Notes: generated from the letters alone by a model not told the origin. Shown: positions 1 to 64,000, numbered from the stretch's first letter. The stretch is 64,000 bases of DNA from a virus (IMGVR_UViG_3300037478_000520:1-64000); one strand, 5' to 3'. Numbers and translations: made by a program.

Positions 1-220
1 GCACGACACGCGATGACCGCCCGTTCGGCCAGAGCCCAGCGATCCGCAGCGCATCTGACAGCTTCGCGCAAGCGTTCCAGCCGGCGCCGCACTCAACAGC
101 CGGGTCGGTGTTGCACGCGACCGTTGGCAGCACGTGCGGAAAAACGCCGTCGAACACGGGCTCGCCTCCCTGGATCGGCGGGCGCAAGTCGTGCGTCAAG
201 ACCTTGTACGCGGTGATCAT
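1..220 (-). CDS. 5' part of a hypothetical phage protein, paralogue of 20386..21180 (runs off the window)
   Basis: ATG at 220 overlaps the upstream stop (ATGA). Reads MITAYKVLTHDLRPPIQGGEPVFDG..., and nt 1-208 are the near-identical reverse complement of 20404-20611. Confidence 0.8.
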   Translation of the reverse strand, partial: MITAYKVLTHDLRPPIQGGEPVFDGVFPHVLPTVACNTDPAVECGAGWNACAKLSDALRIAGLWPNGRSSRVV

Positions 221-402
221 CGAAACCACCTCGCTACCGTCAAGCCGCCGACGACTACGCCCGCAACGAACCAGAGTGCCAGCGCTCCTATCAGCGCCCA
301 CGGGCCTTCCCGACGGGCGGGCTTCAGTGGGCGGTATTGACCGTCCTCGTCGTCGCCCATGCCGACGCTCGCGCGGATAGATGGCTTGGGGAGCCTAGTC
401 AT
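217..402 (-). CDS. small membrane protein
   Basis: C-terminal hydrophobic helix WALIGALALWFVAGVVVGGLTV; coupled to its neighbours. Confidence 0.55.
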   Translation of the reverse strand: MTRLPKPSIRASVGMGDDEDGQYRPLKPARREGPWALIGALALWFVAGVVVGGLTVARWFR

Positions 403-778
403 GGTCGTCCTCCGGGTCGGCTTCGGCTGGGCAATCCTCATCAGGGTCAAGCCCGAAGCGCCGGCACAGTTCCTTCGCTCGCGTGCTTCCGACGGCGAGC
501 GCTTCAACTACGTGCGACCATCGCGGCCGGGGCACATCGGCAAGCCGTCCAGCGTTTCGCACGGCGCTCTCGACCAGGTTGGCGTCGGACTGCGCCGTGA
601 TTGCATCCGTGAACAGCTCCACCACGTGCCCGCCGTGCCGCTCTGCCGTGCTAGCAGCCCTAGCGCGCGATCCGTATGTCCATGGCGGCCCGTCTTGCCA
701 CGCGAAAACGAAGCCTTCCAGGTTCAGCCATTGCCCGGAACCGTCCGGCTCGCGGTTTATTGCGTAGATGCTAGGCAT
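395..778 (-). CDS. hypothetical phage protein
   Basis: Overlapping start/stop codons within the operon. Confidence 0.6.
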   Translation of the reverse strand: MPSIYAINREPDGSGQWLNLEGFVFAWQDGPPWTYGSRARAASTAERHGGHVVELFTDAITAQSDANLVESAVRNAGRLADVPRPRWSHVVEALAVGSTRAKELCRRFGLDPDEDCPAEADPEDDHD

Positions 779-1280
779 TACTGGCCTCAAGCGCGACCGG
801 CATGAAGATCTCGTGCACGCGCGGATTGGCGAGGAACTTCTCCGCGCACACCACGCGCAGCCCCTTCCCCATCGTCCCTAGGAGGCCGTACGACTTCCAG
901 CCGCAGACCTTGCCATCCTCAACCGTTCCGACGTCGCATGCCCGTTCGTCGCGAGACACGCCGCTGCAGGCGGGGCACCGAAAGCCCTGCGATGGACGCA
1001 CAGCCTGAAGCATTTCGGCCTCGGTCTGATAGACCGTCACGTCGACCAACTTCGGAAAGTTGGCTTCCTGGTAGTAGTTGGCTGGGCAGTAGTCGCGTCG
1101 GCTCTCGATCGCTTCCCAGACCTCTGCCTCGGTCATCGCGAGCACCGCGGCGTACTCGGGCAGAACGCGGTCGAGCAGCGCGTCGAAGCGCTCTGCACGA
1201 TCGGTCGCCGGTGGGTTCCAGGTCGCAAGCACAAGCTCTCGAACCTGGCATCTGGTCATCCCTGGATTGTTCTTGCTCAT
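771..1280 (-). CDS. hypothetical phage protein with Cys motifs
   Basis: FRCPACSG...C...CGWKSYGL; GGAGG RBS. Confidence 0.7.
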   Translation of the reverse strand: MSKNNPGMTRCQVRELVLATWNPPATDRAERFDALLDRVLPEYAAVLAMTEAEVWEAIESRRDYCPANYYQEANFPKLVDVTVYQTEAEMLQAVRPSQGFRCPACSGVSRDERACDVGTVEDGKVCGWKSYGLLGTMGKGLRVVCAEKFLANPRVHEIFMPVALEASNA

Positions 1281-1486
1281 CGCACCCTCCACGCTTCGGC
1301 AAGCGCCACCCGCAGCGGCCCCGGGTCAACGCTGACGTAGCCGTCGTCGGCAACTCCTGTGCCTTCGCAGTAGGGGCACTCCAGCCCTGAGTCGTCGTCG
1401 TCCAGGGACTCATGCCCGTAGCCGTCGCACGCCACACAGGCACTGGCCGGGTAGTCATAGTCGTCATAGTCGTCGTAGTCGTCCAT
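1277..1486 (-). CDS. small acidic DnaJ-type zinc-finger protein
   Basis: CVACDGYG and CPYCEGTG (CxxCxGxG twice). Confidence 0.6.
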   Translation of the reverse strand: MDDYDDYDDYDYPASACVACDGYGHESLDDDDSGLECPYCEGTGVADDGYVSVDPGPLRVALAEAWRVR

Positions 1487-2247
1487 CAACCCACCAACCT
1501 TTCCGAGTCGAAGCCGACAAGATCCTCAAGCGCTTCGCCCATGGCCGTGCGACAGTCAGGGCAGTTCACTTCGCAGTGATTCTTCAAGTTGGTCACGTAG
1601 TGCTCGGCGCTAGATAGGTCGTCGATCAACTTGCCGCACCAAGTCAGCATGGTCTCGATCGGACACGGCGTGCGCAATGCGTGGCACTCAGATCGGTTTC
1701 CCCCGGCCTGTGAGATGCCCGCTGGCTGTGTGCTGGGCGATGGCGTGTAATGCGCGCGGATAGCCTCCTCAGCCTTCACCGTCGGAACGTGACCAACCTG
1801 AAGATCCACGCCTGTAATGCCTAAGCGAAAGAGCAGGAGTTCAAGCGCCTTGACAGCCTGCTCGCCGCCGCCCTGGTTGTCGCCGCCGCCTCCTTCGGGG
1901 AGCCGCTCCGGAAAGCCGCGCTTCACAGACACTTCGTTGAACTTCTTGGCGACCTCCTCTCCAAGATTGAGATCGAGCCGTTGGGCAAGGAGGTCCAGGT
2001 ACAACACTGTGTCAGCGAGCTCGCGTCCAATCGCCCGGACGATGTCCGCGTGGCTTCGCTCGTCGTCGCCTGCAATCTGATGGTCCAGCCGCCGAAGCTT
2101 CTTCACTTCGTTGCAGACCTCGCCAGCCTCGCCGGCCATCGCGCACGCCCAGTCGACCTCATTCCACCCGAAGATCCCACCGGGGAACCATCGTGCCGTG
2201 CGAACTTTGTTGGCGAGACGCACATCGTCGAACGTGATGCTGTTCAC
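1486..2247 (-). CDS. MazG-like nucleotide pyrophosphohydrolase with C-terminal Cys-rich extension
   Basis: AMAGEAGEVCNEVKK...ELADTVLYLDLLA...KFNE, the MazG ExxE...ExxD signature. Confidence 0.8.
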   Translation of the reverse strand: MNSITFDDVRLANKVRTARWFPGGIFGWNEVDWACAMAGEAGEVCNEVKKLRRLDHQIAGDDERSHADIVRAIGRELADTVLYLDLLAQRLDLNLGEEVAKKFNEVSVKRGFPERLPEGGGGDNQGGGEQAVKALELLLFRLGITGVDLQVGHVPTVKAEEAIRAHYTPSPSTQPAGISQAGGNRSECHALRTPCPIETMLTWCGKLIDDLSSAEHYVTNLKNHCEVNCPDCRTAMGEALEDLVGFDSERLVG

Positions 2248-2519
2248 GACTTGATCTCCCACTTGCGAAGCCCGTGATGGAACGCGATAACCCCGTCCCG
2301 CTTGAGTGCCTGCAAGCGCCTGTCGACCAAGCGTTCCTGTTGCCTCCGCTGTTTTTGCGCGTCGAAGGACGGCGGAGGCCACCCAAGCTTGCTAGTGCTG
2401 ATGATCGGCCACCCCAGCTCTCGCCCTACGAACTCCAAGATTTCGCGAGCGGTTGCGTTATAGGCGCGGATCGAAGCCACGATGGCTGCGTCGACCAGTG
2501 CGTGGTCGGTATTTTTCAT
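2244..2519 (-). CDS. hypothetical protein, possible winged helix
   Basis: RLVDRRLQALKRDGVIAF; coupled overlaps. Confidence 0.55.
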   Translation of the reverse strand: MKNTDHALVDAAIVASIRAYNATAREILEFVGRELGWPIISTSKLGWPPPSFDAQKQRRQQERLVDRRLQALKRDGVIAFHHGLRKWEIKS

Positions 2520-2812
2520 GCCTTCACCGCATCTTTCTGCGTAGTCAATCGGCCGTCGGCACCCCGAACGCAGCGCCGCCACAGCGCTGCTTGGCGACCT
2601 CGCCCTTGTCGCAACTTGGCAGCGCGCACCCGTGAACGGAAGTCATCGTCGAACTCTCGACCGATGCCCAGCCGCCCGCCGTACATGGTCAGCCAGTCGC
2701 CACGCATGGCATCCTCCATGTCACCGCGAAGCACGAACGTTCCGGCCATGACAAGGGTGTCGCCGGCGAGAATCAGCGCGCTGGCTACGTGGTGGATCAG
2801 TTTTTCCCGCAT
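2516..2812 (-). CDS. hypothetical protein
   Basis: ORF coupled to the downstream gene. Confidence 0.5.
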   Translation of the reverse strand: MREKLIHHVASALILAGDTLVMAGTFVLRGDMEDAMRGDWLTMYGGRLGIGREFDDDFRSRVRAAKLRQGRGRQAALWRRCVRGADGRLTTQKDAVKA

Positions 2813-2885
2813 GGTCTTTCCGTTTAGGTATGCCCCCGGTCTCCCGGGGGCTCTAGTGGTTGCGTTGGCGCGTGTTGGCGGTTGC

Positions 2886-4358
<1,473 letters not shown>

Positions 4359-4382
4359 TTTGCTTTTGCCTTTAGCTCTTCG

Positions 4383-4784
4383 TCAGTCTGAGAGCGCCAC
4401 TTCGACGCGACACGCGAGGCACGAGGGCCCGCAGAGACCGTGATCACAGTCGAGGATGTCCTGCGCGGCGCTGATGCGCTCTTGCGCTGCCAATAGGAGT
4501 GTGTCCCGTCGAAGGCTCTCGGCCCTCCAACTGTCGCGTTCATCGCGCAAGCGATAGACCTCCACCTTCCCACCATTGGTCCCTTCTTCGGCGCGCTGCC
4601 GGGCGTACGCCGCGTCCCGCACGGCCCCAGCCATCGCGTACCGCCGAGCCGCCGTCTCCTGGTACTGGCGCTTTGCGGCGGGGTTGATAGCTCGCGCAAC
4701 GATTGCCGCGGACCATGCGAACCCCTGCAGCTCCGTGGCAGCGTCCAGCAGCAGACCCACCGCGTTGTCGTCCTCTGCGCTCAT
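4383..4784 (-). CDS. hypothetical coiled-coil protein
   Basis: ORF in coupled operon; C-terminal CDHGLCGPSCLAC. Confidence 0.55.
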   Translation of the reverse strand: MSAEDDNAVGLLLDAATELQGFAWSAAIVARAINPAAKRQYQETAARRYAMAGAVRDAAYARQRAEEGTNGGKVEVYRLRDERDSWRAESLRRDTLLLAAQERISAAQDILDCDHGLCGPSCLACRVEVALSD

Positions 4785-5362
4785 GGCTTCACCTCCATGT
4801 GCTCGCCATCCCCGTCCACCTTTCGCAAAACACGCAGCACAAACTCGCCTCCTCCGAAGCGTTTATCCTCCTCGTCAAACCAGCACGTGAAGACCACCAC
4901 GGGCTCGGACTGGTTCATCAGCGCTGTCGGCTCTCCGACCCGAACCACCGCCATCACCGGCCCTCCAGCGATATGCCTGACCCGGTCGCCGGCCTTGAAA
5001 TCCGCCCGCGCTCGCTCCACAGCCTCGTCGCGCTCGCGCATAAGTTCGAGCGCCCGGCCCGCGAGCGTAGTCGCTCGGACGGCTTGCACCTCGCCATCCT
5101 TGCGCTTGTAAAACCTCTCCGGGCGGGGATCCGACACCCAGCGTTCGACCCCCTCGACGATGTAGGTGGCCAGCTCCTTGTGCGAAAGACCCTTAGGCGG
5201 CTCCGGCAGCCCAAGACGCCTGGCTAAGCCCTCGAAGGATTCCATCGGCGCACCCGCCTGCAGGGCTTCGAAGGCCAACTGGAGCTGGCGTACCGCATCT
5301 TTTAGCGCCGCCTCAGCAGCGCCGATGTGGAACGCGGGGTTGCTTCTTGTCTCGTCGCTCAT
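4781..5362 (-). CDS. protein with C-terminal YodC/DUF2158-like domain
   Basis: FKAGDRVRHIAGGPVMAV...CWFD pattern. Confidence 0.6.
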   Translation of the reverse strand: MSDETRSNPAFHIGAAEAALKDAVRQLQLAFEALQAGAPMESFEGLARRLGLPEPPKGLSHKELATYIVEGVERWVSDPRPERFYKRKDGEVQAVRATTLAGRALELMRERDEAVERARADFKAGDRVRHIAGGPVMAVVRVGEPTALMNQSEPVVVFTCWFDEEDKRFGGGEFVLRVLRKVDGDGEHMEVKP

Positions 5363-6336
5363 GGCTTCTCCTTCGTTCGCGCCAAGGCGCGCTCGACCAG
5401 CGCCTCCACGTGCTTAGGCGCCACGTCGAGCGGTAGGTTGTCGTCGCGACGTGTGGACGGCGTCGGTGATGACTCGGCGCGCTCAGCTCCTGACCCATGA
5501 GTCTGGTTGGCGCAACACCTGGCTGTCTCCACGGCCTCGATAGACGAGGCTCCGCTGGCAAGCGCGCCCGCCAGTGCAGCGTTGTACGTGGCCATCCAAT
5601 CCCGATCATCGTCGCGGCGTGTAGACACCGTCGGTTGGGCGGGCCTCAGGGCGGCGATGCGGGCCTCTCGAAGCTCAAGCGACAACCGCTCAGCTTCCGC
5701 CACCAAGACCTCCACCGTGTCGACGGTCTCGCCCAATGGCAGGTTTCTGACGCGTGCGAGAGCGGCATCGACGCGCTCGACAACAGCCCGCCACTCGTCG
5801 CGATCGCTCACGGATCGAGCACCCTCTCTGACCGTCTGCAGCACCTGCTCGTGCGGCGCAACGTCGTAGCCACCTTGGCCCTCAGGCCGGTTGACGAGCC
5901 CAAGCGCCTCGGCAAGCTCGACGTAGCTCGCCTTCCAGCGGTCGCGGTCACGGATGACCTCAGCGGCGACCTCAAAGCCCTTGGTGTGCGGCGGCCACTC
6001 CCCGCGCTCAAACGCTTCCCAGCACTCGGGCGCGTAGTCGCTGAGGCATCTGTAGATCGGCAGTCTTTGACGCGAGCGCATCACTGCGTCTTTCATCCCA
6101 CTGCTCAATCCGAGGTCGAGAAGGAACCAGTGCTCGTCACCCTCCTGCCAAAACCACTCGCTCGCGATGCCGCGCTCTCGCTCCGCTGGCACCGAGTCGT
6201 CGGCGAACCACGGCACCACCAAGTGGCTTGCGATCGGGTCGTGCCCAGCGAGAAACACCGCGCGGCAGCACCACAGCAGGTAGCGCAGGTTGGTGGTTGT
6301 GTCTCCGGATAGCGGGCTTTCGATGACTATTCGCAT
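5359..6336 (-). CDS. phage protein with N-terminal DUF4406/DUF7768-like (nucleoside deoxyribosyltransferase-like) domain
   Basis: IVIESPLSGD..N..Y...C......G..PIASHL...ERERGI...DLGLSSGM. Confidence 0.6.
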   Translation of the reverse strand: MRIVIESPLSGDTTTNLRYLLWCCRAVFLAGHDPIASHLVVPWFADDSVPAERERGIASEWFWQEGDEHWFLLDLGLSSGMKDAVMRSRQRLPIYRCLSDYAPECWEAFERGEWPPHTKGFEVAAEVIRDRDRWKASYVELAEALGLVNRPEGQGGYDVAPHEQVLQTVREGARSVSDRDEWRAVVERVDAALARVRNLPLGETVDTVEVLVAEAERLSLELREARIAALRPAQPTVSTRRDDDRDWMATYNAALAGALASGASSIEAVETARCCANQTHGSGAERAESSPTPSTRRDDNLPLDVAPKHVEALVERALARTKEKP

Positions 6337-6345
6337 GGCTTCCTT

Positions 6346-6864
6346 TCAGGTTCCCAACGGCCCGACGTCTGGTGGCTTTGCCCGGTCTCGCGTGACTACG
6401 GCTCCGGATTCCGTGCGCTGGCTGCCACCGGGGAGCGCGCCCCTCGCCGTCTTTTCCGGCGTGTCACGGTCTCGGACCGTTGGGATCTTATTGTCGGCGT
6501 ACTCCACGAGCAGCTCAAGGCGCTCTTCGAGCAGCTTGCCAGGCTCGCTGTTGGCGATCTCGATCAACGTGTCCGCGTGACACGGTCTGCCCAGCGCGCA
6601 GTAGCAAGCGAGGTTCTTGCCGCGCAGTTCAAGCCGCACGTCCGCGTAGCCGTAGGAAAGTCGGCTCGTCCACAGCGCCATCTCGTAATCGCGCACAGCC
6701 ATCTCCACGGCCTCGATCACGGGCATCGGCGAGCCGTCCTCCAGCTTGTAGTCGCTCACGCGGTACGGGTTGCCCCACTTCGTACCGCGAGTGACGCACA
6801 CCGTCCCAGGCGGCAAGCGCGCGCCCTTCTTGCGGCTTCGCTGGAGGCGTTGCGGGGCGCTCAT
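6346..6864 (-). CDS. DUF4326 domain protein
   Basis: VTRGTKWGNPY...LRGKNLACYC...CHADTL. Confidence 0.85.
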   Translation of the reverse strand: MSAPQRLQRSRKKGARLPPGTVCVTRGTKWGNPYRVSDYKLEDGSPMPVIEAVEMAVRDYEMALWTSRLSYGYADVRLELRGKNLACYCALGRPCHADTLIEIANSEPGKLLEERLELLVEYADNKIPTVRDRDTPEKTARGALPGGSQRTESGAVVTRDRAKPPDVGPLGT

Positions 6865-7205
6865 GGCTTCTCCTTTCGATCCAGCTCATCAGCGAATGCT
6901 AGCTCCCGCGCGAGCCAACGATCTCCACGGGGGTCGCGCGGGCGCCCAGCTGACCTTTCGCGCGCTACTGCTGCGGCGTGATTGGCGTGTGCTTGTGCTC
7001 TCCACCACGGCGCCCAGCTGGCATCGCAGTACGGCCCTCGAAGCTTGACGGTGCGGCACACCTCCCGTTGCATGGCGTCAGGCACGGTCGCCCAGCACTC
7101 GCGGCACATGAGCCACCGCGGGGGGCACGGCCGTTTGCAGCCAGGTGCGTGACAGTGGTGGGTCATTCGATCTCCGCACGGGTCAAGGCGCTCACGGCTC
7201 TTCAC
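6861..7205 (-). CDS. small Cys/His zinc-binding phage protein
   Basis: HHCHAPGC...LMCRECW. Confidence 0.6.
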   Translation of the reverse strand: MKSRERLDPCGDRMTHHCHAPGCKRPCPPRWLMCRECWATVPDAMQREVCRTVKLRGPYCDASWAPWWRAQAHANHAAAVARERSAGRPRDPRGDRWLARELAFADELDRKEKP

Positions 7206-7551
7206 CCGCCACCTTCAGGTGATCGCCGCGATCGATGTAGAAGGCGATGCTGCGCCCGGTGATGGGCAGCTGTTCCCGCAGGTACCGCAGGACGGCCTCG
7301 CGCTCCTGGTCACGCCCCTTCTGTCGGCCCATCTCGAACGCCAAATCAAGCGCCTCGTTAGCGTCGAAAGCCTCGCGCTGGTAGTGGTCGACCAGCGCCA
7401 GCACGTTGTGCTCGCCTTGTCCGGCGGCGTCGAACAGCTTGCGCAGTCGGTCCGCCTCGGCCTTCCACCGGTCGCGATCGACGACAGCCTCCGCGCGATC
7501 GCGCTCGAGGCGTAGCACAAGCTCTTCTAACTCGTTCTCTCGGTCGGTCAT
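7192..7551 (-). CDS. hypothetical coiled-coil protein
   Basis: ORF in coupled operon. Confidence 0.55.
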   Translation of the reverse strand: MTDRENELEELVLRLERDRAEAVVDRDRWKAEADRLRKLFDAAGQGEHNVLALVDHYQREAFDANEALDLAFEMGRQKGRDQEREAVLRYLREQLPITGRSIAFYIDRGDHLKVAGEEP

Positions 7552-8336
7552 GGGCACGCCTCCAACTCAGCCTCGATCGAAGCCAGCAGCGCTTCGACGA
7601 TGCGATCCGCCGCCGCCCACTCCGCCGCCTCCGCCGCCCTCGCCGCCGCCGCCGCCCACTCCGCCGCCTCCGCCGCCCACTCCGCCGCCGCCGCCGCCCT
7701 CGCCGCCGCCGCCTCCGCCCACTCCGCCGCCTCCGCCGCCCTCGCCGCCCACTCCGCCTCCGCCGCCCTCGCCGCCGCCGTCGCCCACGCCGCCCTCGCC
7801 GCCGCCGCCGCCGCCCACTCCGCCGCCGCCCACTCCGCCGCCCTCGCCGCCCACTCCGCCTCCGCCGCCCACTCCGGTTTTGTGGGCTCGTCGCCGTCCA
7901 CGACGCGATCGCACAGTGACGCGACACGATCGCAGACAGCGAGCGCCGTGGCCATCGACGTGTGGCTAGCGGCCTCGCGCACGCATGTCGCGAGGTGCCG
8001 GTACTCGCAGCGCCGCAGCGCTGCAGCGTCCAGCCTGTGTAGTTGGCGGAAGGCGCGGGCGGCCCGCGGCATCAGCAGCGGCCACGCCTCCTCCGACGGC
8101 GCGTCGTCGATCCACGGCGCAAGATGCGCCAGCCAGGGCGGCAGCAAGCCCGCGGGGCAGACGCTCGCCTTCTGCTGCACCCCGCACTCAGGCCACAGCG
8201 CCACGATCAGACCCGCGCGCTCGCGCCCATCCTTTCCAGTCGCGGCCCAGGTGTAGCGCAGGAGCCGACCCTCCGCGATGTACAGATCCAGTCGATCGAA
8301 CGCCTCACTGTGCGGATGTAGCGTCGTCCCAGTCAT
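7548..8336 (-). CDS. phage protein with Ala/Glu/Trp/Arg low-complexity C-terminal repeat
   Basis: (AAEWAARAA)n encoded by GCG-rich repeats at about 7607-7875. Confidence 0.75.
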   Translation of the reverse strand: MTGTTLHPHSEAFDRLDLYIAEGRLLRYTWAATGKDGRERAGLIVALWPECGVQQKASVCPAGLLPPWLAHLAPWIDDAPSEEAWPLLMPRAARAFRQLHRLDAAALRRCEYRHLATCVREAASHTSMATALAVCDRVASLCDRVVDGDEPTKPEWAAEAEWAARAAEWAAAEWAAAAAARAAWATAAARAAEAEWAARAAEAAEWAEAAAARAAAAAEWAAEAAEWAAAAARAAEAAEWAAADRIVEALLASIEAELEACP

Positions 8337-9010
8337 GATCGCCTCACGTTCCCTTCCTTCTTTTCGATCGGAGGCTGCTTGCTACGCCACCCGGAGAAAT
8401 CACGCTCCTGCTCTTCCGCCCGCTTACTCTGCCGACGGATCAACTCGCTGTAGGTCACGTCCCCTAGCTTCGGCTTCATGGCAAGCAGCAGTCGACCCGT
8501 AGCTCTGGCGTCATGCAGCGCATCGTGTCCGCCATCCAGATCAACGCCCCACCGCTTGAAGGCGTTGGCGAGCCTGTGACGGCCTTTTCCGGGGACCCAA
8601 CGATCGAAGTGCCGGATCATGATCAGCGGGTCGACCCAAGGTCGATTGTTCAGGAAGTGTCCGTTAGAGCTACCGCCGGAGAACCGCTTGTAGATCGTCG
8701 CGTCAAAGGATGCGTTGTACGCGCACGGGACAGCTTCGTCGTCGCCGAGCCAGGCTTCGAGCATTCTCAACGCGTCTTCCGGGCTCGGCATCCCCCGCAC
8801 ATCTTCGTCCTTGATCCCGTGGATCGCGCTCGCCTCGACGGGGATGGCAACTCCCGGATCGATCATCGTGCAGAACTCGCGAGTGTCGGAGCCAGCAAAC
8901 AACACGGCTCCGACCTGCACGGGCAGACATTCGTTCGGGTCTGCGGAAGTCGATTCGAAATCGACTACGCAGATTGGGTTTACCCAGAATGGCGATAAGT
9001 GGTCTAGCAT
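8333..9010 (-). CDS. DEDDh 3'-5' exonuclease (DNA pol III epsilon-like)
   Basis: VVDFEST, AYNASFD, HDALHDA motifs. Confidence 0.9.
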   Translation of the reverse strand: MLDHLSPFWVNPICVVDFESTSADPNECLPVQVGAVLFAGSDTREFCTMIDPGVAIPVEASAIHGIKDEDVRGMPSPEDALRMLEAWLGDDEAVPCAYNASFDATIYKRFSGGSSNGHFLNNRPWVDPLIMIRHFDRWVPGKGRHRLANAFKRWGVDLDGGHDALHDARATGRLLLAMKPKLGDVTYSELIRRQSKRAEEQERDFSGWRSKQPPIEKKEGNVRRS

Positions 9011-9019
9011 CCTGCTTCC

Positions 9020-9481
9020 TTAGAATGGAATTTCATCATCGTTGAAGTCGTCACCACCATCATGGCTCTGCTCACTTGGTCGGCCGCTGTAACCGCCTCC
9101 TCCATACCCTCCGGCGTCGTCGTCGTTGCTGCGTGAGCCACCCTTGCTGCCGCCAAGGAGCAGAATGTTGGTGGCGACCACCTCGGTTGAGTAGCGCTTG
9201 GAGCCGTCTTTCCCTTCCCAACTCCTAGTTTGCAAGCGACCCTCCACGCAGATCTTCAAACCCTTGGTGAGGTACTTGCTAAGGCTCTCACCACGTTTCC
9301 CCCAAAGGGTGACCGAATGCCACTCGGTGCGTTCCTGTCGCTCTTTGTTGCTGTTCAAGAACGACTCGGTCGTGGCGAGCCGCAAATTTAGGATCGGTTG
9401 ACCGCCTTGCGTGAAGCGGAGTTCGCCGTCCTGCCCAAGCCGCCCAATGAGGGTTACGCGGTTGAGCCCTTCTTCAGCCAT
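9020..9481 (-). CDS. ssb: single-stranded DNA-binding protein
   Basis: LNRVTLIGRLG...EWHSV...VEGRLQTRSW, acidic tail DDEIPF. Confidence 0.97.
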   Translation of the reverse strand: MAEEGLNRVTLIGRLGQDGELRFTQGGQPILNLRLATTESFLNSNKERQERTEWHSVTLWGKRGESLSKYLTKGLKICVEGRLQTRSWEGKDGSKRYSTEVVATNILLLGGSKGGSRSNDDDAGGYGGGGYSGRPSEQSHDGGDDFNDDEIPF

Positions 9482-10412
9482 TTGCGGCCTCCGCTGCAGC
9501 TTCCGCGGATTCCGCTTCCTCGACTGCCCGGCGCTCGTCTTCGGTCATCTCCCCGTCGTCGACCGGCTCACCATCGGTGTCGATCGGCGGCTCCTCGAAG
9601 CCCTCCTTGCGGAGTGCTTCCGAGATCTCTGGGTCAAACGCGGCGGACTGGCGAACGTCCACCCGCTCCAATGCTTCGTCGACCACCACGGCGCGAGCCA
9701 TCTCAGCCGACTTAGGCAGCCACTTGAACAGATCCCGGACGGCCGTCTTCTTGAACATGGCCTCCTCGTCGGTCTGCCATGGGTTGGATTTCTTGTTGTA
9801 GCGGATGGCGAACTTGTATCCATCACTGCGAGCCCTGCGCGATTCGACCTGTGCACGCGACAGACAGGAGAAGATCGGGTCTCCGCCGTCCTTCATCCGG
9901 GCGACCGCGTAGACGTAGGTGATCTTGCGCGCCTCGCGATTGTCGTCAGTGCTGGGCACGTGCCGAATGTCCGGGTTGAGCCCAAGGGTCACAAGGAAGT
10001 CATCTCCCTCGCGAACCGCGTGCGCGAAGATCCCAGACACTTTCCCAGACCGCATCGCGAGTTCGATCATGCCCTGATAGCCGATCTGGAGTGTGCACTC
10101 TTGGACCTCGCCATTCTTGCGCGGGATCAGCCAACAGTGCTGCATGGGCGTGCTTGGCTCAAGCCCGAGCTGCGCCGACTGCATGAGGCTGCCCATGAAA
10201 CTTGGAGCGGAGCACTCTGCGAGTTTGGGAACGGTCCGCAGCGCAGTCAGGGCGATCCGCGCGATTCTCTCGGGGTCGACGTGTTTGGGTACCGCGCGCT
10301 GAAGCTCCGGCCCCATGCGCTGTACCAACGCCGCAAGACTGGTCCCGGTCGGGGGTGGGCGGCTCTCGCTGCGCTGGATCTGTCCTGAACCGTTCGTCGG
10401 TGGTTTTGCCAT
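9474..10412 (-). CDS. recT: RecT-family ssDNA annealing recombinase
   Basis: SFMGSLMQSAQLGLEP, IGYQGMIELAMRSG, PW..D.EAM.KKT.VR...KWLPKS. Confidence 0.93.
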   Translation of the reverse strand: MAKPPTNGSGQIQRSESRPPPTGTSLAALVQRMGPELQRAVPKHVDPERIARIALTALRTVPKLAECSAPSFMGSLMQSAQLGLEPSTPMQHCWLIPRKNGEVQECTLQIGYQGMIELAMRSGKVSGIFAHAVREGDDFLVTLGLNPDIRHVPSTDDNREARKITYVYAVARMKDGGDPIFSCLSRAQVESRRARSDGYKFAIRYNKKSNPWQTDEEAMFKKTAVRDLFKWLPKSAEMARAVVVDEALERVDVRQSAAFDPEISEALRKEGFEEPPIDTDGEPVDDGEMTEDERRAVEEAESAEAAAEAANG

Positions 10413-10427
10413 GGCTGTATCTTCCCT

Positions 10428-11360
10428 TCAGTCTTTCCGTTCATGCCGACGCAGCACACGCGTTGTCGACGCTTTGATTACATGCTCTCTTCGCGACTGG
10501 GCCTTGTACGAATAGGTCGTGCCGTCCGGGAGTTCGCCGTAACTGGCGTCTCCAATCGCCGCGCGGATCTGGTTGTCGATCAGCCCAAGGCGCTCGCTGC
10601 ACGCCTTGACCGTCGCTTTCAATTCGATCCTCTCCTGATCTAGATCGAAGAAATCGGAATCGAGAGGCACTGTTTCGCCATCGTCCTCGGGATACATCCG
10701 TAGCAGGGCGTCTTTTGTGGCGTTATGCCCGTCTGCCGGTGGTGGGTTCCTTGGCAGGACGTGCTCGTGCCAGAAAGCCGATCCGCGAGCGATGATCCTC
10801 CGGATCTCCTGCTCGTCCCGAGCAATGTCTTCCCACATGAGTTGCCCGCCACCAACGAGCCCAGCGGCGGTGACTTTGGCAGCCCCCGTGACAAGCATTT
10901 GATGCTGTACCTGCAGGTAGATGTGGCGCGGCGTGCCTTCTAGCCACTGGTCAGCCGCCATAAGGTGGATGTTCTTGATCTCAAGTGGCCACCAAATACC
11001 GCTGTCTAGGTCGTCGGTCGTCCACGCGTCCAGCGTGCACAGAGCCCACTGGTGCTCGACGGAACGCAACAGCGCCCCCGAGTGCACAGCCTTGCGACCG
11101 GTTCGTTTGGCATATCCGCCAACGATCGCTGGCTCGAGTTCGAGTCCCCAAAACAGATGCTCCGAATCCTCGTCGTCATCGGCAGGCGCGACCTTCGCTT
11201 GGTACACGGACATGGGTGATTCGTACGGGGATTCTCCGAGTACCCCGGCAATCTCAGAAGCTCCGATCCCAGACAGGCGGTCACGCAGCCAGCCATCGCG
11301 ATCGGCGGATCGCACAACGATTTCGTAGACTGCACTAATTGCGGCGCCAGCTGCACTCAC
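10428..11360 (-). CDS. YqaJ/lambda-type exonuclease
   Basis: WL..R..GIGASE, G..LEP, TLD, LEIK, QVQHQM; adjacent to recT. Confidence 0.92.
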   Translation of the reverse strand: MSAAGAAISAVYEIVVRSADRDGWLRDRLSGIGASEIAGVLGESPYESPMSVYQAKVAPADDDEDSEHLFWGLELEPAIVGGYAKRTGRKAVHSGALLRSVEHQWALCTLDAWTTDDLDSGIWWPLEIKNIHLMAADQWLEGTPRHIYLQVQHQMLVTGAAKVTAAGLVGGGQLMWEDIARDEQEIRRIIARGSAFWHEHVLPRNPPPADGHNATKDALLRMYPEDDGETVPLDSDFFDLDQERIELKATVKACSERLGLIDNQIRAAIGDASYGELPDGTTYSYKAQSRREHVIKASTTRVLRRHERKD

Positions 11361-11575
11361 TTCGCTAACCCATACCTTTCAAGCAACACCTGCGCATCGA
11401 CCTCCGACAACGGCGTGTGCGCGTACAGATGAGCCCATGCCATGAACATGTCCATGTGTGAGAGCCCCCGAACGACCGCGTGTGCCTCGTGCGGAGGCAT
11501 GTGCCAGCGCTGGGCCAGTTCGCAGGCGATCGCGTGCTCGGGGCTGAGCGTGCCGGAAGCGACTAAAGCGGTCAC
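11357..11575 (-). CDS. hypothetical protein
   Basis: Coupled GTGA overlaps. Confidence 0.5.
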   Translation of the reverse strand: MTALVASGTLSPEHAIACELAQRWHMPPHEAHAVVRGLSHMDMFMAWAHLYAHTPLSEVDAQVLLERYGLAK

Positions 11576-12024
11576 AGACCAACCTCCTCAAGCAGGCCGG
11601 CGCACTTCGTGTAGGTGCGCCAGTCAGCACGTTCGTAGAACGCGATCTCTCTGCACGTGACAAGCTGTTCGCAGCTTCTAAGGGCCGACCGCTGTCCATC
11701 CTTCAGTGGAGGCAACCTGAGGCTATAGTGAGCGGCCGCAAACTGCCCGACGCGCATGCTGTTGATCGCAAGCATTTGCCGCGCGCGAACCTCTGAGAGG
11801 TCACACGGTTCGATCATATCGCCCACCGGCACGCCAAATCGGCTGACCATTACAGCTCCAGCCATGCACACCGCGCACTGCCCGGAAGCCTCCATGCGCA
11901 CCCAGGTCGACATGTTGAGCTTGAAGCCTTTCCTGCGGGCTAGTTTCTTCGAATCCTCAACGGCGACCCGAAGAAGCGCAGAAAGCTTATTTGGCAGCCT
12001 GATACCTTTCCCCGCTTCTTTCAT
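11572..12024 (-). CDS. hypothetical protein
   Basis: Coupled ORF with CAVCMAG motif. Confidence 0.6.
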   Translation of the reverse strand: MKEAGKGIRLPNKLSALLRVAVEDSKKLARRKGFKLNMSTWVRMEASGQCAVCMAGAVMVSRFGVPVGDMIEPCDLSEVRARQMLAINSMRVGQFAAAHYSLRLPPLKDGQRSALRSCEQLVTCREIAFYERADWRTYTKCAGLLEEVGL

Positions 12025-12260
12025 CGCCCAACCCTCCCAACCACTCGCTTTCCCATGATCTCGCCGGCCCGTGCCACATCTTCTGCACTCGCGTCTGCCA
12101 GCGGGATGAGACTCGCGATTCGCTGTGCTTTGAGGCGCTCCATAGCACTCCTCGCAAACGCTTCGGCTTCGCGTAGATCAGCGCGTGCTCGTGAGTTCTT
12201 GCGTGAAGGGGGAGGCGGCACGATCGAAGTCGGGATCTCTGAATAGGTAGCTTGCGTCAC
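12021..12260 (-). CDS. hypothetical protein
   Basis: Coupled ORF. Confidence 0.5.
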   Translation of the reverse strand: MTQATYSEIPTSIVPPPPSRKNSRARADLREAEAFARSAMERLKAQRIASLIPLADASAEDVARAGEIMGKRVVGRVGR

Positions 12261-12526
12261 GACTTCACCTCGAAGGACTCAAGCAGCTTGACCAGGCTCG
12301 CGCGCTGCCGTTCGATGCTTTCGAGCTTATTTAACACCCGCGCGCGGGCGTTCATGACGGCGTCCTCGCGCCTGACGAAGGCGTCTCGGTTGAGTCTTAA
12401 GAAAAAATCGGAGCGGAATCTGTTGGCAGGCACGACGTAGCGATCGTCGGTGACAATTCCGCGCACGACACCGATTCCCTCGGTGATCACACGATTCGTG
12501 ACGTGGTAGTCCTTCTCCTCGCTCAT
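12257..12526 (-). CDS. hypothetical protein
   Basis: Coupled ORF starting MSEEKDY. Confidence 0.55.
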   Translation of the reverse strand: MSEEKDYHVTNRVITEGIGVVRGIVTDDRYVVPANRFRSDFFLRLNRDAFVRREDAVMNARARVLNKLESIERQRASLVKLLESFEVKS

Positions 12527-12906
12527 GCCGTCACCCCGTCGCCTTTCTCCGCGTGCTTCTCCGCGATCAAGGCGTCGACCCTGGACACCAACTTCTCCAA
12601 ATCCGACTCCGCGGGGCATCGGTTGGAATGCATCAGCGAGAGTGCTTCCACCAACTTCGACTTCGCCCCGTCCATAGTCGCCGCGTGAGCCCGGACTTGG
12701 ACTCCGCACCCAGCGACCTGCATGCTGAGGTGGATCACGCGTCCCGTGTCTGGGTCGTCGGCGTCCGGATTCTCTTCGTGCCCGTATACGTGCCATTCGT
12801 CGTTGCCGTGGTCGGTTTCACAGACCCACATGGACACGAACGCCTCCCCGTCGTCGTCAATTCGGGCGCTTGAGTACACGCCAAGCTCGTTCATTGTCAC
12901 TGACAT
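12523..12906 (-). CDS. hypothetical protein
   Basis: Purine-rich RBS; acidic ORF. Confidence 0.55.
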   Translation of the reverse strand: MSVTMNELGVYSSARIDDDGEAFVSMWVCETDHGNDEWHVYGHEENPDADDPDTGRVIHLSMQVAGCGVQVRAHAATMDGAKSKLVEALSLMHSNRCPAESDLEKLVSRVDALIAEKHAEKGDGVTA

Positions 12907-12920
12907 AGCCTTCCTCCCTT

Positions 12921-13256
12921 TCATCGCAGTCTGACCGGACCATGCGCCCATTCGTGCGCCAGCTTGTCGTACTCGCCTGCATCCAAGCACTCGGCGCAGT
13001 AGCCGCCGTCTTCATCGATCGGCGCCTCACACGCCTGGCAAGGAAAGTGCTCGGGTTCGAGCAACTGCACTCGCTCGGTTGGCGGGAAAACGCCGATGTC
13101 TCCGGCTCGTGGAGACTGCAAGTAGACCGCCTCGATCCACCCAGCGAACAACTGCTCTGGATCGTCAGGCTCAGCCACAAACCCGGTGACAGCATACGTA
13201 ATGCCCCACCAAAGGAATCTGTCTCCGATGTGGAGTTCGCCAGCTTCGATGCTCAC
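12921..13256 (-). CDS. hypothetical protein with C-terminal zinc ribbon
   Basis: CQAC...CAEC; GGAGG RBS. Confidence 0.55.
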   Translation of the reverse strand: MSIEAGELHIGDRFLWWGITYAVTGFVAEPDDPEQLFAGWIEAVYLQSPRAGDIGVFPPTERVQLLEPEHFPCQACEAPIDEDGGYCAECLDAGEYDKLAHEWAHGPVRLR

Positions 13257-13522
13257 ATGGCCTCCAGGAGTGCCCGAACCGCTGCACACTTCGTGTTGTA
13301 GATCGACCCGCGCGCCGAGCCGCAGCACACAACCTTGCCGTGTCCGTCCTGCCACTCGTACGAGCCAGTGCGGCGGTCAGCGGTCCGGAAGAGCACTAGG
13401 TCAAGCCTAAAACGCTTGCGGACCTCGCTAATCTGATCGTCGACGTCGGGCGTGGAAGCGCTGGCGCGCAAACCGCCAGCGAGCAGGAAGGCGGCAGGGA
13501 TTCCTGTTCGACTACGGGTCAC
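13253..13522 (-). CDS. hypothetical protein
   Basis: Coupled ORF. Confidence 0.45.
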   Translation of the reverse strand: MTRSRTGIPAAFLLAGGLRASASTPDVDDQISEVRKRFRLDLVLFRTADRRTGSYEWQDGHGKVVCCGSARGSIYNTKCAAVRALLEAM

Positions 13523-13920
13523 GATGCACTCTCCTCGTCCTGCACATCGGACGCGCGAAGGCAGTCCCCGGTGTGCCCAAACGCCCGCATGCACCCGGGG
13601 TGCTGGCAGTCCCAGGAAACGCGCACCTTCACGCCGGCGGCTTCCAGTACGAGCACTGCCTCCTGCTCACGCCGCGTCGTGTGCCCGCCGCGCTCACGCG
13701 ACCGGAGGAGAACCCCCCCGGCCTCGGGTTCGATGTGCGGGAACGGTTGCGCCGCGAGTTCGCGCAGGTGTGCATCAACGCATTCGCGCGCCTCGCCCTC
13801 GTCGATCATATCCCAGCGCACGAGCTCGCCAGCAGCGCTGAACACAGCGCGTGCTGGCGCGGTGGTGATGGATCCGTCCGACTGGACGAATCGAGCGAAT
13901 TGGGTGACGTGCGGTTGCAT
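13519..13920 (-). CDS. hypothetical protein, first gene of the leftward operon
   Basis: GGGGAG RBS; directly downstream of the PL-like promoter. Confidence 0.6.
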   Translation of the reverse strand: MQPHVTQFARFVQSDGSITTAPARAVFSAAGELVRWDMIDEGEARECVDAHLRELAAQPFPHIEPEAGGVLLRSRERGGHTTRREQEAVLVLEAAGVKVRVSWDCQHPGCMRAFGHTGDCLRASDVQDEESAS

Positions 13921-13972
13921 GGTGCTCCCCCTTCGGGTGTCGCGAGCCGCTCTCCCAGCGACTCACAACTGC

Positions 13973-14001
13973 ACCATAGCGACTCACTACTGAGTACTCA
14001 A
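13973..14001 (-). promoter_or_regulatory. PL-like sigma70 promoter overlapped by the operator TGAGTACTCA
   Basis: Minus strand TTGAGT-N17-TATGGT; palindrome at 13991-14000; extra ACTCA/TGAGT half-sites nearby. Confidence 0.7.
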
Positions 14002-14357
14002 GCGTGAGTTGTCACTTTTGCGCTTTTTTTTGTTTGTCGTCCGTATTTCTTACGAAATCACAGTCGCGTTCTGCTCCTGAGAGTTCGCGACGGATCGCCG
14101 CGTAGACCTCCATTGGGTCTCCGGAGCCCCCCGACAGGTCCAGGCGCTGTAGCTGGGAGAGCTGCCACGACGTCGCTCGCTCAGCGTCGGCTGTTTCTAG
14201 ATAACGACCGAAAAGACCACCGCAAAATGCCTGCCCCATAGGTCGCAAACGTACCCGCGCGCAAGCGTTCAGTCATGCATTTTTCGCACGTAGGCGCATG
14301 TACGTATGGTGCTTTTGTAGCGCGCCTATTTCGCCTAGGTCACCCTACGGGGTGATA

Positions 14358-14840
14358 TCACGACCCATAGTGCCCGTGCAGGTGCGTGAATATGCCCCGG
14401 TACATCTCTTCCGGCAGGTGCGGATCGAGCGCTTCTAGGTTGCGAAACACCCGCCTGTCGACCGTGTCCCCGTACGGCTGGCGGTCGAGCCAAGCCAGAA
14501 ACCGCAGGTAGCCGTCTCCCATCTCTGATGGATCGCGCGCACCCCCAGCGTCGATCTCATCGAGGGAGACGTCGTAGAGGGCTGCAAGCGCCTTCATCTG
14601 GTCGCGAGCGATGGGCTGTCCGCGCTCATAGCGAGCGACCGAAGCGCGAGACAAAGGCAATCCTCGCTGGCGGGCATGTTCGCCTACCTGGTCTTGCGTC
14701 CACCCTCGGGCATCCCGCAAATTGCGCAGCCGTGCGCCTCGCTGCTTGTCTAACTCGTCGGGCATTTGCGCAATAATGTCGCTGCTATCATTGCCAGCGC
14801 AATGATCAGTTCTGCGCCCGCTGTCATCTTCCGCTTGCAT
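14358..14840 (-). CDS. CI-like XRE HTH repressor (true start may be 14765)
   Basis: GARLRNLRDARGWTQDQVG...SRASVARYERG; divergent from a cro-like gene. Confidence 0.88.
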   Translation of the reverse strand: MQAEDDSGRRTDHCAGNDSSDIIAQMPDELDKQRGARLRNLRDARGWTQDQVGEHARQRGLPLSRASVARYERGQPIARDQMKALAALYDVSLDEIDAGGARDPSEMGDGYLRFLAWLDRQPYGDTVDRRVFRNLEALDPHLPEEMYRGIFTHLHGHYGS

Positions 14841-14852
14841 GTTCGCTCAGAA

Positions 14853-14864
14853 CTGAGTACTCAG
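14853..14864. promoter_or_regulatory. operator palindrome CTGAGTACTCAG between cI and cro
   Basis: Perfect 12-bp palindrome with the same core as 13991-14000. Confidence 0.75.
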
Positions 14865-14871
14865 CAGTGAT

Positions 14872-15099
14872 ATGTCAAGACTGCGTGAGGCGCGTCTGGC
14901 GCGTGGGTGGTCGCGAGACAGGCTCGCGGCCGAATCAGGTGTTTCAAGAGCATCTATCCAGCGAGTGGAGACGGTAGGGGCGTCTTCGGTTTTGGTATCC
15001 ACCCTCGACGGGCTTGCCGGTGCGCTCGGGCTACGCACCGGCGATCTACTCGACGATCCGGTCAAGGCTGCAGACGCGGTGACCACCGGTGAGGCATAG
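14872..15099 (+). CDS. Cro-like XRE HTH regulator
   Basis: RLREARLARGWSRDRLAAESGVSRASIQRVE. Confidence 0.88.
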   Translation: MSRLREARLARGWSRDRLAAESGVSRASIQRVETVGASSVLVSTLDGLAGALGLRTGDLLDDPVKAADAVTTGEA

Positions 15100-15219
15100 C
15101 CTTGCCTACCCCTGCACACAACGTCTTTTGCGCTGGATCAAGTGATTTTGTTCGATCGCTCGTAATCCGTTCAGAGCCGAGATCGGTTACAGAAACTGTT
15201 CGTCGCTTGGCGGTGAAAA

Positions 15220-15474
15220 ATGTCTGATTTCGTAAGGTTGACTGACTCGGTCATCGCGGCATGGGGACACAGCGCCAGCGGCCCAGACTGGGCGAACCAA
15301 CTCGTGGTGGTGCTCGTCCAAAGCGAGGACGGCAACCTGCGGCTCGAGTATCTCCCGCCGAACGAGTTGGGGCTGAAAGTCAACCTGGCGCTGTTTGAGG
15401 TCAGCGAATCGGTCAACAAAGCGCTCTCCCGTGCGGCGACACAAGCGTTGGAGGCGCGGGCAAAAAATGGGTGA
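15220..15474 (+). CDS. hypothetical protein
   Basis: ORF in rightward operon. Confidence 0.55.
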   Translation: MSDFVRLTDSVIAAWGHSASGPDWANQLVVVLVQSEDGNLRLEYLPPNELGLKVNLALFEVSESVNKALSRAATQALEARAKNG

Positions 15475-15706
15475 TGCCGTGGGTAACGTTGCCTTTTGGG
15501 AGCGCCGACACGCGGACGCGCTGCTCGAGTGGTCGGATGCGCACCGCGTCGCGAATCTGCATGTCGACGACCGTGATCCACGACGTCGACAGCTTGCTCA
15601 AGCTCGACTGACCGCGGCGAACGCCCGGTGTGAGATCTGTCGACTCGAGTTGGCGTTGGCGAAGGGCCGGGAGAAGAAAGCGCCCAACACGAAGGTGGTG
15701 GGCTGA
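15467..15706 (+). CDS. hypothetical protein
   Basis: Coupled ORF. Confidence 0.5.
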   Translation: MGDAVGNVAFWERRHADALLEWSDAHRVANLHVDDRDPRRRQLAQARLTAANARCEICRLELALAKGREKKAPNTKVVG

Positions 15707-16054
15707 ATGTCTGCCGGCGGCTCCGAACTCGGCACACGGAGGGCGATGGCCGTGGCTGATATCGTAGGTGAGATTGCGGAGGAATGTCAGCTGCTGGGGC
15801 ATCGGCTGCGCGAGGCAAACGAGCGCGTTGAGTATGCTGACTGGCAGATTTCATGGCTGCCAGGTCATGCGCCCGATGTCGCGCGGGACTTGCTTGCTCG
15901 CCGGAAGGCGGAGCGCGACGCGATCCTCCACGAACTACGAAACGCCTGCCGTGACTTGGAGCTTTACCGGATGTGCCCGAAGTGCGGTCGGCTGTGCCGC
16001 CTCGACATTGGGCATCGGTGCTATGGGCGGAGAAATCTGGAGGTGAGCGCGTGA
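15707..16054 (+). CDS. hypothetical protein with C-terminal CPKC zinc motif
   Basis: Coupled ORF. Confidence 0.5.
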   Translation: MSAGGSELGTRRAMAVADIVGEIAEECQLLGHRLREANERVEYADWQISWLPGHAPDVARDLLARRKAERDAILHELRNACRDLELYRMCPKCGRLCRLDIGHRCYGRRNLEVSA

Positions 16055-16983
16055 CGGTGGTCGCTGGATACGAGGTGCATCCGGTGGCGGAGATCTTCCC
16101 GATGTTCGCGGCGTCGGACCTCGCGAATCTGGTGAACAGCATTCGCGAGAACGGCCTGATCCACCCGATAGTTCTCCGCGGCGGCAAGATTCTTGACGGG
16201 CGCAACCGGTTGCTCGCCTGCGAGAAGCTCGGGATCAAGCCCACGTTCTCCTATTACGACGGCGGGGATCCCGTGAAGTTCGTCGTGGCCCTCAACCGGG
16301 ACCGGCGGCAACTGACGCCGAGCCAACTCAGCGTGGTTGGCGCGAAGATCAAGAAGATATACGAGGCTGAGGCAAGGACTCGGCAGCGGGGCGGGCAAGG
16401 TGGCAGTTTGCTTCCGGCAAATTTGCCGGAAGCAAAAGGCGACGCCCGCGACAAAGCCGCCCAAGCCGTCAACGTCTCCGGCAGGTCGGTGAGCGATGCA
16501 GAGCGGGTGCTCAAGCACGGGTCTCCCGAGCTTGTGCAAGCCGTCGAATCTGGCGACGTCCGCGTTTCCGCCGCTGCTGAGATAGCCAACCTACCGAAGG
16601 ACCAGCAGCACGAGCTTGTCTCCCAGGGCAAGAAGGCGGTCCAGCAGAAGGCGAAGGAACTGCGTGAGGCGAAGCGCGCGCCGAAGGACGATTCGCCGCC
16701 CGACCCGGTTGGTGGTGACGCGCCACTTGCCCAAACCCAGCCGGAGATCGGCGAGGTGACGGACGGGGAAACTGACGAGGACTGCGAATACGATGATTGC
16801 CGTCACGGGTACGAGTTCGACGATCCTGAATACGCGTTGATGGCGATGAGCGCCTGCATCGACCGCTTCATGCGGATGTGGCCGCGCAGTGGAGAGGAGT
16901 TCATGGCGGACCTGCTGGCTTCATGCAGGCGAGCGGAGCAGTTCTTTGGTTTGGATCAGGAGGCATCAAATGGGACCGATTGA
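16051..16983 (+). CDS. ParB/Srx N-terminal domain protein with HTH
   Basis: HPVAEIFP...SIRENGLIHPIV...ILDGRNRLLAC...N..RRQL. Confidence 0.88.
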   Translation: MTVVAGYEVHPVAEIFPMFAASDLANLVNSIRENGLIHPIVLRGGKILDGRNRLLACEKLGIKPTFSYYDGGDPVKFVVALNRDRRQLTPSQLSVVGAKIKKIYEAEARTRQRGGQGGSLLPANLPEAKGDARDKAAQAVNVSGRSVSDAERVLKHGSPELVQAVESGDVRVSAAAEIANLPKDQQHELVSQGKKAVQQKAKELREAKRAPKDDSPPDPVGGDAPLAQTQPEIGEVTDGETDEDCEYDDCRHGYEFDDPEYALMAMSACIDRFMRMWPRSGEEFMADLLASCRRAEQFFGLDQEASNGTD

Positions 16984-18475
16984 GGGAGTCGCCGACAAAG
17001 ACCTAGCCCCGACGGCGCACGTGCTCAACAGCATCGCGAACGACAATCTCAGTTGGAAACTCGCGATCGGCGAACTGATCGACAATGCGATCGACGCGGA
17101 GGCCAAACAGATCACCATCGTCGTCGGACCCAACCGCAGAAGCGGGATTCCCGAGTTCTTCAGCGTCAAGGACGATGGGAAAGGCTGCGAAGACATCACG
17201 TCCATGGTGCAGATCGGGAGGCATGATGCGCACGATGCCTCGATCATGGGCCGCTTCGGAATCGGAGCCAAAAACGCGATGCTATGGATCGGCGGTACCG
17301 AGTCTCGTTCTCGGATTGTCACCCATCGGAAGGGGCGCAAGCAGAAACTAGACCTTCCGTGGAAGCAGTTTGGCGAGAGTCGATGGCACATCGATCCCAA
17401 CTGGACCTTTCAAGGTCCATCCGAGCCTGACGACCGAGGCACATCCATTCGGATATCGCCAATCCGGCGTCAGTTCCCGAGCGGGAGCGCATTGGCAAGT
17501 CTGATCGATGATCTCTCGTACATCTACTCCCCGGCGCTATTCCGTGAGTTCCAGATTCAGATATGCCCTCCAAGCAAGCGCCTTCGGGGGAAAGCCTCTG
17601 TGCCGAGCGACCCCATCGTTTTGCAGCCGTGGAAGTCGCCTGAGATCAAAGACGTCGTCAGGCAGACGGTCTCAGTGAGCGGAAAACTCGCCAAGGTGAC
17701 CGCTGGAATTCTGTGCCAGCCAAACAGAAGGACCGGGCTTACGTACACGCACGGCCCGAGGGTCATCAAGCCGTGTTCTGCGTTGGGTTGCGGCGCCAGG
17801 ACGTCGGCCGGTCAGATCTTCGGGTTTGTGGAACTGGACCGATCGTGGGAGCTGACCAAAAACAAAGACGAGATCAGTCAACACCAAGAGGAGCTAGCAG
17901 CAGCGGTCTATGAAGTCGTCTGTCCCATTCTCGACAAGACAGAGCAGGAATCGCGGCATCTCAAGAGCGAACATTTCCGAAGCGCCACGGCAGAACTGAT
18001 CAACGACTATCTCGGAATCACGGACGAGTCGCCGAACGCGAAGGCAGTGCGCGATGGTGAGAAAGGCTTGAACCCAGGCTCGATCAAGCCGAAGGGCACA
18101 TGCAGGAAGCACAAGAAGGCTCGCAAGATTCAGCCTGGCAAGACTTTCGCCGCACGACACCGTCAGCGAGGCCACGGGCGGGTCAACTTCGGGTTCTTCC
18201 GTACCGGAGACCCGAGTTCGTTTGGGCAGTACTCGGACAATTTGGCTCTCCTGAACCTGGATCATCCGAGGGTAAGACTCTGGCACGACAGCGAAAACAG
18301 TGAAGCGATGATGCTTGTGGTCGCGCACATGCTCCTTGAGCATGACCGCCTAGATGACAGTGGGCAGCGTCGAATCTTTGCTCTGGCGTCGGGCGACCTG
18401 CTCAAGGATATGGCGCAGATCATGGCGTCAATCGACCGTGGCGGCAGCGACGCTGTTCCCGAGGCCGCCGAATGA
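16970..18475 (+). CDS. GHKL (MORC/HATPase_c-like) ATPase
   Basis: AIGELIDNAIDA, DDGKG, GRFGIGAK, GT motifs. Confidence 0.85.
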   Translation: MGPIEGVADKDLAPTAHVLNSIANDNLSWKLAIGELIDNAIDAEAKQITIVVGPNRRSGIPEFFSVKDDGKGCEDITSMVQIGRHDAHDASIMGRFGIGAKNAMLWIGGTESRSRIVTHRKGRKQKLDLPWKQFGESRWHIDPNWTFQGPSEPDDRGTSIRISPIRRQFPSGSALASLIDDLSYIYSPALFREFQIQICPPSKRLRGKASVPSDPIVLQPWKSPEIKDVVRQTVSVSGKLAKVTAGILCQPNRRTGLTYTHGPRVIKPCSALGCGARTSAGQIFGFVELDRSWELTKNKDEISQHQEELAAAVYEVVCPILDKTEQESRHLKSEHFRSATAELINDYLGITDESPNAKAVRDGEKGLNPGSIKPKGTCRKHKKARKIQPGKTFAARHRQRGHGRVNFGFFRTGDPSSFGQYSDNLALLNLDHPRVRLWHDSENSEAMMLVVAHMLLEHDRLDDSGQRRIFALASGDLLKDMAQIMASIDRGGSDAVPEAAE

Positions 18476-18567
18476 CCCGCCGAAGCCCGGCCACAGCCCG
18501 AGTTGGAGGCACGCGCGGACCTGTCCGCCGCACTGTTGGCCGGAGAAGTTCCGCGCGACTCGACGCA

Positions 18568-18747
18568 ATGACCCCGTACTACCAAGACGACTGCGTCACG
18601 CTCTACCACGGCCGTTGGCAAGACGTCGTCGAAGCGTTCGATGCCCGCGCCGACCATGCCATCTGCGACCCGCCGTACTCGGAGCGGAGATTGGAAGGCG
18701 AATCGAAGCAAATCGATCTGTTCGGCGCAGTCAACGTGTCCCCGTGA
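18568..18747 (+). pseudogene. N-terminal fragment of an amino-DNA methyltransferase
   Basis: MTPYYQDDCVTLYHG...ICDPPY followed by a stop; no SAM-binding FxGxG motif. Confidence 0.65.
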
Positions 18748-18769
18748 TCTCCTGCTAGAAGGCATCCGG

Positions 18770-19294
18770 ATGAACGCTCCAAGAAATCAACTCGACAATC
18801 CGATCTTCATCGTTCTCGAGAGAGATGGTGGTTGGCTGTATGTCGCCGACATCGCTGGTCGGCTTGGGCTAGAGAGGCGCGAGCACAGCCGGATCATGGG
18901 CACGTTACGCCGTCTGCTTGCACACGGAGTGTTGGAGGCGGAGTACCGACGGATTGAGTCTGGCTCAGGCCGTCCGCGGCGCTACTTCCGCCACGTACCG
19001 GGCACAACGATCGATTATCTACCAGAGATTGACTATCGCTGGCTGGCGTCGGCCGCTATTGAGCGCGGCACAGATTTGGACCGCGAGATCGCGGACGTGC
19101 TTCGCGAGGACGGCGGGATGTGGACGGCGGCTGAGATCGCTGACTGGTTGTACCGCAAGTCGACTATCACAAACGTCAATCGGATTCGGTGTGGTGTCGT
19201 GTTGGACGATCTGGTTCGACTTGGATTGGTCGAGCGAGAATCCAGGTCGGCAGGCAACGCCTATGCGTGGAAGGACGGTGGCCATGTATCGTGA
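18770..19294 (+). CDS. tandem winged-helix DNA-binding protein
   Basis: Two wHTH-like segments (VADIAGRLG...GRPRRYF; TAAEIADWL...LVRLGLVE). Confidence 0.6.
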   Translation: MNAPRNQLDNPIFIVLERDGGWLYVADIAGRLGLERREHSRIMGTLRRLLAHGVLEAEYRRIESGSGRPRRYFRHVPGTTIDYLPEIDYRWLASAAIERGTDLDREIADVLREDGGMWTAAEIADWLYRKSTITNVNRIRCGVVLDDLVRLGLVERESRSAGNAYAWKDGGHVS

Positions 19295-19493
19295 TGCGCA
19301 GAAAAAGCTCGCACTCAGCGAAGACACACGGGCGAACAACGCCACGATCGATGCCTTCCACCAATGGGGATCGCTCATGCAGGAGGGCAAATGCGCGGAG
19401 GCTCGTCTGGTATTGAAAGCGGTCCCGTTGGTTGGGAGTCGTCGCCATGTAAGACATTCCACGCTAAACGCGACGATGGAGCAGCGACGATGA
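19284..19493 (+). CDS. hypothetical protein
   Basis: Coupled ORF. Confidence 0.45.
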   Translation: MYRDAQKKLALSEDTRANNATIDAFHQWGSLMQEGKCAEARLVLKAVPLVGSRRHVRHSTLNATMEQRR

Positions 19494-19708
19494 CTGACAA
19501 ATGTGACCGCGTGAATGTCCAACTTACCGCGAGTGCGGTGTGTCCGAGGTGCAAGGGGCGCGGCATCAAGACCGTGCGCGACTATCACGGCGAACTGCGG
19601 TTCGGCGGACCACCACAGCCACACACGGATAGCCTCGTCCTGTGTGATTGCGTCCAGGCCTCCTCTACGAGCATTCACCCCGGCGAGATTCTGGAGGCGA
19701 TGGAGTGA
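19490..19708 (+). CDS. small zinc-finger protein
   Basis: CPRCKGRG...CDC. Confidence 0.55.
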   Translation: MTDKCDRVNVQLTASAVCPRCKGRGIKTVRDYHGELRFGGPPQPHTDSLVLCDCVQASSTSIHPGEILEAME

Positions 19709-19875
19709 ACGACGACGAATACATGCACACGATCCTGCAACTGACGGTAGAGGAACGAAAGCTTGCCGTGCGAAAGGCGCTTGCCGATGCGCTTGAGGCC
19801 GAGGAGAGGCTCAAGACAGCGCGTGTAATCTATGCGGCGGCGGTGAAGCAAGTCGGGGATGTTCTAATCCGATGA
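19705..19875 (+). CDS. hypothetical protein
   Basis: Coupled ORF. Confidence 0.45.
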   Translation: MNDDEYMHTILQLTVEERKLAVRKALADALEAEERLKTARVIYAAAVKQVGDVLIR

Positions 19876-20396
19876 CCTATGTGCATGGCAAGTTGGTACG
19901 GATTGCTGGCGTGGATTGGGATTACTTTGTCCCAATGTTCCCGGCCGTATGCCGAATACAGTACTACGGATTAATGCACCTTGAGTCGGGAATCAGAGAG
20001 CGTCAAGAGCTGCTTCGACTTCCATCGGCAAACGCAAGCAACGACGAATGGCGTAAGGCACGCAGCGCAGTCTTTGGCTTGGTACCCGACAAATCACATA
20101 TAGGTCGATATCTGTGGAAGGGTTGTCTTAGGAATAGGTATAGCGACCGGTTCAAGGAATGGGACGAATGTTCGGGTTTGTCAGATCAAATTCGGGAGTG
20201 GGCATCGCGCGAACTGGACGCCCATTCGGCCGATGAGGATTGCCGTGACAACTGGCGCGTTGCTCGACTTGGGAACCGCAACCAGATGCGCCGATATAGA
20301 CGTCAGAAGGAAAACGGCTGCTGCGGCGAGGCCGAGTTCTTTTTGACTGGGCCAGACGGTCACAACTACGTGCTTGGATACAACTATGGACACTGA
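19872..20396 (+). CDS. hypothetical phage protein
   Basis: C-terminal DNWRVA...GCCG...GYNYGH. Confidence 0.6.
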   Translation: MTYVHGKLVRIAGVDWDYFVPMFPAVCRIQYYGLMHLESGIRERQELLRLPSANASNDEWRKARSAVFGLVPDKSHIGRYLWKGCLRNRYSDRFKEWDECSGLSDQIREWASRELDAHSADEDCRDNWRVARLGNRNQMRRYRRQKENGCCGEAEFFLTGPDGHNYVLGYNYGH

Positions 20397-21180
20397 GATT
20401 GCCTACAAGGTCTTGACGCACGACTTGCGCCCGCCGATCCAGGGAGGCGAGCCCGTGTTCGACGGCGTTTTTCCGCACGTGCTGCCAACGGTCGCGTGCA
20501 ACACCGACCCGGCTGTTGAGTGCGGCGCCGGCTGGAACGCTTGCGCGAAGCTGTCAGACGCGCTGCGGATCGCTGGGCTCTGGCCCGACGGCCGACCATC
20601 GCGTGTCGTGCTCTGCGAAGCGCCGGCGGCAAGCGTGGTCCGCGCGTTCGACAAAGTGCGTGCTCCTACCTGGACGCTCAGTCGCGAGTTGTCCGAAGAC
20701 GAAATCGCGGACGGCGTGCGCGAGTTTTCGGTTGGATTCGGCGAGCACGCCGACGTCATGACCGCGGAGCAGATGGCTTGGCGCCAGGCGCTCGCCCGAC
20801 CCAAGCGCGACAGGGACGCTGTGATCGCCGGGTTGCGCGCCGCGCTGGACGCACGAGGATTGATTGACTGGGAGCTGCAAGAGTACCCGTCGTCCGACTG
20901 CACCCCAAGGGCCGCCTGGTACGTCTGGGTCGCCTGGCGACCAAGGGTCGTCTGGGTCTACTGGGCCGTCTGGTACGCCGGGGACACATGGGACGCCAGG
21001 GACGCCTTAGTGCACCGCTACGCGGCGCATAAAGGCTGGGTCGACGCCCCTGCCGATCAGTACACCGTGGGCATTCGCGACGCCTACGAACACGGGCTCG
21101 GGATCGTCGTGCCCGTCGGACCGGGCAAGCTCGGGTGGACTATGGACGTTACCGAAAGCGGAGGTTCTCGTGATGTCTAG
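20386..21180 (+). CDS. hypothetical phage protein with internal 9-bp-period Trp repeat; paralogue of 1..220
   Basis: Duplicated 5' end; xxW repeat at about 20902-21006. Confidence 0.75.
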   Translation: MDTEIAYKVLTHDLRPPIQGGEPVFDGVFPHVLPTVACNTDPAVECGAGWNACAKLSDALRIAGLWPDGRPSRVVLCEAPAASVVRAFDKVRAPTWTLSRELSEDEIADGVREFSVGFGEHADVMTAEQMAWRQALARPKRDRDAVIAGLRAALDARGLIDWELQEYPSSDCTPRAAWYVWVAWRPRVVWVYWAVWYAGDTWDARDALVHRYAAHKGWVDAPADQYTVGIRDAYEHGLGIVVPVGPGKLGWTMDVTESGGSRDV

Positions 21181-21526
21181 CCAAAGACCCACCTTGCCGT
21201 GGGAGTATAGCGAGCCACCGAGCCCCGGTGAGCCAGCGATTCTGAACGAGCCAACGGCTCTTGGCAGGGAGCTTGGGCGAGAACTCGCTAGACTTGTTGA
21301 CGTGCAGGAGGCGAAAGACCGCAAGCGCTTCCCAAACCAACGGCCGCGCTGCAACGACTGCGCGTTCCGCGCGGGCACTCTCCCGAACGGATGCGAAGTG
21401 ACCTTGGCAGACGCAATCAAATGCGCTTTCGAGGGCCAGGTGTTCTTTTGCCACAAGGGCAAAGCTGACAAACCGTGCATGGGGTGGCTGACCCTGCAGT
21501 CGACGAAGCTGATTGGAGGCGAGTGA
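21173..21526 (+). CDS. Cys-rich phage protein
   Basis: CNDCAFR...FFCH...CMGW. Confidence 0.65.
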   Translation: MSSQRPTLPWEYSEPPSPGEPAILNEPTALGRELGRELARLVDVQEAKDRKRFPNQRPRCNDCAFRAGTLPNGCEVTLADAIKCAFEGQVFFCHKGKADKPCMGWLTLQSTKLIGGE

Positions 21527-21527
21527 G

Positions 21528-22061
21528 ATGGCGATTCGACGCGAACACAGAGTCACGTTCTACAGCCCCGGCACCATGTTCAGCGAGGTGACATCGAAGC
21601 CGATCCCCGCGTGGGATACCCGAATGGCCGTCGGGATGGCAGAGGGGATCGTTGAGAGGCACGATGCGCGGCCGTACGGCTTTCGGTTCGAAACCTTCAT
21701 GGTTGGCGATCCGGTCCCTGACGGGGAAGGGCGCGTCCTGGAAGTGAAGGCACGGCTCGACAAGTCCTCGGGCATGCACTTCTTGGGCGGCTCCGTTCGC
21801 ACGTTCGCCCAGGTGATGGCGGACGACCGACCCGAGGCAAATGTCTTCGAGATCGAAATTGGAGGACTGATCATCGAGGTCAGCAGGCGCGGTCTGCCCA
21901 AGATCACCATCATGGATAGTGATCTCCAGCATCAGATCGAGAGTGGGCAAGGCATCGGGGAACTAGACTCCCTCTACGAGCTGGTGCGACGCACGGTTCT
22001 CCGTGTGGACGATGCGCTCGACGTCCTCTTGGACGCACTGCCCGAAGAAGGGACCAGCTAG
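21528..22061 (+). CDS. hypothetical phage protein
   Basis: HRVTFYSPGT..SE motif; RBS. Confidence 0.65.
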   Translation: MAIRREHRVTFYSPGTMFSEVTSKPIPAWDTRMAVGMAEGIVERHDARPYGFRFETFMVGDPVPDGEGRVLEVKARLDKSSGMHFLGGSVRTFAQVMADDRPEANVFEIEIGGLIIEVSRRGLPKITIMDSDLQHQIESGQGIGELDSLYELVRRTVLRVDDALDVLLDALPEEGTS

Positions 22062-22063
22062 CC

Positions 22064-22423
22064 ATGATCAAGCACGAGCGCGAGGCGATGGCTGACATCC
22101 TGATGCGTGCCGACAGCATGGTGCGCGGACTGCTGGCCGGCCGAGGTCCGCTGAAGGCATTTCCCGAAGGTATCCAAGAGTTTCTTGCCGACCTTCAGCG
22201 GGCCCGCGGGCAGTGCATACCGGAAACGCTGGCTCACGGCGCCGGGGCGTACGCGCGGTGTTCGTTCTGTGGTCGGTACACCGCGAACCCGTGCGCGTTG
22301 TCGTCGGGAAGTGTCCAGCAGCGCGCTGCGTGCGACTGCGAAAAGCCCGGCGGATGGTGTGGTTCGTTCAAGCCGCCGGGCCCGGACGCGAAATGGTCGA
22401 TTGGATTGGAGCGCGAGCCATGA
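22064..22423 (+). CDS. Cys-rich hypothetical protein
   Basis: CSFCGR...CDC...WCGSF. Confidence 0.6.
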   Translation: MIKHEREAMADILMRADSMVRGLLAGRGPLKAFPEGIQEFLADLQRARGQCIPETLAHGAGAYARCSFCGRYTANPCALSSGSVQQRAACDCEKPGGWCGSFKPPGPDAKWSIGLEREP

Positions 22424-22448
22424 ACTACCGCCATTTCCGAGGTGTCGA

Positions 22449-22781
22449 ATGACGTACAAACCCCATGTCCGTTCGACTGTTGTAAGTCGACGCGTTTTCT
22501 TCTCTGGCGACAAACCAGAAGGCTGCCCGGAATGTGGCAGCGCTGTAGACTGGGAATCGGATACCGCCGACGATGCCTACCTTGGCATCGCATCGGACAT
22601 ATGTTGGGAACGCTTCGACGATCGCCATGGCTACGGGTGGTGGAACAAGAAAGGTTCTATCAGCAAGCCTTTGCGCGCTCGGTTCGAGCGCACAGTGCCG
22701 CGACTGGCCCGCTTTCTGGAATTTGTCGACCGGCAAAACGGGGTGGTGCACGAATACCCACTGGACGAGAGCAAGCCATGA
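22449..22781 (+). CDS. hypothetical protein with zinc ribbon
   Basis: CPECGS. Confidence 0.5.
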   Translation: MTYKPHVRSTVVSRRVFFSGDKPEGCPECGSAVDWESDTADDAYLGIASDICWERFDDRHGYGWWNKKGSISKPLRARFERTVPRLARFLEFVDRQNGVVHEYPLDESKP

Positions 22782-22966
22782 GCGACGCGGCGCGCAAGCG
22801 AGACACCAGGGCCGAGCTACTACGCGAGGCGGCGCGACTGCGCAGCCAGGCGGAGCGGTTGGTCAAGCTTGCGGCCGAGGTGGGAGGCGCGCAGGACAGC
22901 GCGGCGAATGACCAAGAGATCGAGGACGAGGTGATCCGTCGCCTCACCATCAGCGGGGATATCTGA
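22778..22966 (+). CDS. small protein coupled to the integrase (possible recombination directionality factor)
   Basis: TGATG overlap with int; functional guess from position only. Confidence 0.4.
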   Translation: MSDAARKRDTRAELLREAARLRSQAERLVKLAAEVGGAQDSAANDQEIEDEVIRRLTISGDI

Positions 22967-24183
22967 TGCCACGGAAGCTACAAGGCACAATCGAGTACCG
23001 GAACGGCAGATGGACCGTCCGAATCCGCAACCGATACATCGGCACGTACGACACCGAAGCGCAGGCAGAGAAGGCTCGCGCCGCGGCGGTGCGGATCACG
23101 ACTGAGCGCGCCAAGGCGCCCATGACGCTCGCGCGGTTCGGCAAGAAATGGCTCGACCAGCGCGAGATCGATGGTGTCGCAGGAATCAAGCAGGAGCGCA
23201 GCAACTGGGCGGTGCATGTTGCTGGGCATCTGATCGCCACCCTTCCATTGCGATCGGTGCGGCCGAAGCACCTAGCGAACTTCGCCAGCGAGCTGGCCAA
23301 CAAGCCAGCGACGCGGGCGGTTAGGCGCAAGGAAGACCGCGAGTGGGTCGTGACGCACACTGAGACTGGCGAGCAGTTGTCCAGGGCCACGGCGACCCGA
23401 ATCCTGAAGCTGGTCTATCTGGCGTTCGAAGGCGCGCGTATCGCCGGCCACATCCGCCACAATCCCGCGGAGGGCATTTCAGCTCCCAGGATGCGGCGCC
23501 GGACGGTCGCTTCCCACACCCAGATCGTGGAGTCGCCGGAGATCGTCCAGTTCCTCAGCAAGCCGGAGATTGACCGGGTCCTGGCCCTGCTCGATGGCGA
23601 GCCGATGTGGCGCTCACTGTACGCCGTGGCGATTTACGGGGGGCTGCGCAAGGGCGAGCTCGTGGCGCTGCGCTGGGAAGACATCGATCTCGATGGGGAG
23701 CACCCACGCATCCGAGTCCGCCGCTCCAACAGCTTTCGGGGCCTCAAGTCGGCGGCCGGTATGCGGGACGTGCCACTGCTCTGGGGCGCCATGGAGGCGC
23801 TCCGCCGCTGGCGCGGGCACGGTGGCGTGCGGCGGGAGTTTGGGCCCGTCTGGCCGACGGCGGACGGCTCGATGCGCCGGCCCGGCGACGACCTGCGTTG
23901 GCCGGACAAGCGCGACCGGCGAGGCGGCGAACTCCATGTCCAGCCCCGGGTCCGTACGCTGGCGAAGGTGCGCCCGGAGATTCGATTTCACGACCTGCGG
24001 CACACGTGCGCCAGCCATCTGATCCAGGGGACGTGGACCGCGCGACCGCTATCTCTGGAGGAGATCCGCGACTGGCTCGGACACTCTCACGTGTCCGTGA
24101 CCGAGCGATACAGCCACCTCGGGCCGGAGTCGATCCGGTCGCATTCTCGGTCAAACGACCCCGCGGGAGAAAAGGAGAAGTAA
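22966..24183 (+). CDS. int: tyrosine recombinase / phage integrase
   Basis: GLRKGEL, LKS, FHDLRHT, LGH, TERY catalytic residues. Confidence 0.95.
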   Translation: MPRKLQGTIEYRNGRWTVRIRNRYIGTYDTEAQAEKARAAAVRITTERAKAPMTLARFGKKWLDQREIDGVAGIKQERSNWAVHVAGHLIATLPLRSVRPKHLANFASELANKPATRAVRRKEDREWVVTHTETGEQLSRATATRILKLVYLAFEGARIAGHIRHNPAEGISAPRMRRRTVASHTQIVESPEIVQFLSKPEIDRVLALLDGEPMWRSLYAVAIYGGLRKGELVALRWEDIDLDGEHPRIRVRRSNSFRGLKSAAGMRDVPLLWGAMEALRRWRGHGGVRREFGPVWPTADGSMRRPGDDLRWPDKRDRRGGELHVQPRVRTLAKVRPEIRFHDLRHTCASHLIQGTWTARPLSLEEIRDWLGHSHVSVTERYSHLGPESIRSHSRSNDPAGEKEK

Positions 24184-24213
24184 GTGCGCGAGACCACTCG
24201 ACAGATTGCCGGC

Positions 24214-24255
24214 CTTACAAGGCGCTGGTCGGCGGTTCAAGCCCGCCCCCGCCCA
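24214..24255 (+). other. attP core: 3' half of tRNA-Val(TAC)
   Basis: CTTACAA anticodon loop, perfect T-arm GGCGG-TTCAAGC-CCGCC, acceptor strand CCCGCCCA; no 5' half; 30 bp after the int stop. Confidence 0.85.
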
Positions 24256-24305
24256 CAACTTTTTGAAGCCAGGGATTTTTCAGGGTCGTTTCCCGGGAGG
24301 TCATC

Positions 24306-24959
24306 ATGACCTCTCGGGATGGGGCGCTGGGGGCGGAGCCCGCGTCGGCGGCGACGGAATCGCAGGGGCTGGCGAGTGAGCGGTCTGTGCGCATGCGCGC
24401 CTATCACGCGCGCAAGCACCGGCTCCGATCGACGCCACTGACCGCTGACGACCCGCGGCACGGTGCCTGGCAACGCGTGCTTGCGCGCGCAACCCGAACC
24501 GCGTCCGGGTGCCTGCTGTGGACCGGCGCGGGCGCCAAGGTCGGCAGGGGCTACGGTCGGATCGCGCACCTTGGGCGCTGCTACAGCCCCCACCGCGTGG
24601 CGCTTGAGGTGTCGCTCGGCCGTACCTTGGCTGGGGACGAAGAGACGTGCCATTCGTGCGACGTCCCGCAATGCGTCGAGCCCTCCCACCTGTTCGCCGG
24701 CAGCAAGGCCGACAACATGCGGGACGGCGTCCGGAAGGGTCGCGTGCGCCCGCCCCGACCTCGCCACCTGGGAGAGCGGAACGGGTCCGCAAAACTGGAC
24801 GCCGTGAAGGTGGCCGCGATCCGACGCCGAAAGGCCGCCGGCGAGCACCGGCTCGCGCTGGCCGCCGAGTACGGGGTCAGCGAGAAGGCGATCCGTGACG
24901 TCGTCAATTTCAAATCCTGGGGGCACGTGCCCGAGGTCGTCAACGAGGCCGCGCCATGA
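24306..24959 (+). CDS. HNH homing endonuclease with C-terminal HTH
   Basis: CLLWTG...GYG...HRVA...CHSCDVPQCVEPSHL..G...DN; NGSAKL...LAAEYGVS. Confidence 0.9.
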   Translation: MTSRDGALGAEPASAATESQGLASERSVRMRAYHARKHRLRSTPLTADDPRHGAWQRVLARATRTASGCLLWTGAGAKVGRGYGRIAHLGRCYSPHRVALEVSLGRTLAGDEETCHSCDVPQCVEPSHLFAGSKADNMRDGVRKGRVRPPRPRHLGERNGSAKLDAVKVAAIRRRKAAGEHRLALAAEYGVSEKAIRDVVNFKSWGHVPEVVNEAAP

Positions 24960-25473
24960 CGGCCCGCTGCTACACCCTGCATCGAGCCACCCCCAAGGGC
25001 CACCCGCGCGGCTGCACCTGCGTCACCTGCGTGCTGTGGCGCAAAGGGTACGGGGGGCGGCCCGGGGCTACTCTTCCCCCTCGTCCAGCTCCCGGGGGTC
25101 GAGCGGTCGCATCGGACCCTGCTTCGCTGACTCGATCCCCTCCTGCAGCGCGTCCCACGCTTCGGACGAGATCTGCCGCTCGTGCTCCGGCAGGTCGTCG
25201 CGGTCGGCCAGCGGGTGTTTGGGGTCGCTTTCCATGGCTGACCTTAGCACACGTCGCCCTGCTCGCCCTGGCCGGCTGCGCTGACTCCGCGCGATCTGCC
25301 GCACCGCCGCCTCCGCCCCTGACCGCCGAGCAGCGCGAGTGGGTGCGCGAGTGCATGAAGAACGGCGCCGGGATCGACGGGAACCGCTGGGAAACCAATC
25401 GCCGAGTCGCGATCGCAAACACCTACTGCCTCACGGTGGCGCTGGATCTGTTCCCTCCGCAAGGTGGCCGCCG

Positions 25474-25629
25474 ATGAGCCGTTCCGGCTACAGCGACGAC
25501 TGCTCCGGGCGGGAGCTGGTCCTCTGGCGCGGCGCCGTGGCGTCGGCCCTGCGCGGGCGGCGCGGCCAGGCGTTCCTGCGCGAGCTGGTGGACGCCCTGG
25601 ACGCCGTGCTCGCGTTGGAGAGCCTATGA
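25474..25629 (+). CDS. short (probably truncated) phage protein
   Basis: MSRSGYSDD...WRGAVASALRGRRGQAFLRELVDALDA resembles the N-terminus of a longer recurrent phage protein. Confidence 0.5.
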   Translation: MSRSGYSDDCSGRELVLWRGAVASALRGRRGQAFLRELVDALDAVLALESL

Positions 25630-26105
25630 CCCCGGTGAACGTCCACCTGAAGCGCGCCGCCGAAGCGTCATGCCACCTTGGCGCGTTGCTCGCCCTGCAT
25701 GACACGCCCGGAGCGGTCGCCGCATATCGCGAGGCCACCGAGCTAGACCCCGAAAGCGCATCGGCCTGGGGAGGTCTTGCCTGCGCGCTCCGCCGCGCCG
25801 GTGACATCGAAGGCGCAGACCACGCGCAAGCGCGGGCTGCTGTGCTCGGGCACCCGGTTTTCAAGACGAAAAGGGCGCCGGTCATGAGGACCTATCACTG
25901 CGCGGTCAGCGTCGACGTCGACCGCTTCAGCGACGCCAAGTTACGTCGGGAGTGGTTGCCCATGTTCCTCCAACTCGGCTGCCAAACGCCGCAGGACATC
26001 CGGAAGCTGTGCGCGAAGGCTCGCCAGCGGTGGCAGAAGGTGTTCGCGCCTTGCGACAACGTGGGGCCCGATGGCGTGTGTCTTGGGCATGAGGAGGCAT
26101 CATGA
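25626..26105 (+). CDS. TPR-motif protein
   Basis: LGALL...AVAAYREATELDPESASAWGGLACAL. Confidence 0.6.
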   Translation: MTPVNVHLKRAAEASCHLGALLALHDTPGAVAAYREATELDPESASAWGGLACALRRAGDIEGADHAQARAAVLGHPVFKTKRAPVMRTYHCAVSVDVDRFSDAKLRREWLPMFLQLGCQTPQDIRKLCAKARQRWQKVFAPCDNVGPDGVCLGHEEAS

Positions 26106-26254
26106 CGCGCTACTGGTGCGAGGCGCCTGGCGACTTCTGGTGCTACCGCATGCGTGGCCACAGCTACACACTCCGAGCGCCGAGAGGCATACCTGCGGGA
26201 GCGGGGGCGAACGCGCGAACTACTTGACCCCGACCACGTAGGAGACGAGACGCC

Positions 26255-26497
26255 ATGAAGTCGCCGCAACATTACGACCGCGCATTGACCACCGACGAAG
26301 CTCGCAATCTGAGCCACGGAAGCACTGTGCCGTGCGACGACGCGAGCGGCGCCAACCCCGACGGCTCAGGTCGGCCGTGTCAATGGTGCGCCGCATTCCA
26401 CGCTGGCTACGTCATGGGTCAGGACGAGGAACGGGAGCGATGCAAGGAACTCGTTGACCAGATGGCCTGGGACATCGAGGCAGGAGACGAGCCATGA
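26255..26497 (+). CDS. hypothetical protein
   Basis: ORF with RBS. Confidence 0.5.
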   Translation: MKSPQHYDRALTTDEARNLSHGSTVPCDDASGANPDGSGRPCQWCAAFHAGYVMGQDEERERCKELVDQMAWDIEAGDEP

Positions 26498-27012
26498 CCC
26501 GCCAGCGCAAGCGCCTCACGATCAACGACGCCCGCCGCGTGAACGCGATGTCGGCGGAACGAAGCCAGCGCTTCAACGCCAAGATCGACCGCATCCTGCG
26601 CGCCGCTACCGACGTCGAACGCGCGCGCCGATTGTCCGAGCGACAGTGTCTCTACTGCTTCTACTTGCCCGACTCCCAGCTTGCCGGCCAGGCGTTCACG
26701 CAATGGCAGTGCCGCTACTGCGACCACGTCGGCTCGCATCCAAACACCGCGGTTCCCCGGTGTTGCAACGATTGTTCGGACGAACTCGGGATGTGCGTGG
26801 ACTGCGGGGGATCGCTGGACATGCGGCGGGTCGACAAGCTGAGACGGCGACCGCCGTCTTGGGACCAGACCCGCTGTGAGCGCTGCAACAAGACCGTCGC
26901 CCCAGGAGCGCGTGTTCAAGTGCGCTTCGGGATCGCGGCCCCATGGCTAGTCTGTGTCGACTGCTTCGCCGCAGTGAAGACGGTGCTCGAGGACCGGAAG
27001 GGTGAGCCATGA
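26494..27012 (+). CDS. multi-CxxC zinc-finger protein
   Basis: Six CxxC pairs. Confidence 0.65.
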   Translation: MTRQRKRLTINDARRVNAMSAERSQRFNAKIDRILRAATDVERARRLSERQCLYCFYLPDSQLAGQAFTQWQCRYCDHVGSHPNTAVPRCCNDCSDELGMCVDCGGSLDMRRVDKLRRRPPSWDQTRCERCNKTVAPGARVQVRFGIAAPWLVCVDCFAAVKTVLEDRKGEP

Positions 27013-27299
27013 TCGCTGGAGTCGGCCCGCTGGGCATCATGACAGGCGGCCGCGAGCCCGGCACGAACCGCTGGATCGTGCTGACGTTCTGGCACCCGCC
27101 CAGGTCCAAGCGAGTGACACGCGTCGCGCAGTCCCACGTCTTGTCGTACGTCACGATGTGCAACGTCGATGCCGCAGGCATGGTGCACTGCATCGAGGCT
27201 GAGACGCGAGCGGAAGCGCAGCGGTCGGCGCGTATAGAGCGCGCGGATATCGAGAACGCCAGGGCGCAGATACATGCCGAGCGGGAGGAGCGGTCATGA
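27009..27299 (+). CDS. hypothetical protein
   Basis: Coupled ORF. Confidence 0.5.
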   Translation: MIAGVGPLGIMTGGREPGTNRWIVLTFWHPPRSKRVTRVAQSHVLSYVTMCNVDAAGMVHCIEAETRAEAQRSARIERADIENARAQIHAEREERS

Positions 27300-28411
27300 C
27301 CCCTGCAATCGCCACCAAGCTCCGCGAACACGGGCTTGACTACCTCAAGGACGATCCGGACGAGCTTGCGATCAAGCACCGCATCTACGAGTCCGACGGT
27401 CTGCTCGTCCTGAACTACTGCCAAATCCAGTCACCTAAGCTGCATCCCGTGATCCAAGAGTGCCGCGGGCTAATACTGTCGCTAGATGGCTTCGATGTTG
27501 TCTCCCGATGCTTCGATCGGTTCTTCAACTTTGGTGAAGGTCCGAACGAGCATTTCGATATCGAGCCCGGCGACGTGATTGTCGAGAAGGTCGACGGGTC
27601 GCTGATCAAGCTCTATCACTGGGACGGACGTTGGCACGTGTCGACCCGAGGCACGGCGTTTGCCGAGGCCGACACGCCGTTCGGGCGCACGTTCGCCGAG
27701 GTTGTCCAAACGGCGGCGCCAAGGCTGCTGTGCGAGCAGTTTTTGGCGGGCCTATCGCGCGACTGCACGTACATCTTCGAGCTGGTCTCGCCCGAAAATC
27801 GCGTGGTCAAGACGTACGACAGCACCGCTCTTGTGTATCTAGCGACGCGCGACAACAGGACCGGTGAATACTGTAGCAACGCGCGCCACATGGAGTTGCA
27901 CTGCGGCATTCGCGGTCCACGCGTCTACCGCTTCGACACCGCGGGCAAATGCCTCGAAGCTGCCAAGAACCTTCCCGATCTCGAGGAGGGGTACGTGGTC
28001 TACCGGAGCGGCCGGCCGGTTTGCAAGATCAAGTCGCCAACGTACGTCGCCGCGCACCGGCTGTTTTCTGGCCCGATGACCACCAAGCGAGCTGTCGAGC
28101 TACTTCTCACCGGCGAGGCGGACGAGCTGATCGCCTACTTCCCGGAGTTCAAAGACACGCTCGGCCACTGTGCACGGGCGCTCAAGTCTGCGCTCACGGA
28201 CATGGATCGACGGTTCGCAATTGAGTGGAACGCAGGCGCATCTTGTCAAAAGGACTTTGCGCTACGCGTAAAAGACCTGCCCTACTCGGCAGTGCTGTTT
28301 CAGGCGCGGAACAAGGGCTTGTTGCCGAGCGAAGCGTTTGCCGCGGCTCGTGAGAACGTGCGGGTACAGGTCGCATTGGACGCGGTTGGGGCTAGTGAGG
28401 AGGTTGCATGA
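27296..28411 (+). CDS. T4 Rnl1-family ATP-dependent RNA ligase
   Basis: ECRGLI, FDRFFN, motif I KVDGSL, FELVSPENRVV, EGYVV, KIKS. Confidence 0.92.
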   Translation: MTPAIATKLREHGLDYLKDDPDELAIKHRIYESDGLLVLNYCQIQSPKLHPVIQECRGLILSLDGFDVVSRCFDRFFNFGEGPNEHFDIEPGDVIVEKVDGSLIKLYHWDGRWHVSTRGTAFAEADTPFGRTFAEVVQTAAPRLLCEQFLAGLSRDCTYIFELVSPENRVVKTYDSTALVYLATRDNRTGEYCSNARHMELHCGIRGPRVYRFDTAGKCLEAAKNLPDLEEGYVVYRSGRPVCKIKSPTYVAAHRLFSGPMTTKRAVELLLTGEADELIAYFPEFKDTLGHCARALKSALTDMDRRFAIEWNAGASCQKDFALRVKDLPYSAVLFQARNKGLLPSEAFAAARENVRVQVALDAVGASEEVA

Positions 28412-28731
28412 ACACACCAGCTCTATCCCGCCGTGCCTTCCTGCGCGGCGCTGCCACCGTCGCCGTTCCGGTCGCGATCGTTGCACCCGCGACGCCGCTG
28501 TGGGCGCGGTGGTTGCGAGACGAAATGCGGAAGCTCACGGGTCGGAGGGTGTGGTCGGTGCCGTGTGACGCTCGATCGCTTGGCGACAGCTTCCTTTGCT
28601 TCCAGGACGGAGAGGTCAAGGTTTTCGAGTTAAGCCTTGACCTGCCCATGCAACTCAACGGCGGCGACGTCGTCACTGGCGGTGTGGTGTTTGATTGGCA
28701 TAAGCAACCGACCGAAGGAATCGCACTATGA
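28408..28731 (+). CDS. hypothetical protein with Tat-like N-terminus
   Basis: SRRAFL followed by a hydrophobic stretch. Confidence 0.45.
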   Translation: MNTPALSRRAFLRGAATVAVPVAIVAPATPLWARWLRDEMRKLTGRRVWSVPCDARSLGDSFLCFQDGEVKVFELSLDLPMQLNGGDVVTGGVVFDWHKQPTEGIAL

Positions 28732-29573
28732 ACGCAGCAGAAGAACGCGCAGTGCTGGCGCTCGCGCTGGCAGAAACACCGTACGACAAGCGCAATGCGA
28801 TCTCGTCCCTGCGCAGCCGCGGGGTGCGGCTGAGCGAGGCTGCGCGCGGCAAGCTAGCAGCGGCTTCGGTCGACCGCATGGTGCCGCTTGCAGGCCCACG
28901 AATCTCTCACGTCGATACGCTGCACCCCGGCCCCGAGCCCGTGCTTGACGACGCCACGCGACGCGCCATCACCGACTGGGCGAGCATGTGGCTACACGTC
29001 GATCAGTTCCCCGATGAGATCCGCCCTGGCTCGCTCTTGCTGCACGGGCCCACCGGCACAGGCAAGACGACCTCGGCGCGGTGGCTGGCGACGCTCCTGG
29101 CGGACCGCTACCAGGCGCATTGTCTGGAGGCCCATTCCTGCCTCCAGAGCTACCTGGGCAGCACCGGCGCGCGGCTGAACACCGTGTTTACGGCGCTCAG
29201 CGGGGCGCCTGGACTGCTAGTCATGGAAGAAATCGACGCCATAGCAACGGTTCGCTCGGACGGGTCGACCGCCTCCGAAGAAATCTCACGAGTCACTATT
29301 GCGCTGATGCGGCTGATGGAGTCGGCGCGGTTCCCGATCGTGTGCACGACCAACCGCAAAAACGTGCTCGACCCGGCGTTGCTGCGGAGGTTTGACGCGC
29401 ACGTCGAAGTCGACGAGCCGGACCGCCAGGCCAAGGTCAACATCCTGGCCACGCTTGGCTGCACACCCAAGGGGTTCGACATGGACGCGACGATTGGCGA
29501 TTTGGTGCGCCAGGCGAAGGCGGTGAGGCGGTGCGAGATTCTTGATCGGATCCAGGCGGGCGTCGATGGCTGA
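28728..29573 (+). CDS. AAA+ ATPase
   Basis: GPTGTGKT, MEEIDA, TTN...LDPALLRRFD. Confidence 0.92.
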   Translation: MNAAEERAVLALALAETPYDKRNAISSLRSRGVRLSEAARGKLAAASVDRMVPLAGPRISHVDTLHPGPEPVLDDATRRAITDWASMWLHVDQFPDEIRPGSLLLHGPTGTGKTTSARWLATLLADRYQAHCLEAHSCLQSYLGSTGARLNTVFTALSGAPGLLVMEEIDAIATVRSDGSTASEEISRVTIALMRLMESARFPIVCTTNRKNVLDPALLRRFDAHVEVDEPDRQAKVNILATLGCTPKGFDMDATIGDLVRQAKAVRRCEILDRIQAGVDG

Positions 29574-30000
29574 CCTCGACCCAACAACCTGCCCAGCGTG
29601 CGGAGCGCAGACGCGCGATCCCCTGCGCGACCCGCAGTGGCTGGCGTGGTGCGAGCGGTGTGGGGCGTTGATTGGCACGCGTGGTCGCCACCTCCGGGCG
29701 AAAGCGGAAGCGTGGGGTCAGCCGCCTGCCGAGCCACCGCTCCGCGTGGTCGCCGCCGCCGTACAGGCCCATGGCCTGACCTTCTCCCTGCCGCCACCAG
29801 CCCGGCACCACAACGTGCTCCGCCTGATGCACGATCTCGGGCTACCCGATGGGCCGAGCTGGATCACGGGCCAGGGGTTCTTGCTTTCGGACGGGCGCTG
29901 GGCCAGCCGAAGGGACGCGTGGTTGGTCGCCGTGGCGACTGGGCAGCTCCTGGATCGGGCAGGCCGGGGGCCGGATCTGTTCAGCGAGGACGTCTGGTGA
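29566..30000 (+). CDS. phage protein with zinc ribbon
   Basis: CPAC/CERC; PPARHH...QGFL...GR...R...LFSEDVW. Confidence 0.7.
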   Translation: MADLDPTTCPACGAQTRDPLRDPQWLAWCERCGALIGTRGRHLRAKAEAWGQPPAEPPLRVVAAAVQAHGLTFSLPPPARHHNVLRLMHDLGLPDGPSWITGQGFLLSDGRWASRRDAWLVAVATGQLLDRAGRGPDLFSEDVW

Positions 30001-30207
30001 ATCGCGAGAAACGTCCGATGGGCGACGCCAATAGAGCAGGCCCGAAACAAGCGCACTGCGCGCTTCATCACGCACAACGGAATCACCAAGACGTTGCCAG
30101 AGTGGGCCGAAGACATCGGGATCATGCCAGCCACGCTGCGCTGTAGATTGAAGCACGGGTGGCCAGTCGAACGAGCACTCACCAGATATGGAGACGTGGG
30201 CAAATGA
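30001..30207 (+). pseudogene. C-terminal remnant of an HNH endonuclease
   Basis: Start-less frame NVRWATPIEQARNKR...NGITKTLPEWAE...RLKHGWPVERALT. Confidence 0.65.
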
Positions 30208-30959
30208 TCAAGAGCGAAGCAGTGCTAGAAGGATTTGTGCTGAGGGGCATCACGATTAATAGACCCTGGCCCTGGGCGATCCTGCACGCCGGCAAGCGTG
30301 TCGAGAACCGCGGGTGGCCGCCGCCGAAGTGGATGATCGGGCAATGGCTGGCGATCCACGCTGGGAAGACGTTCACGCCTGCCGCAGCGCGGCACATGGC
30401 GGCGGGCGAGATCGGCGGCAGCCTAGACGACTGCAGAGCGCTCCGCTGCCCACAGTCAGCGAGCGATCACCCGACGGGGATCGTCGCTGTTGCGCGGCTC
30501 GTCGGGAGCGTTGGGGCTGACACGATGAACATCCAGCAGACGGGGCAAGCCTCGTGGGCGTTCGGCCCGCACTGCTGGCAGCTCGACGATGTGCGCGAGC
30601 TGCCGGAGCCCATCCCGTGCCGCGGGCAGCAGGGGCTGTGGACGCTGCCGCTGGATATCGGTGTGCAAATCCAGCAGTACTTGGCCTTCCCCATTCAGTG
30701 GCCGTACTCTGACCGTGCCGCGCTGGAAGCCGCCGGCTGCCCACGTAGCGTGCCATGGGCCGCCGTTGCTCCTTTTCAGCGGCGCGCACTGTCAAGTCAC
30801 GGTCAGACTCTGGAAGGATTGGCCGATCGTGGCGGACTGGCGGTGTGGGAACTGGTGGCTCTCCTTCGAGATGCTCACTGGAGCACAACGATGGGCATGC
30901 CGATCGATGAAGCAGTGACCGCGATAAACTCGCTGATCGCGGCCCAGGAGGAGACATGA
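30204..30959 (+). CDS. ASCH-domain protein with extra C-terminal domain
   Basis: ITINRPWPWAILHAGKRVENR...LAIHAGK...GQQGLW. Confidence 0.85.
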   Translation: MIKSEAVLEGFVLRGITINRPWPWAILHAGKRVENRGWPPPKWMIGQWLAIHAGKTFTPAAARHMAAGEIGGSLDDCRALRCPQSASDHPTGIVAVARLVGSVGADTMNIQQTGQASWAFGPHCWQLDDVRELPEPIPCRGQQGLWTLPLDIGVQIQQYLAFPIQWPYSDRAALEAAGCPRSVPWAAVAPFQRRALSSHGQTLEGLADRGGLAVWELVALLRDAHWSTTMGMPIDEAVTAINSLIAAQEET

Positions 30960-31222
30960 ACAGCAAGATCGAACACCTGCAATCGCTCGTCGCCCAGTGC
31001 TGCGAACTCGCCTTCGAGGACGGCAGCGATGTCGTGAGCATCCGCCTGAATACGCGGGGCAAGCCGCTTGCGAGAGTTGAAGTTCAGGGGCCTCCAGCAA
31101 CGTACGGGTTGGTGTCGCACTGGAGCGCCGCTAGCCTGGACTACGCAATCCACATGGCGATCGCCGACGTCGACAAGCGGCTCGCGGAGCTGCGTGCGTT
31201 GGCCACGGGAGCGTTTACGTGA
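30956..31222 (+). CDS. hypothetical protein
   Basis: GGAGGAG RBS; coupled. Confidence 0.55.
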   Translation: MNSKIEHLQSLVAQCCELAFEDGSDVVSIRLNTRGKPLARVEVQGPPATYGLVSHWSAASLDYAIHMAIADVDKRLAELRALATGAFT

Positions 31223-31485
31223 GCGACGAGATCAAAACCGTTCCTTGGTACGACACGTTCACGGTGCTGCCCATTGAGGCACAGTGCCCGCGTGAGTACC
31301 ACGACAGTCCGATGAGGCACAGAATCGGGATGAGCCATTGTCGCGACGAGCGACGCCCATCCGAGCTCCAGCGTGTTCGGTGTCTATGCGGGATCGCTGG
31401 CCCATGGAGGGAGCGCCGGTCTGACGCGATCGCTGCGTACAACGAACTCTGGCCCCCCCATGACCCACCGAAAGGATGCCGATGA
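31219..31485 (+). CDS. small Lar-like zinc protein
   Basis: CP...VRC.CG..GP......AIAAYN. Confidence 0.45.
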   Translation: MSDEIKTVPWYDTFTVLPIEAQCPREYHDSPMRHRIGMSHCRDERRPSELQRVRCLCGIAGPWRERRSDAIAAYNELWPPHDPPKGCR

Positions 31486-31860
31486 CGACGCCAAGCGCTG
31501 ACAACCCGGATGGTCCCAAGCCCCTCCACACATTGGAGAGCTTCGCGGAGCACGTCCGCGCTACCGACCGCCGGCGACCCCGCCATGATGTCCAGCACCT
31601 TCCCGCGAGCGGGAGACCGCTGTCTATTCGCCGTGCCCAGCAGCGGCGATGGCTTCCTGACATGGTGCGACCAAGTCGTGCCGATCTTCGCGACCACGCC
31701 CGATCCGCTCCGATGCTCAGTACGAGTTCGACGACGGCTCGATCTACGTTGCACGTGACACAAAGCTGGTCGCTCCAATCGTCTACGTATCTCGCGGAAC
31801 GGTGGCGCGATTGAAGCTGTCGGGTCTTAGGGCGGAGTTGTCGAGAGGAGGCGGCGATCA

Positions 31861-32589
31861 GTGACCGATTTTCACCTCAGCAATCTGGACGTGATCGATT
31901 GCCTGCGCGCCTTGCCGGACGCGTCTGTAGATCTATTCATCACGGACCCTGCCTACGAGTCGCTCGAGAAGCATAGGGCGGTAGGCACGACAACGCGGCT
32001 GAAGTGCAGCGACGCTTCCAGCAATGAATGGTTTGCGATTTTCCCCAACGCGCGATTTCGTGTGCTGTTTCAAGAGGCGTGGCGGGTGCTGAAGCCGGAC
32101 ACGCACCTGTATCTGTTCGTCGACGCCGAGACGATGTTCGTGGCCAAGCCGATCGCGGAGGAGGTCGGCTTTCGGTTCTGGAAGCCAATCGTATGGGACA
32201 AATGCCGGATCGGGATGGGCTACCACTACCGTGCGCGCTACGAGTTCGTGCTCTTCTTCGAGAAGGGCGCTCGACGACTCAACGACCTAGGGATTTCCGA
32301 CATCATCGCTGCCCCGCGCATTCATCGTGGCTACCCGACCGAGAAGCCGCCGGAGGTGGCCGACGTTCTGATTCGTAACAGCAGCCAGCCTGGTGGACTC
32401 GTGATCGACCCATTCATGGGGTCCGGGTCAACGGGCGTCGCGGCGATGCGCAGCGGTAGACGGTTTCTCGGGAACGACGTTGCGGCGATGGCGCTCAGCA
32501 TCGCGCGCCCGAGGCTGGAAGAAGCAGGAGGCCGAGAGGTTCTGGTCAATGAATCCGTCAAGGGCCAGATATCGATGGGGATCAGATGA
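31861..32589 (+). CDS. N6-adenine/N4-cytosine DNA methyltransferase (beta class)
   Basis: ITDPAY catalytic motif, YPTEKP, DPFMGSGST SAM motif. Confidence 0.92.
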   Translation: MTDFHLSNLDVIDCLRALPDASVDLFITDPAYESLEKHRAVGTTTRLKCSDASSNEWFAIFPNARFRVLFQEAWRVLKPDTHLYLFVDAETMFVAKPIAEEVGFRFWKPIVWDKCRIGMGYHYRARYEFVLFFEKGARRLNDLGISDIIAAPRIHRGYPTEKPPEVADVLIRNSSQPGGLVIDPFMGSGSTGVAAMRSGRRFLGNDVAAMALSIARPRLEEAGGREVLVNESVKGQISMGIR

Positions 32590-33083
32590 AGGGAGATTTC
32601 GGAATGAAGCGCGTCTTTTGGGCAGTGCGGAACGATCGCGGCGAGTACGTGAGCCACGACGGGAGCTGTGGACCTGTGCCGTGCCTCTACTTCGATCGCG
32701 GAGTGGCGGAGATGGACGCCGAGCGGCTTGGCGGCATGGTCGACATGGTGGTCATGACGCCGCCGGACGTCGAGCCACAGCAAGCTACTGCAGCGGCGCC
32801 GAAGAAGCGTGCACCGGTGAAATGGAAAGACATCACAAGCTACTCGCAGAGTGAAAAGGATCGCACTCCGCGTACCTTCCAGTGGTGTCTCCCGCACTAC
32901 ATAAGGGTAACCGTGACACGACACCGTGACTACGACCCAGATGTTTGGCTATTGGGCGTGCCTGGGATCATAAATCAGAAGATTCTTTGCCGAGGCGACA
33001 ATCCGAACGAAGCACAGCGCCTTGCGGTTGACGATGTGACAGCCTTTTTTCAATCACTAGTCAACGCTTTGGTGGAGTCGTAA
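32586..33083 (+). CDS. hypothetical protein
   Basis: Coupled ORF. Confidence 0.55.
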   Translation: MKGDFGMKRVFWAVRNDRGEYVSHDGSCGPVPCLYFDRGVAEMDAERLGGMVDMVVMTPPDVEPQQATAAAPKKRAPVKWKDITSYSQSEKDRTPRTFQWCLPHYIRVTVTRHRDYDPDVWLLGVPGIINQKILCRGDNPNEAQRLAVDDVTAFFQSLVNALVES

Positions 33084-33145
33084 ACACGTCGTGGAGGGTG
33101 ACCATGCGCAGTGGTCGGGGTTGTCTGTGGACATGAGAGGATACG

Positions 33146-33574
33146 ATGGCAATTAAGAACATGGACGAGATGCTGATCGATGAACCCGACTACGAGGAGA
33201 CTCGTGAAGCCGTCCAGAGCTCGATCGGAAAGACGATCGTGGGCGCTGAAATAGACAGTGAGGCGAACGGTGGGCGCGGCGCTCTGGTGCTCCGACTTGC
33301 CGACGGCACCGTGATACACGTCTACGACTCTGTGGTGACGCAGCCTGGATCTCAGTTCTTGACGACCGACGACGATCTGACATGGCTTTGCGGTGGCAAA
33401 CTGCGATCGATTGAGGTCGAGGTGGGTCCAGATGAAACCGACGAAGACGGCTACACCCACGAAGTGGATTTCGTCCGCGTGGTCACGGACATCGGCGACG
33501 CCACGCTGGTCGCGCACAACGATCACCCTCCGTACTACGGGGGGATCACGATGTGCGCCAGGCTGGTTTCGTGA
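33146..33574 (+). CDS. acidic phage protein
   Basis: IGKTI...HN...YYGG C-terminal motif. Confidence 0.65.
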   Translation: MAIKNMDEMLIDEPDYEETREAVQSSIGKTIVGAEIDSEANGGRGALVLRLADGTVIHVYDSVVTQPGSQFLTTDDDLTWLCGGKLRSIEVEVGPDETDEDGYTHEVDFVRVVTDIGDATLVAHNDHPPYYGGITMCARLVS

Positions 33575-33939
33575 AAGTCGTGCTCGTAACAGGCTCGCGA
33601 GATTGGGGTGACGTGGACGCCGTGGTGGCTGCATTAAGCAAGGCGGATCCGGAGCTTCTTGTGCATGGAGCCTGCCCGTCTGGCGCTGACAGGATCGCTG
33701 CCGAGTGGGCAATCGATGCCAAGGTTCCGGCGCTGACATTCCCGGCGCTTTGGGGAGAGTGCGGCAAGGCAGCCGGGCCGATCAGGAATTCTGAGATGGT
33801 TGGTCTGCTTGACCTGCTACGGATCTATGGTCACGAAGTGGAGGTGCACGCGTTCCCGCGAGCGGGCAGCAACGGTACGCGCGACTGCATCGCGAAGGCG
33901 AAAGCGAAGCTCCTGCACGTGATCGTGCATGGCCGATGA
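33571..33939 (+). CDS. SLOG-family (YspA/DUF2493-like) protein
   Basis: VLVTGSRDW...VHGACPSGAD...AGPIRNSEM...GTRDC. Confidence 0.88.
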   Translation: MKVVLVTGSRDWGDVDAVVAALSKADPELLVHGACPSGADRIAAEWAIDAKVPALTFPALWGECGKAAGPIRNSEMVGLLDLLRIYGHEVEVHAFPRAGSNGTRDCIAKAKAKLLHVIVHGR

Positions 33940-34216
33940 GGTTAACCCAACCATGACAACCATCGAGACGATAGAGTTCGACGCTCGCAAGCACCACGGG
34001 ACCGCGTTGAAGGACAAAACTGGAGCGGTCTACATCACCGTGGCGCCCGGACCGTTCGACGTCGCGACGTGGTTATGGTGGTGGCTGGCGCCGTCCGACA
34101 AGCGAGTGTGGGTTCACCTGAGAACGGGTGACGGCCAGAAGGTAAGAGCGCGGGCCATTCGGATAGCGACGCGGCTGGTAACGATTGGCAAGGCTATCGA
34201 AGACGAGCCAAAATAG
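33929..34216 (+). CDS. hypothetical protein
   Basis: Coupled ORF. Confidence 0.5.
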   Translation: MADEVNPTMTTIETIEFDARKHHGTALKDKTGAVYITVAPGPFDVATWLWWWLAPSDKRVWVHLRTGDGQKVRARAIRIATRLVTIGKAIEDEPK

Positions 34217-34269
34217 GGTCTCGCCTGGTTGAATCCGGGCTCAATCAAGATCAGGAGAGGAAACAGGGA

Positions 34270-35019
34270 ATGCCAAAACTTCACGAAGTGCTAGCGATCG
34301 AGAAGGGCGAGCGTGCTCGCGTGCAAAAGTCGTTGACCGATCTTCACCGAGCTGCGTCCACGGAGGGCCTCTACAACGGGCTTGCTAGGACGTACAAGCC
34401 AGCCGTGGACGGCGGCGAGGAACTCCCGCCAGAGAGCCAGATCGTCCAGGTACGCGCCGTTGATGCCTTGCGAAAGGAAGCTGACCTGCTTGCACCTCTG
34501 TGGGACATCATCGCCGCAAAGGACTGGACGAACGCGAGCGGAGATGCCGTAGCCAACATTGTGGTAGACGGGGATGTGCTGATTGACGGAGTCCCCGTCT
34601 CGTACCTGCTGTGGCTTGGCAAGACGCTTGACGACGTGAGCACGTTCATCGCCAAGATTCCGACGCTCGATCCGTCGGAGAAGTGGCATTGGAACGGTGA
34701 TCAGAACTGCTATGCTACCGAGGTGGCGTTCACGAACCGGACCAAGAAGGTGCTTCGCAACCATACGAAGCACCCTGGTTCCGAGCACCACCCTCCGCAG
34801 GTCGAAACCTACACGGAGGACGAGGTGATTGGGAAGTTCGAGCGCATCCGGTATTCCGGAGCCCTACCCGCGGATCTCAAAGAGAAGCTAGTCGGTCGTG
34901 TTAGCGCACTCAAGAATGCCGTGGCGCAGGCCCGGGAGCGCGCAAACTCGGTGGAAGCACTTCGCCCAGAGGTTGGTCGCAAGGTGTTCGATTTTCTGCT
35001 GGAGCCCATCCAGCAGTAA
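34270..35019 (+). CDS. conserved uncharacterised protein (DUF7873-like)
   Basis: KLHEVLAIEKG, RTY.P....GE.LPPES, KDWTN, VPVSYLL.L.K, PTLDP, HPPQV, SGALP, ARERAN; family name recalled from memory. Confidence 0.8.
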   Translation: MPKLHEVLAIEKGERARVQKSLTDLHRAASTEGLYNGLARTYKPAVDGGEELPPESQIVQVRAVDALRKEADLLAPLWDIIAAKDWTNASGDAVANIVVDGDVLIDGVPVSYLLWLGKTLDDVSTFIAKIPTLDPSEKWHWNGDQNCYATEVAFTNRTKKVLRNHTKHPGSEHHPPQVETYTEDEVIGKFERIRYSGALPADLKEKLVGRVSALKNAVAQARERANSVEALRPEVGRKVFDFLLEPIQQ

Positions 35020-35023
35020 GGAT

Positions 35024-35462
35024 TTCCCGTCGGCGTGCTGGCGGGAGGAGACAAAGATCAAGCTGAAGAGGTGACGTTGAAAAAGACGCTGGGCTAACAA
35101 GCTCTTGCAGGTTCGAGTCCTGCCTCCTGCGCTGAAGTCTTGCGTGCATTGTCATGCGAGGGTTGAGCGCAGGGGTGGCGAAATGGCAAACGCGGCGTTC
35201 CATAAAACAAAAGCTATGTCTCCAAGCTCGATGACGATAGCGATTGCCATCTCTACCGACTTGCAACCCAAACTCCCAAGACGTCGGTTCGAATCCGACC
35301 CTGGTCGCCAATTTATGACCCGGTAGCTTAGCGGAAAAGCGTGGGTGCTCAATCTGAGGGGCGAGCGACCGTCGTTGGCATGTCGGATAGGCTATCGTCT
35401 CTGTCCTACAAGGCAGAGAAAAACTGGACGGGATCGGAAGGCTATCCGGTCCCGTCTTTTTT
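35024..35462 (+). ncRNA. structured RNA with two circularly permuted, anticodon-less tRNA-like domains
   Basis: T-arm, acceptor, D-arm order twice (35107-35199 and 35283-35346); long enclosing stems; ends in a rho-independent terminator. Confidence 0.8.
35427..35462 (+). terminator. rho-independent terminator
   Basis: GACGGGATCGGA-AGGCTA-TCCGGTCCCGTC followed by TTTTTT. Confidence 0.9.
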
Positions 35463-35587
35463 GATGGCGATACTTGCGCGGACGACTGGCTCGTAATACG
35501 TCTAGATGGATTCACGATGAACCATCGTTTTCCACGGACGGACAGCCCAGGACGACCGCGCGATTGAAGCGCGGAACCGTCGCTGTC

Positions 35588-35662
35588 CGCCGTGTGGGTC
35601 ATTGGGTGACCGCTCGTTTCGGGAACGAGATCAAGGCAGTTCGATTCTGTCCACGGCGACCA
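35588..35662 (+). tRNA. tRNA-Pro(CGG)
   Basis: Acceptor CGCCGTG/CACGGCG-A-CCA, D-arm GGTC/GACC, anticodon arm CTCGT-TTCGGGA-ACGAG, T-arm GGCAG-TTCGATT-CTGTC. Confidence 0.9.
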
Positions 35663-35664
35663 TC

Positions 35665-35946
35665 ATGAACTACGAACTACACGAATCCGAGGGCTGCGCG
35701 CCGATCAAGCTCTGGACGCGCGGGGTTCCAGTCGAAGGTGAGGCGCTGCGCCAGCTCGAGAACGTGGCGCGGCTGCCGATCATCCACAAGTGGGTGGCGG
35801 CCAACACGGTTGTGCACCTGGGCACCCTGGGCACGGGCATAGCTGCAGCCATGGCGCCGGCCGCGTCATGTCGCGCACGAAGGCGAAGAAGGTGTTCACG
35901 GTCGAAGACCACGCACTGGCAACTGCAGGTGTCGAGTGTCGCAAGG
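35665..35946 (+). pseudogene. rtcB: internally deleted rtcB RNA ligase (three fused segments)
   Basis: MNYEL...PIKLWTRGVPVE..A..QL, then HLGTLGTG, then (frameshifted) SCSHGAGRVMSR...GVECRK. Confidence 0.85.
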
Positions 35947-35999
35947 GACCAAACTCGTGAATCTGATCGTTGCTGGAGCGATCGAAGGCCCTCCCAAAA

Positions 36000-36338
36000 A
36001 TGGCTGACGAGGACCTGCCGATTCTTCGCCATGACGACATCGTTCCTGCGCGGGACGGTGCGCCGGTACAGGCCATCATCTGGCGAGGCGAAGCTGTGAC
36101 CGAACTAGCGTCCAAAACGAACATCGAGGTTGCGAGGCAGACGTACGCGGAGCCGGCCAAGTACAAGTACGCGATCCCGTCCGGATTCAGGTGGGCAGGG
36201 ACTACCATTCTTGGCGTCGGCACCTTGTGGGCGATCCACTCAAAGTCATCGAATATCTACGAGTTGGTTGCGGGGCTGGTCGCGTCGGCTGTACTGGTCG
36301 GGATCTACAGATTTGTATTCGATGCGAAACGTGGATAG
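36000..36338 (+). CDS. two-TM membrane protein (cargo of an older IS relic)
   Basis: Two hydrophobic helices; converges on a transposase 3' remnant. Confidence 0.5.
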   Translation: MADEDLPILRHDDIVPARDGAPVQAIIWRGEAVTELASKTNIEVARQTYAEPAKYKYAIPSGFRWAGTTILGVGTLWAIHSKSSNIYELVAGLVASAVLVGIYRFVFDAKRG

Positions 36339-36429
36339 CTATCTCCGCCCGGACTTCGAGCCCCACGCGGCAACCTCGGACTCGGGGATCAGCGCTAGCA
36401 GGTCTTCGATCGCCCAGACGCGATCGGTC
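36339..36429 (-). pseudogene. 3' end of a second IS1-family transposase
   Basis: TDRVWAIEDLLALIPE..AAWGSKS matches the C-terminus of 38169..39035. Confidence 0.75.
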
Positions 36430-37074
36430 GGTAGTGGGTCAGTTTGAATTTCGGACGTCCTGAAGCCGATCACAGCCGATAGCGCTTGTTTGCGTCCCGG
36501 AACGCCATAGCACCATCCTTCGCGATACGAAGGCGAATGAGTCTCTTCGACACCGTCCAGCACGATTGATTTCAGGGCGTCGGCGCCGTCGCGTAGTCCG
36601 CGGATGTAGTCCGGGTCTTGCGGTTGTTCGTCGCCATGGAGGCGCTCGCTCGCGCTGTAGACCCAGCCGCTCATGTACTGGTTGCGGCGCGACATCCTCT
36701 GATCGGTCGAGCCCATCGGGGGTGAGTCTATCGCAGTCCCACGCTTTCTACCTGCACGGAGGACGCTGCGAAGACTCCGGCGTCCAGGCCCGTAGTTGAG
36801 GTCCCGGACCAAGTTGGGCATGCTGCGGTGGTCGAGGACGGACATGGCTAGGTGAAACCTGGTGTGACAAGGCAAGGAATGGCTCGTGGCCACCGGCGGG
36901 CAATCGCTGGTGGCCTTTTCATTCTGCATGACGTCGCTCACGGCTGGGCGGCCCTCGCAGACTGACGCCGACCCCACACTGGCCGAGTCCCTCGTTCCTG
37001 GCTTGGCACGTAACTTGCTTGCTTATGCCGGCGAGAGGATCGCGGTAAATGAGTTACGGCGTAACCATGTTGTC

Positions 37075-37557
37075 ATGCAGGGTCAAATCGGAGAGCATTC
37101 GAGCCCGATGGGGGATTCGCGCGGGGATAGAGAGAGGCCGGCGGCGGTGTCCGGAGGTGCCGCAAGCCCGGAGCCCGTTGCCGCCTTTTCCGGAAGGGTC
37201 GAGGTTGAACGGGGCCATTACAAGGGATGGGTTTCCTTTCGGGGTGGCGCTCTGCTTACCGGCGTCCTCGGCGGGGCCGGAGCGCTGTGGCTTGCGGCCA
37301 CAGAACTGGACCCATTCAACAATCCAGCGCACTTTGTCGTCGCAATGATTGCCTGCTTTGCGGTTGGACTCGGGCTTCAAGCTGCCGTTAGTCACGGCAG
37401 GCTACACGACGCGCTTCAAGAGAAGGACAACTATCGAAAAGAGATGGAGAAGCTTGCGCAACGAAACCGCGACCTCGAAGAGCGCTTACTTCATCACAGA
37501 CTGTCGAGCATCCCAGCACTCCAGAACACGCAAAAACGCAAGCGAGGTAGGCGATGA
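37075..37557 (+). CDS. two-TM plus coiled-coil cargo protein
   Basis: Two TM helices, then a coiled coil. Confidence 0.55.
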   Translation: MQGQIGEHSSPMGDSRGDRERPAAVSGGAASPEPVAAFSGRVEVERGHYKGWVSFRGGALLTGVLGGAGALWLAATELDPFNNPAHFVVAMIACFAVGLGLQAAVSHGRLHDALQEKDNYRKEMEKLAQRNRDLEERLLHHRLSSIPALQNTQKRKRGRR

Positions 37558-38162
37558 CCATGTTCTATGAGTCTCTGTCTGTCGCCGGATGTGTGATCGC
37601 GATCGGATCGGTCGTGGCGTACAACAGGTCCGTTTGGCGCGAACTCGACCTGGCGCGCCGAGAGACTTCTCGTTTCCCCTTGTTCGCTGCGAGATCACAT
37701 CTCGTACGCATGATCGCTACCGGCAAGATGAGGGAGGACAACCGCGCTTGGCGCGACATGTATGAGACGGTCAATTTCCTTCTGGACATGCACCAGCGAC
37801 TACACCTCCTCGACTTCGTATCCAGGTACATTAGATTCGCGCTCTCCGTACAGCGTGATAGCGACCATCGGCAGCGAGTCGAAGAGGCTAAGTTGATTGC
37901 GGACGAGGCCGAAAAAGTTGTTCCCGAATTTGCGGCGATTCGAGAAGAGGTTGCATCCGCATTTGTCTTCATGACGAAGAAGAGAACAAGCCGATTTCAC
38001 CTCATGGCTGTATACGCGCTGGCAGCGACCCTCAGAATTGCGGCGACTGCCGCGAAAGCAGGTGTCGGTCCCGCTTTTGAGGTTGCGCGGATCGTACATT
38101 CGTCTCGCGTCGGCGTATCTACTGACCAGCTACAGGTGTGGCGCGGCGACTGCGCCGCCTGA
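37554..38162 (+). CDS. membrane-anchored cargo protein
   Basis: N-terminal TM; ATGA-coupled to the upstream gene. Confidence 0.6.
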   Translation: MTMFYESLSVAGCVIAIGSVVAYNRSVWRELDLARRETSRFPLFAARSHLVRMIATGKMREDNRAWRDMYETVNFLLDMHQRLHLLDFVSRYIRFALSVQRDSDHRQRVEEAKLIADEAEKVVPEFAAIREEVASAFVFMTKKRTSRFHLMAVYALAATLRIAATAAKAGVGPAFEVARIVHSSRVGVSTDQLQVWRGDCAA

Positions 38163-38168
38163 GCGTCA

Positions 38169-39035
38169 TCAAACAGAACGCGACTTCGATCCCCTCGCGG
38201 CGCGCTCCGGCTCCGGGATCAGCGCGAGCAAGTCATCGATCGCCCATACGTGATCGGCCAGTCCGGCTTCCATGGCCGGCGTCACGCGCAGCGTCTGGTG
38301 AACGCGGCAGAAGTTGTAGAACATGAAGTGCAACGACACCGCGTGCTCCAGGTTTTCGAGCTTCTTGCTGAACGCGTTCGTGAGGCGCGTGAACCGACGC
38401 ATGGCCATGCGCATCGTCAAGTTCTGGCGCTCGACGTAGCTGGTTGAGACGTGTTCGGTCTTCGGGCAGCCGGTGATCGGCTTCTTGCTGATCCCGGTGC
38501 ACGCCGCGGGGCTGTAGCGGCCCGCTCCGGCGTCCACCTCGCCGTACTGCTTGACCAGCATGGCGTAGTCGATCTCGCCCGCGAACGCGGCGTCTACGGC
38601 GGCCAGGTAGGGCTTGTGGCCGTCCGTAGTGAGCTGAACGCGGTTCGACAGACGGGCGGCCACGTCCTGCATGAACTCCCACGCGTAGCCGGCATCTCGC
38701 TGCCCGATCAGATACGAGATGACCAGCTTGCTGTCCGCGTCGATCGCGGTCCACGTCCACATGGAGCCCTTCTCGCCGGTCGCCTTTTCGGACTCGCTCA
38801 GGTTCTTGTCCTTGGCGTACACGAAAGACCAAATCTCGTCGCACTGCACCCGCTTGGCCGTCACGCCGCGCACATGATCGTCGTGGTATGCACGGCAGGC
38901 GGCGCCCAGGTCGCGCAAGAGCTTGGTCACGGTGTTCTTGGACACGCCGACGATCCGCGTGGTCGCGCGGAGGGAATTCCCGTCCACCAGGCAGCGAACG
39001 ATCTGCGCGCGGGTCTTCATGTCCAACCGGTTCAT
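38169..39035 (-). CDS. IS1-family DDE transposase
   Basis: N-terminal HTH, QCDEIWSFV, LTTDG, TSYVERQNLTMR, TPAMEAG. Confidence 0.92.
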   Translation of the reverse strand: MNRLDMKTRAQIVRCLVDGNSLRATTRIVGVSKNTVTKLLRDLGAACRAYHDDHVRGVTAKRVQCDEIWSFVYAKDKNLSESEKATGEKGSMWTWTAIDADSKLVISYLIGQRDAGYAWEFMQDVAARLSNRVQLTTDGHKPYLAAVDAAFAGEIDYAMLVKQYGEVDAGAGRYSPAACTGISKKPITGCPKTEHVSTSYVERQNLTMRMAMRRFTRLTNAFSKKLENLEHAVSLHFMFYNFCRVHQTLRVTPAMEAGLADHVWAIDDLLALIPEPERAARGSKSRSV

Positions 39036-39065
39036 GTTGACCATTATGCTTGAATGGTCATGCAT

Positions 39066-39097
39066 ATGCAAGCACATTCTATTGCATGTGCTTGCAT
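39066..39097. promoter_or_regulatory. inverted repeat overlapping the divergent tnp/P63C promoter region
   Basis: ATGCAAGCACAT-N8-ATGTGCTTGCAT; TTGCAT-N16-TAGAAT. Confidence 0.5.
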
Positions 39098-39141
39098 TAT
39101 CCCCGCCCGCCGTTAGAATGGAGCAGGAGGCAAAGCTTGCA

Positions 39142-40152
39142 ATGACTGACGAAGAAAGCCCGAACGGTCCGAAGCCCCGGGAGAAGAAGCCGACTGGCAA
39201 GGCTATCGGCGCGAAGGCCCGCGCCGATGCGCTGAGCCCGGAACGGAGAAAGGAAATAGCCAAAAAGGCAGCGGCGGCGCGCTGGGGCGAAAAGGCTCCA
39301 AAGGCAACGCACAAGGGCAGTTTCAAGGAGGATTTCGGGATCGACGTCGACTGCTACGTGCTCGACGACGATCAGAAGACGGCCGTCGTCAGTCAACGTG
39401 GAATGGGGGCTGCACTCGGTCTTGGCCAGACAGGTGGAGCTAAGCTTCCTCGGTTTCTGGACGGTGAAAAGGTGGCCCCGTACGTCGGCCCTGAACTAGG
39501 CCAAAAAATACGAAATCCTATTGTATTTCAACTGTCTTCCCCGGCCTCGAACCAGCCAATCACCCCGATCTACGGGTACGACGTGACCATTCTGATCGAC
39601 GTCTGCAAGACGATCATTAAGGCGCAAGAAGACGGCGGCTTGCTGAAGCGCCAGGCGCATATTGCTCGGCAGGCTCAGGTCATCGTCAACGCTTCGGCCA
39701 AGGCCGGAATCAAGGGGCTCGTCTACGCGCTGGCTGGCTACGACGCGAAGCGCGAAGACGTCATTCAGGCGTTCAAGTTCTACGTGCGGGAGGAAGCACG
39801 CGAGTACGAGAAGGAATTCCCGGACCAGCTCTACACCGAGTGGTACCGGCTCTATCAGTTGCCCAAGCCCAAACGGAACAAGCCGTGGAAGTTCAAGCAC
39901 ATGACTCTCGACCACGTCTACACGCCGCTGGCGCACAGCAACGGCAAGGTGCTGGAGCTTACGCGAGTAAAGAAGGCTGGCAGCGGAGCGCGGCACAAGA
40001 AGCTGCATCAGTTCCTATCAGAGATCGGCGTCAAAGCGTTACGTACTCACCTCGGGCAGTTGCTAGGCATCGCGCTGGTTTCGGACAGCCAAGAGCAGTA
40101 CGAGCGCTACATCAAGAAGGTGTTTGGTCGACAGGTGGAGTTGGACGTCTAG
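39142..40152 (+). CDS. P63C-domain protein
   Basis: ARADALSPERRKEIAKKAAAARW, CYVLDD, GIKGLVYALAGY, YEKEFPD, KLHQFL. Confidence 0.8.
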   Translation: MTDEESPNGPKPREKKPTGKAIGAKARADALSPERRKEIAKKAAAARWGEKAPKATHKGSFKEDFGIDVDCYVLDDDQKTAVVSQRGMGAALGLGQTGGAKLPRFLDGEKVAPYVGPELGQKIRNPIVFQLSSPASNQPITPIYGYDVTILIDVCKTIIKAQEDGGLLKRQAHIARQAQVIVNASAKAGIKGLVYALAGYDAKREDVIQAFKFYVREEAREYEKEFPDQLYTEWYRLYQLPKPKRNKPWKFKHMTLDHVYTPLAHSNGKVLELTRVKKAGSGARHKKLHQFLSEIGVKALRTHLGQLLGIALVSDSQEQYERYIKKVFGRQVELDV

Positions 40153-40158
40153 GGGGCA

Positions 40159-40389
40159 CTACTTCCCCCACCGCGCGTTTGCCGCCTTCCGCGCGATATC
40201 GGTTCGCTTCTTCTTCGACAGCTTCGCCGCCCGCGCCTTCCCGCCCTTGAGCCCACCCTTGCGCCCGAGCGCAACGGCGGCCGGGTCCTTGTCGCCAAGG
40301 TCTTCGGGCTCGCCATCGCCGATCGCGTCCGCCACGATGCTGGCAGCCAGCTTGTTGATGTCGACAGGTCGTTTCTTCTTGCTTGCCAT
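40159..40389 (-). CDS. small basic protein typical of these IS cargos
   Basis: KDPAAVALGRKGGLKGGKARAAKLS...IARKAANARW. Confidence 0.75.
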   Translation of the reverse strand: MASKKKRPVDINKLAASIVADAIGDGEPEDLGDKDPAAVALGRKGGLKGGKARAAKLSKKKRTDIARKAANARWGK

Positions 40390-40398
40390 TGCGGTTCC

Positions 40399-40719
40399 CT
40401 AGCGCCCACAGGTCGGGCAGCTGCATTCCCGGGGCCATACCCCGGAGAGAATATCCTCGACGGGCACGCCGGCCACCTGGGCGGCTCTGAGAGCCAGCCC
40501 CGGTGATGGAACGCTGTTGCTCCCGATGCCGTTCCCGGCGGGCTTTCTGACCGCTTCAACGCTACAGCGTAGCCGCTGCGCGAGGGGTCGCCAGCCACCG
40601 ACTTGCGCGCGGATGGCCTTCAGCGCGCGCTTGACGTTGGCCTGTTCTTCCGGGCTAAGCTCGAAGGCCACGTGCTTGCGTGGGCGGCGCCAGGTCTGGG
40701 TCTTGCTAAGAACCGTCAC
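40399..40719 (-). CDS. HTH-like cargo protein
   Basis: LAQRL...LALRAAQVAGVPVEDILSG; C-terminal CPTC. Confidence 0.6.
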   Translation of the reverse strand: MTVLSKTQTWRRPRKHVAFELSPEEQANVKRALKAIRAQVGGWRPLAQRLRCSVEAVRKPAGNGIGSNSVPSPGLALRAAQVAGVPVEDILSGVWPRECSCPTCGR

Positions 40720-40791
40720 CCGATCAGAATGCGTATGCTTGAGCGGTCATGCAAGCGGGGATCGCTCGGCAATTCAAACTGACCCACTACC

Positions 40792-41138
40792 TCTTCATCA
40801 CACGCAAGGGCGCCGTGAGCGCACGCCCCGGTGAGCTCGGCATCATTCCCGGCAGCATGGGCGCCCGTTCCTACATCGTCCGCGGCAAGGGCAACCCGGA
40901 AAGCTTCCATAGCTGCAGCCATGGCGCCGGCCGCGTCATGTCGCGCACGAAGGCGAAGGAGGTGTTCACGGTCGAAGACCACGCGCTGGCTACGGCTGGG
41001 GTCGAGTGCCGCAAGGATGAAGGCGTGCTCGACGAGACGCCCGGCGCGTACAAGGATATTGATGCTGTCATGGCTGCGCAGGAAGACCTGGTCGAGGTCG
41101 TGCACACGCTCAAGCAAGTGGTTTGCGTGAAGGGATGA
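40792..41138 (+). pseudogene. rtcB: rtcB C-terminal fragment truncated by the IS right end
   Basis: TRKGA, IPGSMG, SCSHGAGR, DETPGAYKDI, QVVCVKG. Confidence 0.92.
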
Positions 41139-41142
41139 GCGA

Positions 41143-41547
41143 ATGGTGTGCTGGGAACACGGCCGCCAAGGAACCGGCTACCTCAAGCACAGGCTCGCAA
41201 GCGCCATGTGGCCGATCCCGTGGGACGTGTACTTGCTGAAGTTCCCGCCAGGCTCGCACATTCCAAGGCATCGGGATCTGTCCGTGCTTGGCCGTCACTA
41301 CCGCCTGAACGTGACACTGTGGAATGCGCACCCAAAGCACCCGTTCCAGTCCACAGGCTGGCTGTGGCGGGGATTTGGGCGCCGCGTGGTACTGTTCCGG
41401 CCGGACATTCACGCGCACGCTGTGCGGCGGATTGAGATCGGGACGCGGTACGTGTTGAGCTTTGGGTGGTTGTGCCGTGATCGTGATGGCCGCCAGCCCA
41501 TGGGGTCAGGAAGTTCTGAAGTTGCAGAAGGCTCTCGGCGCCTTTGA
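41143..41547 (+). CDS. small 2OG-Fe(II) oxygenase-like protein
   Basis: YLLKFP.GS.I..HRD (HxD), RLN, FRPD..AHAV, R.VLS. Confidence 0.7.
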   Translation: MVCWEHGRQGTGYLKHRLASAMWPIPWDVYLLKFPPGSHIPRHRDLSVLGRHYRLNVTLWNAHPKHPFQSTGWLWRGFGRRVVLFRPDIHAHAVRRIEIGTRYVLSFGWLCRDRDGRQPMGSGSSEVAEGSRRL

Positions 41548-41556
41548 AGCCGAGAT
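41521..41556 (+). repeat. solitary CRISPR repeat unit
   Basis: GTTGCAGAAGGCTCTCGGCGCCTTTGAAGCCGAGAT; 32/36 identical to the array-2 repeat. Confidence 0.85.
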
Positions 41557-41583
41557 TGACCCAAAGCCGGACTGGGCGACCTT

Positions 41584-41892
41584 TTAAAGCCCCACATCCC
41601 TCTTCATCGCGTCGAGCATCTCTTTGGCCTTCACCAGCCCAACGTTCAGAACTAGGCGGCGGAACGCGGCTTCATCACTGGAGGCATGCGTAGCGGGAAG
41701 CTTGCCACTGCTGTCACTGCCGCTGGCCCCTAGCGCATGTTTCTTTCCGGTGCTGCGCGCCGTGTAGACCTGGGCTACGGTCATCTGGATCCCTTCCTTC
41801 TTCGCCTTGTCCAGCACCTCTTTGGCGGACAGCGACAGTGGTTGAGAGCGGACCCACGCTGACTTGTTGACGGTCTTTTTCTTGTTTGCCAT
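41584..41892 (-). CDS. small basic DNA-binding protein
   Basis: NKSAWVRSQP..LSAKEV...GI......VY; own promoter TTGACG-N16-TTTAAT. Confidence 0.7.
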   Translation of the reverse strand: MANKKKTVNKSAWVRSQPLSLSAKEVLDKAKKEGIQMTVAQVYTARSTGKKHALGASGSDSSGKLPATHASSDEAAFRRLVLNVGLVKAKEMLDAMKRDVGL

Positions 41893-41934
41893 AGCGGGCG
41901 CTATTAAACGCACCGCGAAGTCCCCGTCAACAAC

Positions 41935-41970
41935 AAAAAAACCCCCTGACCGCGCAAGGCGACCAGGGGG
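41935..41970 (-). terminator. terminator closing the CRISPR array 1 transcript
   Basis: Minus strand CCCCCTGGTCGC...GCGGTCAGGGGG followed by T7. Confidence 0.85.
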
Positions 41971-42017
41971 ATCAGAGATTCTTCAATGTCGTTCTGCTAG
42001 TTGGCAGGCTTGCCCGC

Positions 42018-42560
42018 CAAAGGCGCCGAGGGCCTTGTGCGACGTGCCGTGCTCGCAGTGCCAGAGCTTCCTTGCACCCTTGTCTCAGCTTCAAAGGCGC
42101 TGAGGGCCTTGTGCGACGGTCAGGGAAGTAGTGCGAGAGGTGCGCGTAGCCAAGTCTCAGCTTCAAAGGCGCTGAGGGCCTTGTGCGACGGCCGCCTCGT
42201 CCAGCACGTCCTTGTTCGGAGTTCGGTCTCAGCTTCAAAGGCGCTGAGGGCCTTGTGCGACCGCGAGGAGGCCGCCTGTCGAAGCGCCACAGATGAGGTG
42301 TCTCAGCTTCAAAGGCGCTGAGGGCCTTGTGCGACTCAACCGCCCTGCGGCGAGGGCCGCAAGTACCACCCTCATGTCTCAGCTTCAAAGGCGCTGAGGG
42401 CCTTGTGCGACTCGGCGATCACCTCGGCCATCACGTACCGTCGGTGCTCGCGTCTCAGCTTCAAAGGCGCTGAGGGCCTTGTGCGACTACCCGAGTCCGG
42501 CGCGCGCCACCGCGCTCGCCCCACGTCTCAGCTTCAAAGGCGCTGAGGGCCTTGTGCGAC
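42018..42560 (-). CRISPR. CRISPR array 1: 7 full repeats + 1 partial trailer repeat, 7 spacers of 36-40 nt
   Basis: 36-bp GTCGCACAAGGCCCTCAGCGCCTTTGAAGCTGAGAC (minus strand). Confidence 0.97.
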
Positions 42561-42727
42561 CGCTTCGTCAGATTGTCAAAGATCCCAAGCGCTTGCAAGC
42601 CGGTTTGCGAGAGCCTGTCGCTACGCGCTACAGGACGTCTACCACGGAAGCTGCTTTGGGCTGACGACCATCGGATTTCGCTAATATCCCCGCATTCTTA
42701 GCCAGTTTGCGAGCGGTCCCCGGGGTT
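42561..42727 (-). promoter_or_regulatory. CRISPR leader 1
   Basis: Near-identical inverted copy of 56498-56663. Confidence 0.85.
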
Positions 42728-42806
42728 GGCGCGCCGCCGGACCTCTCGCGAATTTTAGCGTAGTTAATCTGCATTGGTCCAGCGCCCGATTCGTCAGAGT
42801 TACTCG

Positions 42807-43259
42807 TCAACGGTTGATTTCAGCCGGTTCAGCGTCCGCGACCTCTTGGATGGCTTCGATCCCTGCGAATGGGTCTTCTTGCACGCCAGCGGCGTCCGCC
42901 TTCTCGCGCACCTGCTCGATCGACCTCGCCATCTGCTTGCGACGCTGCGGATTTCGCCTGACCTGCTCAGCTTGTGCCGAGAGCAACACGTTGAGTTTAC
43001 CGTTCACGACCGCGTCTCTCACCGCGGCGTCCTTATCGATCTTGGCGATGGCCGCGGTCTGGTCATCGTTCACTTGAGTATTCCGCGCAACCTCTACCAC
43101 GATCGATGATGGGGCTGCTCGGCTGACAGCCTTCTCGACATCGCTCGTTGTCGCGAGATCAACAAGAAAGGTAGCGGCACCAGAGCCCGCAGCCACCACG
43201 CCAACGGCGATTGAGAGTGCCTTCGCGATCCCACCACCGGTGGTCAGGTTGAAGTCCAT
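42807..43259 (-). CDS. membrane/coiled-coil protein (possible lysis accessory)
   Basis: N-terminal TM; last gene of the late operon. Confidence 0.55.
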   Translation of the reverse strand: MDFNLTTGGGIAKALSIAVGVVAAGSGAATFLVDLATTSDVEKAVSRAAPSSIVVEVARNTQVNDDQTAAIAKIDKDAAVRDAVVNGKLNVLLSAQAEQVRRNPQRRKQMARSIEQVREKADAAGVQEDPFAGIEAIQEVADAEPAEINR

Positions 43260-43279
43260 ACGCGCCTCCTATCCATTTT

Positions 43280-43600
43280 TCAAATTGAAGGTTCAATCGT
43301 GACCGAGATCCGTTGCGACTTCGATGTCGAGCCGTTGGAGTGCTGCACGGTGAACTGCGCCAGGTAGCGGCCGGAGACCAACACGTCAGCGGGCAATCGC
43401 GTGTACTCGATCACGCCTCCGGGAAGAATGTCCGCGGATGCGTCGTCGACCACAACTCGCCCCGTGTCTCGGTGCACGAGCCGAAACGTAGCGCTAATCG
43501 CATCTTCCAGAACGAGGTTGTGCTCTGTGGCATTGACGGACCACTGCCCGTGCGTCTCGCCAGTCTGGACCTTTTTGAAACTACTCTCGGTTGCTGGCAT
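43280..43600 (-). CDS. BppU-like beta-sandwich virion protein
   Basis: ATFRL...GVIEY...D....GRY.AQFTV. Confidence 0.55.
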   Translation of the reverse strand: MPATESSFKKVQTGETHGQWSVNATEHNLVLEDAISATFRLVHRDTGRVVVDDASADILPGGVIEYTRLPADVLVSGRYLAQFTVQHSNGSTSKSQRISVTIEPSI

Positions 43601-43609
43601 GGCTCACAC

Positions 43610-45850
43610 CTATCCGTTCACAGAGAATTTCACGCCGCGGTCACCGTGTCGACTCGACGGCTTCACCACGAGCGGCATGGGGATCACGCTGGTGTTGACC
43701 ACGAGTGCTGGTGAGACCACCTTTTGGGGCGCCTTGGTGAGTGTGGGGCCGAATACCTGCGACGTGCTCTCGACCAGGTCCGGCGGTCCAACCAGCGGAG
43801 CGACGTCGGGTTCAAAGACAACGCTCGAACTCGGCGTGAGTGCGGGCGCCACTTCCGCTGGCGCCACCTTGGCGATGGTCGGCGCAAACACCTGCGACGT
43901 GCTCGACACGGCGTTCGGTAGGACGCTCGGTGCGACCGCCTTCGCAACCGTAGCCCCGAATACCGTCGAGCCACTGGGTACCAGGTTGGGTGCCGCCACA
44001 GGCACGGGGATAGCCGTCACATAGGGCGGCAACACCACCGCGAAATTGCCCACGAGGCTGGGCGATACCGTCTTTGGAGTCGCCTTGGAGACCGTCGGAG
44101 CGTAAACGGTGCTGGTACTGGCCACGATGTCCGGGAACATCTGGATGAGCTGCCCAACATCCGGCTCGAACACCTGCGATGTGCTCGGCACGAGTCCAGG
44201 TTCGACGGCCGGGACGGCTGCCTTGGCGACGGCGGGCGACGCAACGGTCGATGTGCTCGGCGTAAGTCCAGGCTGGACGCTTGCGGGGGTCGCCTTCGCG
44301 ATGGTCGGCGCAAACACTTGCGACGTGCTCGACACGGCGTCTGGCTCGACGCTGGCTGGCGTCGCGAGTGCCACGGTGGGTGCAAACACCTGGGATGAAC
44401 TGGAGACCGCATCGGGGACAACGCTCGCAGGGGTCGCCTTGGCGACGGTCGGGGCGAACACCGTGGACGAACTCGGAACCAGGTCAGGGGCCACGTCCCC
44501 GTCGTCGATTGCCACGGTGGGCCCGAAGACTTGCGACGTGCTCGCAACAACGTCCGGTTCGACGATGGCCGGCGTGGCTTTTGCTACCGTCGGACCGAAG
44601 ACCTGCGCAGTGCTCGCGACAAGGTCGGGTGGGCCGACTTCCTTGGGGGTCGCCTTGGCTACCGTCGGAGCGAAGACCTGCGCGGTGGATGCGACCAGGT
44701 CCGGTTGCACCTGCGGAACAGTTGCCTTGGCTACCGTCGGGCCGAAGACGGTCGCAGTGCTCGCCACCGCGTCGGGCTGCACTGATTGTGGCGTTGCTTT
44801 TGCCACGGTCGGTTGAAAGACCGTGGATGAACTCGGGACGATGTCTGGCTGCGCCGTCAGATCAGACAGCGCGACCGTCGGGCCGAAGACCGAAGAAGTG
44901 CTCGCAACCAGGTCCGGCTGCACCGATGCGGGAGTCGCCTTGGCAACCGTCGGGCTGAAGACCTGGGATGAACTCGCTACCGCATTCGGCTGCACTGACG
45001 CCGGCGTCGCCTTGGCGACGGTCGGCCCAAAGACTTGCGCAGTCGAAGCCACAGCGTTCGGCTGCACACTTGCTGGCGTGGCCTTCGCGACCGTCGGCCC
45101 GAAGACAGAGGATGTGCTCGCGATAAGATCAGGAGGACCGACCTCGATGTCGCCGCCTGGCGTGATGTACTTGGCCTCGAGGTACGCGCTGTTCGTGGCG
45201 ACGTCTGTGTCATCATGGACGACGTCGTAAAAGATCGCCGCGCACGCTCTGAAGTGCTGAAAGCTGCCGTTGAGCGAACGCCCGAACCGCGCGGTGTCCA
45301 TCGACGTTGCGCCAGTGAAGACGTCTGACGCCGTCACGACGTTGACCTCAACGCCGTTCTTGTAGAACGTCATCGCGTTGCCGACGTCGACAAGCGTTAC
45401 AGCCCAGACAGCCCACTCCACGAAGTCACCAGCCGTGGCAGCGTAGATTGCTCCAGAAATGTTGATCTCAAGCCGATCCGGAGCGTCCTGCGCCATGATC
45501 AACGGGAACGCTTGGTCTGCCTGGTTGCGGCCGTAGTTGAAGCCGACCTCGTCGGCGCCGTCATCGTAGTAGTATCCGACCTGATAGATGGTCCGATCTG
45601 AGTCTTGGTTGGGCAGGCCAGTCGGGCTAGCTTTCTCCAGCGACTCGTCGGTGCCGTTGAAGTCGACGTAATCGGCTCCGCTCGGCGTTCCACCAGCAAC
45701 TAACTCGCCACCGATGTCAGAACCGATAGGCGTGAAGTCGTTGCCCTGACCGCTTGAATCGGCCCACTCCGTGACTTCGGTCCCATCGAGCGAGATGCCG
45801 GTGTCGGACTCGAGATCAATCCGTCGGTTGGCCGTGATCGGCGTCGTCAC
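43610..45850 (-). CDS. tail fibre-like protein: LamG-like head plus ~20-aa tandem repeats
   Basis: VTEWADSSGQGN LamG-type start; roughly two dozen VxPDxVASTSxVFxPTVAKATP repeats. Confidence 0.75.
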   Translation of the reverse strand: MTTPITANRRIDLESDTGISLDGTEVTEWADSSGQGNDFTPIGSDIGGELVAGGTPSGADYVDFNGTDESLEKASPTGLPNQDSDRTIYQVGYYYDDGADEVGFNYGRNQADQAFPLIMAQDAPDRLEINISGAIYAATAGDFVEWAVWAVTLVDVGNAMTFYKNGVEVNVVTASDVFTGATSMDTARFGRSLNGSFQHFRACAAIFYDVVHDDTDVATNSAYLEAKYITPGGDIEVGPPDLIASTSSVFGPTVAKATPASVQPNAVASTAQVFGPTVAKATPASVQPNAVASSSQVFSPTVAKATPASVQPDLVASTSSVFGPTVALSDLTAQPDIVPSSSTVFQPTVAKATPQSVQPDAVASTATVFGPTVAKATVPQVQPDLVASTAQVFAPTVAKATPKEVGPPDLVASTAQVFGPTVAKATPAIVEPDVVASTSQVFGPTVAIDDGDVAPDLVPSSSTVFAPTVAKATPASVVPDAVSSSSQVFAPTVALATPASVEPDAVSSTSQVFAPTIAKATPASVQPGLTPSTSTVASPAVAKAAVPAVEPGLVPSTSQVFEPDVGQLIQMFPDIVASTSTVYAPTVSKATPKTVSPSLVGNFAVVLPPYVTAIPVPVAAPNLVPSGSTVFGATVAKAVAPSVLPNAVSSTSQVFAPTIAKVAPAEVAPALTPSSSVVFEPDVAPLVGPPDLVESTSQVFGPTLTKAPQKVVSPALVVNTSVIPMPLVVKPSSRHGDRGVKFSVNG

Positions 45851-46563
45851 GTGCGGCCTCGACTCGCGGCGGCGCGCAACCGGTCGCGCTCAGCGCGAAG
45901 GGCGTTGGTCTCCGCACGCTGCCTGGCGATCTCCTCTGGAGGCGGATCTCGCTGCAACCGCTCCTGCTCTTCGACCTCCGACATCTTGCTGTCGAATCGC
46001 CCAGCGATCGAAGCGCGAACAACCACGTCGCCAGCCGTGACAAGGAACTGCTGCGGGCGAGCGAGGGGAACGCCGTTGCTATCCACGCGGCCGTCGGGCG
46101 CAAGCCGCAAGTATCCAAGCAGCGCGCGCGCGCGGTGTGCCGCCTGCGCGCCGGCTACCTCCCCCTTCTCTCGGAGATTGGTGAGCGCCTCGGCCTTGGC
46201 GATGTCCGGATCAGCGCAGACAGCAATCGGTCGCCCGGCCCAGCGCTCGAAGTTGGCCACGTTTCCGCGACGTGGATTTCGCGCAATCCGCACGATAGCC
46301 CCGTCCCCAGCATCAACCGGAAACGCTTCCAGTCCTCGAGCCTCGACGGTGTTCCACCACCACGCTCGACGATCCTCGTTGAACGTGATCGGCCCACCGA
46401 GCGTCGGCAACGGCTCTCCGAGTGCCACCCAACGCGGCCAACGTGCCGCAGCAAGAGCCGCCCACTCCGCGTGCTTATCCGCGTAGTGCTGGCACCATGC
46501 CGCAGCGCGAAGGCGCGACAGCATGATCGCGTCTGGCACCTCGATGTAGCGGTACTCGGGCAT
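45847..46563 (-). CDS. hypothetical late protein
   Basis: Coupled to the downstream gene. Confidence 0.55.
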   Translation of the reverse strand: MPEYRYIEVPDAIMLSRLRAAAWCQHYADKHAEWAALAAARWPRWVALGEPLPTLGGPITFNEDRRAWWWNTVEARGLEAFPVDAGDGAIVRIARNPRRGNVANFERWAGRPIAVCADPDIAKAEALTNLREKGEVAGAQAAHRARALLGYLRLAPDGRVDSNGVPLARPQQFLVTAGDVVVRASIAGRFDSKMSEVEEQERLQRDPPPEEIARQRAETNALRAERDRLRAAASRGRT

Positions 46564-46649
46564 GGGGTGCGCCTCACATAGAAAAAAATCGCGCCCAACG
46601 CAGACGCCGATATACGATCGGTATCTGCGCCAGGCGCGTGGATGAGAAC

Positions 46650-47075
46650 TTAGAGTTGCCCGATTCCGGAGCCGTTCCAGGTGATGTTGACGTTGCCACC
46701 GTCAGGTGGTTGCGTCATACCGGTTCCGGTATCGATCCACATGATCAACGTCGAAGTGCCAGCCGTGCCCGTCCACTTGTAGATCAAACAGGCTTCGAAC
46801 TCGTCGCCAGTAACCGACGTGATCGTTGTATCTGCCGCGTCAAAGACAGCCGTGTCGCTGATCGTCTTGGAAGCCAGCGCAACGCCATCGCTGCCAGCAT
46901 TGCCGCCGCCAGCCCCAACCATGGCGCCAGCAGCGATATCGGCGATGTCCTGGTCCGCGGCGTTGTACGTCTCATCGCCGGTATCGATGAAGATGACGCG
47001 GATGTCGTCTGCCAATAGGTCGATGTTGCCGCGCGCAACCTCGGCTTTCCCGAATGGGTACCACGCATTTGCCAT
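46650..47075 (-). CDS. minor tail/virion protein
   Basis: MANAWY...IDL..D.I...FDAAD...YK.TG...P.GGN..I.WN..GI pattern. Confidence 0.65.
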   Translation of the reverse strand: MANAWYPFGKAEVARGNIDLLADDIRVIFIDTGDETYNAADQDIADIAAGAMVGAGGGNAGSDGVALASKTISDTAVFDAADTTITSVTGDEFEACLIYKWTGTAGTSTLIMWIDTGTGMTQPPDGGNVNITWNGSGIGQL

Positions 47076-47107
47076 TGCTGAGTTCTCCTAATGCAGGCGG
47101 TGCGCGG

Positions 47108-47308
47108 TCAGCGCTTCCCGCGAAAAAGGCTGAAGCGCGAAAGGAATCCGAGGATTGCCGAGGTGATCGGCTTCACGACCTCGTCGTCGCGCTTGGTTGG
47201 AGTTGCGTCGACGAATGCGTCAACCACAGTGCAGATAGCAACCAGGAGCGTCACCACCGCGGAGACGTACGTCACCCAGTCGATCTCAAGGATCGATTCG
47301 ATACTCAT
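47108..47308 (-). CDS. holin-like protein
   Basis: 66 aa, TM helix, TPTKRDD, basic C-terminus; next to the endolysin. Confidence 0.65.
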   Translation of the reverse strand: MSIESILEIDWVTYVSAVVTLLVAICTVVDAFVDATPTKRDDEVVKPITSAILGFLSRFSLFRGKR

Positions 47309-47342
47309 TGCTGAACCTCTGAGTTAGCGCCGAGCTTTTAGG

Positions 47343-48185
47343 TCAGCGCGTGGTCTCATTCTTCGGCGCGCGAACGTCCACTGTTCCGCGTTCCCAGTTG
47401 TCCCGCTGCTCGTGCAAAGGAAACCAGTTCACGTACCCCGTGATCGTTTCTCGTGAACGCTTGCTAGCGCGAAATGCATTTCCGTAGTTTCCCTCAAGCC
47501 CGTTCACGTGCGTGTCATCGACGCGCACCACCGTGAACTTGTGACCCTTCTGAGTGAGATCCCCGGTCGGGTCGCGATACAGAATGACCGCTTGGTCTCC
47601 AGGAGTCGGTGACAACGTCAATTGGCCTAAGTCACGCGCCGCGAGGTACGACTGGTAGCAGCTCCCCATCTTTTGACCTTTGGGGTGCTTCGCGCTGACG
47701 TGTGGGTAGCAACCCGTCGCGTTGTAGGCGATTTGGTCAGCGCAGAATGCGCACCACGGCGGGCCCTTCTTCGCGGCCATCGCGCCTGTGGTGCGCCACT
47801 TCGGAAGGCACGTATCGATCAGCGGCCCGCGGTTGCTGCCGATCGGCACCTCGCGGACGTCGGCATCGAGCCACCGCATGGCTTCTTTGAGAACCGCGCG
47901 CCGCATCGGCGTCAATCCAGATGGAATCGTGATCCCGTGGGTCGTGTGCTCCTCGACATGCGGGTCTCGCTTCAGCGACCACCACGTCTTGGGTCCGACG
48001 ACGCCGTCCACTTCAAGAGGCAGCCCATCCGGGCCGCTGTGGGTCTGCTGGAACTCTACGACAGCGTCTCGCAGGTCGATGTCAAACTCGTCAGAGTCGC
48101 GTGCGTCGCACATGCCGAACTCGCGGAGGAACCCGCGCACGTAGCGAACCTCGGTTGCCTTGTCTTGGTAACGAAGCGTCAGCAT
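47343..48185 (-). CDS. endolysin (PG-binding + CHAP)
   Basis: AVVEFQ...L.VDGVVGPKTW; PWCA, GH, EGN CHAP motifs. Confidence 0.88.
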   Translation of the reverse strand: MLTLRYQDKATEVRYVRGFLREFGMCDARDSDEFDIDLRDAVVEFQQTHSGPDGLPLEVDGVVGPKTWWSLKRDPHVEEHTTHGITIPSGLTPMRRAVLKEAMRWLDADVREVPIGSNRGPLIDTCLPKWRTTGAMAAKKGPPWCAFCADQIAYNATGCYPHVSAKHPKGQKMGSCYQSYLAARDLGQLTLSPTPGDQAVILYRDPTGDLTQKGHKFTVVRVDDTHVNGLEGNYGNAFRASKRSRETITGYVNWFPLHEQRDNWERGTVDVRAPKNETTR

Positions 48186-48204
48186 GTTCGTGGTGGTCAG
48201 GCGG

Positions 48205-49116
48205 TCAGTTTGTGAGTGCGTTAGGAAAGTGAAAAGCTAACCACGCGTCGATCTCGGCCTCTTGATCGGCAGTTGGGTTGCCCCCGAAGCAAATGAACGC
48301 TGCCGCAATCTGCACGGTGCGTGACGAGTTGTTGGTGAACAGCTCGATGATTGTCGTGTCCTCGATTGCTTCTCCCCAATCGTAGCCATTCGAGCCCGCC
48401 GAACTGGACACCGGTGCACGCTGGCCGACCTGAAGAGAGTGCACGTGGCTGGAGTTGAGCCGGAAGCGCACGATCTGAAACTTGGTGGAGTCCAACGGCG
48501 TGGCAGCGGCCGATCCGATCGAGTGCGCGTGACCGCTGCCAGCCGAGGTGAGCGCCCATGCGGTCTGGCTTGCGTGACGATGCAGGGTGACGAGTTCGCC
48601 TGTGCCCGGGTTGCCGAAGGCGACGACCTGGGAGTTTCCAGTCAGGTCTAGCGGTTTTGCAATCGCAAACCCGAACATCGTCCCTGGATATGAGACGTTG
48701 CCGTTGTCTGATATTGCGTAGCCGAGCACCACTCCAACGCTAGATAGCGACGCAACACTCGGAGCGTCCGACAAATAGTACGATGGCACGGAGCGCATGT
48801 CCGTGCTGGCGGTTAGTGCCCTGCGCGGACGGGCCGCATCGCTGGCCGACGTAAGCGAAACCGGTTGGTATAGAATAGGCAACGAGCTTTCTTCAGGCTT
48901 ACCAATCTGATTTCTTGACTCCCATTCATCAACATTTACTGGCCCATCCAGCGTGATCGCCGGGCCGTCATCGGCCAACCACAGAATCGGGTAAGCGCCG
49001 CCCGGTACCGTGGTGTTGGCCATCACCTGCGCCGGGTTGCGCAAGCCGACCTTCACGTTGCTTCGAACCTTCACGTGCGCGCGAAGGGTAGAACGAGCTG
49101 TATCTACGCCGCTCAT
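48205..49116 (-). CDS. LamG-like tail protein
   Basis: LWLADD...VDEW...EIDAWLA; position after the fibre gene. Confidence 0.55.
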   Translation of the reverse strand: MSGVDTARSTLRAHVKVRSNVKVGLRNPAQVMANTTVPGGAYPILWLADDGPAITLDGPVNVDEWESRNQIGKPEESSLPILYQPVSLTSASDAARPRRALTASTDMRSVPSYYLSDAPSVASLSSVGVVLGYAISDNGNVSYPGTMFGFAIAKPLDLTGNSQVVAFGNPGTGELVTLHRHASQTAWALTSAGSGHAHSIGSAAATPLDSTKFQIVRFRLNSSHVHSLQVGQRAPVSSSAGSNGYDWGEAIEDTTIIELFTNNSSRTVQIAAAFICFGGNPTADQEAEIDAWLAFHFPNALTN

Positions 49117-51767
49117 GACGATGTGCTATTTGTGATGAGACCCAGATTCGTCAGCGCCGCCAGCAGACTGACTAGCGCCGCGCCACTCGTCCGTGACCCC
49201 GTGACCCCGGGCCGTCCGATCGGTGTATTGCCGAAGAACCCTAGGTCACCGTCAAGCGTGTCGACCACGTTGTCCAGCGTATGACCGATGATCGCCTGCC
49301 CGTAGTCGCTGGTACCGATGCCGCCACGGAAGTACGCGCTTCCACCGTCCGACCCGGTTCCTGTGGCGGACTGCGCCTGCACGATCAAATCCGTTCCGAC
49401 GGTCGACGTAGCCGCCGTGTCTTGAATCTGAATCGTTGCCGCGCCTGCAAAGTTGAGGCCGGTTGCGATGCCTCCCTGACGCCATGCGCTGGCGTTGTAA
49501 CCCTCGACCTCACTCGTCGTGGTGTTGTAGATCATCATCCCAGCTTCGGGGGTGAGCGTGTCGCGCTGGCCCGTGTTGAGACGATTGAGAAGCAGCGCTC
49601 CATTCGTCGTGTCCAGCCTAAGTGAGGCCGAACCCGTGACCGCTCCGGACCCGCCAAGACGTAGCCGGATGCCGTCAACGTCGGCGAACAGGTCAGAGAA
49701 CACGACCGCGTTGCCCGCCTCGTTGACGACAGGGTACTTGCCCGCTGCGCTCGTGTAGTTCGCAGGCGTGTCTGTCAGCGCGATAAATGTGGTCGACCCA
49801 CCTCCATCGTCGACCGCCGCCCAAGTGGAACCGTTGTAGACCTCGAGCTGCGCTGTCGTCGTGTTCCAAACGATGTCGCCATCCTCGGCCGGCAGCGCGT
49901 TTCGCTCCGTCGTGTCCAGACGGCTAGCGAACGTGACGTGGAACTCCAGACCGGTTTCCGCGTTGTTGATGCGCGGAACGGCGCGGGCGAACGCAGTGCC
50001 AGCGGACGTGTACGAAGATGGCGTGTCGGTCAGGCTAAGAAACGTGGTCGAACCAACCCCGATCTGAAACCACGCAGACCCGTCGTAGGCGTCGATGGTA
50101 TTGGTCGTCTCGTTGTAGACGACCAGACCCTCTCGCGGGCTGCTGATCGCGTCGCGCTCGGCGGTCGTGACGGTCGGGAAACCGATCCCTAGGTTGACGC
50201 TCTGGAAGTCGATTGCCGCGCTAGCGTGTGGGGTCGTGCCACCGAGGGAGATTTGCGCGACGTTCCTGATGTCGAACGCGTTGAAATCGAGGTTCGCGTC
50301 AATCTCGGGCTGAATCGGCCGGATGATCAGCGCGTCGGAGCCAAGGCTGACCAGTGCATCGGTGTTCACCGCAAACATGTTGTTCGCGTACTTCGAACCG
50401 CTGTTGACGAAGAACTGCCGTCCAGGCGGGAACTGGTAGTTAAATTGGAATCCAGGAGCTCGCGACCAAGCACCCGAAGAAGCGGTGTAGACACCGTTCT
50501 CGCTCGGTGCGGATTGGTTGGCTACGAGCACCGGGTATCCCTCTGACAGGATCACACCGTCGACATCCGCCAGCCCGCTCAGCCCATGGTCGGATACCGT
50601 CGCCGCCTGAACGAAGGCGAGCCTGTCCAGCTCGTTGAGCATAGGGACGATGGCAATTGCTGTAGCGCCAACCGTGATGGCCGTGTCATTGACGACGCTA
50701 AACAGCTTGTCACCGTAGGTAGCGCCCTCGTTGACGTAGATCATCAGGCCGCCGAAGATTCCGGCCCCAGTGTCATACGGAACCGTGCGCGTCCAAGCGC
50801 CCGCAGTGTCGACCGTGTAGATGCCGTTCTGGGAAGGGGTGGTCTGCGCCCAACACAGGAACGTGTCACCGGTAACCAGGGTCACCGTATCGGAAACCGC
50901 TGGTCCCGTGAGAGGAGCATTACCGGTCGCTGCAGCACGCACGATTGCGTAGCCGGACGAAGTCGCGCTTGTCGACGTGATCGCCACCCAGCTCGACCCA
51001 TCCCAGTATTCAAACTGGTTGGTCGTCTCGTTCCAGATGAGCAGTCCTGTCGCCGGAGATCCGATTGCGTCTCGCTCGGCGGTCGTCAGCGACGGGATTA
51101 GAATTCCGCTATTGTTGACCTGGGAGAAGTCGATGATCGCGCTCGCGTCACCCGACGTTCCGGAGATGATCGACCCGCCATTCAGAATCAGGTCGCCGCC
51201 GTTTAGGTTCAGGTCGCCATCGATGAGCGGCTGCAGCGGCCCGATGTTGATCGACGTCGTGCCGATGAGTACGGCGTTGTCGTTGCGAACCGAGAAGAGC
51301 GTGTCGCCGAAGCTCGCGCCGGCTTTCACGTAGATCAACTGACCGGGGAAAATCTCCGGGTCGGCATCGTAGGCAGCCGCGCGCGTCCACGCTCCGCTTG
51401 TGTTGACCTCGTAGATGCCATTCTCAGTGCCAGCCGATTGCATCCACGCGAGCACAAGGTCGCCGTTGATCAGCGCCGTACCGTCGATCGTCCCGCCGCC
51501 CGTCAGTGCATGGTTGCCCGTGGTGGCCAGTCGCACAACCGCTGCGCCCCACCCGCTACCGCCGTCTCCGCCGCCCACTCCACCACCGCCGCCGCCACCA
51601 ACCGCGCCCGACATGTCGACGACGTAGCGACGGTTCGGCGAGTCGGCGGAGCCAACCGCACCGGGCGCAACGATGTTCAGGATCTTATAGGTCCCGTCGA
51701 TCGTGAGTCCGTTGACCTGGATCTCGTCGATGCCGATGTGAATCCAGGACGGTGGTGTTCGTGGCAT
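49113..51767 (-). CDS. long tail fibre
   Basis: Three VRxAT...Q...ENGIY...WTR modules alternating with TTAERDAI.SP..GL..YN.TT modules. Confidence 0.8.
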   Translation of the reverse strand: MPRTPPSWIHIGIDEIQVNGLTIDGTYKILNIVAPGAVGSADSPNRRYVVDMSGAVGGGGGGGVGGGDGGSGWGAAVVRLATTGNHALTGGGTIDGTALINGDLVLAWMQSAGTENGIYEVNTSGAWTRAAAYDADPEIFPGQLIYVKAGASFGDTLFSVRNDNAVLIGTTSINIGPLQPLIDGDLNLNGGDLILNGGSIISGTSGDASAIIDFSQVNNSGILIPSLTTAERDAIGSPATGLLIWNETTNQFEYWDGSSWVAITSTSATSSGYAIVRAAATGNAPLTGPAVSDTVTLVTGDTFLCWAQTTPSQNGIYTVDTAGAWTRTVPYDTGAGIFGGLMIYVNEGATYGDKLFSVVNDTAITVGATAIAIVPMLNELDRLAFVQAATVSDHGLSGLADVDGVILSEGYPVLVANQSAPSENGVYTASSGAWSRAPGFQFNYQFPPGRQFFVNSGSKYANNMFAVNTDALVSLGSDALIIRPIQPEIDANLDFNAFDIRNVAQISLGGTTPHASAAIDFQSVNLGIGFPTVTTAERDAISSPREGLVVYNETTNTIDAYDGSAWFQIGVGSTTFLSLTDTPSSYTSAGTAFARAVPRINNAETGLEFHVTFASRLDTTERNALPAEDGDIVWNTTTAQLEVYNGSTWAAVDDGGGSTTFIALTDTPANYTSAAGKYPVVNEAGNAVVFSDLFADVDGIRLRLGGSGAVTGSASLRLDTTNGALLLNRLNTGQRDTLTPEAGMMIYNTTTSEVEGYNASAWRQGGIATGLNFAGAATIQIQDTAATSTVGTDLIVQAQSATGTGSDGGSAYFRGGIGTSDYGQAIIGHTLDNVVDTLDGDLGFFGNTPIGRPGVTGSRTSGAALVSLLAALTNLGLITNSTSS

Positions 51768-51944
51768 TTGGTTACATTCGCTCCCGAGGCGCGGTCGTGT
51801 GGTCTAGAAGGATGGGGCTTCCATGAGGGAACTTGCACGCGTAGGCACGCATACCGTCACGGTCGAACGACGGCGCGCGTTCCAGAGGAGAACCGCAAAG
51901 CCGGCATCGGACGACTATCGACTTTCCAGCGAACTCGATTTCCA

Positions 51945-52838
51945 TCAGTCTGCCGCAGCGTCCTGCAGGCCGAGCACGATGACTGTGAAATTCATCTTAT
52001 CGATGGGATATCCCAACTGCTTGATCTTGCCACCGTCATTCAAGTCAGCGAACGGGTACAAGCAGTAGAGTGAGAATTCCTGGTTGGTGCGCGAAAACCC
52101 GGTGCTTTCGAAATTGTGGAACGGTCGCACCTCAGCGAATCGGGCTGCACCGGTGTTAGGGTCGGTCGAAAGCAGCCAACTAGATGTCACAAACACGCCG
52201 TAGTTGACGGTAGGAAATCCATCTGTCATGCGAACACGCATGTAAGGTCCGCTCGAGACAATCGATTCGATGTTGAACCCATCGATGATTGTGTTGTCGT
52301 AGATGTGCGCCCACGCCTTGATTGTGTTGCGTGCGGTGATCGTGTTTACGAAGCCAGTTGAGTGGTGAGGATTTACTTGCGACGACGCACCCGTGTGCTG
52401 GGCGAACCGGATGTGCCCGCGAGACAAGAGTGCCTTACCGCCGCTCATGCCTTGCGCCTCGATCGCATGGCCGTTCAGCGACTGCGCAAATACTCCGACC
52501 GCTTCACCGTTTTCGGCAAGGCCTGTCACGGCCTTGTGGAATCTCGTATCTCCAGTGCTCGTTCCAACCAGACCAAAAGGAGCCGTCCCGAGCACCCCGA
52601 TCCCAGTTGCCTCGTTTGAAATGCCATGGATGGCGTTGCCCGTGTTGCCGTTGTCGGCGACCTCCAAGGCACGAGTCGAGAAGTTCTTGGTAGGGAGCAC
52701 CGTCTGAACGATCGCCTTCATTCGATCGGCAAGCCGCTTCCCGAACTCCACGCTAGCCGCGGTGACTTCCTCGCCAGGGTTGGGTACCTGGATTGTCTCA
52801 GTCGATGTGGCGCCGTCCGGCGTGTAGGTCGTTGGCAT
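51945..52838 (-). CDS. tail fibre/baseplate-associated protein
   Basis: Gly-rich beta repeats; TIKAWA C-terminal domain. Confidence 0.6.
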   Translation of the reverse strand: MPTTYTPDGATSTETIQVPNPGEEVTAASVEFGKRLADRMKAIVQTVLPTKNFSTRALEVADNGNTGNAIHGISNEATGIGVLGTAPFGLVGTSTGDTRFHKAVTGLAENGEAVGVFAQSLNGHAIEAQGMSGGKALLSRGHIRFAQHTGASSQVNPHHSTGFVNTITARNTIKAWAHIYDNTIIDGFNIESIVSSGPYMRVRMTDGFPTVNYGVFVTSSWLLSTDPNTGAARFAEVRPFHNFESTGFSRTNQEFSLYCLYPFADLNDGGKIKQLGYPIDKMNFTVIVLGLQDAAAD

Positions 52839-52844
52839 GCGTTG

Positions 52845-53528
52845 CTACCCGTTCCAGTACACAGCGGCTCCGCTGCGTTGTGTTGGATCTCCCCATGTCC
52901 CGTCAGGCTGCTCGACGGCCCACGTTCCAGGATCCGTGACCACAATGATGTGTGAGCACCACGTATGCGCAGGCTTCCACTGCCGGATGATTTGCCGGAT
53001 GTCCGCTAAGTGCGTTGTGTTTGCCCCGAGCCCATCCCAAGGGTGCCCGTCGTCGTAAAGGCTTCCATCGTCGTACTCGATGCCCGCCTCGTGCGTGAAC
53101 GGGTGACCGGTGAGTACGACCCAAAAGCGCGCCCACGCGCCGGTGTTTCCGTCCCAATCCCAGTCATCGTTTTCAACGACCTCGGCCGTGTAGCCGAGCA
53201 AGGCTAGCTGCGAAACGATCGCGTGTGGCGTGCCTGCAAACAACCATGCAGTCCACGCGTCGCCAAGACGAGCCCGATATTGCTGAGCCGTCTCGGACGG
53301 GACCTTGCCCATCTTACGTTCGGTGCCGATCAGCTTCAGAACGCTCGGGAGGCCGCTCGGATTGCGGAATGCCCGCGCGCGAATAGCAAGCGTGTCGCCT
53401 TCTAGCCCCAAGTGATTCAAGAACGGGCAGATCGTTCCGAAGTACCGGTCTGCGTTGGGTCCAGAATAGCAACTCGGCATGACTTCGAGTTGGTAGTCGA
53501 AGTACGCGGTCTCCGGAGTCTTAGTCAT
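52845..53528 (-). CDS. baseplate wedge protein (P2 gpI-like)
   Basis: IGTER...E....YRARL...W...GT; WKPAHT; follows baseplate J. Confidence 0.75.
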   Translation of the reverse strand: MTKTPETAYFDYQLEVMPSCYSGPNADRYFGTICPFLNHLGLEGDTLAIRARAFRNPSGLPSVLKLIGTERKMGKVPSETAQQYRARLGDAWTAWLFAGTPHAIVSQLALLGYTAEVVENDDWDWDGNTGAWARFWVVLTGHPFTHEAGIEYDDGSLYDDGHPWDGLGANTTHLADIRQIIRQWKPAHTWCSHIIVVTDPGTWAVEQPDGTWGDPTQRSGAAVYWNG

Positions 53529-53536
53529 CGCTATGA

Positions 53537-54745
53537 TTAGACCGGCACAACGTCAGCGATGGTGATCTGCGGTATCGCGACGAAGCCTTTTGGAATCGAC
53601 TGGTTTACGGCCGGCGAAAAAGTCAGGTTGACGACCCCAGGAACAGCCGCAGCGGATCGGTAAACCTGTCCAATAAGTAGAAACCCTCCGAAGTCCAGCG
53701 GGTCGACCTTGGTGCCGCCGATCGGCACGAGCGCGAAGTAGTCCTCAATTGCTTCAGTTACCGCGACGGCGATGCCGTCCTGATAGGCAGCCTCACAAAT
53801 GATGACCACTGAGATGGCGATCGGAATGTCAGTTGCGGATTGGATGGTAACCGTCGAGCCGATTGGAACGCGGCGTACGATTCCGAGTCCCGCATTGCCA
53901 TTGACGTAGTCGTTGACATCCGTGACGGATGCCGCGTCAGCACCACCTGTGACGGTAGCCAAGTACACACCGACGTTTCCTGTCCCAGTCGCGTCCTGGT
54001 CGTCGACTTGAACGCGGGTAACCGCTTCGGCGGCGAGAAGCGCCCAGTAGATGTAGGCGTCTCGTGGACCTGTGGCGAATGCGAGCGTTGCCCACTTGCT
54101 CGTGTTGCGAACTTTGAGCTTTAGATCCGACTCCTCGTTGGCGCCCTCGATAGTCAGCCATGATTCGACCGGAGTTAGCGGAGGATTTGGGAAGTTGGTT
54201 AGCGTGACTCCGCTGATCGGAGTCTGGAGTTCCAGCGTGGAAGTCGCGCTCGTAGCCAGTTGCGTGCCGACGTTGCCATCCGCTCCAGCCACTTCCGCTT
54301 TCAACAGGAACTGGTACGCGACCAACGGGTCTACGATCGTCCCAGCGCTGTCGATGCGGTAGGTTAGTCCCGTGTTCCGGTCGACGACCACTTGCTCGCC
54401 AGCAACGATATCAATCGGCAGCGATGCGTCCGACCCGGCGGTGAGTTGAACGTATCCCTCCGTCCGCACCGCCTGCAGTCGTTGGTTGTCGTAGTGGCTG
54501 TCCGAGAATACGGTCAGCCAGTCACCCTCTGCAGTTTGGTTGTAGCCACCGCGCGCAATCAGCGCAGTAACCCGCGTGCGGTCTGCGAAGAACGCCGCGC
54601 ACGCGAACGCGATGTCGCGTGCTGCCGTGCCATCGCCCCACGCCGTTATGTCGATCTCATGTTTTCGGAGTTGCTCGATGAGAAACTCCTCCGCCTCATC
54701 GAGAGAGAGAATCTCGGAGAGTTGCTCAATCGTTGGTGACGCCAC
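53537..54745 (-). CDS. baseplate J/gp47-family protein
   Basis: TAEGDWL, AEVAGADGN, GANEESD..L..R, G...AY..WA. Confidence 0.9.
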   Translation of the reverse strand: MASPTIEQLSEILSLDEAEEFLIEQLRKHEIDITAWGDGTAARDIAFACAAFFADRTRVTALIARGGYNQTAEGDWLTVFSDSHYDNQRLQAVRTEGYVQLTAGSDASLPIDIVAGEQVVVDRNTGLTYRIDSAGTIVDPLVAYQFLLKAEVAGADGNVGTQLATSATSTLELQTPISGVTLTNFPNPPLTPVESWLTIEGANEESDLKLKVRNTSKWATLAFATGPRDAYIYWALLAAEAVTRVQVDDQDATGTGNVGVYLATVTGGADAASVTDVNDYVNGNAGLGIVRRVPIGSTVTIQSATDIPIAISVVIICEAAYQDGIAVAVTEAIEDYFALVPIGGTKVDPLDFGGFLLIGQVYRSAAAVPGVVNLTFSPAVNQSIPKGFVAIPQITIADVVPV

Positions 54746-54746
54746 G

Positions 54747-55148
54747 TCAATTGACCTCTCGGAGCAGCTCGACCGTCAGGTCAGGAAACTCGACCACAGC
54801 CTCAAACGGCCCATCTCGGTCGGTCAGACGAAGATGAATCTGGATGTGATTCGGGTCGTTGCTGTGCGTCGTCACCGTCACGGATGCATTGAGGACCCGC
54901 TCATCCTGCTCGGCCTGCTCAGTGCACTTGGCGTTGATGTAGGATCCCGTGACACCGCTCGCGCTGAGCTGCGCTTTCAGGTCAAACCCGCGAGCAGGCG
55001 ACCTCGGCCAGTGCCCGCGCGCGTAGGTGAAACGTCGAGCGATGTCGATCGCCAGTGCGCGACGCCCCGAGCACGTCGAAATGGTCGCGCTGAAGTCAAG
55101 CCCCGGGCCGAAGCCGTCGAATGTGCTTCCAAGTCCAAGGTTTGCCAT
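54747..55148 (-). CDS. gp25/gpW-like baseplate protein
   Basis: AEQDERV..ASV; size and position. Confidence 0.65.
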   Translation of the reverse strand: MANLGLGSTFDGFGPGLDFSATISTCSGRRALAIDIARRFTYARGHWPRSPARGFDLKAQLSASGVTGSYINAKCTEQAEQDERVLNASVTVTTHSNDPNHIQIHLRLTDRDGPFEAVVEFPDLTVELLREVN

Positions 55149-55222
55149 GTTTTCCCAAACGGTTCCGCTGAGTTAGGGGTATCCGGTTGTTCGCCGTTCG
55201 CTGACGACGTACGCTTTTCGCT

Positions 55223-56284
55223 ATGCGCACGACCATCTTCCTATTTGCGCTCGTCGCGGCATGCGCCGCGGAGCAAGCCCCCACCACGCCCTCTGAGCCC
55301 GTCCAGCGCGACGCCGTGACGCTCGGTACCGGCGGTGGCGCGCGGGCAGTGCGGGGCGACGTGGGGCTTTCTCTGGCCGCGTTTGGCGACGATGGCGCCG
55401 ACGATCCGAGTGGCCAGGGTCCGAATGGCCCAGGCGGCGCGGTCGACCCTTCGGAGTCGACTCCGGACCCTCCTGAGCAGCTGGCCGGCACGGACATGCC
55501 GGTTGCCGGAGGCGGGGCGCCGGAGCCGGTGGATTCGACAAGCGACGTTGCGAGCCCAATCCCGAGCGGTGAGTTGGCCAACTTGCTGATCGTGTTTGAT
55601 CGCTCCCAAAGCATGGGGGAGCGGTGGAGTGGTGAGCCGCGCTGGCAAGCGGCCGGCCTCGCCGTTGCCCGTGCCATGAGCGCGTTGCAGCCCGACCACC
55701 TCGGCGCCATCACGACAGGCGCTGTGCTTTTGCCAACGCCGGACCCGAACGCTACGCCGACATGCGTCGAGCCCTCCGGGGTTACCTGCGTCTTCGTTCC
55801 AGGCGAACCGGCTGACGCGGACAACTGCATGGTAGCGCCCGGGGCGACCTCGCACATTGCACTCACGTCGGGCTACGATTTCTTGGACGCGTTCACCGTT
55901 GGGCCAGATGGAGCGCCGTTCTACTTCCCGATTCAGAGCGGCTCCACGCCTCTGAGGGAGGGACTGCTAGAAGCTCAGCGCGCGCTCGGCGACGCGACTC
56001 TTGTGGGGCAAACCGCCGTGGTCGTGATCACAGACGGCGAACCGGACTGCGGATGGGACGCTAGCGTCGCCACCAGCGTGGTGGCCGAATGGCGCGAGCA
56101 AGGCATCATCACCTACGTGATTGGGCTGCCCGGCCCAGACGGGGCGTTCGCCGGTGGTGCTGGCGGGGCATCGGCACTGAATGCCATTGCCGTGGCGGGC
56201 GGAAGCGTGTCGATGATCACGCCGGGCAGCGCTCCGGGCATGCAAGCTAAGTTGCTGTCGATCTTGCGTGGCGAGGCGCTGTGA
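55223..56284 (+). CDS. VWA-domain lipoprotein (moron)
   Basis: Lipobox LVAAC; MIDAS DRSQSM, TP, ITDGEP; opposite strand to the tail operon. Confidence 0.85.
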   Translation: MRTTIFLFALVAACAAEQAPTTPSEPVQRDAVTLGTGGGARAVRGDVGLSLAAFGDDGADDPSGQGPNGPGGAVDPSESTPDPPEQLAGTDMPVAGGGAPEPVDSTSDVASPIPSGELANLLIVFDRSQSMGERWSGEPRWQAAGLAVARAMSALQPDHLGAITTGAVLLPTPDPNATPTCVEPSGVTCVFVPGEPADADNCMVAPGATSHIALTSGYDFLDAFTVGPDGAPFYFPIQSGSTPLREGLLEAQRALGDATLVGQTAVVVITDGEPDCGWDASVATSVVAEWREQGIITYVIGLPGPDGAFAGGAGGASALNAIAVAGGSVSMITPGSAPGMQAKLLSILRGEAL

Positions 56285-56347
56285 AACCCTGCAAAGAGTC
56301 TGAAAAGCCAATCGGTCAAACCGCGATGGACTGTCCGCATTGCGGGG

Positions 56348-56428
56348 CTAACCCCGCATCCCATCCAGCACCGCGCACAGCATCGCAATCGCGACGATCA
56401 GCGTTGCGAGATCGATAGCGTCGATCAT
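56348..56428 (-). CDS. 26-aa hydrophobic peptide
   Basis: MIDAIDLATLIVAIAMLCAVLDGMRG; hairpin over the stop codon. Confidence 0.3.
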   Translation of the reverse strand: MIDAIDLATLIVAIAMLCAVLDGMRG

Positions 56429-56497
56429 TGTTCTGGCCTGTCTGCCACCCCCGGATGTGGGCGACGTCTGATTCGCGAGAGGTCCGGTGGCGCGAAA

Positions 56498-56663
56498 ACC
56501 CCGGGGACCGCTCGCAAACTGGCTAAGAATGCGGGGATATTAGCGAAATCCGATGGTCGTCAGCCCAAAGCAGCTTCCGTGGTAAACGTCCTGTAGCGCG
56601 TAGCGACAGGCACTCGCAAACCGACTTGCAAGCGCGTGGGATCTTTGACAATCTAGCGGACCT
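56498..56663 (+). promoter_or_regulatory. CRISPR leader 2
   Basis: Near-identical to leader 1. Confidence 0.85.
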
Positions 56664-57287
56664 GTCGCACAAGGCCCTCGGCGCCTTTGAAGCCGAGACT
56701 CCTGTGCTCCGGGCGGGGCGACCATTGCGAGGCAGTGTCGCACAAGGCCCTCGGCGCCTTTGAAGCCGAGACTTGTGCTCGAGGGCGCGCAAGGCATCGG
56801 AAAGTCTACCGCGGTCGCACAAGGCCCTCGGCGCCTTTGAAGCCGAGACGTGGGGGCGAGCGCGGTGGCGCGCGCCGGACTCGGGTAGTCGCACAAGGCC
56901 CTCGGCGCCTTTGAAGCCGAGACCGGCTGCAGGACGTGCTGGATTGGCTTGCGAGCCGGGGGGTCGCACAAGGCCCTCGGCGCCTTTGAAGCCGAGACGT
57001 GATCAGCCGCGTAGACCGCCAGCAGCGTCCACGCGGTCGCACAAGGCCCTCGGCGCCTTTGAAGCCGAGACTCTTGTTCTTGCATCTCTCCAAGAATCGC
57101 CCTATGGGGGTCGCACAAGGCCCTCGGCGCCTTTGAAGCCGAGACCCCAATCCCAGGTCGGAGACGGAACTCGCGCAGTCGTCGCACAAGGCCCTCGGCG
57201 CCTTTGAAGCCGAGACCGTAGGTCTGTGAGCACGTGGTGCAAGCCGATGGAGTATCACAAGGCCCTCGGCGCCTTTGAAGCCGAGAA
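56664..57287 (+). CRISPR. CRISPR array 2: 9 repeats (last degenerate), 8 spacers of 35-41 nt
   Basis: 36-bp GTCGCACAAGGCCCTCGGCGCCTTTGAAGCCGAGAC. Confidence 0.97.
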
Positions 57288-57311
57288 ATCAGATGAAGTG
57301 CGCCTAGTGCG

Positions 57312-59450
57312 CTAGATCAGCAACCCGGGAAGTCGAACGTAGACCGGATGAACGCTCAAGCTTAGCGCGATCGACCCGCCACTCGAGGCGATTGTCGACG
57401 TTCCTCCGACGACGTCGGTGAGAGTCGCCGTCCCGACCGCGGGGTGGTTGTAGGCGCTGGCGACGGTGGAGTCACGCTTCCACACCGCTAGCCTCACCAC
57501 ACCACCGTCGTTCACAAATTCGAAGACGTACTGGTTACTGTTTCCCGTGGCGATTCGTCGGACAAACCGAAAGCTACCAAGCTCTTGCGCGAGCACGCCG
57601 GCGGCCGTCATCGCTGGTCGACCGTTGATGAAGAAAACCTCCTGTCCGCTGGTGTTTGCTCGCAGATACCAGCTTCGGAAGCGCACGCCGCGTGACAGCC
57701 CAAACAGGAAGTCACGCACGTGATAGCTCGCCTGGAGCAGGTTTTGCGTAGCCCCGCCGTCAGTGCGCCACCCGTGCTCGGAGTTTAGGATCGTTCCGAC
57801 GTCATGCCCGACAAGATCCCAATACGAGTCGTAGTGGGCTTCCTCGGGCGCCCGCCCTGCGGCCATGTTGTCCGTCGGGCTGAAAGACTCCGCCGTGTAG
57901 AAGTGGACGCTTACGCGATCGAGCAGTGCCACCACGCCGTTGTCGATTAGGCGCTGCAGGTACGCCTGTGCGACGGACAGGTTCACGCCTGTCCCGGCCA
58001 AACCCGGCCCGGTGATAAAGACGTTGGGGTCCGCAGCGCGCATCGCTGGAATCACCACATGCGCAAGCGCCGAGTACTCGTCCGCCGCTGCGAGTGCCCC
58101 CTCCAGCGTGTTCACCATCGGCCAGAAGTTCGAGATGTTAGGCTCGTTCCCAAGCTCGAACATCACCTTGGCGCCAGCCCAGTGCGCCGCCGCGGCAGCC
58201 GCGAAGTTCGCATAGGCCGTACGTCCTCCGGCGTCATATGGAGGAGCCGACCCGGCGCCGTAGATGGGCGTATTGTGCGTCATTTGCAAGTTCTGCAAAA
58301 CGCCGATCCCAAGGGCGTTGAACTCGTCGACGATTCGATCGTAGTTGGGCGCCGTCGTCCAGTCGTAGACACCCTCCGACTCTTCGATGTCAGACCAGTA
58401 AAGGCGAGACCGGACCCACTTGAAGCCGTCCGCCGCGACGTCGGCCGCGTAGACGCTGACGTCGCCAGGATTCACCCCAAGATTCAGCGACAGGCCATCC
58501 GTCGCGTAGTCAAGAACGCCAAGAGCGCCGCCGAGGTCATCAGCCTCAAGCGAACTACCCGGCGAATACGCGCCTATTTCCCACTGAGACATCAGCGCTT
58601 GCTCGGCTTGCGACTGGTTTGTCTCGTCGTGGGCTACCGAGTAGCACAGAAGACGCCCGAACAGCTGCTCGACGTTTGTTCCTCCGAGATTGGCGCCAAC
58701 GGCGACCATCCCGTAAACAGTATTGAAGGTTGGCGTGCCTGTGCCAACCAACGTTCCGTTTTTGTGCATCGTAAGGGTGCCCGAGGCTAGCTTGATGCAC
58801 CACACGGCCCACTCTTCGTAGCTGTGCTCGTTCGCATTCACTTCGCCAGAGGTTGAGGTGAACCGAGCGAAGTCCGGAGTTCCTTGGCGCATTTCGACTA
58901 CAAACGCGCCAGCTGTGCTGAGGCTACCGCTGACGAAGATCCAATTCGTCGCCGCGTTGTCCGCGACTTTTCCAACCCAGTACCATGTACGATCGGCAGC
59001 GCCCGTTGGCAGTCCTACCGGGCCTGTCTTCGCATTGCTCTCGCTTGACCCGTTGTAGGCAATGCAGTCGATGCCGCTTGGTGCACCCGCGGCAACGATC
59101 TGACCTCCGCTGTCGCCGCCCATCGGTGTCGCGTGGTTGTCGTTGCCGCTGGCGTCGTTCAGCGACGTGACTTCGGTGCCCGATAGCCCGTGATTCCCGG
59201 AGCTAGCGTCCCAATCAAGCACGAGATCGTCCGTCGGGACGAGCAATTCCACTTCGTTTTCTGGCTGTTGCTCTGGGACTTGTGGCGATGGGACAGGAAT
59301 CTGTGGATCTTCAGGCTGAAGCAACCCGGCTTCATCGAACCAGCCAGCCCACATAGCGGCCCACGATTCGGCTGCTTCCTCTGTACTGCCAGGACGAGCC
59401 GCGAACAGAGCAAGCACGTCGTTCACGATCCTGGTGTTAGTTAGCGCCAT
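57312..59450 (-). CDS. virion-associated LamG + clan-A glycoside hydrolase (putative depolymerase)
   Basis: LamG-like domain, then FELGNEPN / SVHFY / NSEHGW; lies in the baseplate cluster. Confidence 0.85.
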   Translation of the reverse strand: MALTNTRIVNDVLALFAARPGSTEEAAESWAAMWAGWFDEAGLLQPEDPQIPVPSPQVPEQQPENEVELLVPTDDLVLDWDASSGNHGLSGTEVTSLNDASGNDNHATPMGGDSGGQIVAAGAPSGIDCIAYNGSSESNAKTGPVGLPTGAADRTWYWVGKVADNAATNWIFVSGSLSTAGAFVVEMRQGTPDFARFTSTSGEVNANEHSYEEWAVWCIKLASGTLTMHKNGTLVGTGTPTFNTVYGMVAVGANLGGTNVEQLFGRLLCYSVAHDETNQSQAEQALMSQWEIGAYSPGSSLEADDLGGALGVLDYATDGLSLNLGVNPGDVSVYAADVAADGFKWVRSRLYWSDIEESEGVYDWTTAPNYDRIVDEFNALGIGVLQNLQMTHNTPIYGAGSAPPYDAGGRTAYANFAAAAAAHWAGAKVMFELGNEPNISNFWPMVNTLEGALAAADEYSALAHVVIPAMRAADPNVFITGPGLAGTGVNLSVAQAYLQRLIDNGVVALLDRVSVHFYTAESFSPTDNMAAGRAPEEAHYDSYWDLVGHDVGTILNSEHGWRTDGGATQNLLQASYHVRDFLFGLSRGVRFRSWYLRANTSGQEVFFINGRPAMTAAGVLAQELGSFRFVRRIATGNSNQYVFEFVNDGGVVRLAVWKRDSTVASAYNHPAVGTATLTDVVGGTSTIASSGGSIALSLSVHPVYVRLPGLLI

Positions 59451-59452
59451 AT

Positions 59453-60607
59453 CTAATTGCTTGTTGGCTTTGGAATATCAGTAGGACCAGCACTAGACCC
59501 GTGTATGTGAGATATCAGGCTTATAGAAACTGCAGGCAACGCTCCAACAGGAGCTTGTACGCCAGTCACATCACCGTCCGACGCAACGCTTTGCGCACTC
59601 GCCTCACCCTCGACACGCAGTGTTCCGTTGATCGTCACGTCTCCCGTGATCACCATGCTGGTCAGCGCGGCGCCCATGAGCCAGAGGCTCGCGAACGGCT
59701 TGCTCGGGTCTGAGTTTTCCCATCCGATCAGCACGATCGAACGAGGCGGAAACGTCACTTCGACGCCCGGCATCCCGAGACGTAGAGGAACGCGCGTAAT
59801 GCCCTGACCACGGATCCTCTCGTCGTCCGGCATGACGTCGACAAATTTGCCGGACTGCGAAATCACCTCAGCGGTGTACATCCGTGAATAGTCAAGCTTG
59901 CGGTCGATCCGTCTATCGGCCTGCTGCTCGGACGTCTGATTCTGGGAGGTCTCCGAGACGCACAACAACTCTTGCCGAAGTTTCGTCCCGCTCAGGTACG
60001 TCGTGACCTCGGTCACGCATCGTCCGGAGTACGTCACCCCCGGGTACGCGAGCGGGGTCTCTGGGGCAATCTCGTAGCGCCCGGAAGCCGGCATGGGGTC
60101 GGTCTCGATATCGACGTTTTCGTCGGACTCGAGTTCGGGAAAGGAGTCGATCCCGATCCACACTGTGCCGTCGCGCAGGACACGCCAGGTAGCCCCGGGG
60201 AAGCGCTCCACAACTGCGGAGAGTGCCTCGGCGACCGTGCCCTTAGCGCGGTGGTAGGCGTTGAGACGGTGTCCGACAACAGCCACGTCGCTGTCTGGTG
60301 AGAGGACTTCACCTCCGACTCGAAGGATGTCCCTGGCGATCAGTGACACCGATGGCCCGGCATCGTACCAGAGTGGCTTGACTGGCTTTTGAAGCCCGCC
60401 AGCGCCTCCGACGAGCCTGCAGCGGTAACGTCCTGCGTCGAGTTCGCCACGGGTCACTGTTCCCCGCCACTCGATTCCCTCGATCTCGAAGGTGACGACT
60501 GGTGCGAGTTCTTCGTCGGTGTCTACGTCAATGCTTGCGGACCAGGCACCCTTCGTGCGCTCCTGAATCTTCGCGGAGATAAGTCCTTGGTCGTTTGCTG
60601 ACGCCAT
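59453..60607 (-). CDS. baseplate hub/spike fusion (Mu gp44/gp45-like)
   Basis: Hub-like N-terminus, OB-fold VLIGWENSDPSKP, C-terminal HIH metal tip. Confidence 0.75.
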   Translation of the reverse strand: MASANDQGLISAKIQERTKGAWSASIDVDTDEELAPVVTFEIEGIEWRGTVTRGELDAGRYRCRLVGGAGGLQKPVKPLWYDAGPSVSLIARDILRVGGEVLSPDSDVAVVGHRLNAYHRAKGTVAEALSAVVERFPGATWRVLRDGTVWIGIDSFPELESDENVDIETDPMPASGRYEIAPETPLAYPGVTYSGRCVTEVTTYLSGTKLRQELLCVSETSQNQTSEQQADRRIDRKLDYSRMYTAEVISQSGKFVDVMPDDERIRGQGITRVPLRLGMPGVEVTFPPRSIVLIGWENSDPSKPFASLWLMGAALTSMVITGDVTINGTLRVEGEASAQSVASDGDVTGVQAPVGALPAVSISLISHIHGSSAGPTDIPKPTSN

Positions 60608-60611
60608 CGGA

Positions 60612-61226
60612 TCACGGAGCGAAGTTGATGAAGTCGGGCTGCCCGACGAGTGACTCCAGATCGACCTCGAGGCTCGGAGGTTGCGCACCGTACCATGCTG
60701 AGCCCTCTATGCCCTGTGGTCGCTGAATGCCGCCCGTTGCGACGTAGTACCCTCCCAGCGGCCCCACCTGCGCCGGGTCTGGCTGTGGCTTTCGCTTCTT
60801 CGGCTCAGGAATCCATTCGATCGCCGAGATCGAGACTTCGCCGATCCCGTCGTCCCCGATATGGGGGCCGTCGACATCCTTCAGCTCGATCTCGTTGACG
60901 TTGTACCAGTCGGTCGCGGGGTGCGAGATTGTGATCGGCCCACGCGCGTCGCCCCGCTTGGGTAGCAGGTAGCGCATGATGTCCGAGAGTTCCTCCGACT
61001 CGTCTGCAGTGAACCGGACGCTGATCGACACCCTGTGCGGCAGAAGACCTCGATCGCGCACCCGAGCCCCGTCACGCCCGCGTCGCACCTTGACATCAAG
61101 CTCCTTCGACCAGTTGACGCTGACCTTCACCGCGCCGGGCATGGTGAACCGGCCGAGATACAGGTTGTCCCACTCGGAATCGATAGAGCCCGGGGTTTCC
61201 CACCTTGGAACGAGCGCCATGGTCAC
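60612..61226 (-). CDS. tail tube initiator-like protein
   Basis: Position between TMP and hub; G.DGA...D.G...ISHP. Confidence 0.6.
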   Translation of the reverse strand: MTMALVPRWETPGSIDSEWDNLYLGRFTMPGAVKVSVNWSKELDVKVRRGRDGARVRDRGLLPHRVSISVRFTADESEELSDIMRYLLPKRGDARGPITISHPATDWYNVNEIELKDVDGPHIGDDGIGEVSISAIEWIPEPKKRKPQPDPAQVGPLGGYYVATGGIQRPQGIEGSAWYGAQPPSLEVDLESLVGQPDFINFAP

Positions 61227-63082
61227 GCACCTTGAAGTTGCATGTTGTCGAAGGCGTCGCGGTTGACGCGATCGACCAACTTCGCGATCTGTTCGGGATC
61301 AGGATTCCCGTCCACGTTGATCTGCACGCTCGGTGCGTACGTCATGTTCTTCATCATGGACGACAGTGCGCCACTAGGCTTTGCGTTGCTTGCCGCCGCC
61401 GCCTCGTCAGTCACGTTGCTGCTTGGGAAAAGCTCGTTCCACGACTTCTTGTTCCACAACCATGAAAAGTCACGTGTCACAGAACCAGGCTCGCCGCGCG
61501 ATTCTTCACTGCCAACAAATTCCCGAAGACTCTGCACGGCGTACAGGACACCGATGAACCCAGCGAGCTTTGACACTACAAAAAGCAGCGGTAGAGCCTT
61601 CGACATAATGGTGCCGAATGCTCCGCTTAGTGACTTGGCGGCTTCTGGCGCTCCCTTGAACAACCTATTCATCTCCAGCATGCCGCCGACAATGCCGCCA
61701 ACTACACTCACCACCTTGCCGAGTGCTAGCACAGCACCACCGGCCCACAGGGTGACCTCTCCCGCTGGCGTCTGGAAGAACTGAATCGCCTTGCCGGCCA
61801 GCTTGAAGCCACTGGCAACCAGCCCGAGAGCTTCCGCGGCTAGGTTGCCTAGGCGTCTCCAGTCGATGTCGCCGTCAACGCCTCGCATCGATTCCATGAC
61901 GCGATCGAACCCTTCGCCAAACCCGGTCATGAACGCGTCCAACTTCGGCACGGCTGCTAACATTCCGCCAAATACGAGGTCTGTGAACTTGGCGATCTTC
62001 CCCGTGTCTATGTTCTTGATCACGTCGATGAGACGAGATAGCGCTTCCCTGTACTTTTCGATGCCGGACTTCCCTGTCGCGAGCACCCGCATCTGAAGCC
62101 AGGCGGGGGCCGCCTTCAGGCGCGCTTGCTTTCCAAGCTGGCTGTCTGCGAACTGGAGCCCTGTATCGCCAGCTTGTGACTGATTCAGCTTCTGGTTGAT
62201 CGCGGCAGAGACAGCGGTCAGGCCCATATCAGCGTTGACATTGCCGGCCGTAATCGCTGACATGACTTGAGCGTTCGTTTTCAAGCCAAGCGGCTTCTTC
62301 AGATTCTCGAGCACTAACGCAACGGACACGCCCGCTTCCGAGAACTGCTGGTTGAGTTCCTCCGCTTGCAGACGTCCCTTCGCCATGACCTGCGTCGCCG
62401 CGCGCAAGAAGCGCTTGTATTCAACGTCGTCCGCGATCCCTGCGCCACGAAGGTCGGCGCCCAGCTTGATGAACTCTTCGGCTCGACTCTTCGAAAACTG
62501 CATGGCGCGCAGTTTCACGTACTGCTTCTGCGTATCGACGGGGTCTAGCGCGAACTTGTCCGCCAGTGCTAACGAACCTCCATACTCCTCGTTGCCCGCT
62601 GCCTTTGAACCGGTGATTGCCGAAAGCGCCATCTTCATGCGCTCAACGTGCCCAGCCATGCTAGCCACGCCACGAACAACCGAGCCACCAACCAGCGCAG
62701 CAAACGCGCCACCGGCGAAGGCTGCCATTCGTCCGACGCTGAACAGCGAGCTGGTGACCCTGTTGAGTCCGCGAACGATGGAGCTATCTCCAGCCTCTTT
62801 CAGACCCGACCCCATGCGCTCGAACGATGTCTTCGTTTTGTGCGCGGACAATGCGGTACGGTTGATGCCACCGCGGATCCTGCGCATGGCAGCGCCCGCG
62901 CGACCGGCCGCCATCGTGCCCGGCAGTGCGCGCGTGAACGACTTCATGCGTCGTTCTGTCATCTCGGCAGTCCTGCCAAGACCCTTCATGGCTCGCTCTA
63001 CGTCACGGATGGACTCCGCTGCACGTCGAGCGGGAGCGCTCACGCGGTCCACGAGCTCTAGCACAAAGCGGAGTTTGTTCAC
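61223..63082 (-). CDS. tape measure protein
   Basis: ELVDRVSAPA start; QV.AKGRLQAEELNQ tape-measure motif. Confidence 0.9.
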   Translation of the reverse strand: MNKLRFVLELVDRVSAPARRAAESIRDVERAMKGLGRTAEMTERRMKSFTRALPGTMAAGRAGAAMRRIRGGINRTALSAHKTKTSFERMGSGLKEAGDSSIVRGLNRVTSSLFSVGRMAAFAGGAFAALVGGSVVRGVASMAGHVERMKMALSAITGSKAAGNEEYGGSLALADKFALDPVDTQKQYVKLRAMQFSKSRAEEFIKLGADLRGAGIADDVEYKRFLRAATQVMAKGRLQAEELNQQFSEAGVSVALVLENLKKPLGLKTNAQVMSAITAGNVNADMGLTAVSAAINQKLNQSQAGDTGLQFADSQLGKQARLKAAPAWLQMRVLATGKSGIEKYREALSRLIDVIKNIDTGKIAKFTDLVFGGMLAAVPKLDAFMTGFGEGFDRVMESMRGVDGDIDWRRLGNLAAEALGLVASGFKLAGKAIQFFQTPAGEVTLWAGGAVLALGKVVSVVGGIVGGMLEMNRLFKGAPEAAKSLSGAFGTIMSKALPLLFVVSKLAGFIGVLYAVQSLREFVGSEESRGEPGSVTRDFSWLWNKKSWNELFPSSNVTDEAAAASNAKPSGALSSMMKNMTYAPSVQINVDGNPDPEQIAKLVDRVNRDAFDNMQLQGA

Positions 63083-63264
63083 GGTTCAGTCCTTGCCAAC
63101 AGCCATGGTCCGGATCGCTCGCATATCCAGCGCGATCCCGATCAGGATTTCAACGACGGCACGCTTAGCGTGAGCCTCGAAGTGGGCCTCTGGCATCGCG
63201 TCCTCGCCGAGTTCCGGTGAACTTGTGGAATAGAGCCTGGCGACGCCAAGGGCTCTCTCCCATG

Positions 63265-63609
63265 TCAGAGTTTTTTTGCAGAAGAATCGTCCAGCCCGGA
63301 CGCCTCAACAATCTCCGCGAAGAACTTCTGCACGACAGGCGGGCGCGACTTGATCAACTCGTCGAGATCCTCGCGGCTGGTTCGCACGCACTGCAGGACC
63401 AGCGTCTTCATGGCCAAAGCCGTGTTCTTCTTCGCATCCTGCATGTCATTGAAGCACACAAACCACTGCCCCTCGCTTGGGGCTGCGAACGCGTATGCCT
63501 TGCCGTGGACGGGCACGACGACGATCGCGCCCTTGTTTTGCTTCAACGACTCAATCTGCTCGGCCGACAGATCTCCGATATTCGGCTCCAACTCCGACTG
63601 CTCTTCCAT
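63265..63609 (-). CDS. tail assembly chaperone (-1 frameshift extends it to 63086)
   Basis: Ends GCA AAA AAA CTC TGA; the -1 frame is open to just before the TMP start. Confidence 0.85.
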   Translation of the reverse strand: MEEQSELEPNIGDLSAEQIESLKQNKGAIVVVPVHGKAYAFAAPSEGQWFVCFNDMQDAKKNTALAMKTLVLQCVRTSREDLDELIKSRPPVVQKFFAEIVEASGLDDSSAKKL

Positions 63610-63622
63610 GAATTCTCCTAAA

Positions 63623-64000
63623 TCAGATGCCTAAAGCACCCGTGATCAGATTTGCGACGTCGGAAAGACCTCCGGTCATTGCCTTGCCGTTGCGAAGGAT
63701 TCGGACGATGTCGAGCGTGAAGACGGTGCGAAGGACATCCGTTCCGTCCGAGTGGCTGTCTTCGTCTCCAATGATCTGGCAACCGATCAACGAGTCGATG
63801 ATCGGAACGCCAGCGAGTCCCGCCTCGAAGTAGGTGACCGTCAGGTCGAAACTGTTCTCGCCGTAGCCGCCGATCCCTAGACCGGAGGTGATATCGAGAA
63901 GGGCGTCGCCATCCTCTTTGTACATGGTGATCGAACCCGTCGGCTCTTCTCGGCCCTTCGTTCGGCCTCGCTTGACGCTAGAAAAGCCATAGAGCGTACC
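63623..64000 (-). CDS. tail tube protein (partial)
   Basis: RGRTKG...GSITMYKED...FDLTVTY...D.L.GC; upstream of the chaperone and TMP. Confidence 0.7.
   Translation of the reverse strand, partial: GTLYGFSSVKRGRTKGREEPTGSITMYKEDGDALLDITSGLGIGGYGENSFDLTVTYFEAGLAGVPIIDSLIGCQIIGDEDSHSDGTDVLRTVFTLDIVRILRNGKAMTGGLSDVANLITGALGI

What the first reader, a model, noticed from the sequence alone, without database searches (positions are those of the whole stretch)
42018..57287. Two cas-less phage CRISPR arrays with twin inverted leaders bracketing the lysis/tail block
Seen: array 1 (minus strand, own terminator at 41935-41970) and array 2 (plus strand) point outward from near-identical ~165-bp leaders 14 kb apart. 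No cas gene is in the window. Known: phage-borne mini-arrays can borrow host Cas effectors against competing elements. Inference: the full leaders suggest both arrays still acquire spacers through host Cas1-Cas2. The inverted leader+repeat pair could also invert the 14-kb block by recombination.
Basis: partly seen in the sequence, partly recalled or inferred. Interest (0 to 1): 0.8.

Follow-up and report, generated by a model that had tools for sequence, protein, structure and literature searches.

The report
Phage Cas12m system's two satellite arrays
The two CRISPR arrays are real but not Cas-less: the same 114-kb phage carries its own small, probably non-cutting Cas12m protein and a third array 36 kb further on, so it appears to run a private three-array DNA-silencing system whose targets are still unknown.

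Summary
Observation confirmed. Array 1 lies at 42010-42560 on the minus strand and array 2 at 56664-57287 on the plus strand. They face outward from inverted 193-nt leaders that are 181/193 identical, and they flank a baseplate, tail-fibre and lysis block.

The "cas-less, host-Cas-borrowing" reading fails by its own refutation test. The window is the first 64 kb of a 113.7-kb virus record. At contig 91483-93588 sits a 701-aa Cas12m (type V-M/V-U1) relative, directly followed by a third array with the same repeat and the same promoter-proximal leader block.

The leaders of arrays 1 and 2 each contain the last 41 codons of a cas12m copy. The arrays are therefore duplicated cas12m-leader-array modules that now work in trans. 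The record has no cas1, cas2 or cas4.

The canonical RuvC glutamate is replaced (D375-N558-D653). Non-cutting silencing, as in studied Cas12m proteins, is therefore the likely mode.

Spacer sets differ between strains, and two spacers in different arrays overlap on one unknown target. This points to real acquisition, presumably by host machinery.

No targets were found except one 36/37 self-match that lacks a T- or C-rich flank. Inversion could not be tested.

This scan has already noted phage Cas12m systems with dispersed repeats in at least 13 other genomes.

The parts
42010..42560 (-). CRISPR array 1 (satellite). It has 7 identical 36-nt repeats plus a degenerate terminal repeat at 42010-42045, and 7 spacers. 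Compared with arrays 2 and 3, its repeat carries a compensatory G>A / C>U change in the hairpin stem.
42561..42627 (-). Promoter-proximal leader block of array 1. It is conserved in all three arrays and found nowhere else in the genome.
42628..42753 (-). Relic of a cas12m 3' end: the last 41 codons plus the stop, with the frame still open. It forms the distal part of leader 1.
41942..41970 (-). Intrinsic terminator closing array 1 (12-bp stem plus T run).
41521..41556 (+). Solitary, slightly degenerate repeat unit with an intact hairpin. It lies at the 3' end of gene 41143-41547 and is antisense to array 1. Its role is unknown.
   Evidence: (D3)
56471..56596 (+). Relic of a cas12m 3' end (41 codons plus stop). 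It aligns gap-free to Cas12m residues 661-701 and forms the distal part of leader 2.
56597..56663 (+). Promoter-proximal leader block of array 2, shared with arrays 1 and 3.
56664..57287 (+). CRISPR array 2 (satellite). It has 8 identical repeats plus a variant terminal repeat, and 8 spacers. Spacer 1 (56700-56736) matches the phage's own contig at 80551-80587 in 36/37 positions. Two partner features lie OUTSIDE the window on the same contig (window = contig 1-64000), so they cannot be listed as parts. One is cas12m, a 701-aa type V-M-like effector (P0001), at contig 91483-93588 on the plus strand (= L010:7483-9588). The other is array 3, with 13 repeats and 12 spacers, at contig 93657-94575 on the plus strand (= L010:9657-10575).
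   Evidence: for the outside parts
42807..55148 (-). Late-gene block between the arrays: baseplate J and wedge, tail fibre, minor tail, and a PG-binding endolysin-like gene. It is collinear with the upstream tail, capsid and terminase genes.

Best explanation
Arrays 1 and 2 are trans-acting satellite arrays of a CRISPR system that the phage itself encodes. That system is a single-effector type V-M-like locus, cas12m plus array 3, lying 36 kb beyond array 2 on the same 113.7-kb genome. The phage is myovirus-like and probably temperate.

Origin of the satellites (shown from sequence): each arose by duplication of the cas12m-3'end / leader / array junction.

Proposed mechanism (inferred from the family):
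1. Each array is transcribed from the conserved leader block.
2. Cas12m cuts the transcript into crRNAs, each with a 5' repeat-hairpin handle and a 3' guide.
3. The complex binds PAM-flanked double-stranded DNA and blocks transcription or replication without cutting.

The canonical RuvC glutamate is replaced by asparagine in this protein.

Most likely use (inferred): silencing competing phages, plasmids or other DNA in the host cell, including superinfection exclusion from the prophage state. New spacers are probably installed by host adaptation proteins, because the phage has none.
For: Same repeat: five repeats of array 3 are identical to the array 2 repeat.

Same leader: a 54-nt query from leader 2 matches only the leaders of arrays 1 and 3 (42-45 nt aligned, 93-95% identical) and nothing else significant in the genome.

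Effector identity:
- PDB sequence hit to Cas12m 23vw, E 2.4e-36.
- With the family profile, the top 5 PDB hits are all Cas12m (1.8e-89 to 3e-30). TnpB and designed TnpB-like nucleases follow at about 1e-11 and Cas12f only from about 5e-5.
- PADLOC Cas12u1, E 5.8e-58.
- AlphaFold model with pLDDT 78. The four best Foldseek hits are Cas12m structures, E 7e-25 to 3e-20, and the next hit is at 1e-9.

Satellite origin: the leader relics translate to 41 residues that align gap-free to Cas12m 661-701 (51% identity, E 2e-8). The family profile also finds the relic in leader 2.

Signs of function in the satellites:
- Repeats are identical within each array.
- Array 1 carries a fixed compensatory pair change that keeps the hairpin.
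- All 6 hairpin pairs covary across 21 repeats from related loci: 93.7% of cells paired, and 0/500 shuffles reach the observed score.
- Array 1 has its own terminator.
- The degenerate repeats are leader-distal.

Family context: nearly all of about 30 related effector loci have a 36-nt-repeat array immediately downstream.

No adaptation genes are present.

Dynamic arrays: a 4.1-kb metagenome contig with a 100%-identical effector carries a different spacer series. Array 1 spacer 2 and array 3 spacer 5 overlap by 21 nt, with one mismatch and a 16-nt offset.

Non-cutting mode: D375 / N558 / D653, and the second position varies in the subfamily (N, S, R or E). All Cas12m proteins tested so far bind DNA but do not cut it, whatever their triad (PMC11013384, PMC10442227).

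Temperate lifestyle: a tyrosine integrase is present.
Against: There are no expression or crRNA data.

No external protospacer was found for any of the 25 distinct spacers. The searches covered GenBank phages, PLSDB plasmids, IMG/VR exact-word scans (two spacers only) and, for array 1 only, 401 Myxococcota genomes. Target class and PAM are therefore unknown.

The consensus promoter scan called no sigma-70 promoter inside leaders 2 and 3.

The D-N-D triad has not been studied, so loss of cleavage is an extrapolation.

The effector is about 100 residues longer than characterised Cas12m proteins and only about 30% identical to them.

The record is only 82% complete, so a cas1-cas2 module in the missing part cannot be excluded.
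Confidence: 0.78

Rival explanations
1. One reading: the arrays are cas-less phage mini-arrays. Their crRNAs are loaded onto a host Cas effector, and host Cas1-Cas2 extends them.
For: There is no cas gene within the 64-kb window and no cas1, cas2 or cas4 anywhere in the record. The arrays change between strains. Phage mini-arrays that use host Cas proteins are documented (review PMC11656645).
Against: A cognate effector with the same repeat and leader lies on the same genome. The leaders are relics of that effector gene. This repeat architecture travels with Cas12m-like genes in about 20 other viral or metagenomic loci. The arrays have 7-8 spacers, not the 1-2 typical of mini-arrays.
Confidence: 0.06
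2. The arrays are inert leftovers of two duplications of the cas12m-array junction. They are no longer transcribed or used.
For: The cas12m fragments in the leaders are truncated relics. No targets were found. No consensus promoter was called in leader 2.
Against: Repeats are perfectly homogeneous within each array. The double substitution in array 1 preserves the hairpin. The promoter-proximal block matches array 3 at 93-95% over the 42-45 nt that align, whereas the relic coding part has diverged. A dedicated terminator is present. Spacer sets are almost entirely unique to each array.
Confidence: 0.08
3. The main role is gene regulation rather than defence. The phage would use non-cutting Cas12m with hard-wired guides to repress its own or host genes. 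One candidate is spacer 1 of array 2, acting on the phage gene at contig 80208-80735.
For: There is a 36/37 self-match inside a plus-strand early-region ORF. A non-cutting effector tolerates self-targets. Relatives carry many solitary repeats just upstream of gene starts. Spacer GC (65.9%) exceeds phage GC (61.8%), which hints at non-kin, possibly host, targets.
Against: Only 1 of 27 spacers matches the phage. Its 5' flank (CAA) is neither T- nor C-rich, unlike the PAMs known for Cas12m (PMC11013384). A kin-derived spacer that is harmless to self explains this equally well. Spacer turnover between strains fits immunity better than fixed regulation.
Confidence: 0.15
4. The inverted leader-plus-repeat pair acts as a recombination switch that flips the 14-kb baseplate and tail-fibre block, in a Mu G / P1 C-like host-range inversion.
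For: Inverted repeats of 193 nt at 94% identity, plus 36-nt repeat units, bracket the tail-fibre genes. Near-identical spacers in different arrays show that the arrays exchange sequence (I3, 22, 38).
Against: No serine invertase is present. No second, oppositely oriented set of fibre genes was seen. The present orientation continues the minus-strand late operon. Inversion would not create the duplicated spacers that were observed. Only one orientation is on record.
Confidence: 0.04

Closest known systems
Type V-M (V-U1) CRISPR-Cas12m: MmCas12m2, GoCas12m, MsCas12m (PMC10442227, PMC11013384; PDB 8hhl, 8pm4, 23vw)
   Same: Both have a single compact TnpB-derived effector next to an array of 36-nt repeats with a 3' hairpin. 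Both lack adaptation genes and have a non-canonical RuvC site. The best sequence and fold matches are Cas12m.
   Different: This effector is 701 aa rather than about 600 and only about 30% identical. Its triad is D-N-D rather than D-E-D, H-D-D or N-D-D. It is carried by a large phage rather than a plasmid or chromosome. It has three dispersed arrays, two of them headed by cas12m 3' relics.
MvCas12m of myxophage MV-1 (bioRxiv 10.64898/2026.09.14.751636), reported as the first phage Cas12m; also V-M in 'some prophages' (PMC11656645)
   Same: Both are phage-encoded Cas12m systems with an adjacent array, no cas1, cas2 or cas4, and no identified protospacers.
   Different: MV-1 has a 610-aa effector with an intact D-E-D triad and one array of 8 spacers. 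Here there are three arrays with 27 spacers, satellite arrays inside the tail module, a substituted RuvC glutamate and one self-matching spacer.
CasPhi (Cas12j) and CasLambda (Cas12l) of huge phages
   Same: All are compact phage-encoded type V effectors with arrays, usually without adaptation genes. They are thought to target competing elements.
   Different: CasPhi and CasLambda are active nucleases of other Cas12 lineages. In the fold search CasLambda ranks far below Cas12m (ranks 20 and 39).
Plasmid type IV-A systems (PMC11656645)
   Same: Both are nuclease-free, MGE-borne CRISPR interference systems that act by transcriptional repression. Type IV-A acquires spacers through a host type I-E adaptation module.
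   Different: Type IV-A is a class 1 multi-subunit effector with DinG and is unrelated in sequence.
Viral cas-less mini-arrays and solitary repeat units / RNA anti-CRISPRs (PMC11656645)
   Same: Arrays 1 and 2 have no neighbouring cas gene. One solitary repeat is present at 41521-41556.
   Different: Here the repeats match the phage's own effector system, not a known host system. The arrays are long (7-8 spacers).

Membership tests
Type V-M CRISPR-Cas (Cas12m) | Effector is a sequence homologue of Cas12m and closer to it than to other Cas12 or TnpB proteins | tested here: met
   phmmer against PDB: 23vw Cas12m, E 2.4e-36. Profile against PDB: the top 5 hits are all Cas12m (1.8e-89 to 3.4e-30); the next hits are TnpB and a designed TnpB-like nuclease at about 1e-11, and Cas12f appears only from about 5e-5. 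PADLOC Cas12u1, E 5.8e-58.
Type V-M CRISPR-Cas (Cas12m) | Cas12m fold (WED, REC with coiled-coil insertion, RuvC, zinc-ribbon TNB) | tested here: met
   AF2 model with pLDDT 78.4. Foldseek top 4 are 8hhl, 8pm4, 8hio and 8hhm (E 7e-25 to 3e-20), and the next family is at 1e-9. TM is only 0.40-0.47, as expected for a multi-domain model. Pfam Cas12f1-like_TNB is weak.
Type V-M CRISPR-Cas (Cas12m) | CRISPR array next to the effector, with about 36-nt repeats carrying a conserved stem-loop next to the guide | tested here: met
   Array 3 starts 69 nt after the stop codon. The hairpin shows 6/6 covarying pairs across 21 related repeats. The pseudoknot stem is possible (5-6 bp here) but only weakly above shuffles.
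Type V-M CRISPR-Cas (Cas12m) | No tracrRNA (single crRNA guide) | tested here: inconclusive
   The repeat covariance model, run on both strands, finds no anti-sense repeat near cas12m or array 3. Partial anti-repeats were not searched for. The solitary repeat at 41521 is antisense only to array 1.
Type V-M CRISPR-Cas (Cas12m) | No adaptation module | tested here: met
   Cas1, Cas2 and Cas4 profiles give no hit in 113.7 kb, and the controls work. The record is 82% complete.
Type V-M CRISPR-Cas (Cas12m) | PAM-dependent dsDNA binding without cleavage | not testable with these tools
   Only sequence-level evidence is available: D375-N558-D653, with the canonical Glu replaced and variable in the subfamily.
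Cas-less viral mini-arrays that use host Cas | No cognate effector in the viral genome | tested here: not met
   cas12m lies at contig 91483-93588 with the same repeat and leader.
Cas-less viral mini-arrays that use host Cas | Repeat identical to a host CRISPR repeat | not testable with these tools
   The host is unknown. The repeat was not found elsewhere in IMG/VR.
Invertible tail-fibre segments (Mu G, P1 C) | Adjacent serine invertase (Gin/Cin) and both orientations present | tested here: not met
   There is no Resolvase-family hit in the record.

The most novel reading that the evidence does not exclude
The three arrays, the solitary repeat and the many solitary repeats in related phages may be parts of one phage-run Cas12m control network. 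In this reading, the non-cutting effector is programmed both by acquired spacers and by repeat units placed in the phage's own transcripts. It would then switch phage or host genes as well as silence rivals. Candidate targets are the self-matched early gene at 80.2-80.7 kb and a patatin-like host defence gene suggested by array 1 spacer 4.
Probability: 0.15. Interest if true: 0.85.

Novelty: new variant of a known kind. Interest (0 to 1): 0.55.

Why it matters
Cas12m is the natural "CRISPRi" effector and has been characterised from bacterial systems; reviews place type V-M mainly on plasmids. Only a 2026 preprint and a review remark place it in phages.

This phage adds four points:
- A viral Cas12m lineage can serve several dispersed arrays.
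- New arrays arise by copying the cas12m-leader-array junction, and the copy leaves a datable gene relic in the leader.
- The arrays keep changing although the phage has no adaptation genes.
- A non-cutting effector lets a phage carry a near-perfect self-match.

The effector family is large: 2,506 clusters at E<=1e-30. Its nearest clusters are mostly viral. Such systems may therefore be a common but overlooked tool of phage-phage and phage-host conflict, and a source of compact DNA-binding effectors.

Tried and rejected
Spacer targets. Arrays 1-3 were searched against GenBank phages and PLSDB plasmids with blastn (word size 11). Results were nothing, or chance hits at E 0.05-0.07. Exact-word scans of IMG/VR with the self-matching spacer, the spacer shared by arrays 2 and 3, and the repeat gave nothing. 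All spacers against about 60 fetched related loci gave only the strain contig L030. Array 1 against 401 Myxococcota genomes gave only 20-30-nt partial matches in 111 genomes, which is noise. Six-frame spacer peptides against all held DNA were uninformative.

Solitary-repeat guide. The guide that would follow the solitary repeat has no second match in the genome.

Host. The closest cultured phage terminases are 29% identical or less, so the host stays unknown.

Rfam. No family matches the region.

Close relatives in IMG/VR. A single-protein query found none. The alignment query found 15 distant loci.

Readings considered and dropped:
- CasPhi or CasLambda identity. The fold and sequence matches favour Cas12m by more than 15 orders of magnitude.
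- The solitary repeat as a tracrRNA. It is sense to arrays 2 and 3.
Full report
WHAT IS THERE

Array 1 is on the minus strand. It has seven identical 36-nt repeats (42082-42560) plus a degenerate terminal repeat (42010-42045), and seven spacers.

Array 2 is on the plus strand. It has eight identical repeats plus a variant terminal repeat (56664-57287), and eight spacers. Spacers are 35-41 nt long.

The arrays point outward from inverted leaders, 42561-42753 and 56471-56663, which are 181/193 identical. A 12-bp-stem terminator with a T run follows array 1.

In both arrays the degenerate repeat is at the end far from the leader. This fits the proposed direction of transcription.

The reference copy of the repeat is window:56664-56699. 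It folds into a 6-bp hairpin two bases before its 3' end. All seven array 1 repeats carry two substitutions that turn one G-C pair of that stem into A-U.

The genes between the arrays are all on the minus strand and continue the late operon:
- Baseplate_J
- a baseplate wedge subunit
- a tail fibre protein
- a minor tail protein built of 24-residue repeats
- a peptidoglycan-binding, endolysin-like protein

The rest of the late operon (tape measure, sheath, major head, large terminase) runs up to about 76.7 kb.

THE WINDOW IS NOT THE WHOLE GENOME

The window is bases 1-64000 of a 113,660-bp IMG/VR virus record, estimated 82% complete. The same repeat occurs 13 more times at contig 93657-94575. 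Five of those copies are identical to the array 2 repeat.

Sixty-nine bases upstream of this third array ends a 701-codon ORF at 91483-93588.

This protein is a Cas12m relative:
- phmmer against PDB sequences finds only Cas12m entries: 23vw at E 2.4e-36 and 8pm4 at E 7e-13.
- A profile of the protein and its eight closest homologues ranks five Cas12m entries first (1.8e-89 to 3.4e-30). TnpB and designed TnpB-like nucleases follow at about 1e-11, and Cas12f appears only from about 5e-5.
- The PADLOC model for Cas12u1, the older name of V-M, scores E 5.8e-58.
- An AlphaFold model (pLDDT 78) has the four Cas12m cryo-EM structures as its best Foldseek matches (E 7e-25 to 3e-20). Every other Cas12 type is at 1e-9 or worse.

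No Cas1, Cas2 or Cas4 is encoded in the record. There is only one cas12m.

THE LEADERS ARE COPIES OF THE cas12m END

I aligned the two leaders with the cas12m 3' end and the array 3 leader. Three segments appear:
- A 49-nt block that is nearly identical in all three. In array 3 this block is coding sequence of cas12m.
- About 100 nt that have diverged.
- A promoter-proximal stretch: the 54-nt query from leader 2 matches leaders 1 and 3 over 42-45 nt at 93-95% identity and has no other significant match in the genome.

In both satellite leaders the cas12m reading frame stays open for 41 codons and stops at the aligned position of the cas12m stop. The translated relic aligns without gaps to Cas12m residues 661-701 (51% identity, E 2e-8).

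The relic begins R-E-R, as in a 57%-identical homologue, whereas the phage's own gene has R-E-W. The family profile independently hits 56459-56563.

Arrays 1 and 2 are therefore duplicated cas12m-leader-array junctions. They may derive from a diverged allele, and the effector gene has been lost from them. This is shown directly by the sequence.

FAMILY CONTEXT

Only eight close homologues were found by word-based search. A full HMM search finds 2,506 cluster representatives at E<=1e-30. The nearest ESM Atlas clusters are 80-91% viral.

I fetched fifteen IMG/VR loci, twelve metagenome loci and three MAG loci that encode relatives. Nearly all have an array of 36-37-nt repeats immediately downstream of the gene.

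Across 21 such repeats, all six hairpin pairs change on both sides while staying paired. 93.7% of cells are paired, 0/500 shuffles reach the observed score, and slid controls give 27-49%. A second, pseudoknot-forming stem is possible here (5-6 bp) but is only weakly above shuffles across the family.

LIKELY MODE OF ACTION

The RuvC motifs read D375, N558 and D653. The canonical glutamate is N in most of the subfamily, and S, R or E in others.

Published work shows that Cas12m proteins with D-E-D, H-D-D or N-D-D triads all bind PAM-flanked DNA tightly without cutting it. They process their own pre-crRNA, need no tracrRNA, and silence plasmids and phages by blocking transcription or replication (PMC10442227, PMC11013384).

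I infer the same for this D-N-D protein. This step is extrapolation, not observation.

The phage has a tyrosine integrase at 22966-24183. The system could therefore act from a prophage as well as during infection.

ARE THE ARRAYS ALIVE?

Evidence that they are:
- Within-array repeat identity, the compensatory stem change, the conserved leader block and the terminator argue against decay.
- A 4.1-kb metagenome contig (L030) encodes a 100%-identical effector but a different spacer series. Its first spacer is the one found as spacer 1 of array 1 and spacer 3 of array 2. Then come array 3 spacers 4 and 5, then three new ones.
- Array 2 spacer 6 equals array 3 spacer 6.
- Array 1 spacer 2 and array 3 spacer 5 overlap by 21 nt, with one mismatch and a 16-nt offset. 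That pattern is expected from two separate acquisitions from two alleles of one target.

So the arrays both recombine with each other and acquire spacers. The machinery is not on the record, so host Cas1-Cas2 is the obvious candidate. This is untested.

The overlap also gives the 5' flank of one protospacer, ...ATCG.

TARGETS

None of the 25 distinct spacers matches GenBank phages or PLSDB plasmids; of the further searches, the IMG/VR exact scans covered two spacers and the 401 Myxococcota genomes only array 1.

The one clear match is to the phage itself. Spacer 1 of array 2 equals contig 80551-80587 at 36/37 positions, inside a plus-strand early-region ORF, with 5' flank CAA.

CAA is neither T- nor C-rich, unlike known Cas12m PAMs. 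The simplest reading is a spacer taken from a close relative that is harmless to self. A regulatory role cannot be excluded, because a non-cutting effector tolerates self-targets.

Mean spacer GC (65.9%) is above phage GC (61.8%). This is a weak hint that many targets are not kin phages.

INVERSION

The inverted leaders and repeats could recombine. However, no invertase is present, the current orientation is collinear with the late operon, and only one orientation is on record.

COMPARISON AND NOVELTY

Type V-M is known to be enriched on plasmids and present in some prophages (PMC11656645). A September 2026 preprint reports a myxophage Cas12m with one array as the first phage case (10.64898/2026.09.14.751636).

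The system here belongs to that kind. It differs in several ways:
- It has three dispersed arrays.
- Two satellites carry cas12m relics and lie inverted inside the tail module.
- It has a substituted RuvC glutamate and a longer effector.
- It has a self-matching spacer.

Earlier notes of this scan, on overlapping windows of this genome and on at least 13 other phage genomes, describe the same effector family and its dispersed repeats. I reproduced the key points independently.

SEEN IN PASSING

One solitary repeat lies at 41521-41556 (plus strand, 28.8 bits).

A 176-kb relative (the record behind L017) has about 18 solitary copies of its own repeat. All are on the effector's strand. Eight of the 18 lie within 60 nt upstream of a gene start, against about 12% for random positions.

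Noticed in passing
window 41521-41556 (+): A solitary, slightly degenerate copy of the CRISPR repeat with an intact hairpin. It sits at the 3' end of gene 41143-41547 (phrog_13746) and is antisense to array 1. The 40 nt that would form its guide have no second match in the genome.
   Followed up: partly
record behind L017 (G002, 175,906 bp; loci L062-L070); also G003, G007, G001, L024:58-93: Distant phage relatives with Cas12m-like effectors carry many solitary copies of their own repeat. G002 has about 18, all on the effector's strand. 8/18 lie within 60 nt upstream of a gene start, against about 12% for random positions, and some lie just after terminator-like hairpins. Earlier scan notes describe the same in at least 13 genomes.
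   Followed up: partly
L058 and L059 (G004, both ends of a 110.7-kb viral contig): The contig has a regular repeat array at one end and a degenerate one at the other, in opposite orientation. This is another case of oppositely oriented arrays, or an assembly effect at the termini.
   Followed up: no
window 40785-41135 and 35838-35945 (+): RtcB RNA ligase is present only as C-terminal fragments (Pfam profile positions 292-426 and 345-384). No N-terminal part is in the record. An IS-like DDE transposase ORF (38169-39326, minus) and a P63C-domain ORF lie between the fragments, and tRNA-Pro is at 35588-35662.
   Followed up: partly
window 43610-45850 (-): A 746-aa minor tail protein (phrog_8501) built of many diverged 72-nt (24-residue) tandem repeats.
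   Followed up: no
window 55223-56284 (+): A plus-strand vWA-domain ORF inserted against the minus-strand late operon, directly upstream of leader 2. Together with array 2 it looks like one moron-type insertion. This ORF overlaps a minus-strand ORF (55096-55866), so the gene call is uncertain.
   Followed up: no
contig 80200-80740 (L009:16200-16740): The self-targeted ORF contains four copies of a 10-12-nt motif (read by eye). Its function is unknown, and the protein has no Pfam or PHROG match.
   Followed up: no
window 42262-42299 (array 1 spacer 4): In one crRNA-sense frame this spacer reads a 12-residue peptide that fits the patatin G-x-S-x-G nucleophile motif. No matching gene was found, so a host patatin-type target remains a guess.
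   Followed up: partly
L028:9453-11741 (Planctomycetota MAG): Degenerate, irregularly spaced (45-85 nt) copies of a similar repeat core lie on both sides of a distant Cas12m-like gene.
   Followed up: no
window 57312-59450 (-): A 712-aa protein next to array 2 with a GH5 cellulase domain (Pfam E 5e-11). It lies within the tail module and is a possible tail-associated glycan depolymerase.
   Followed up: no
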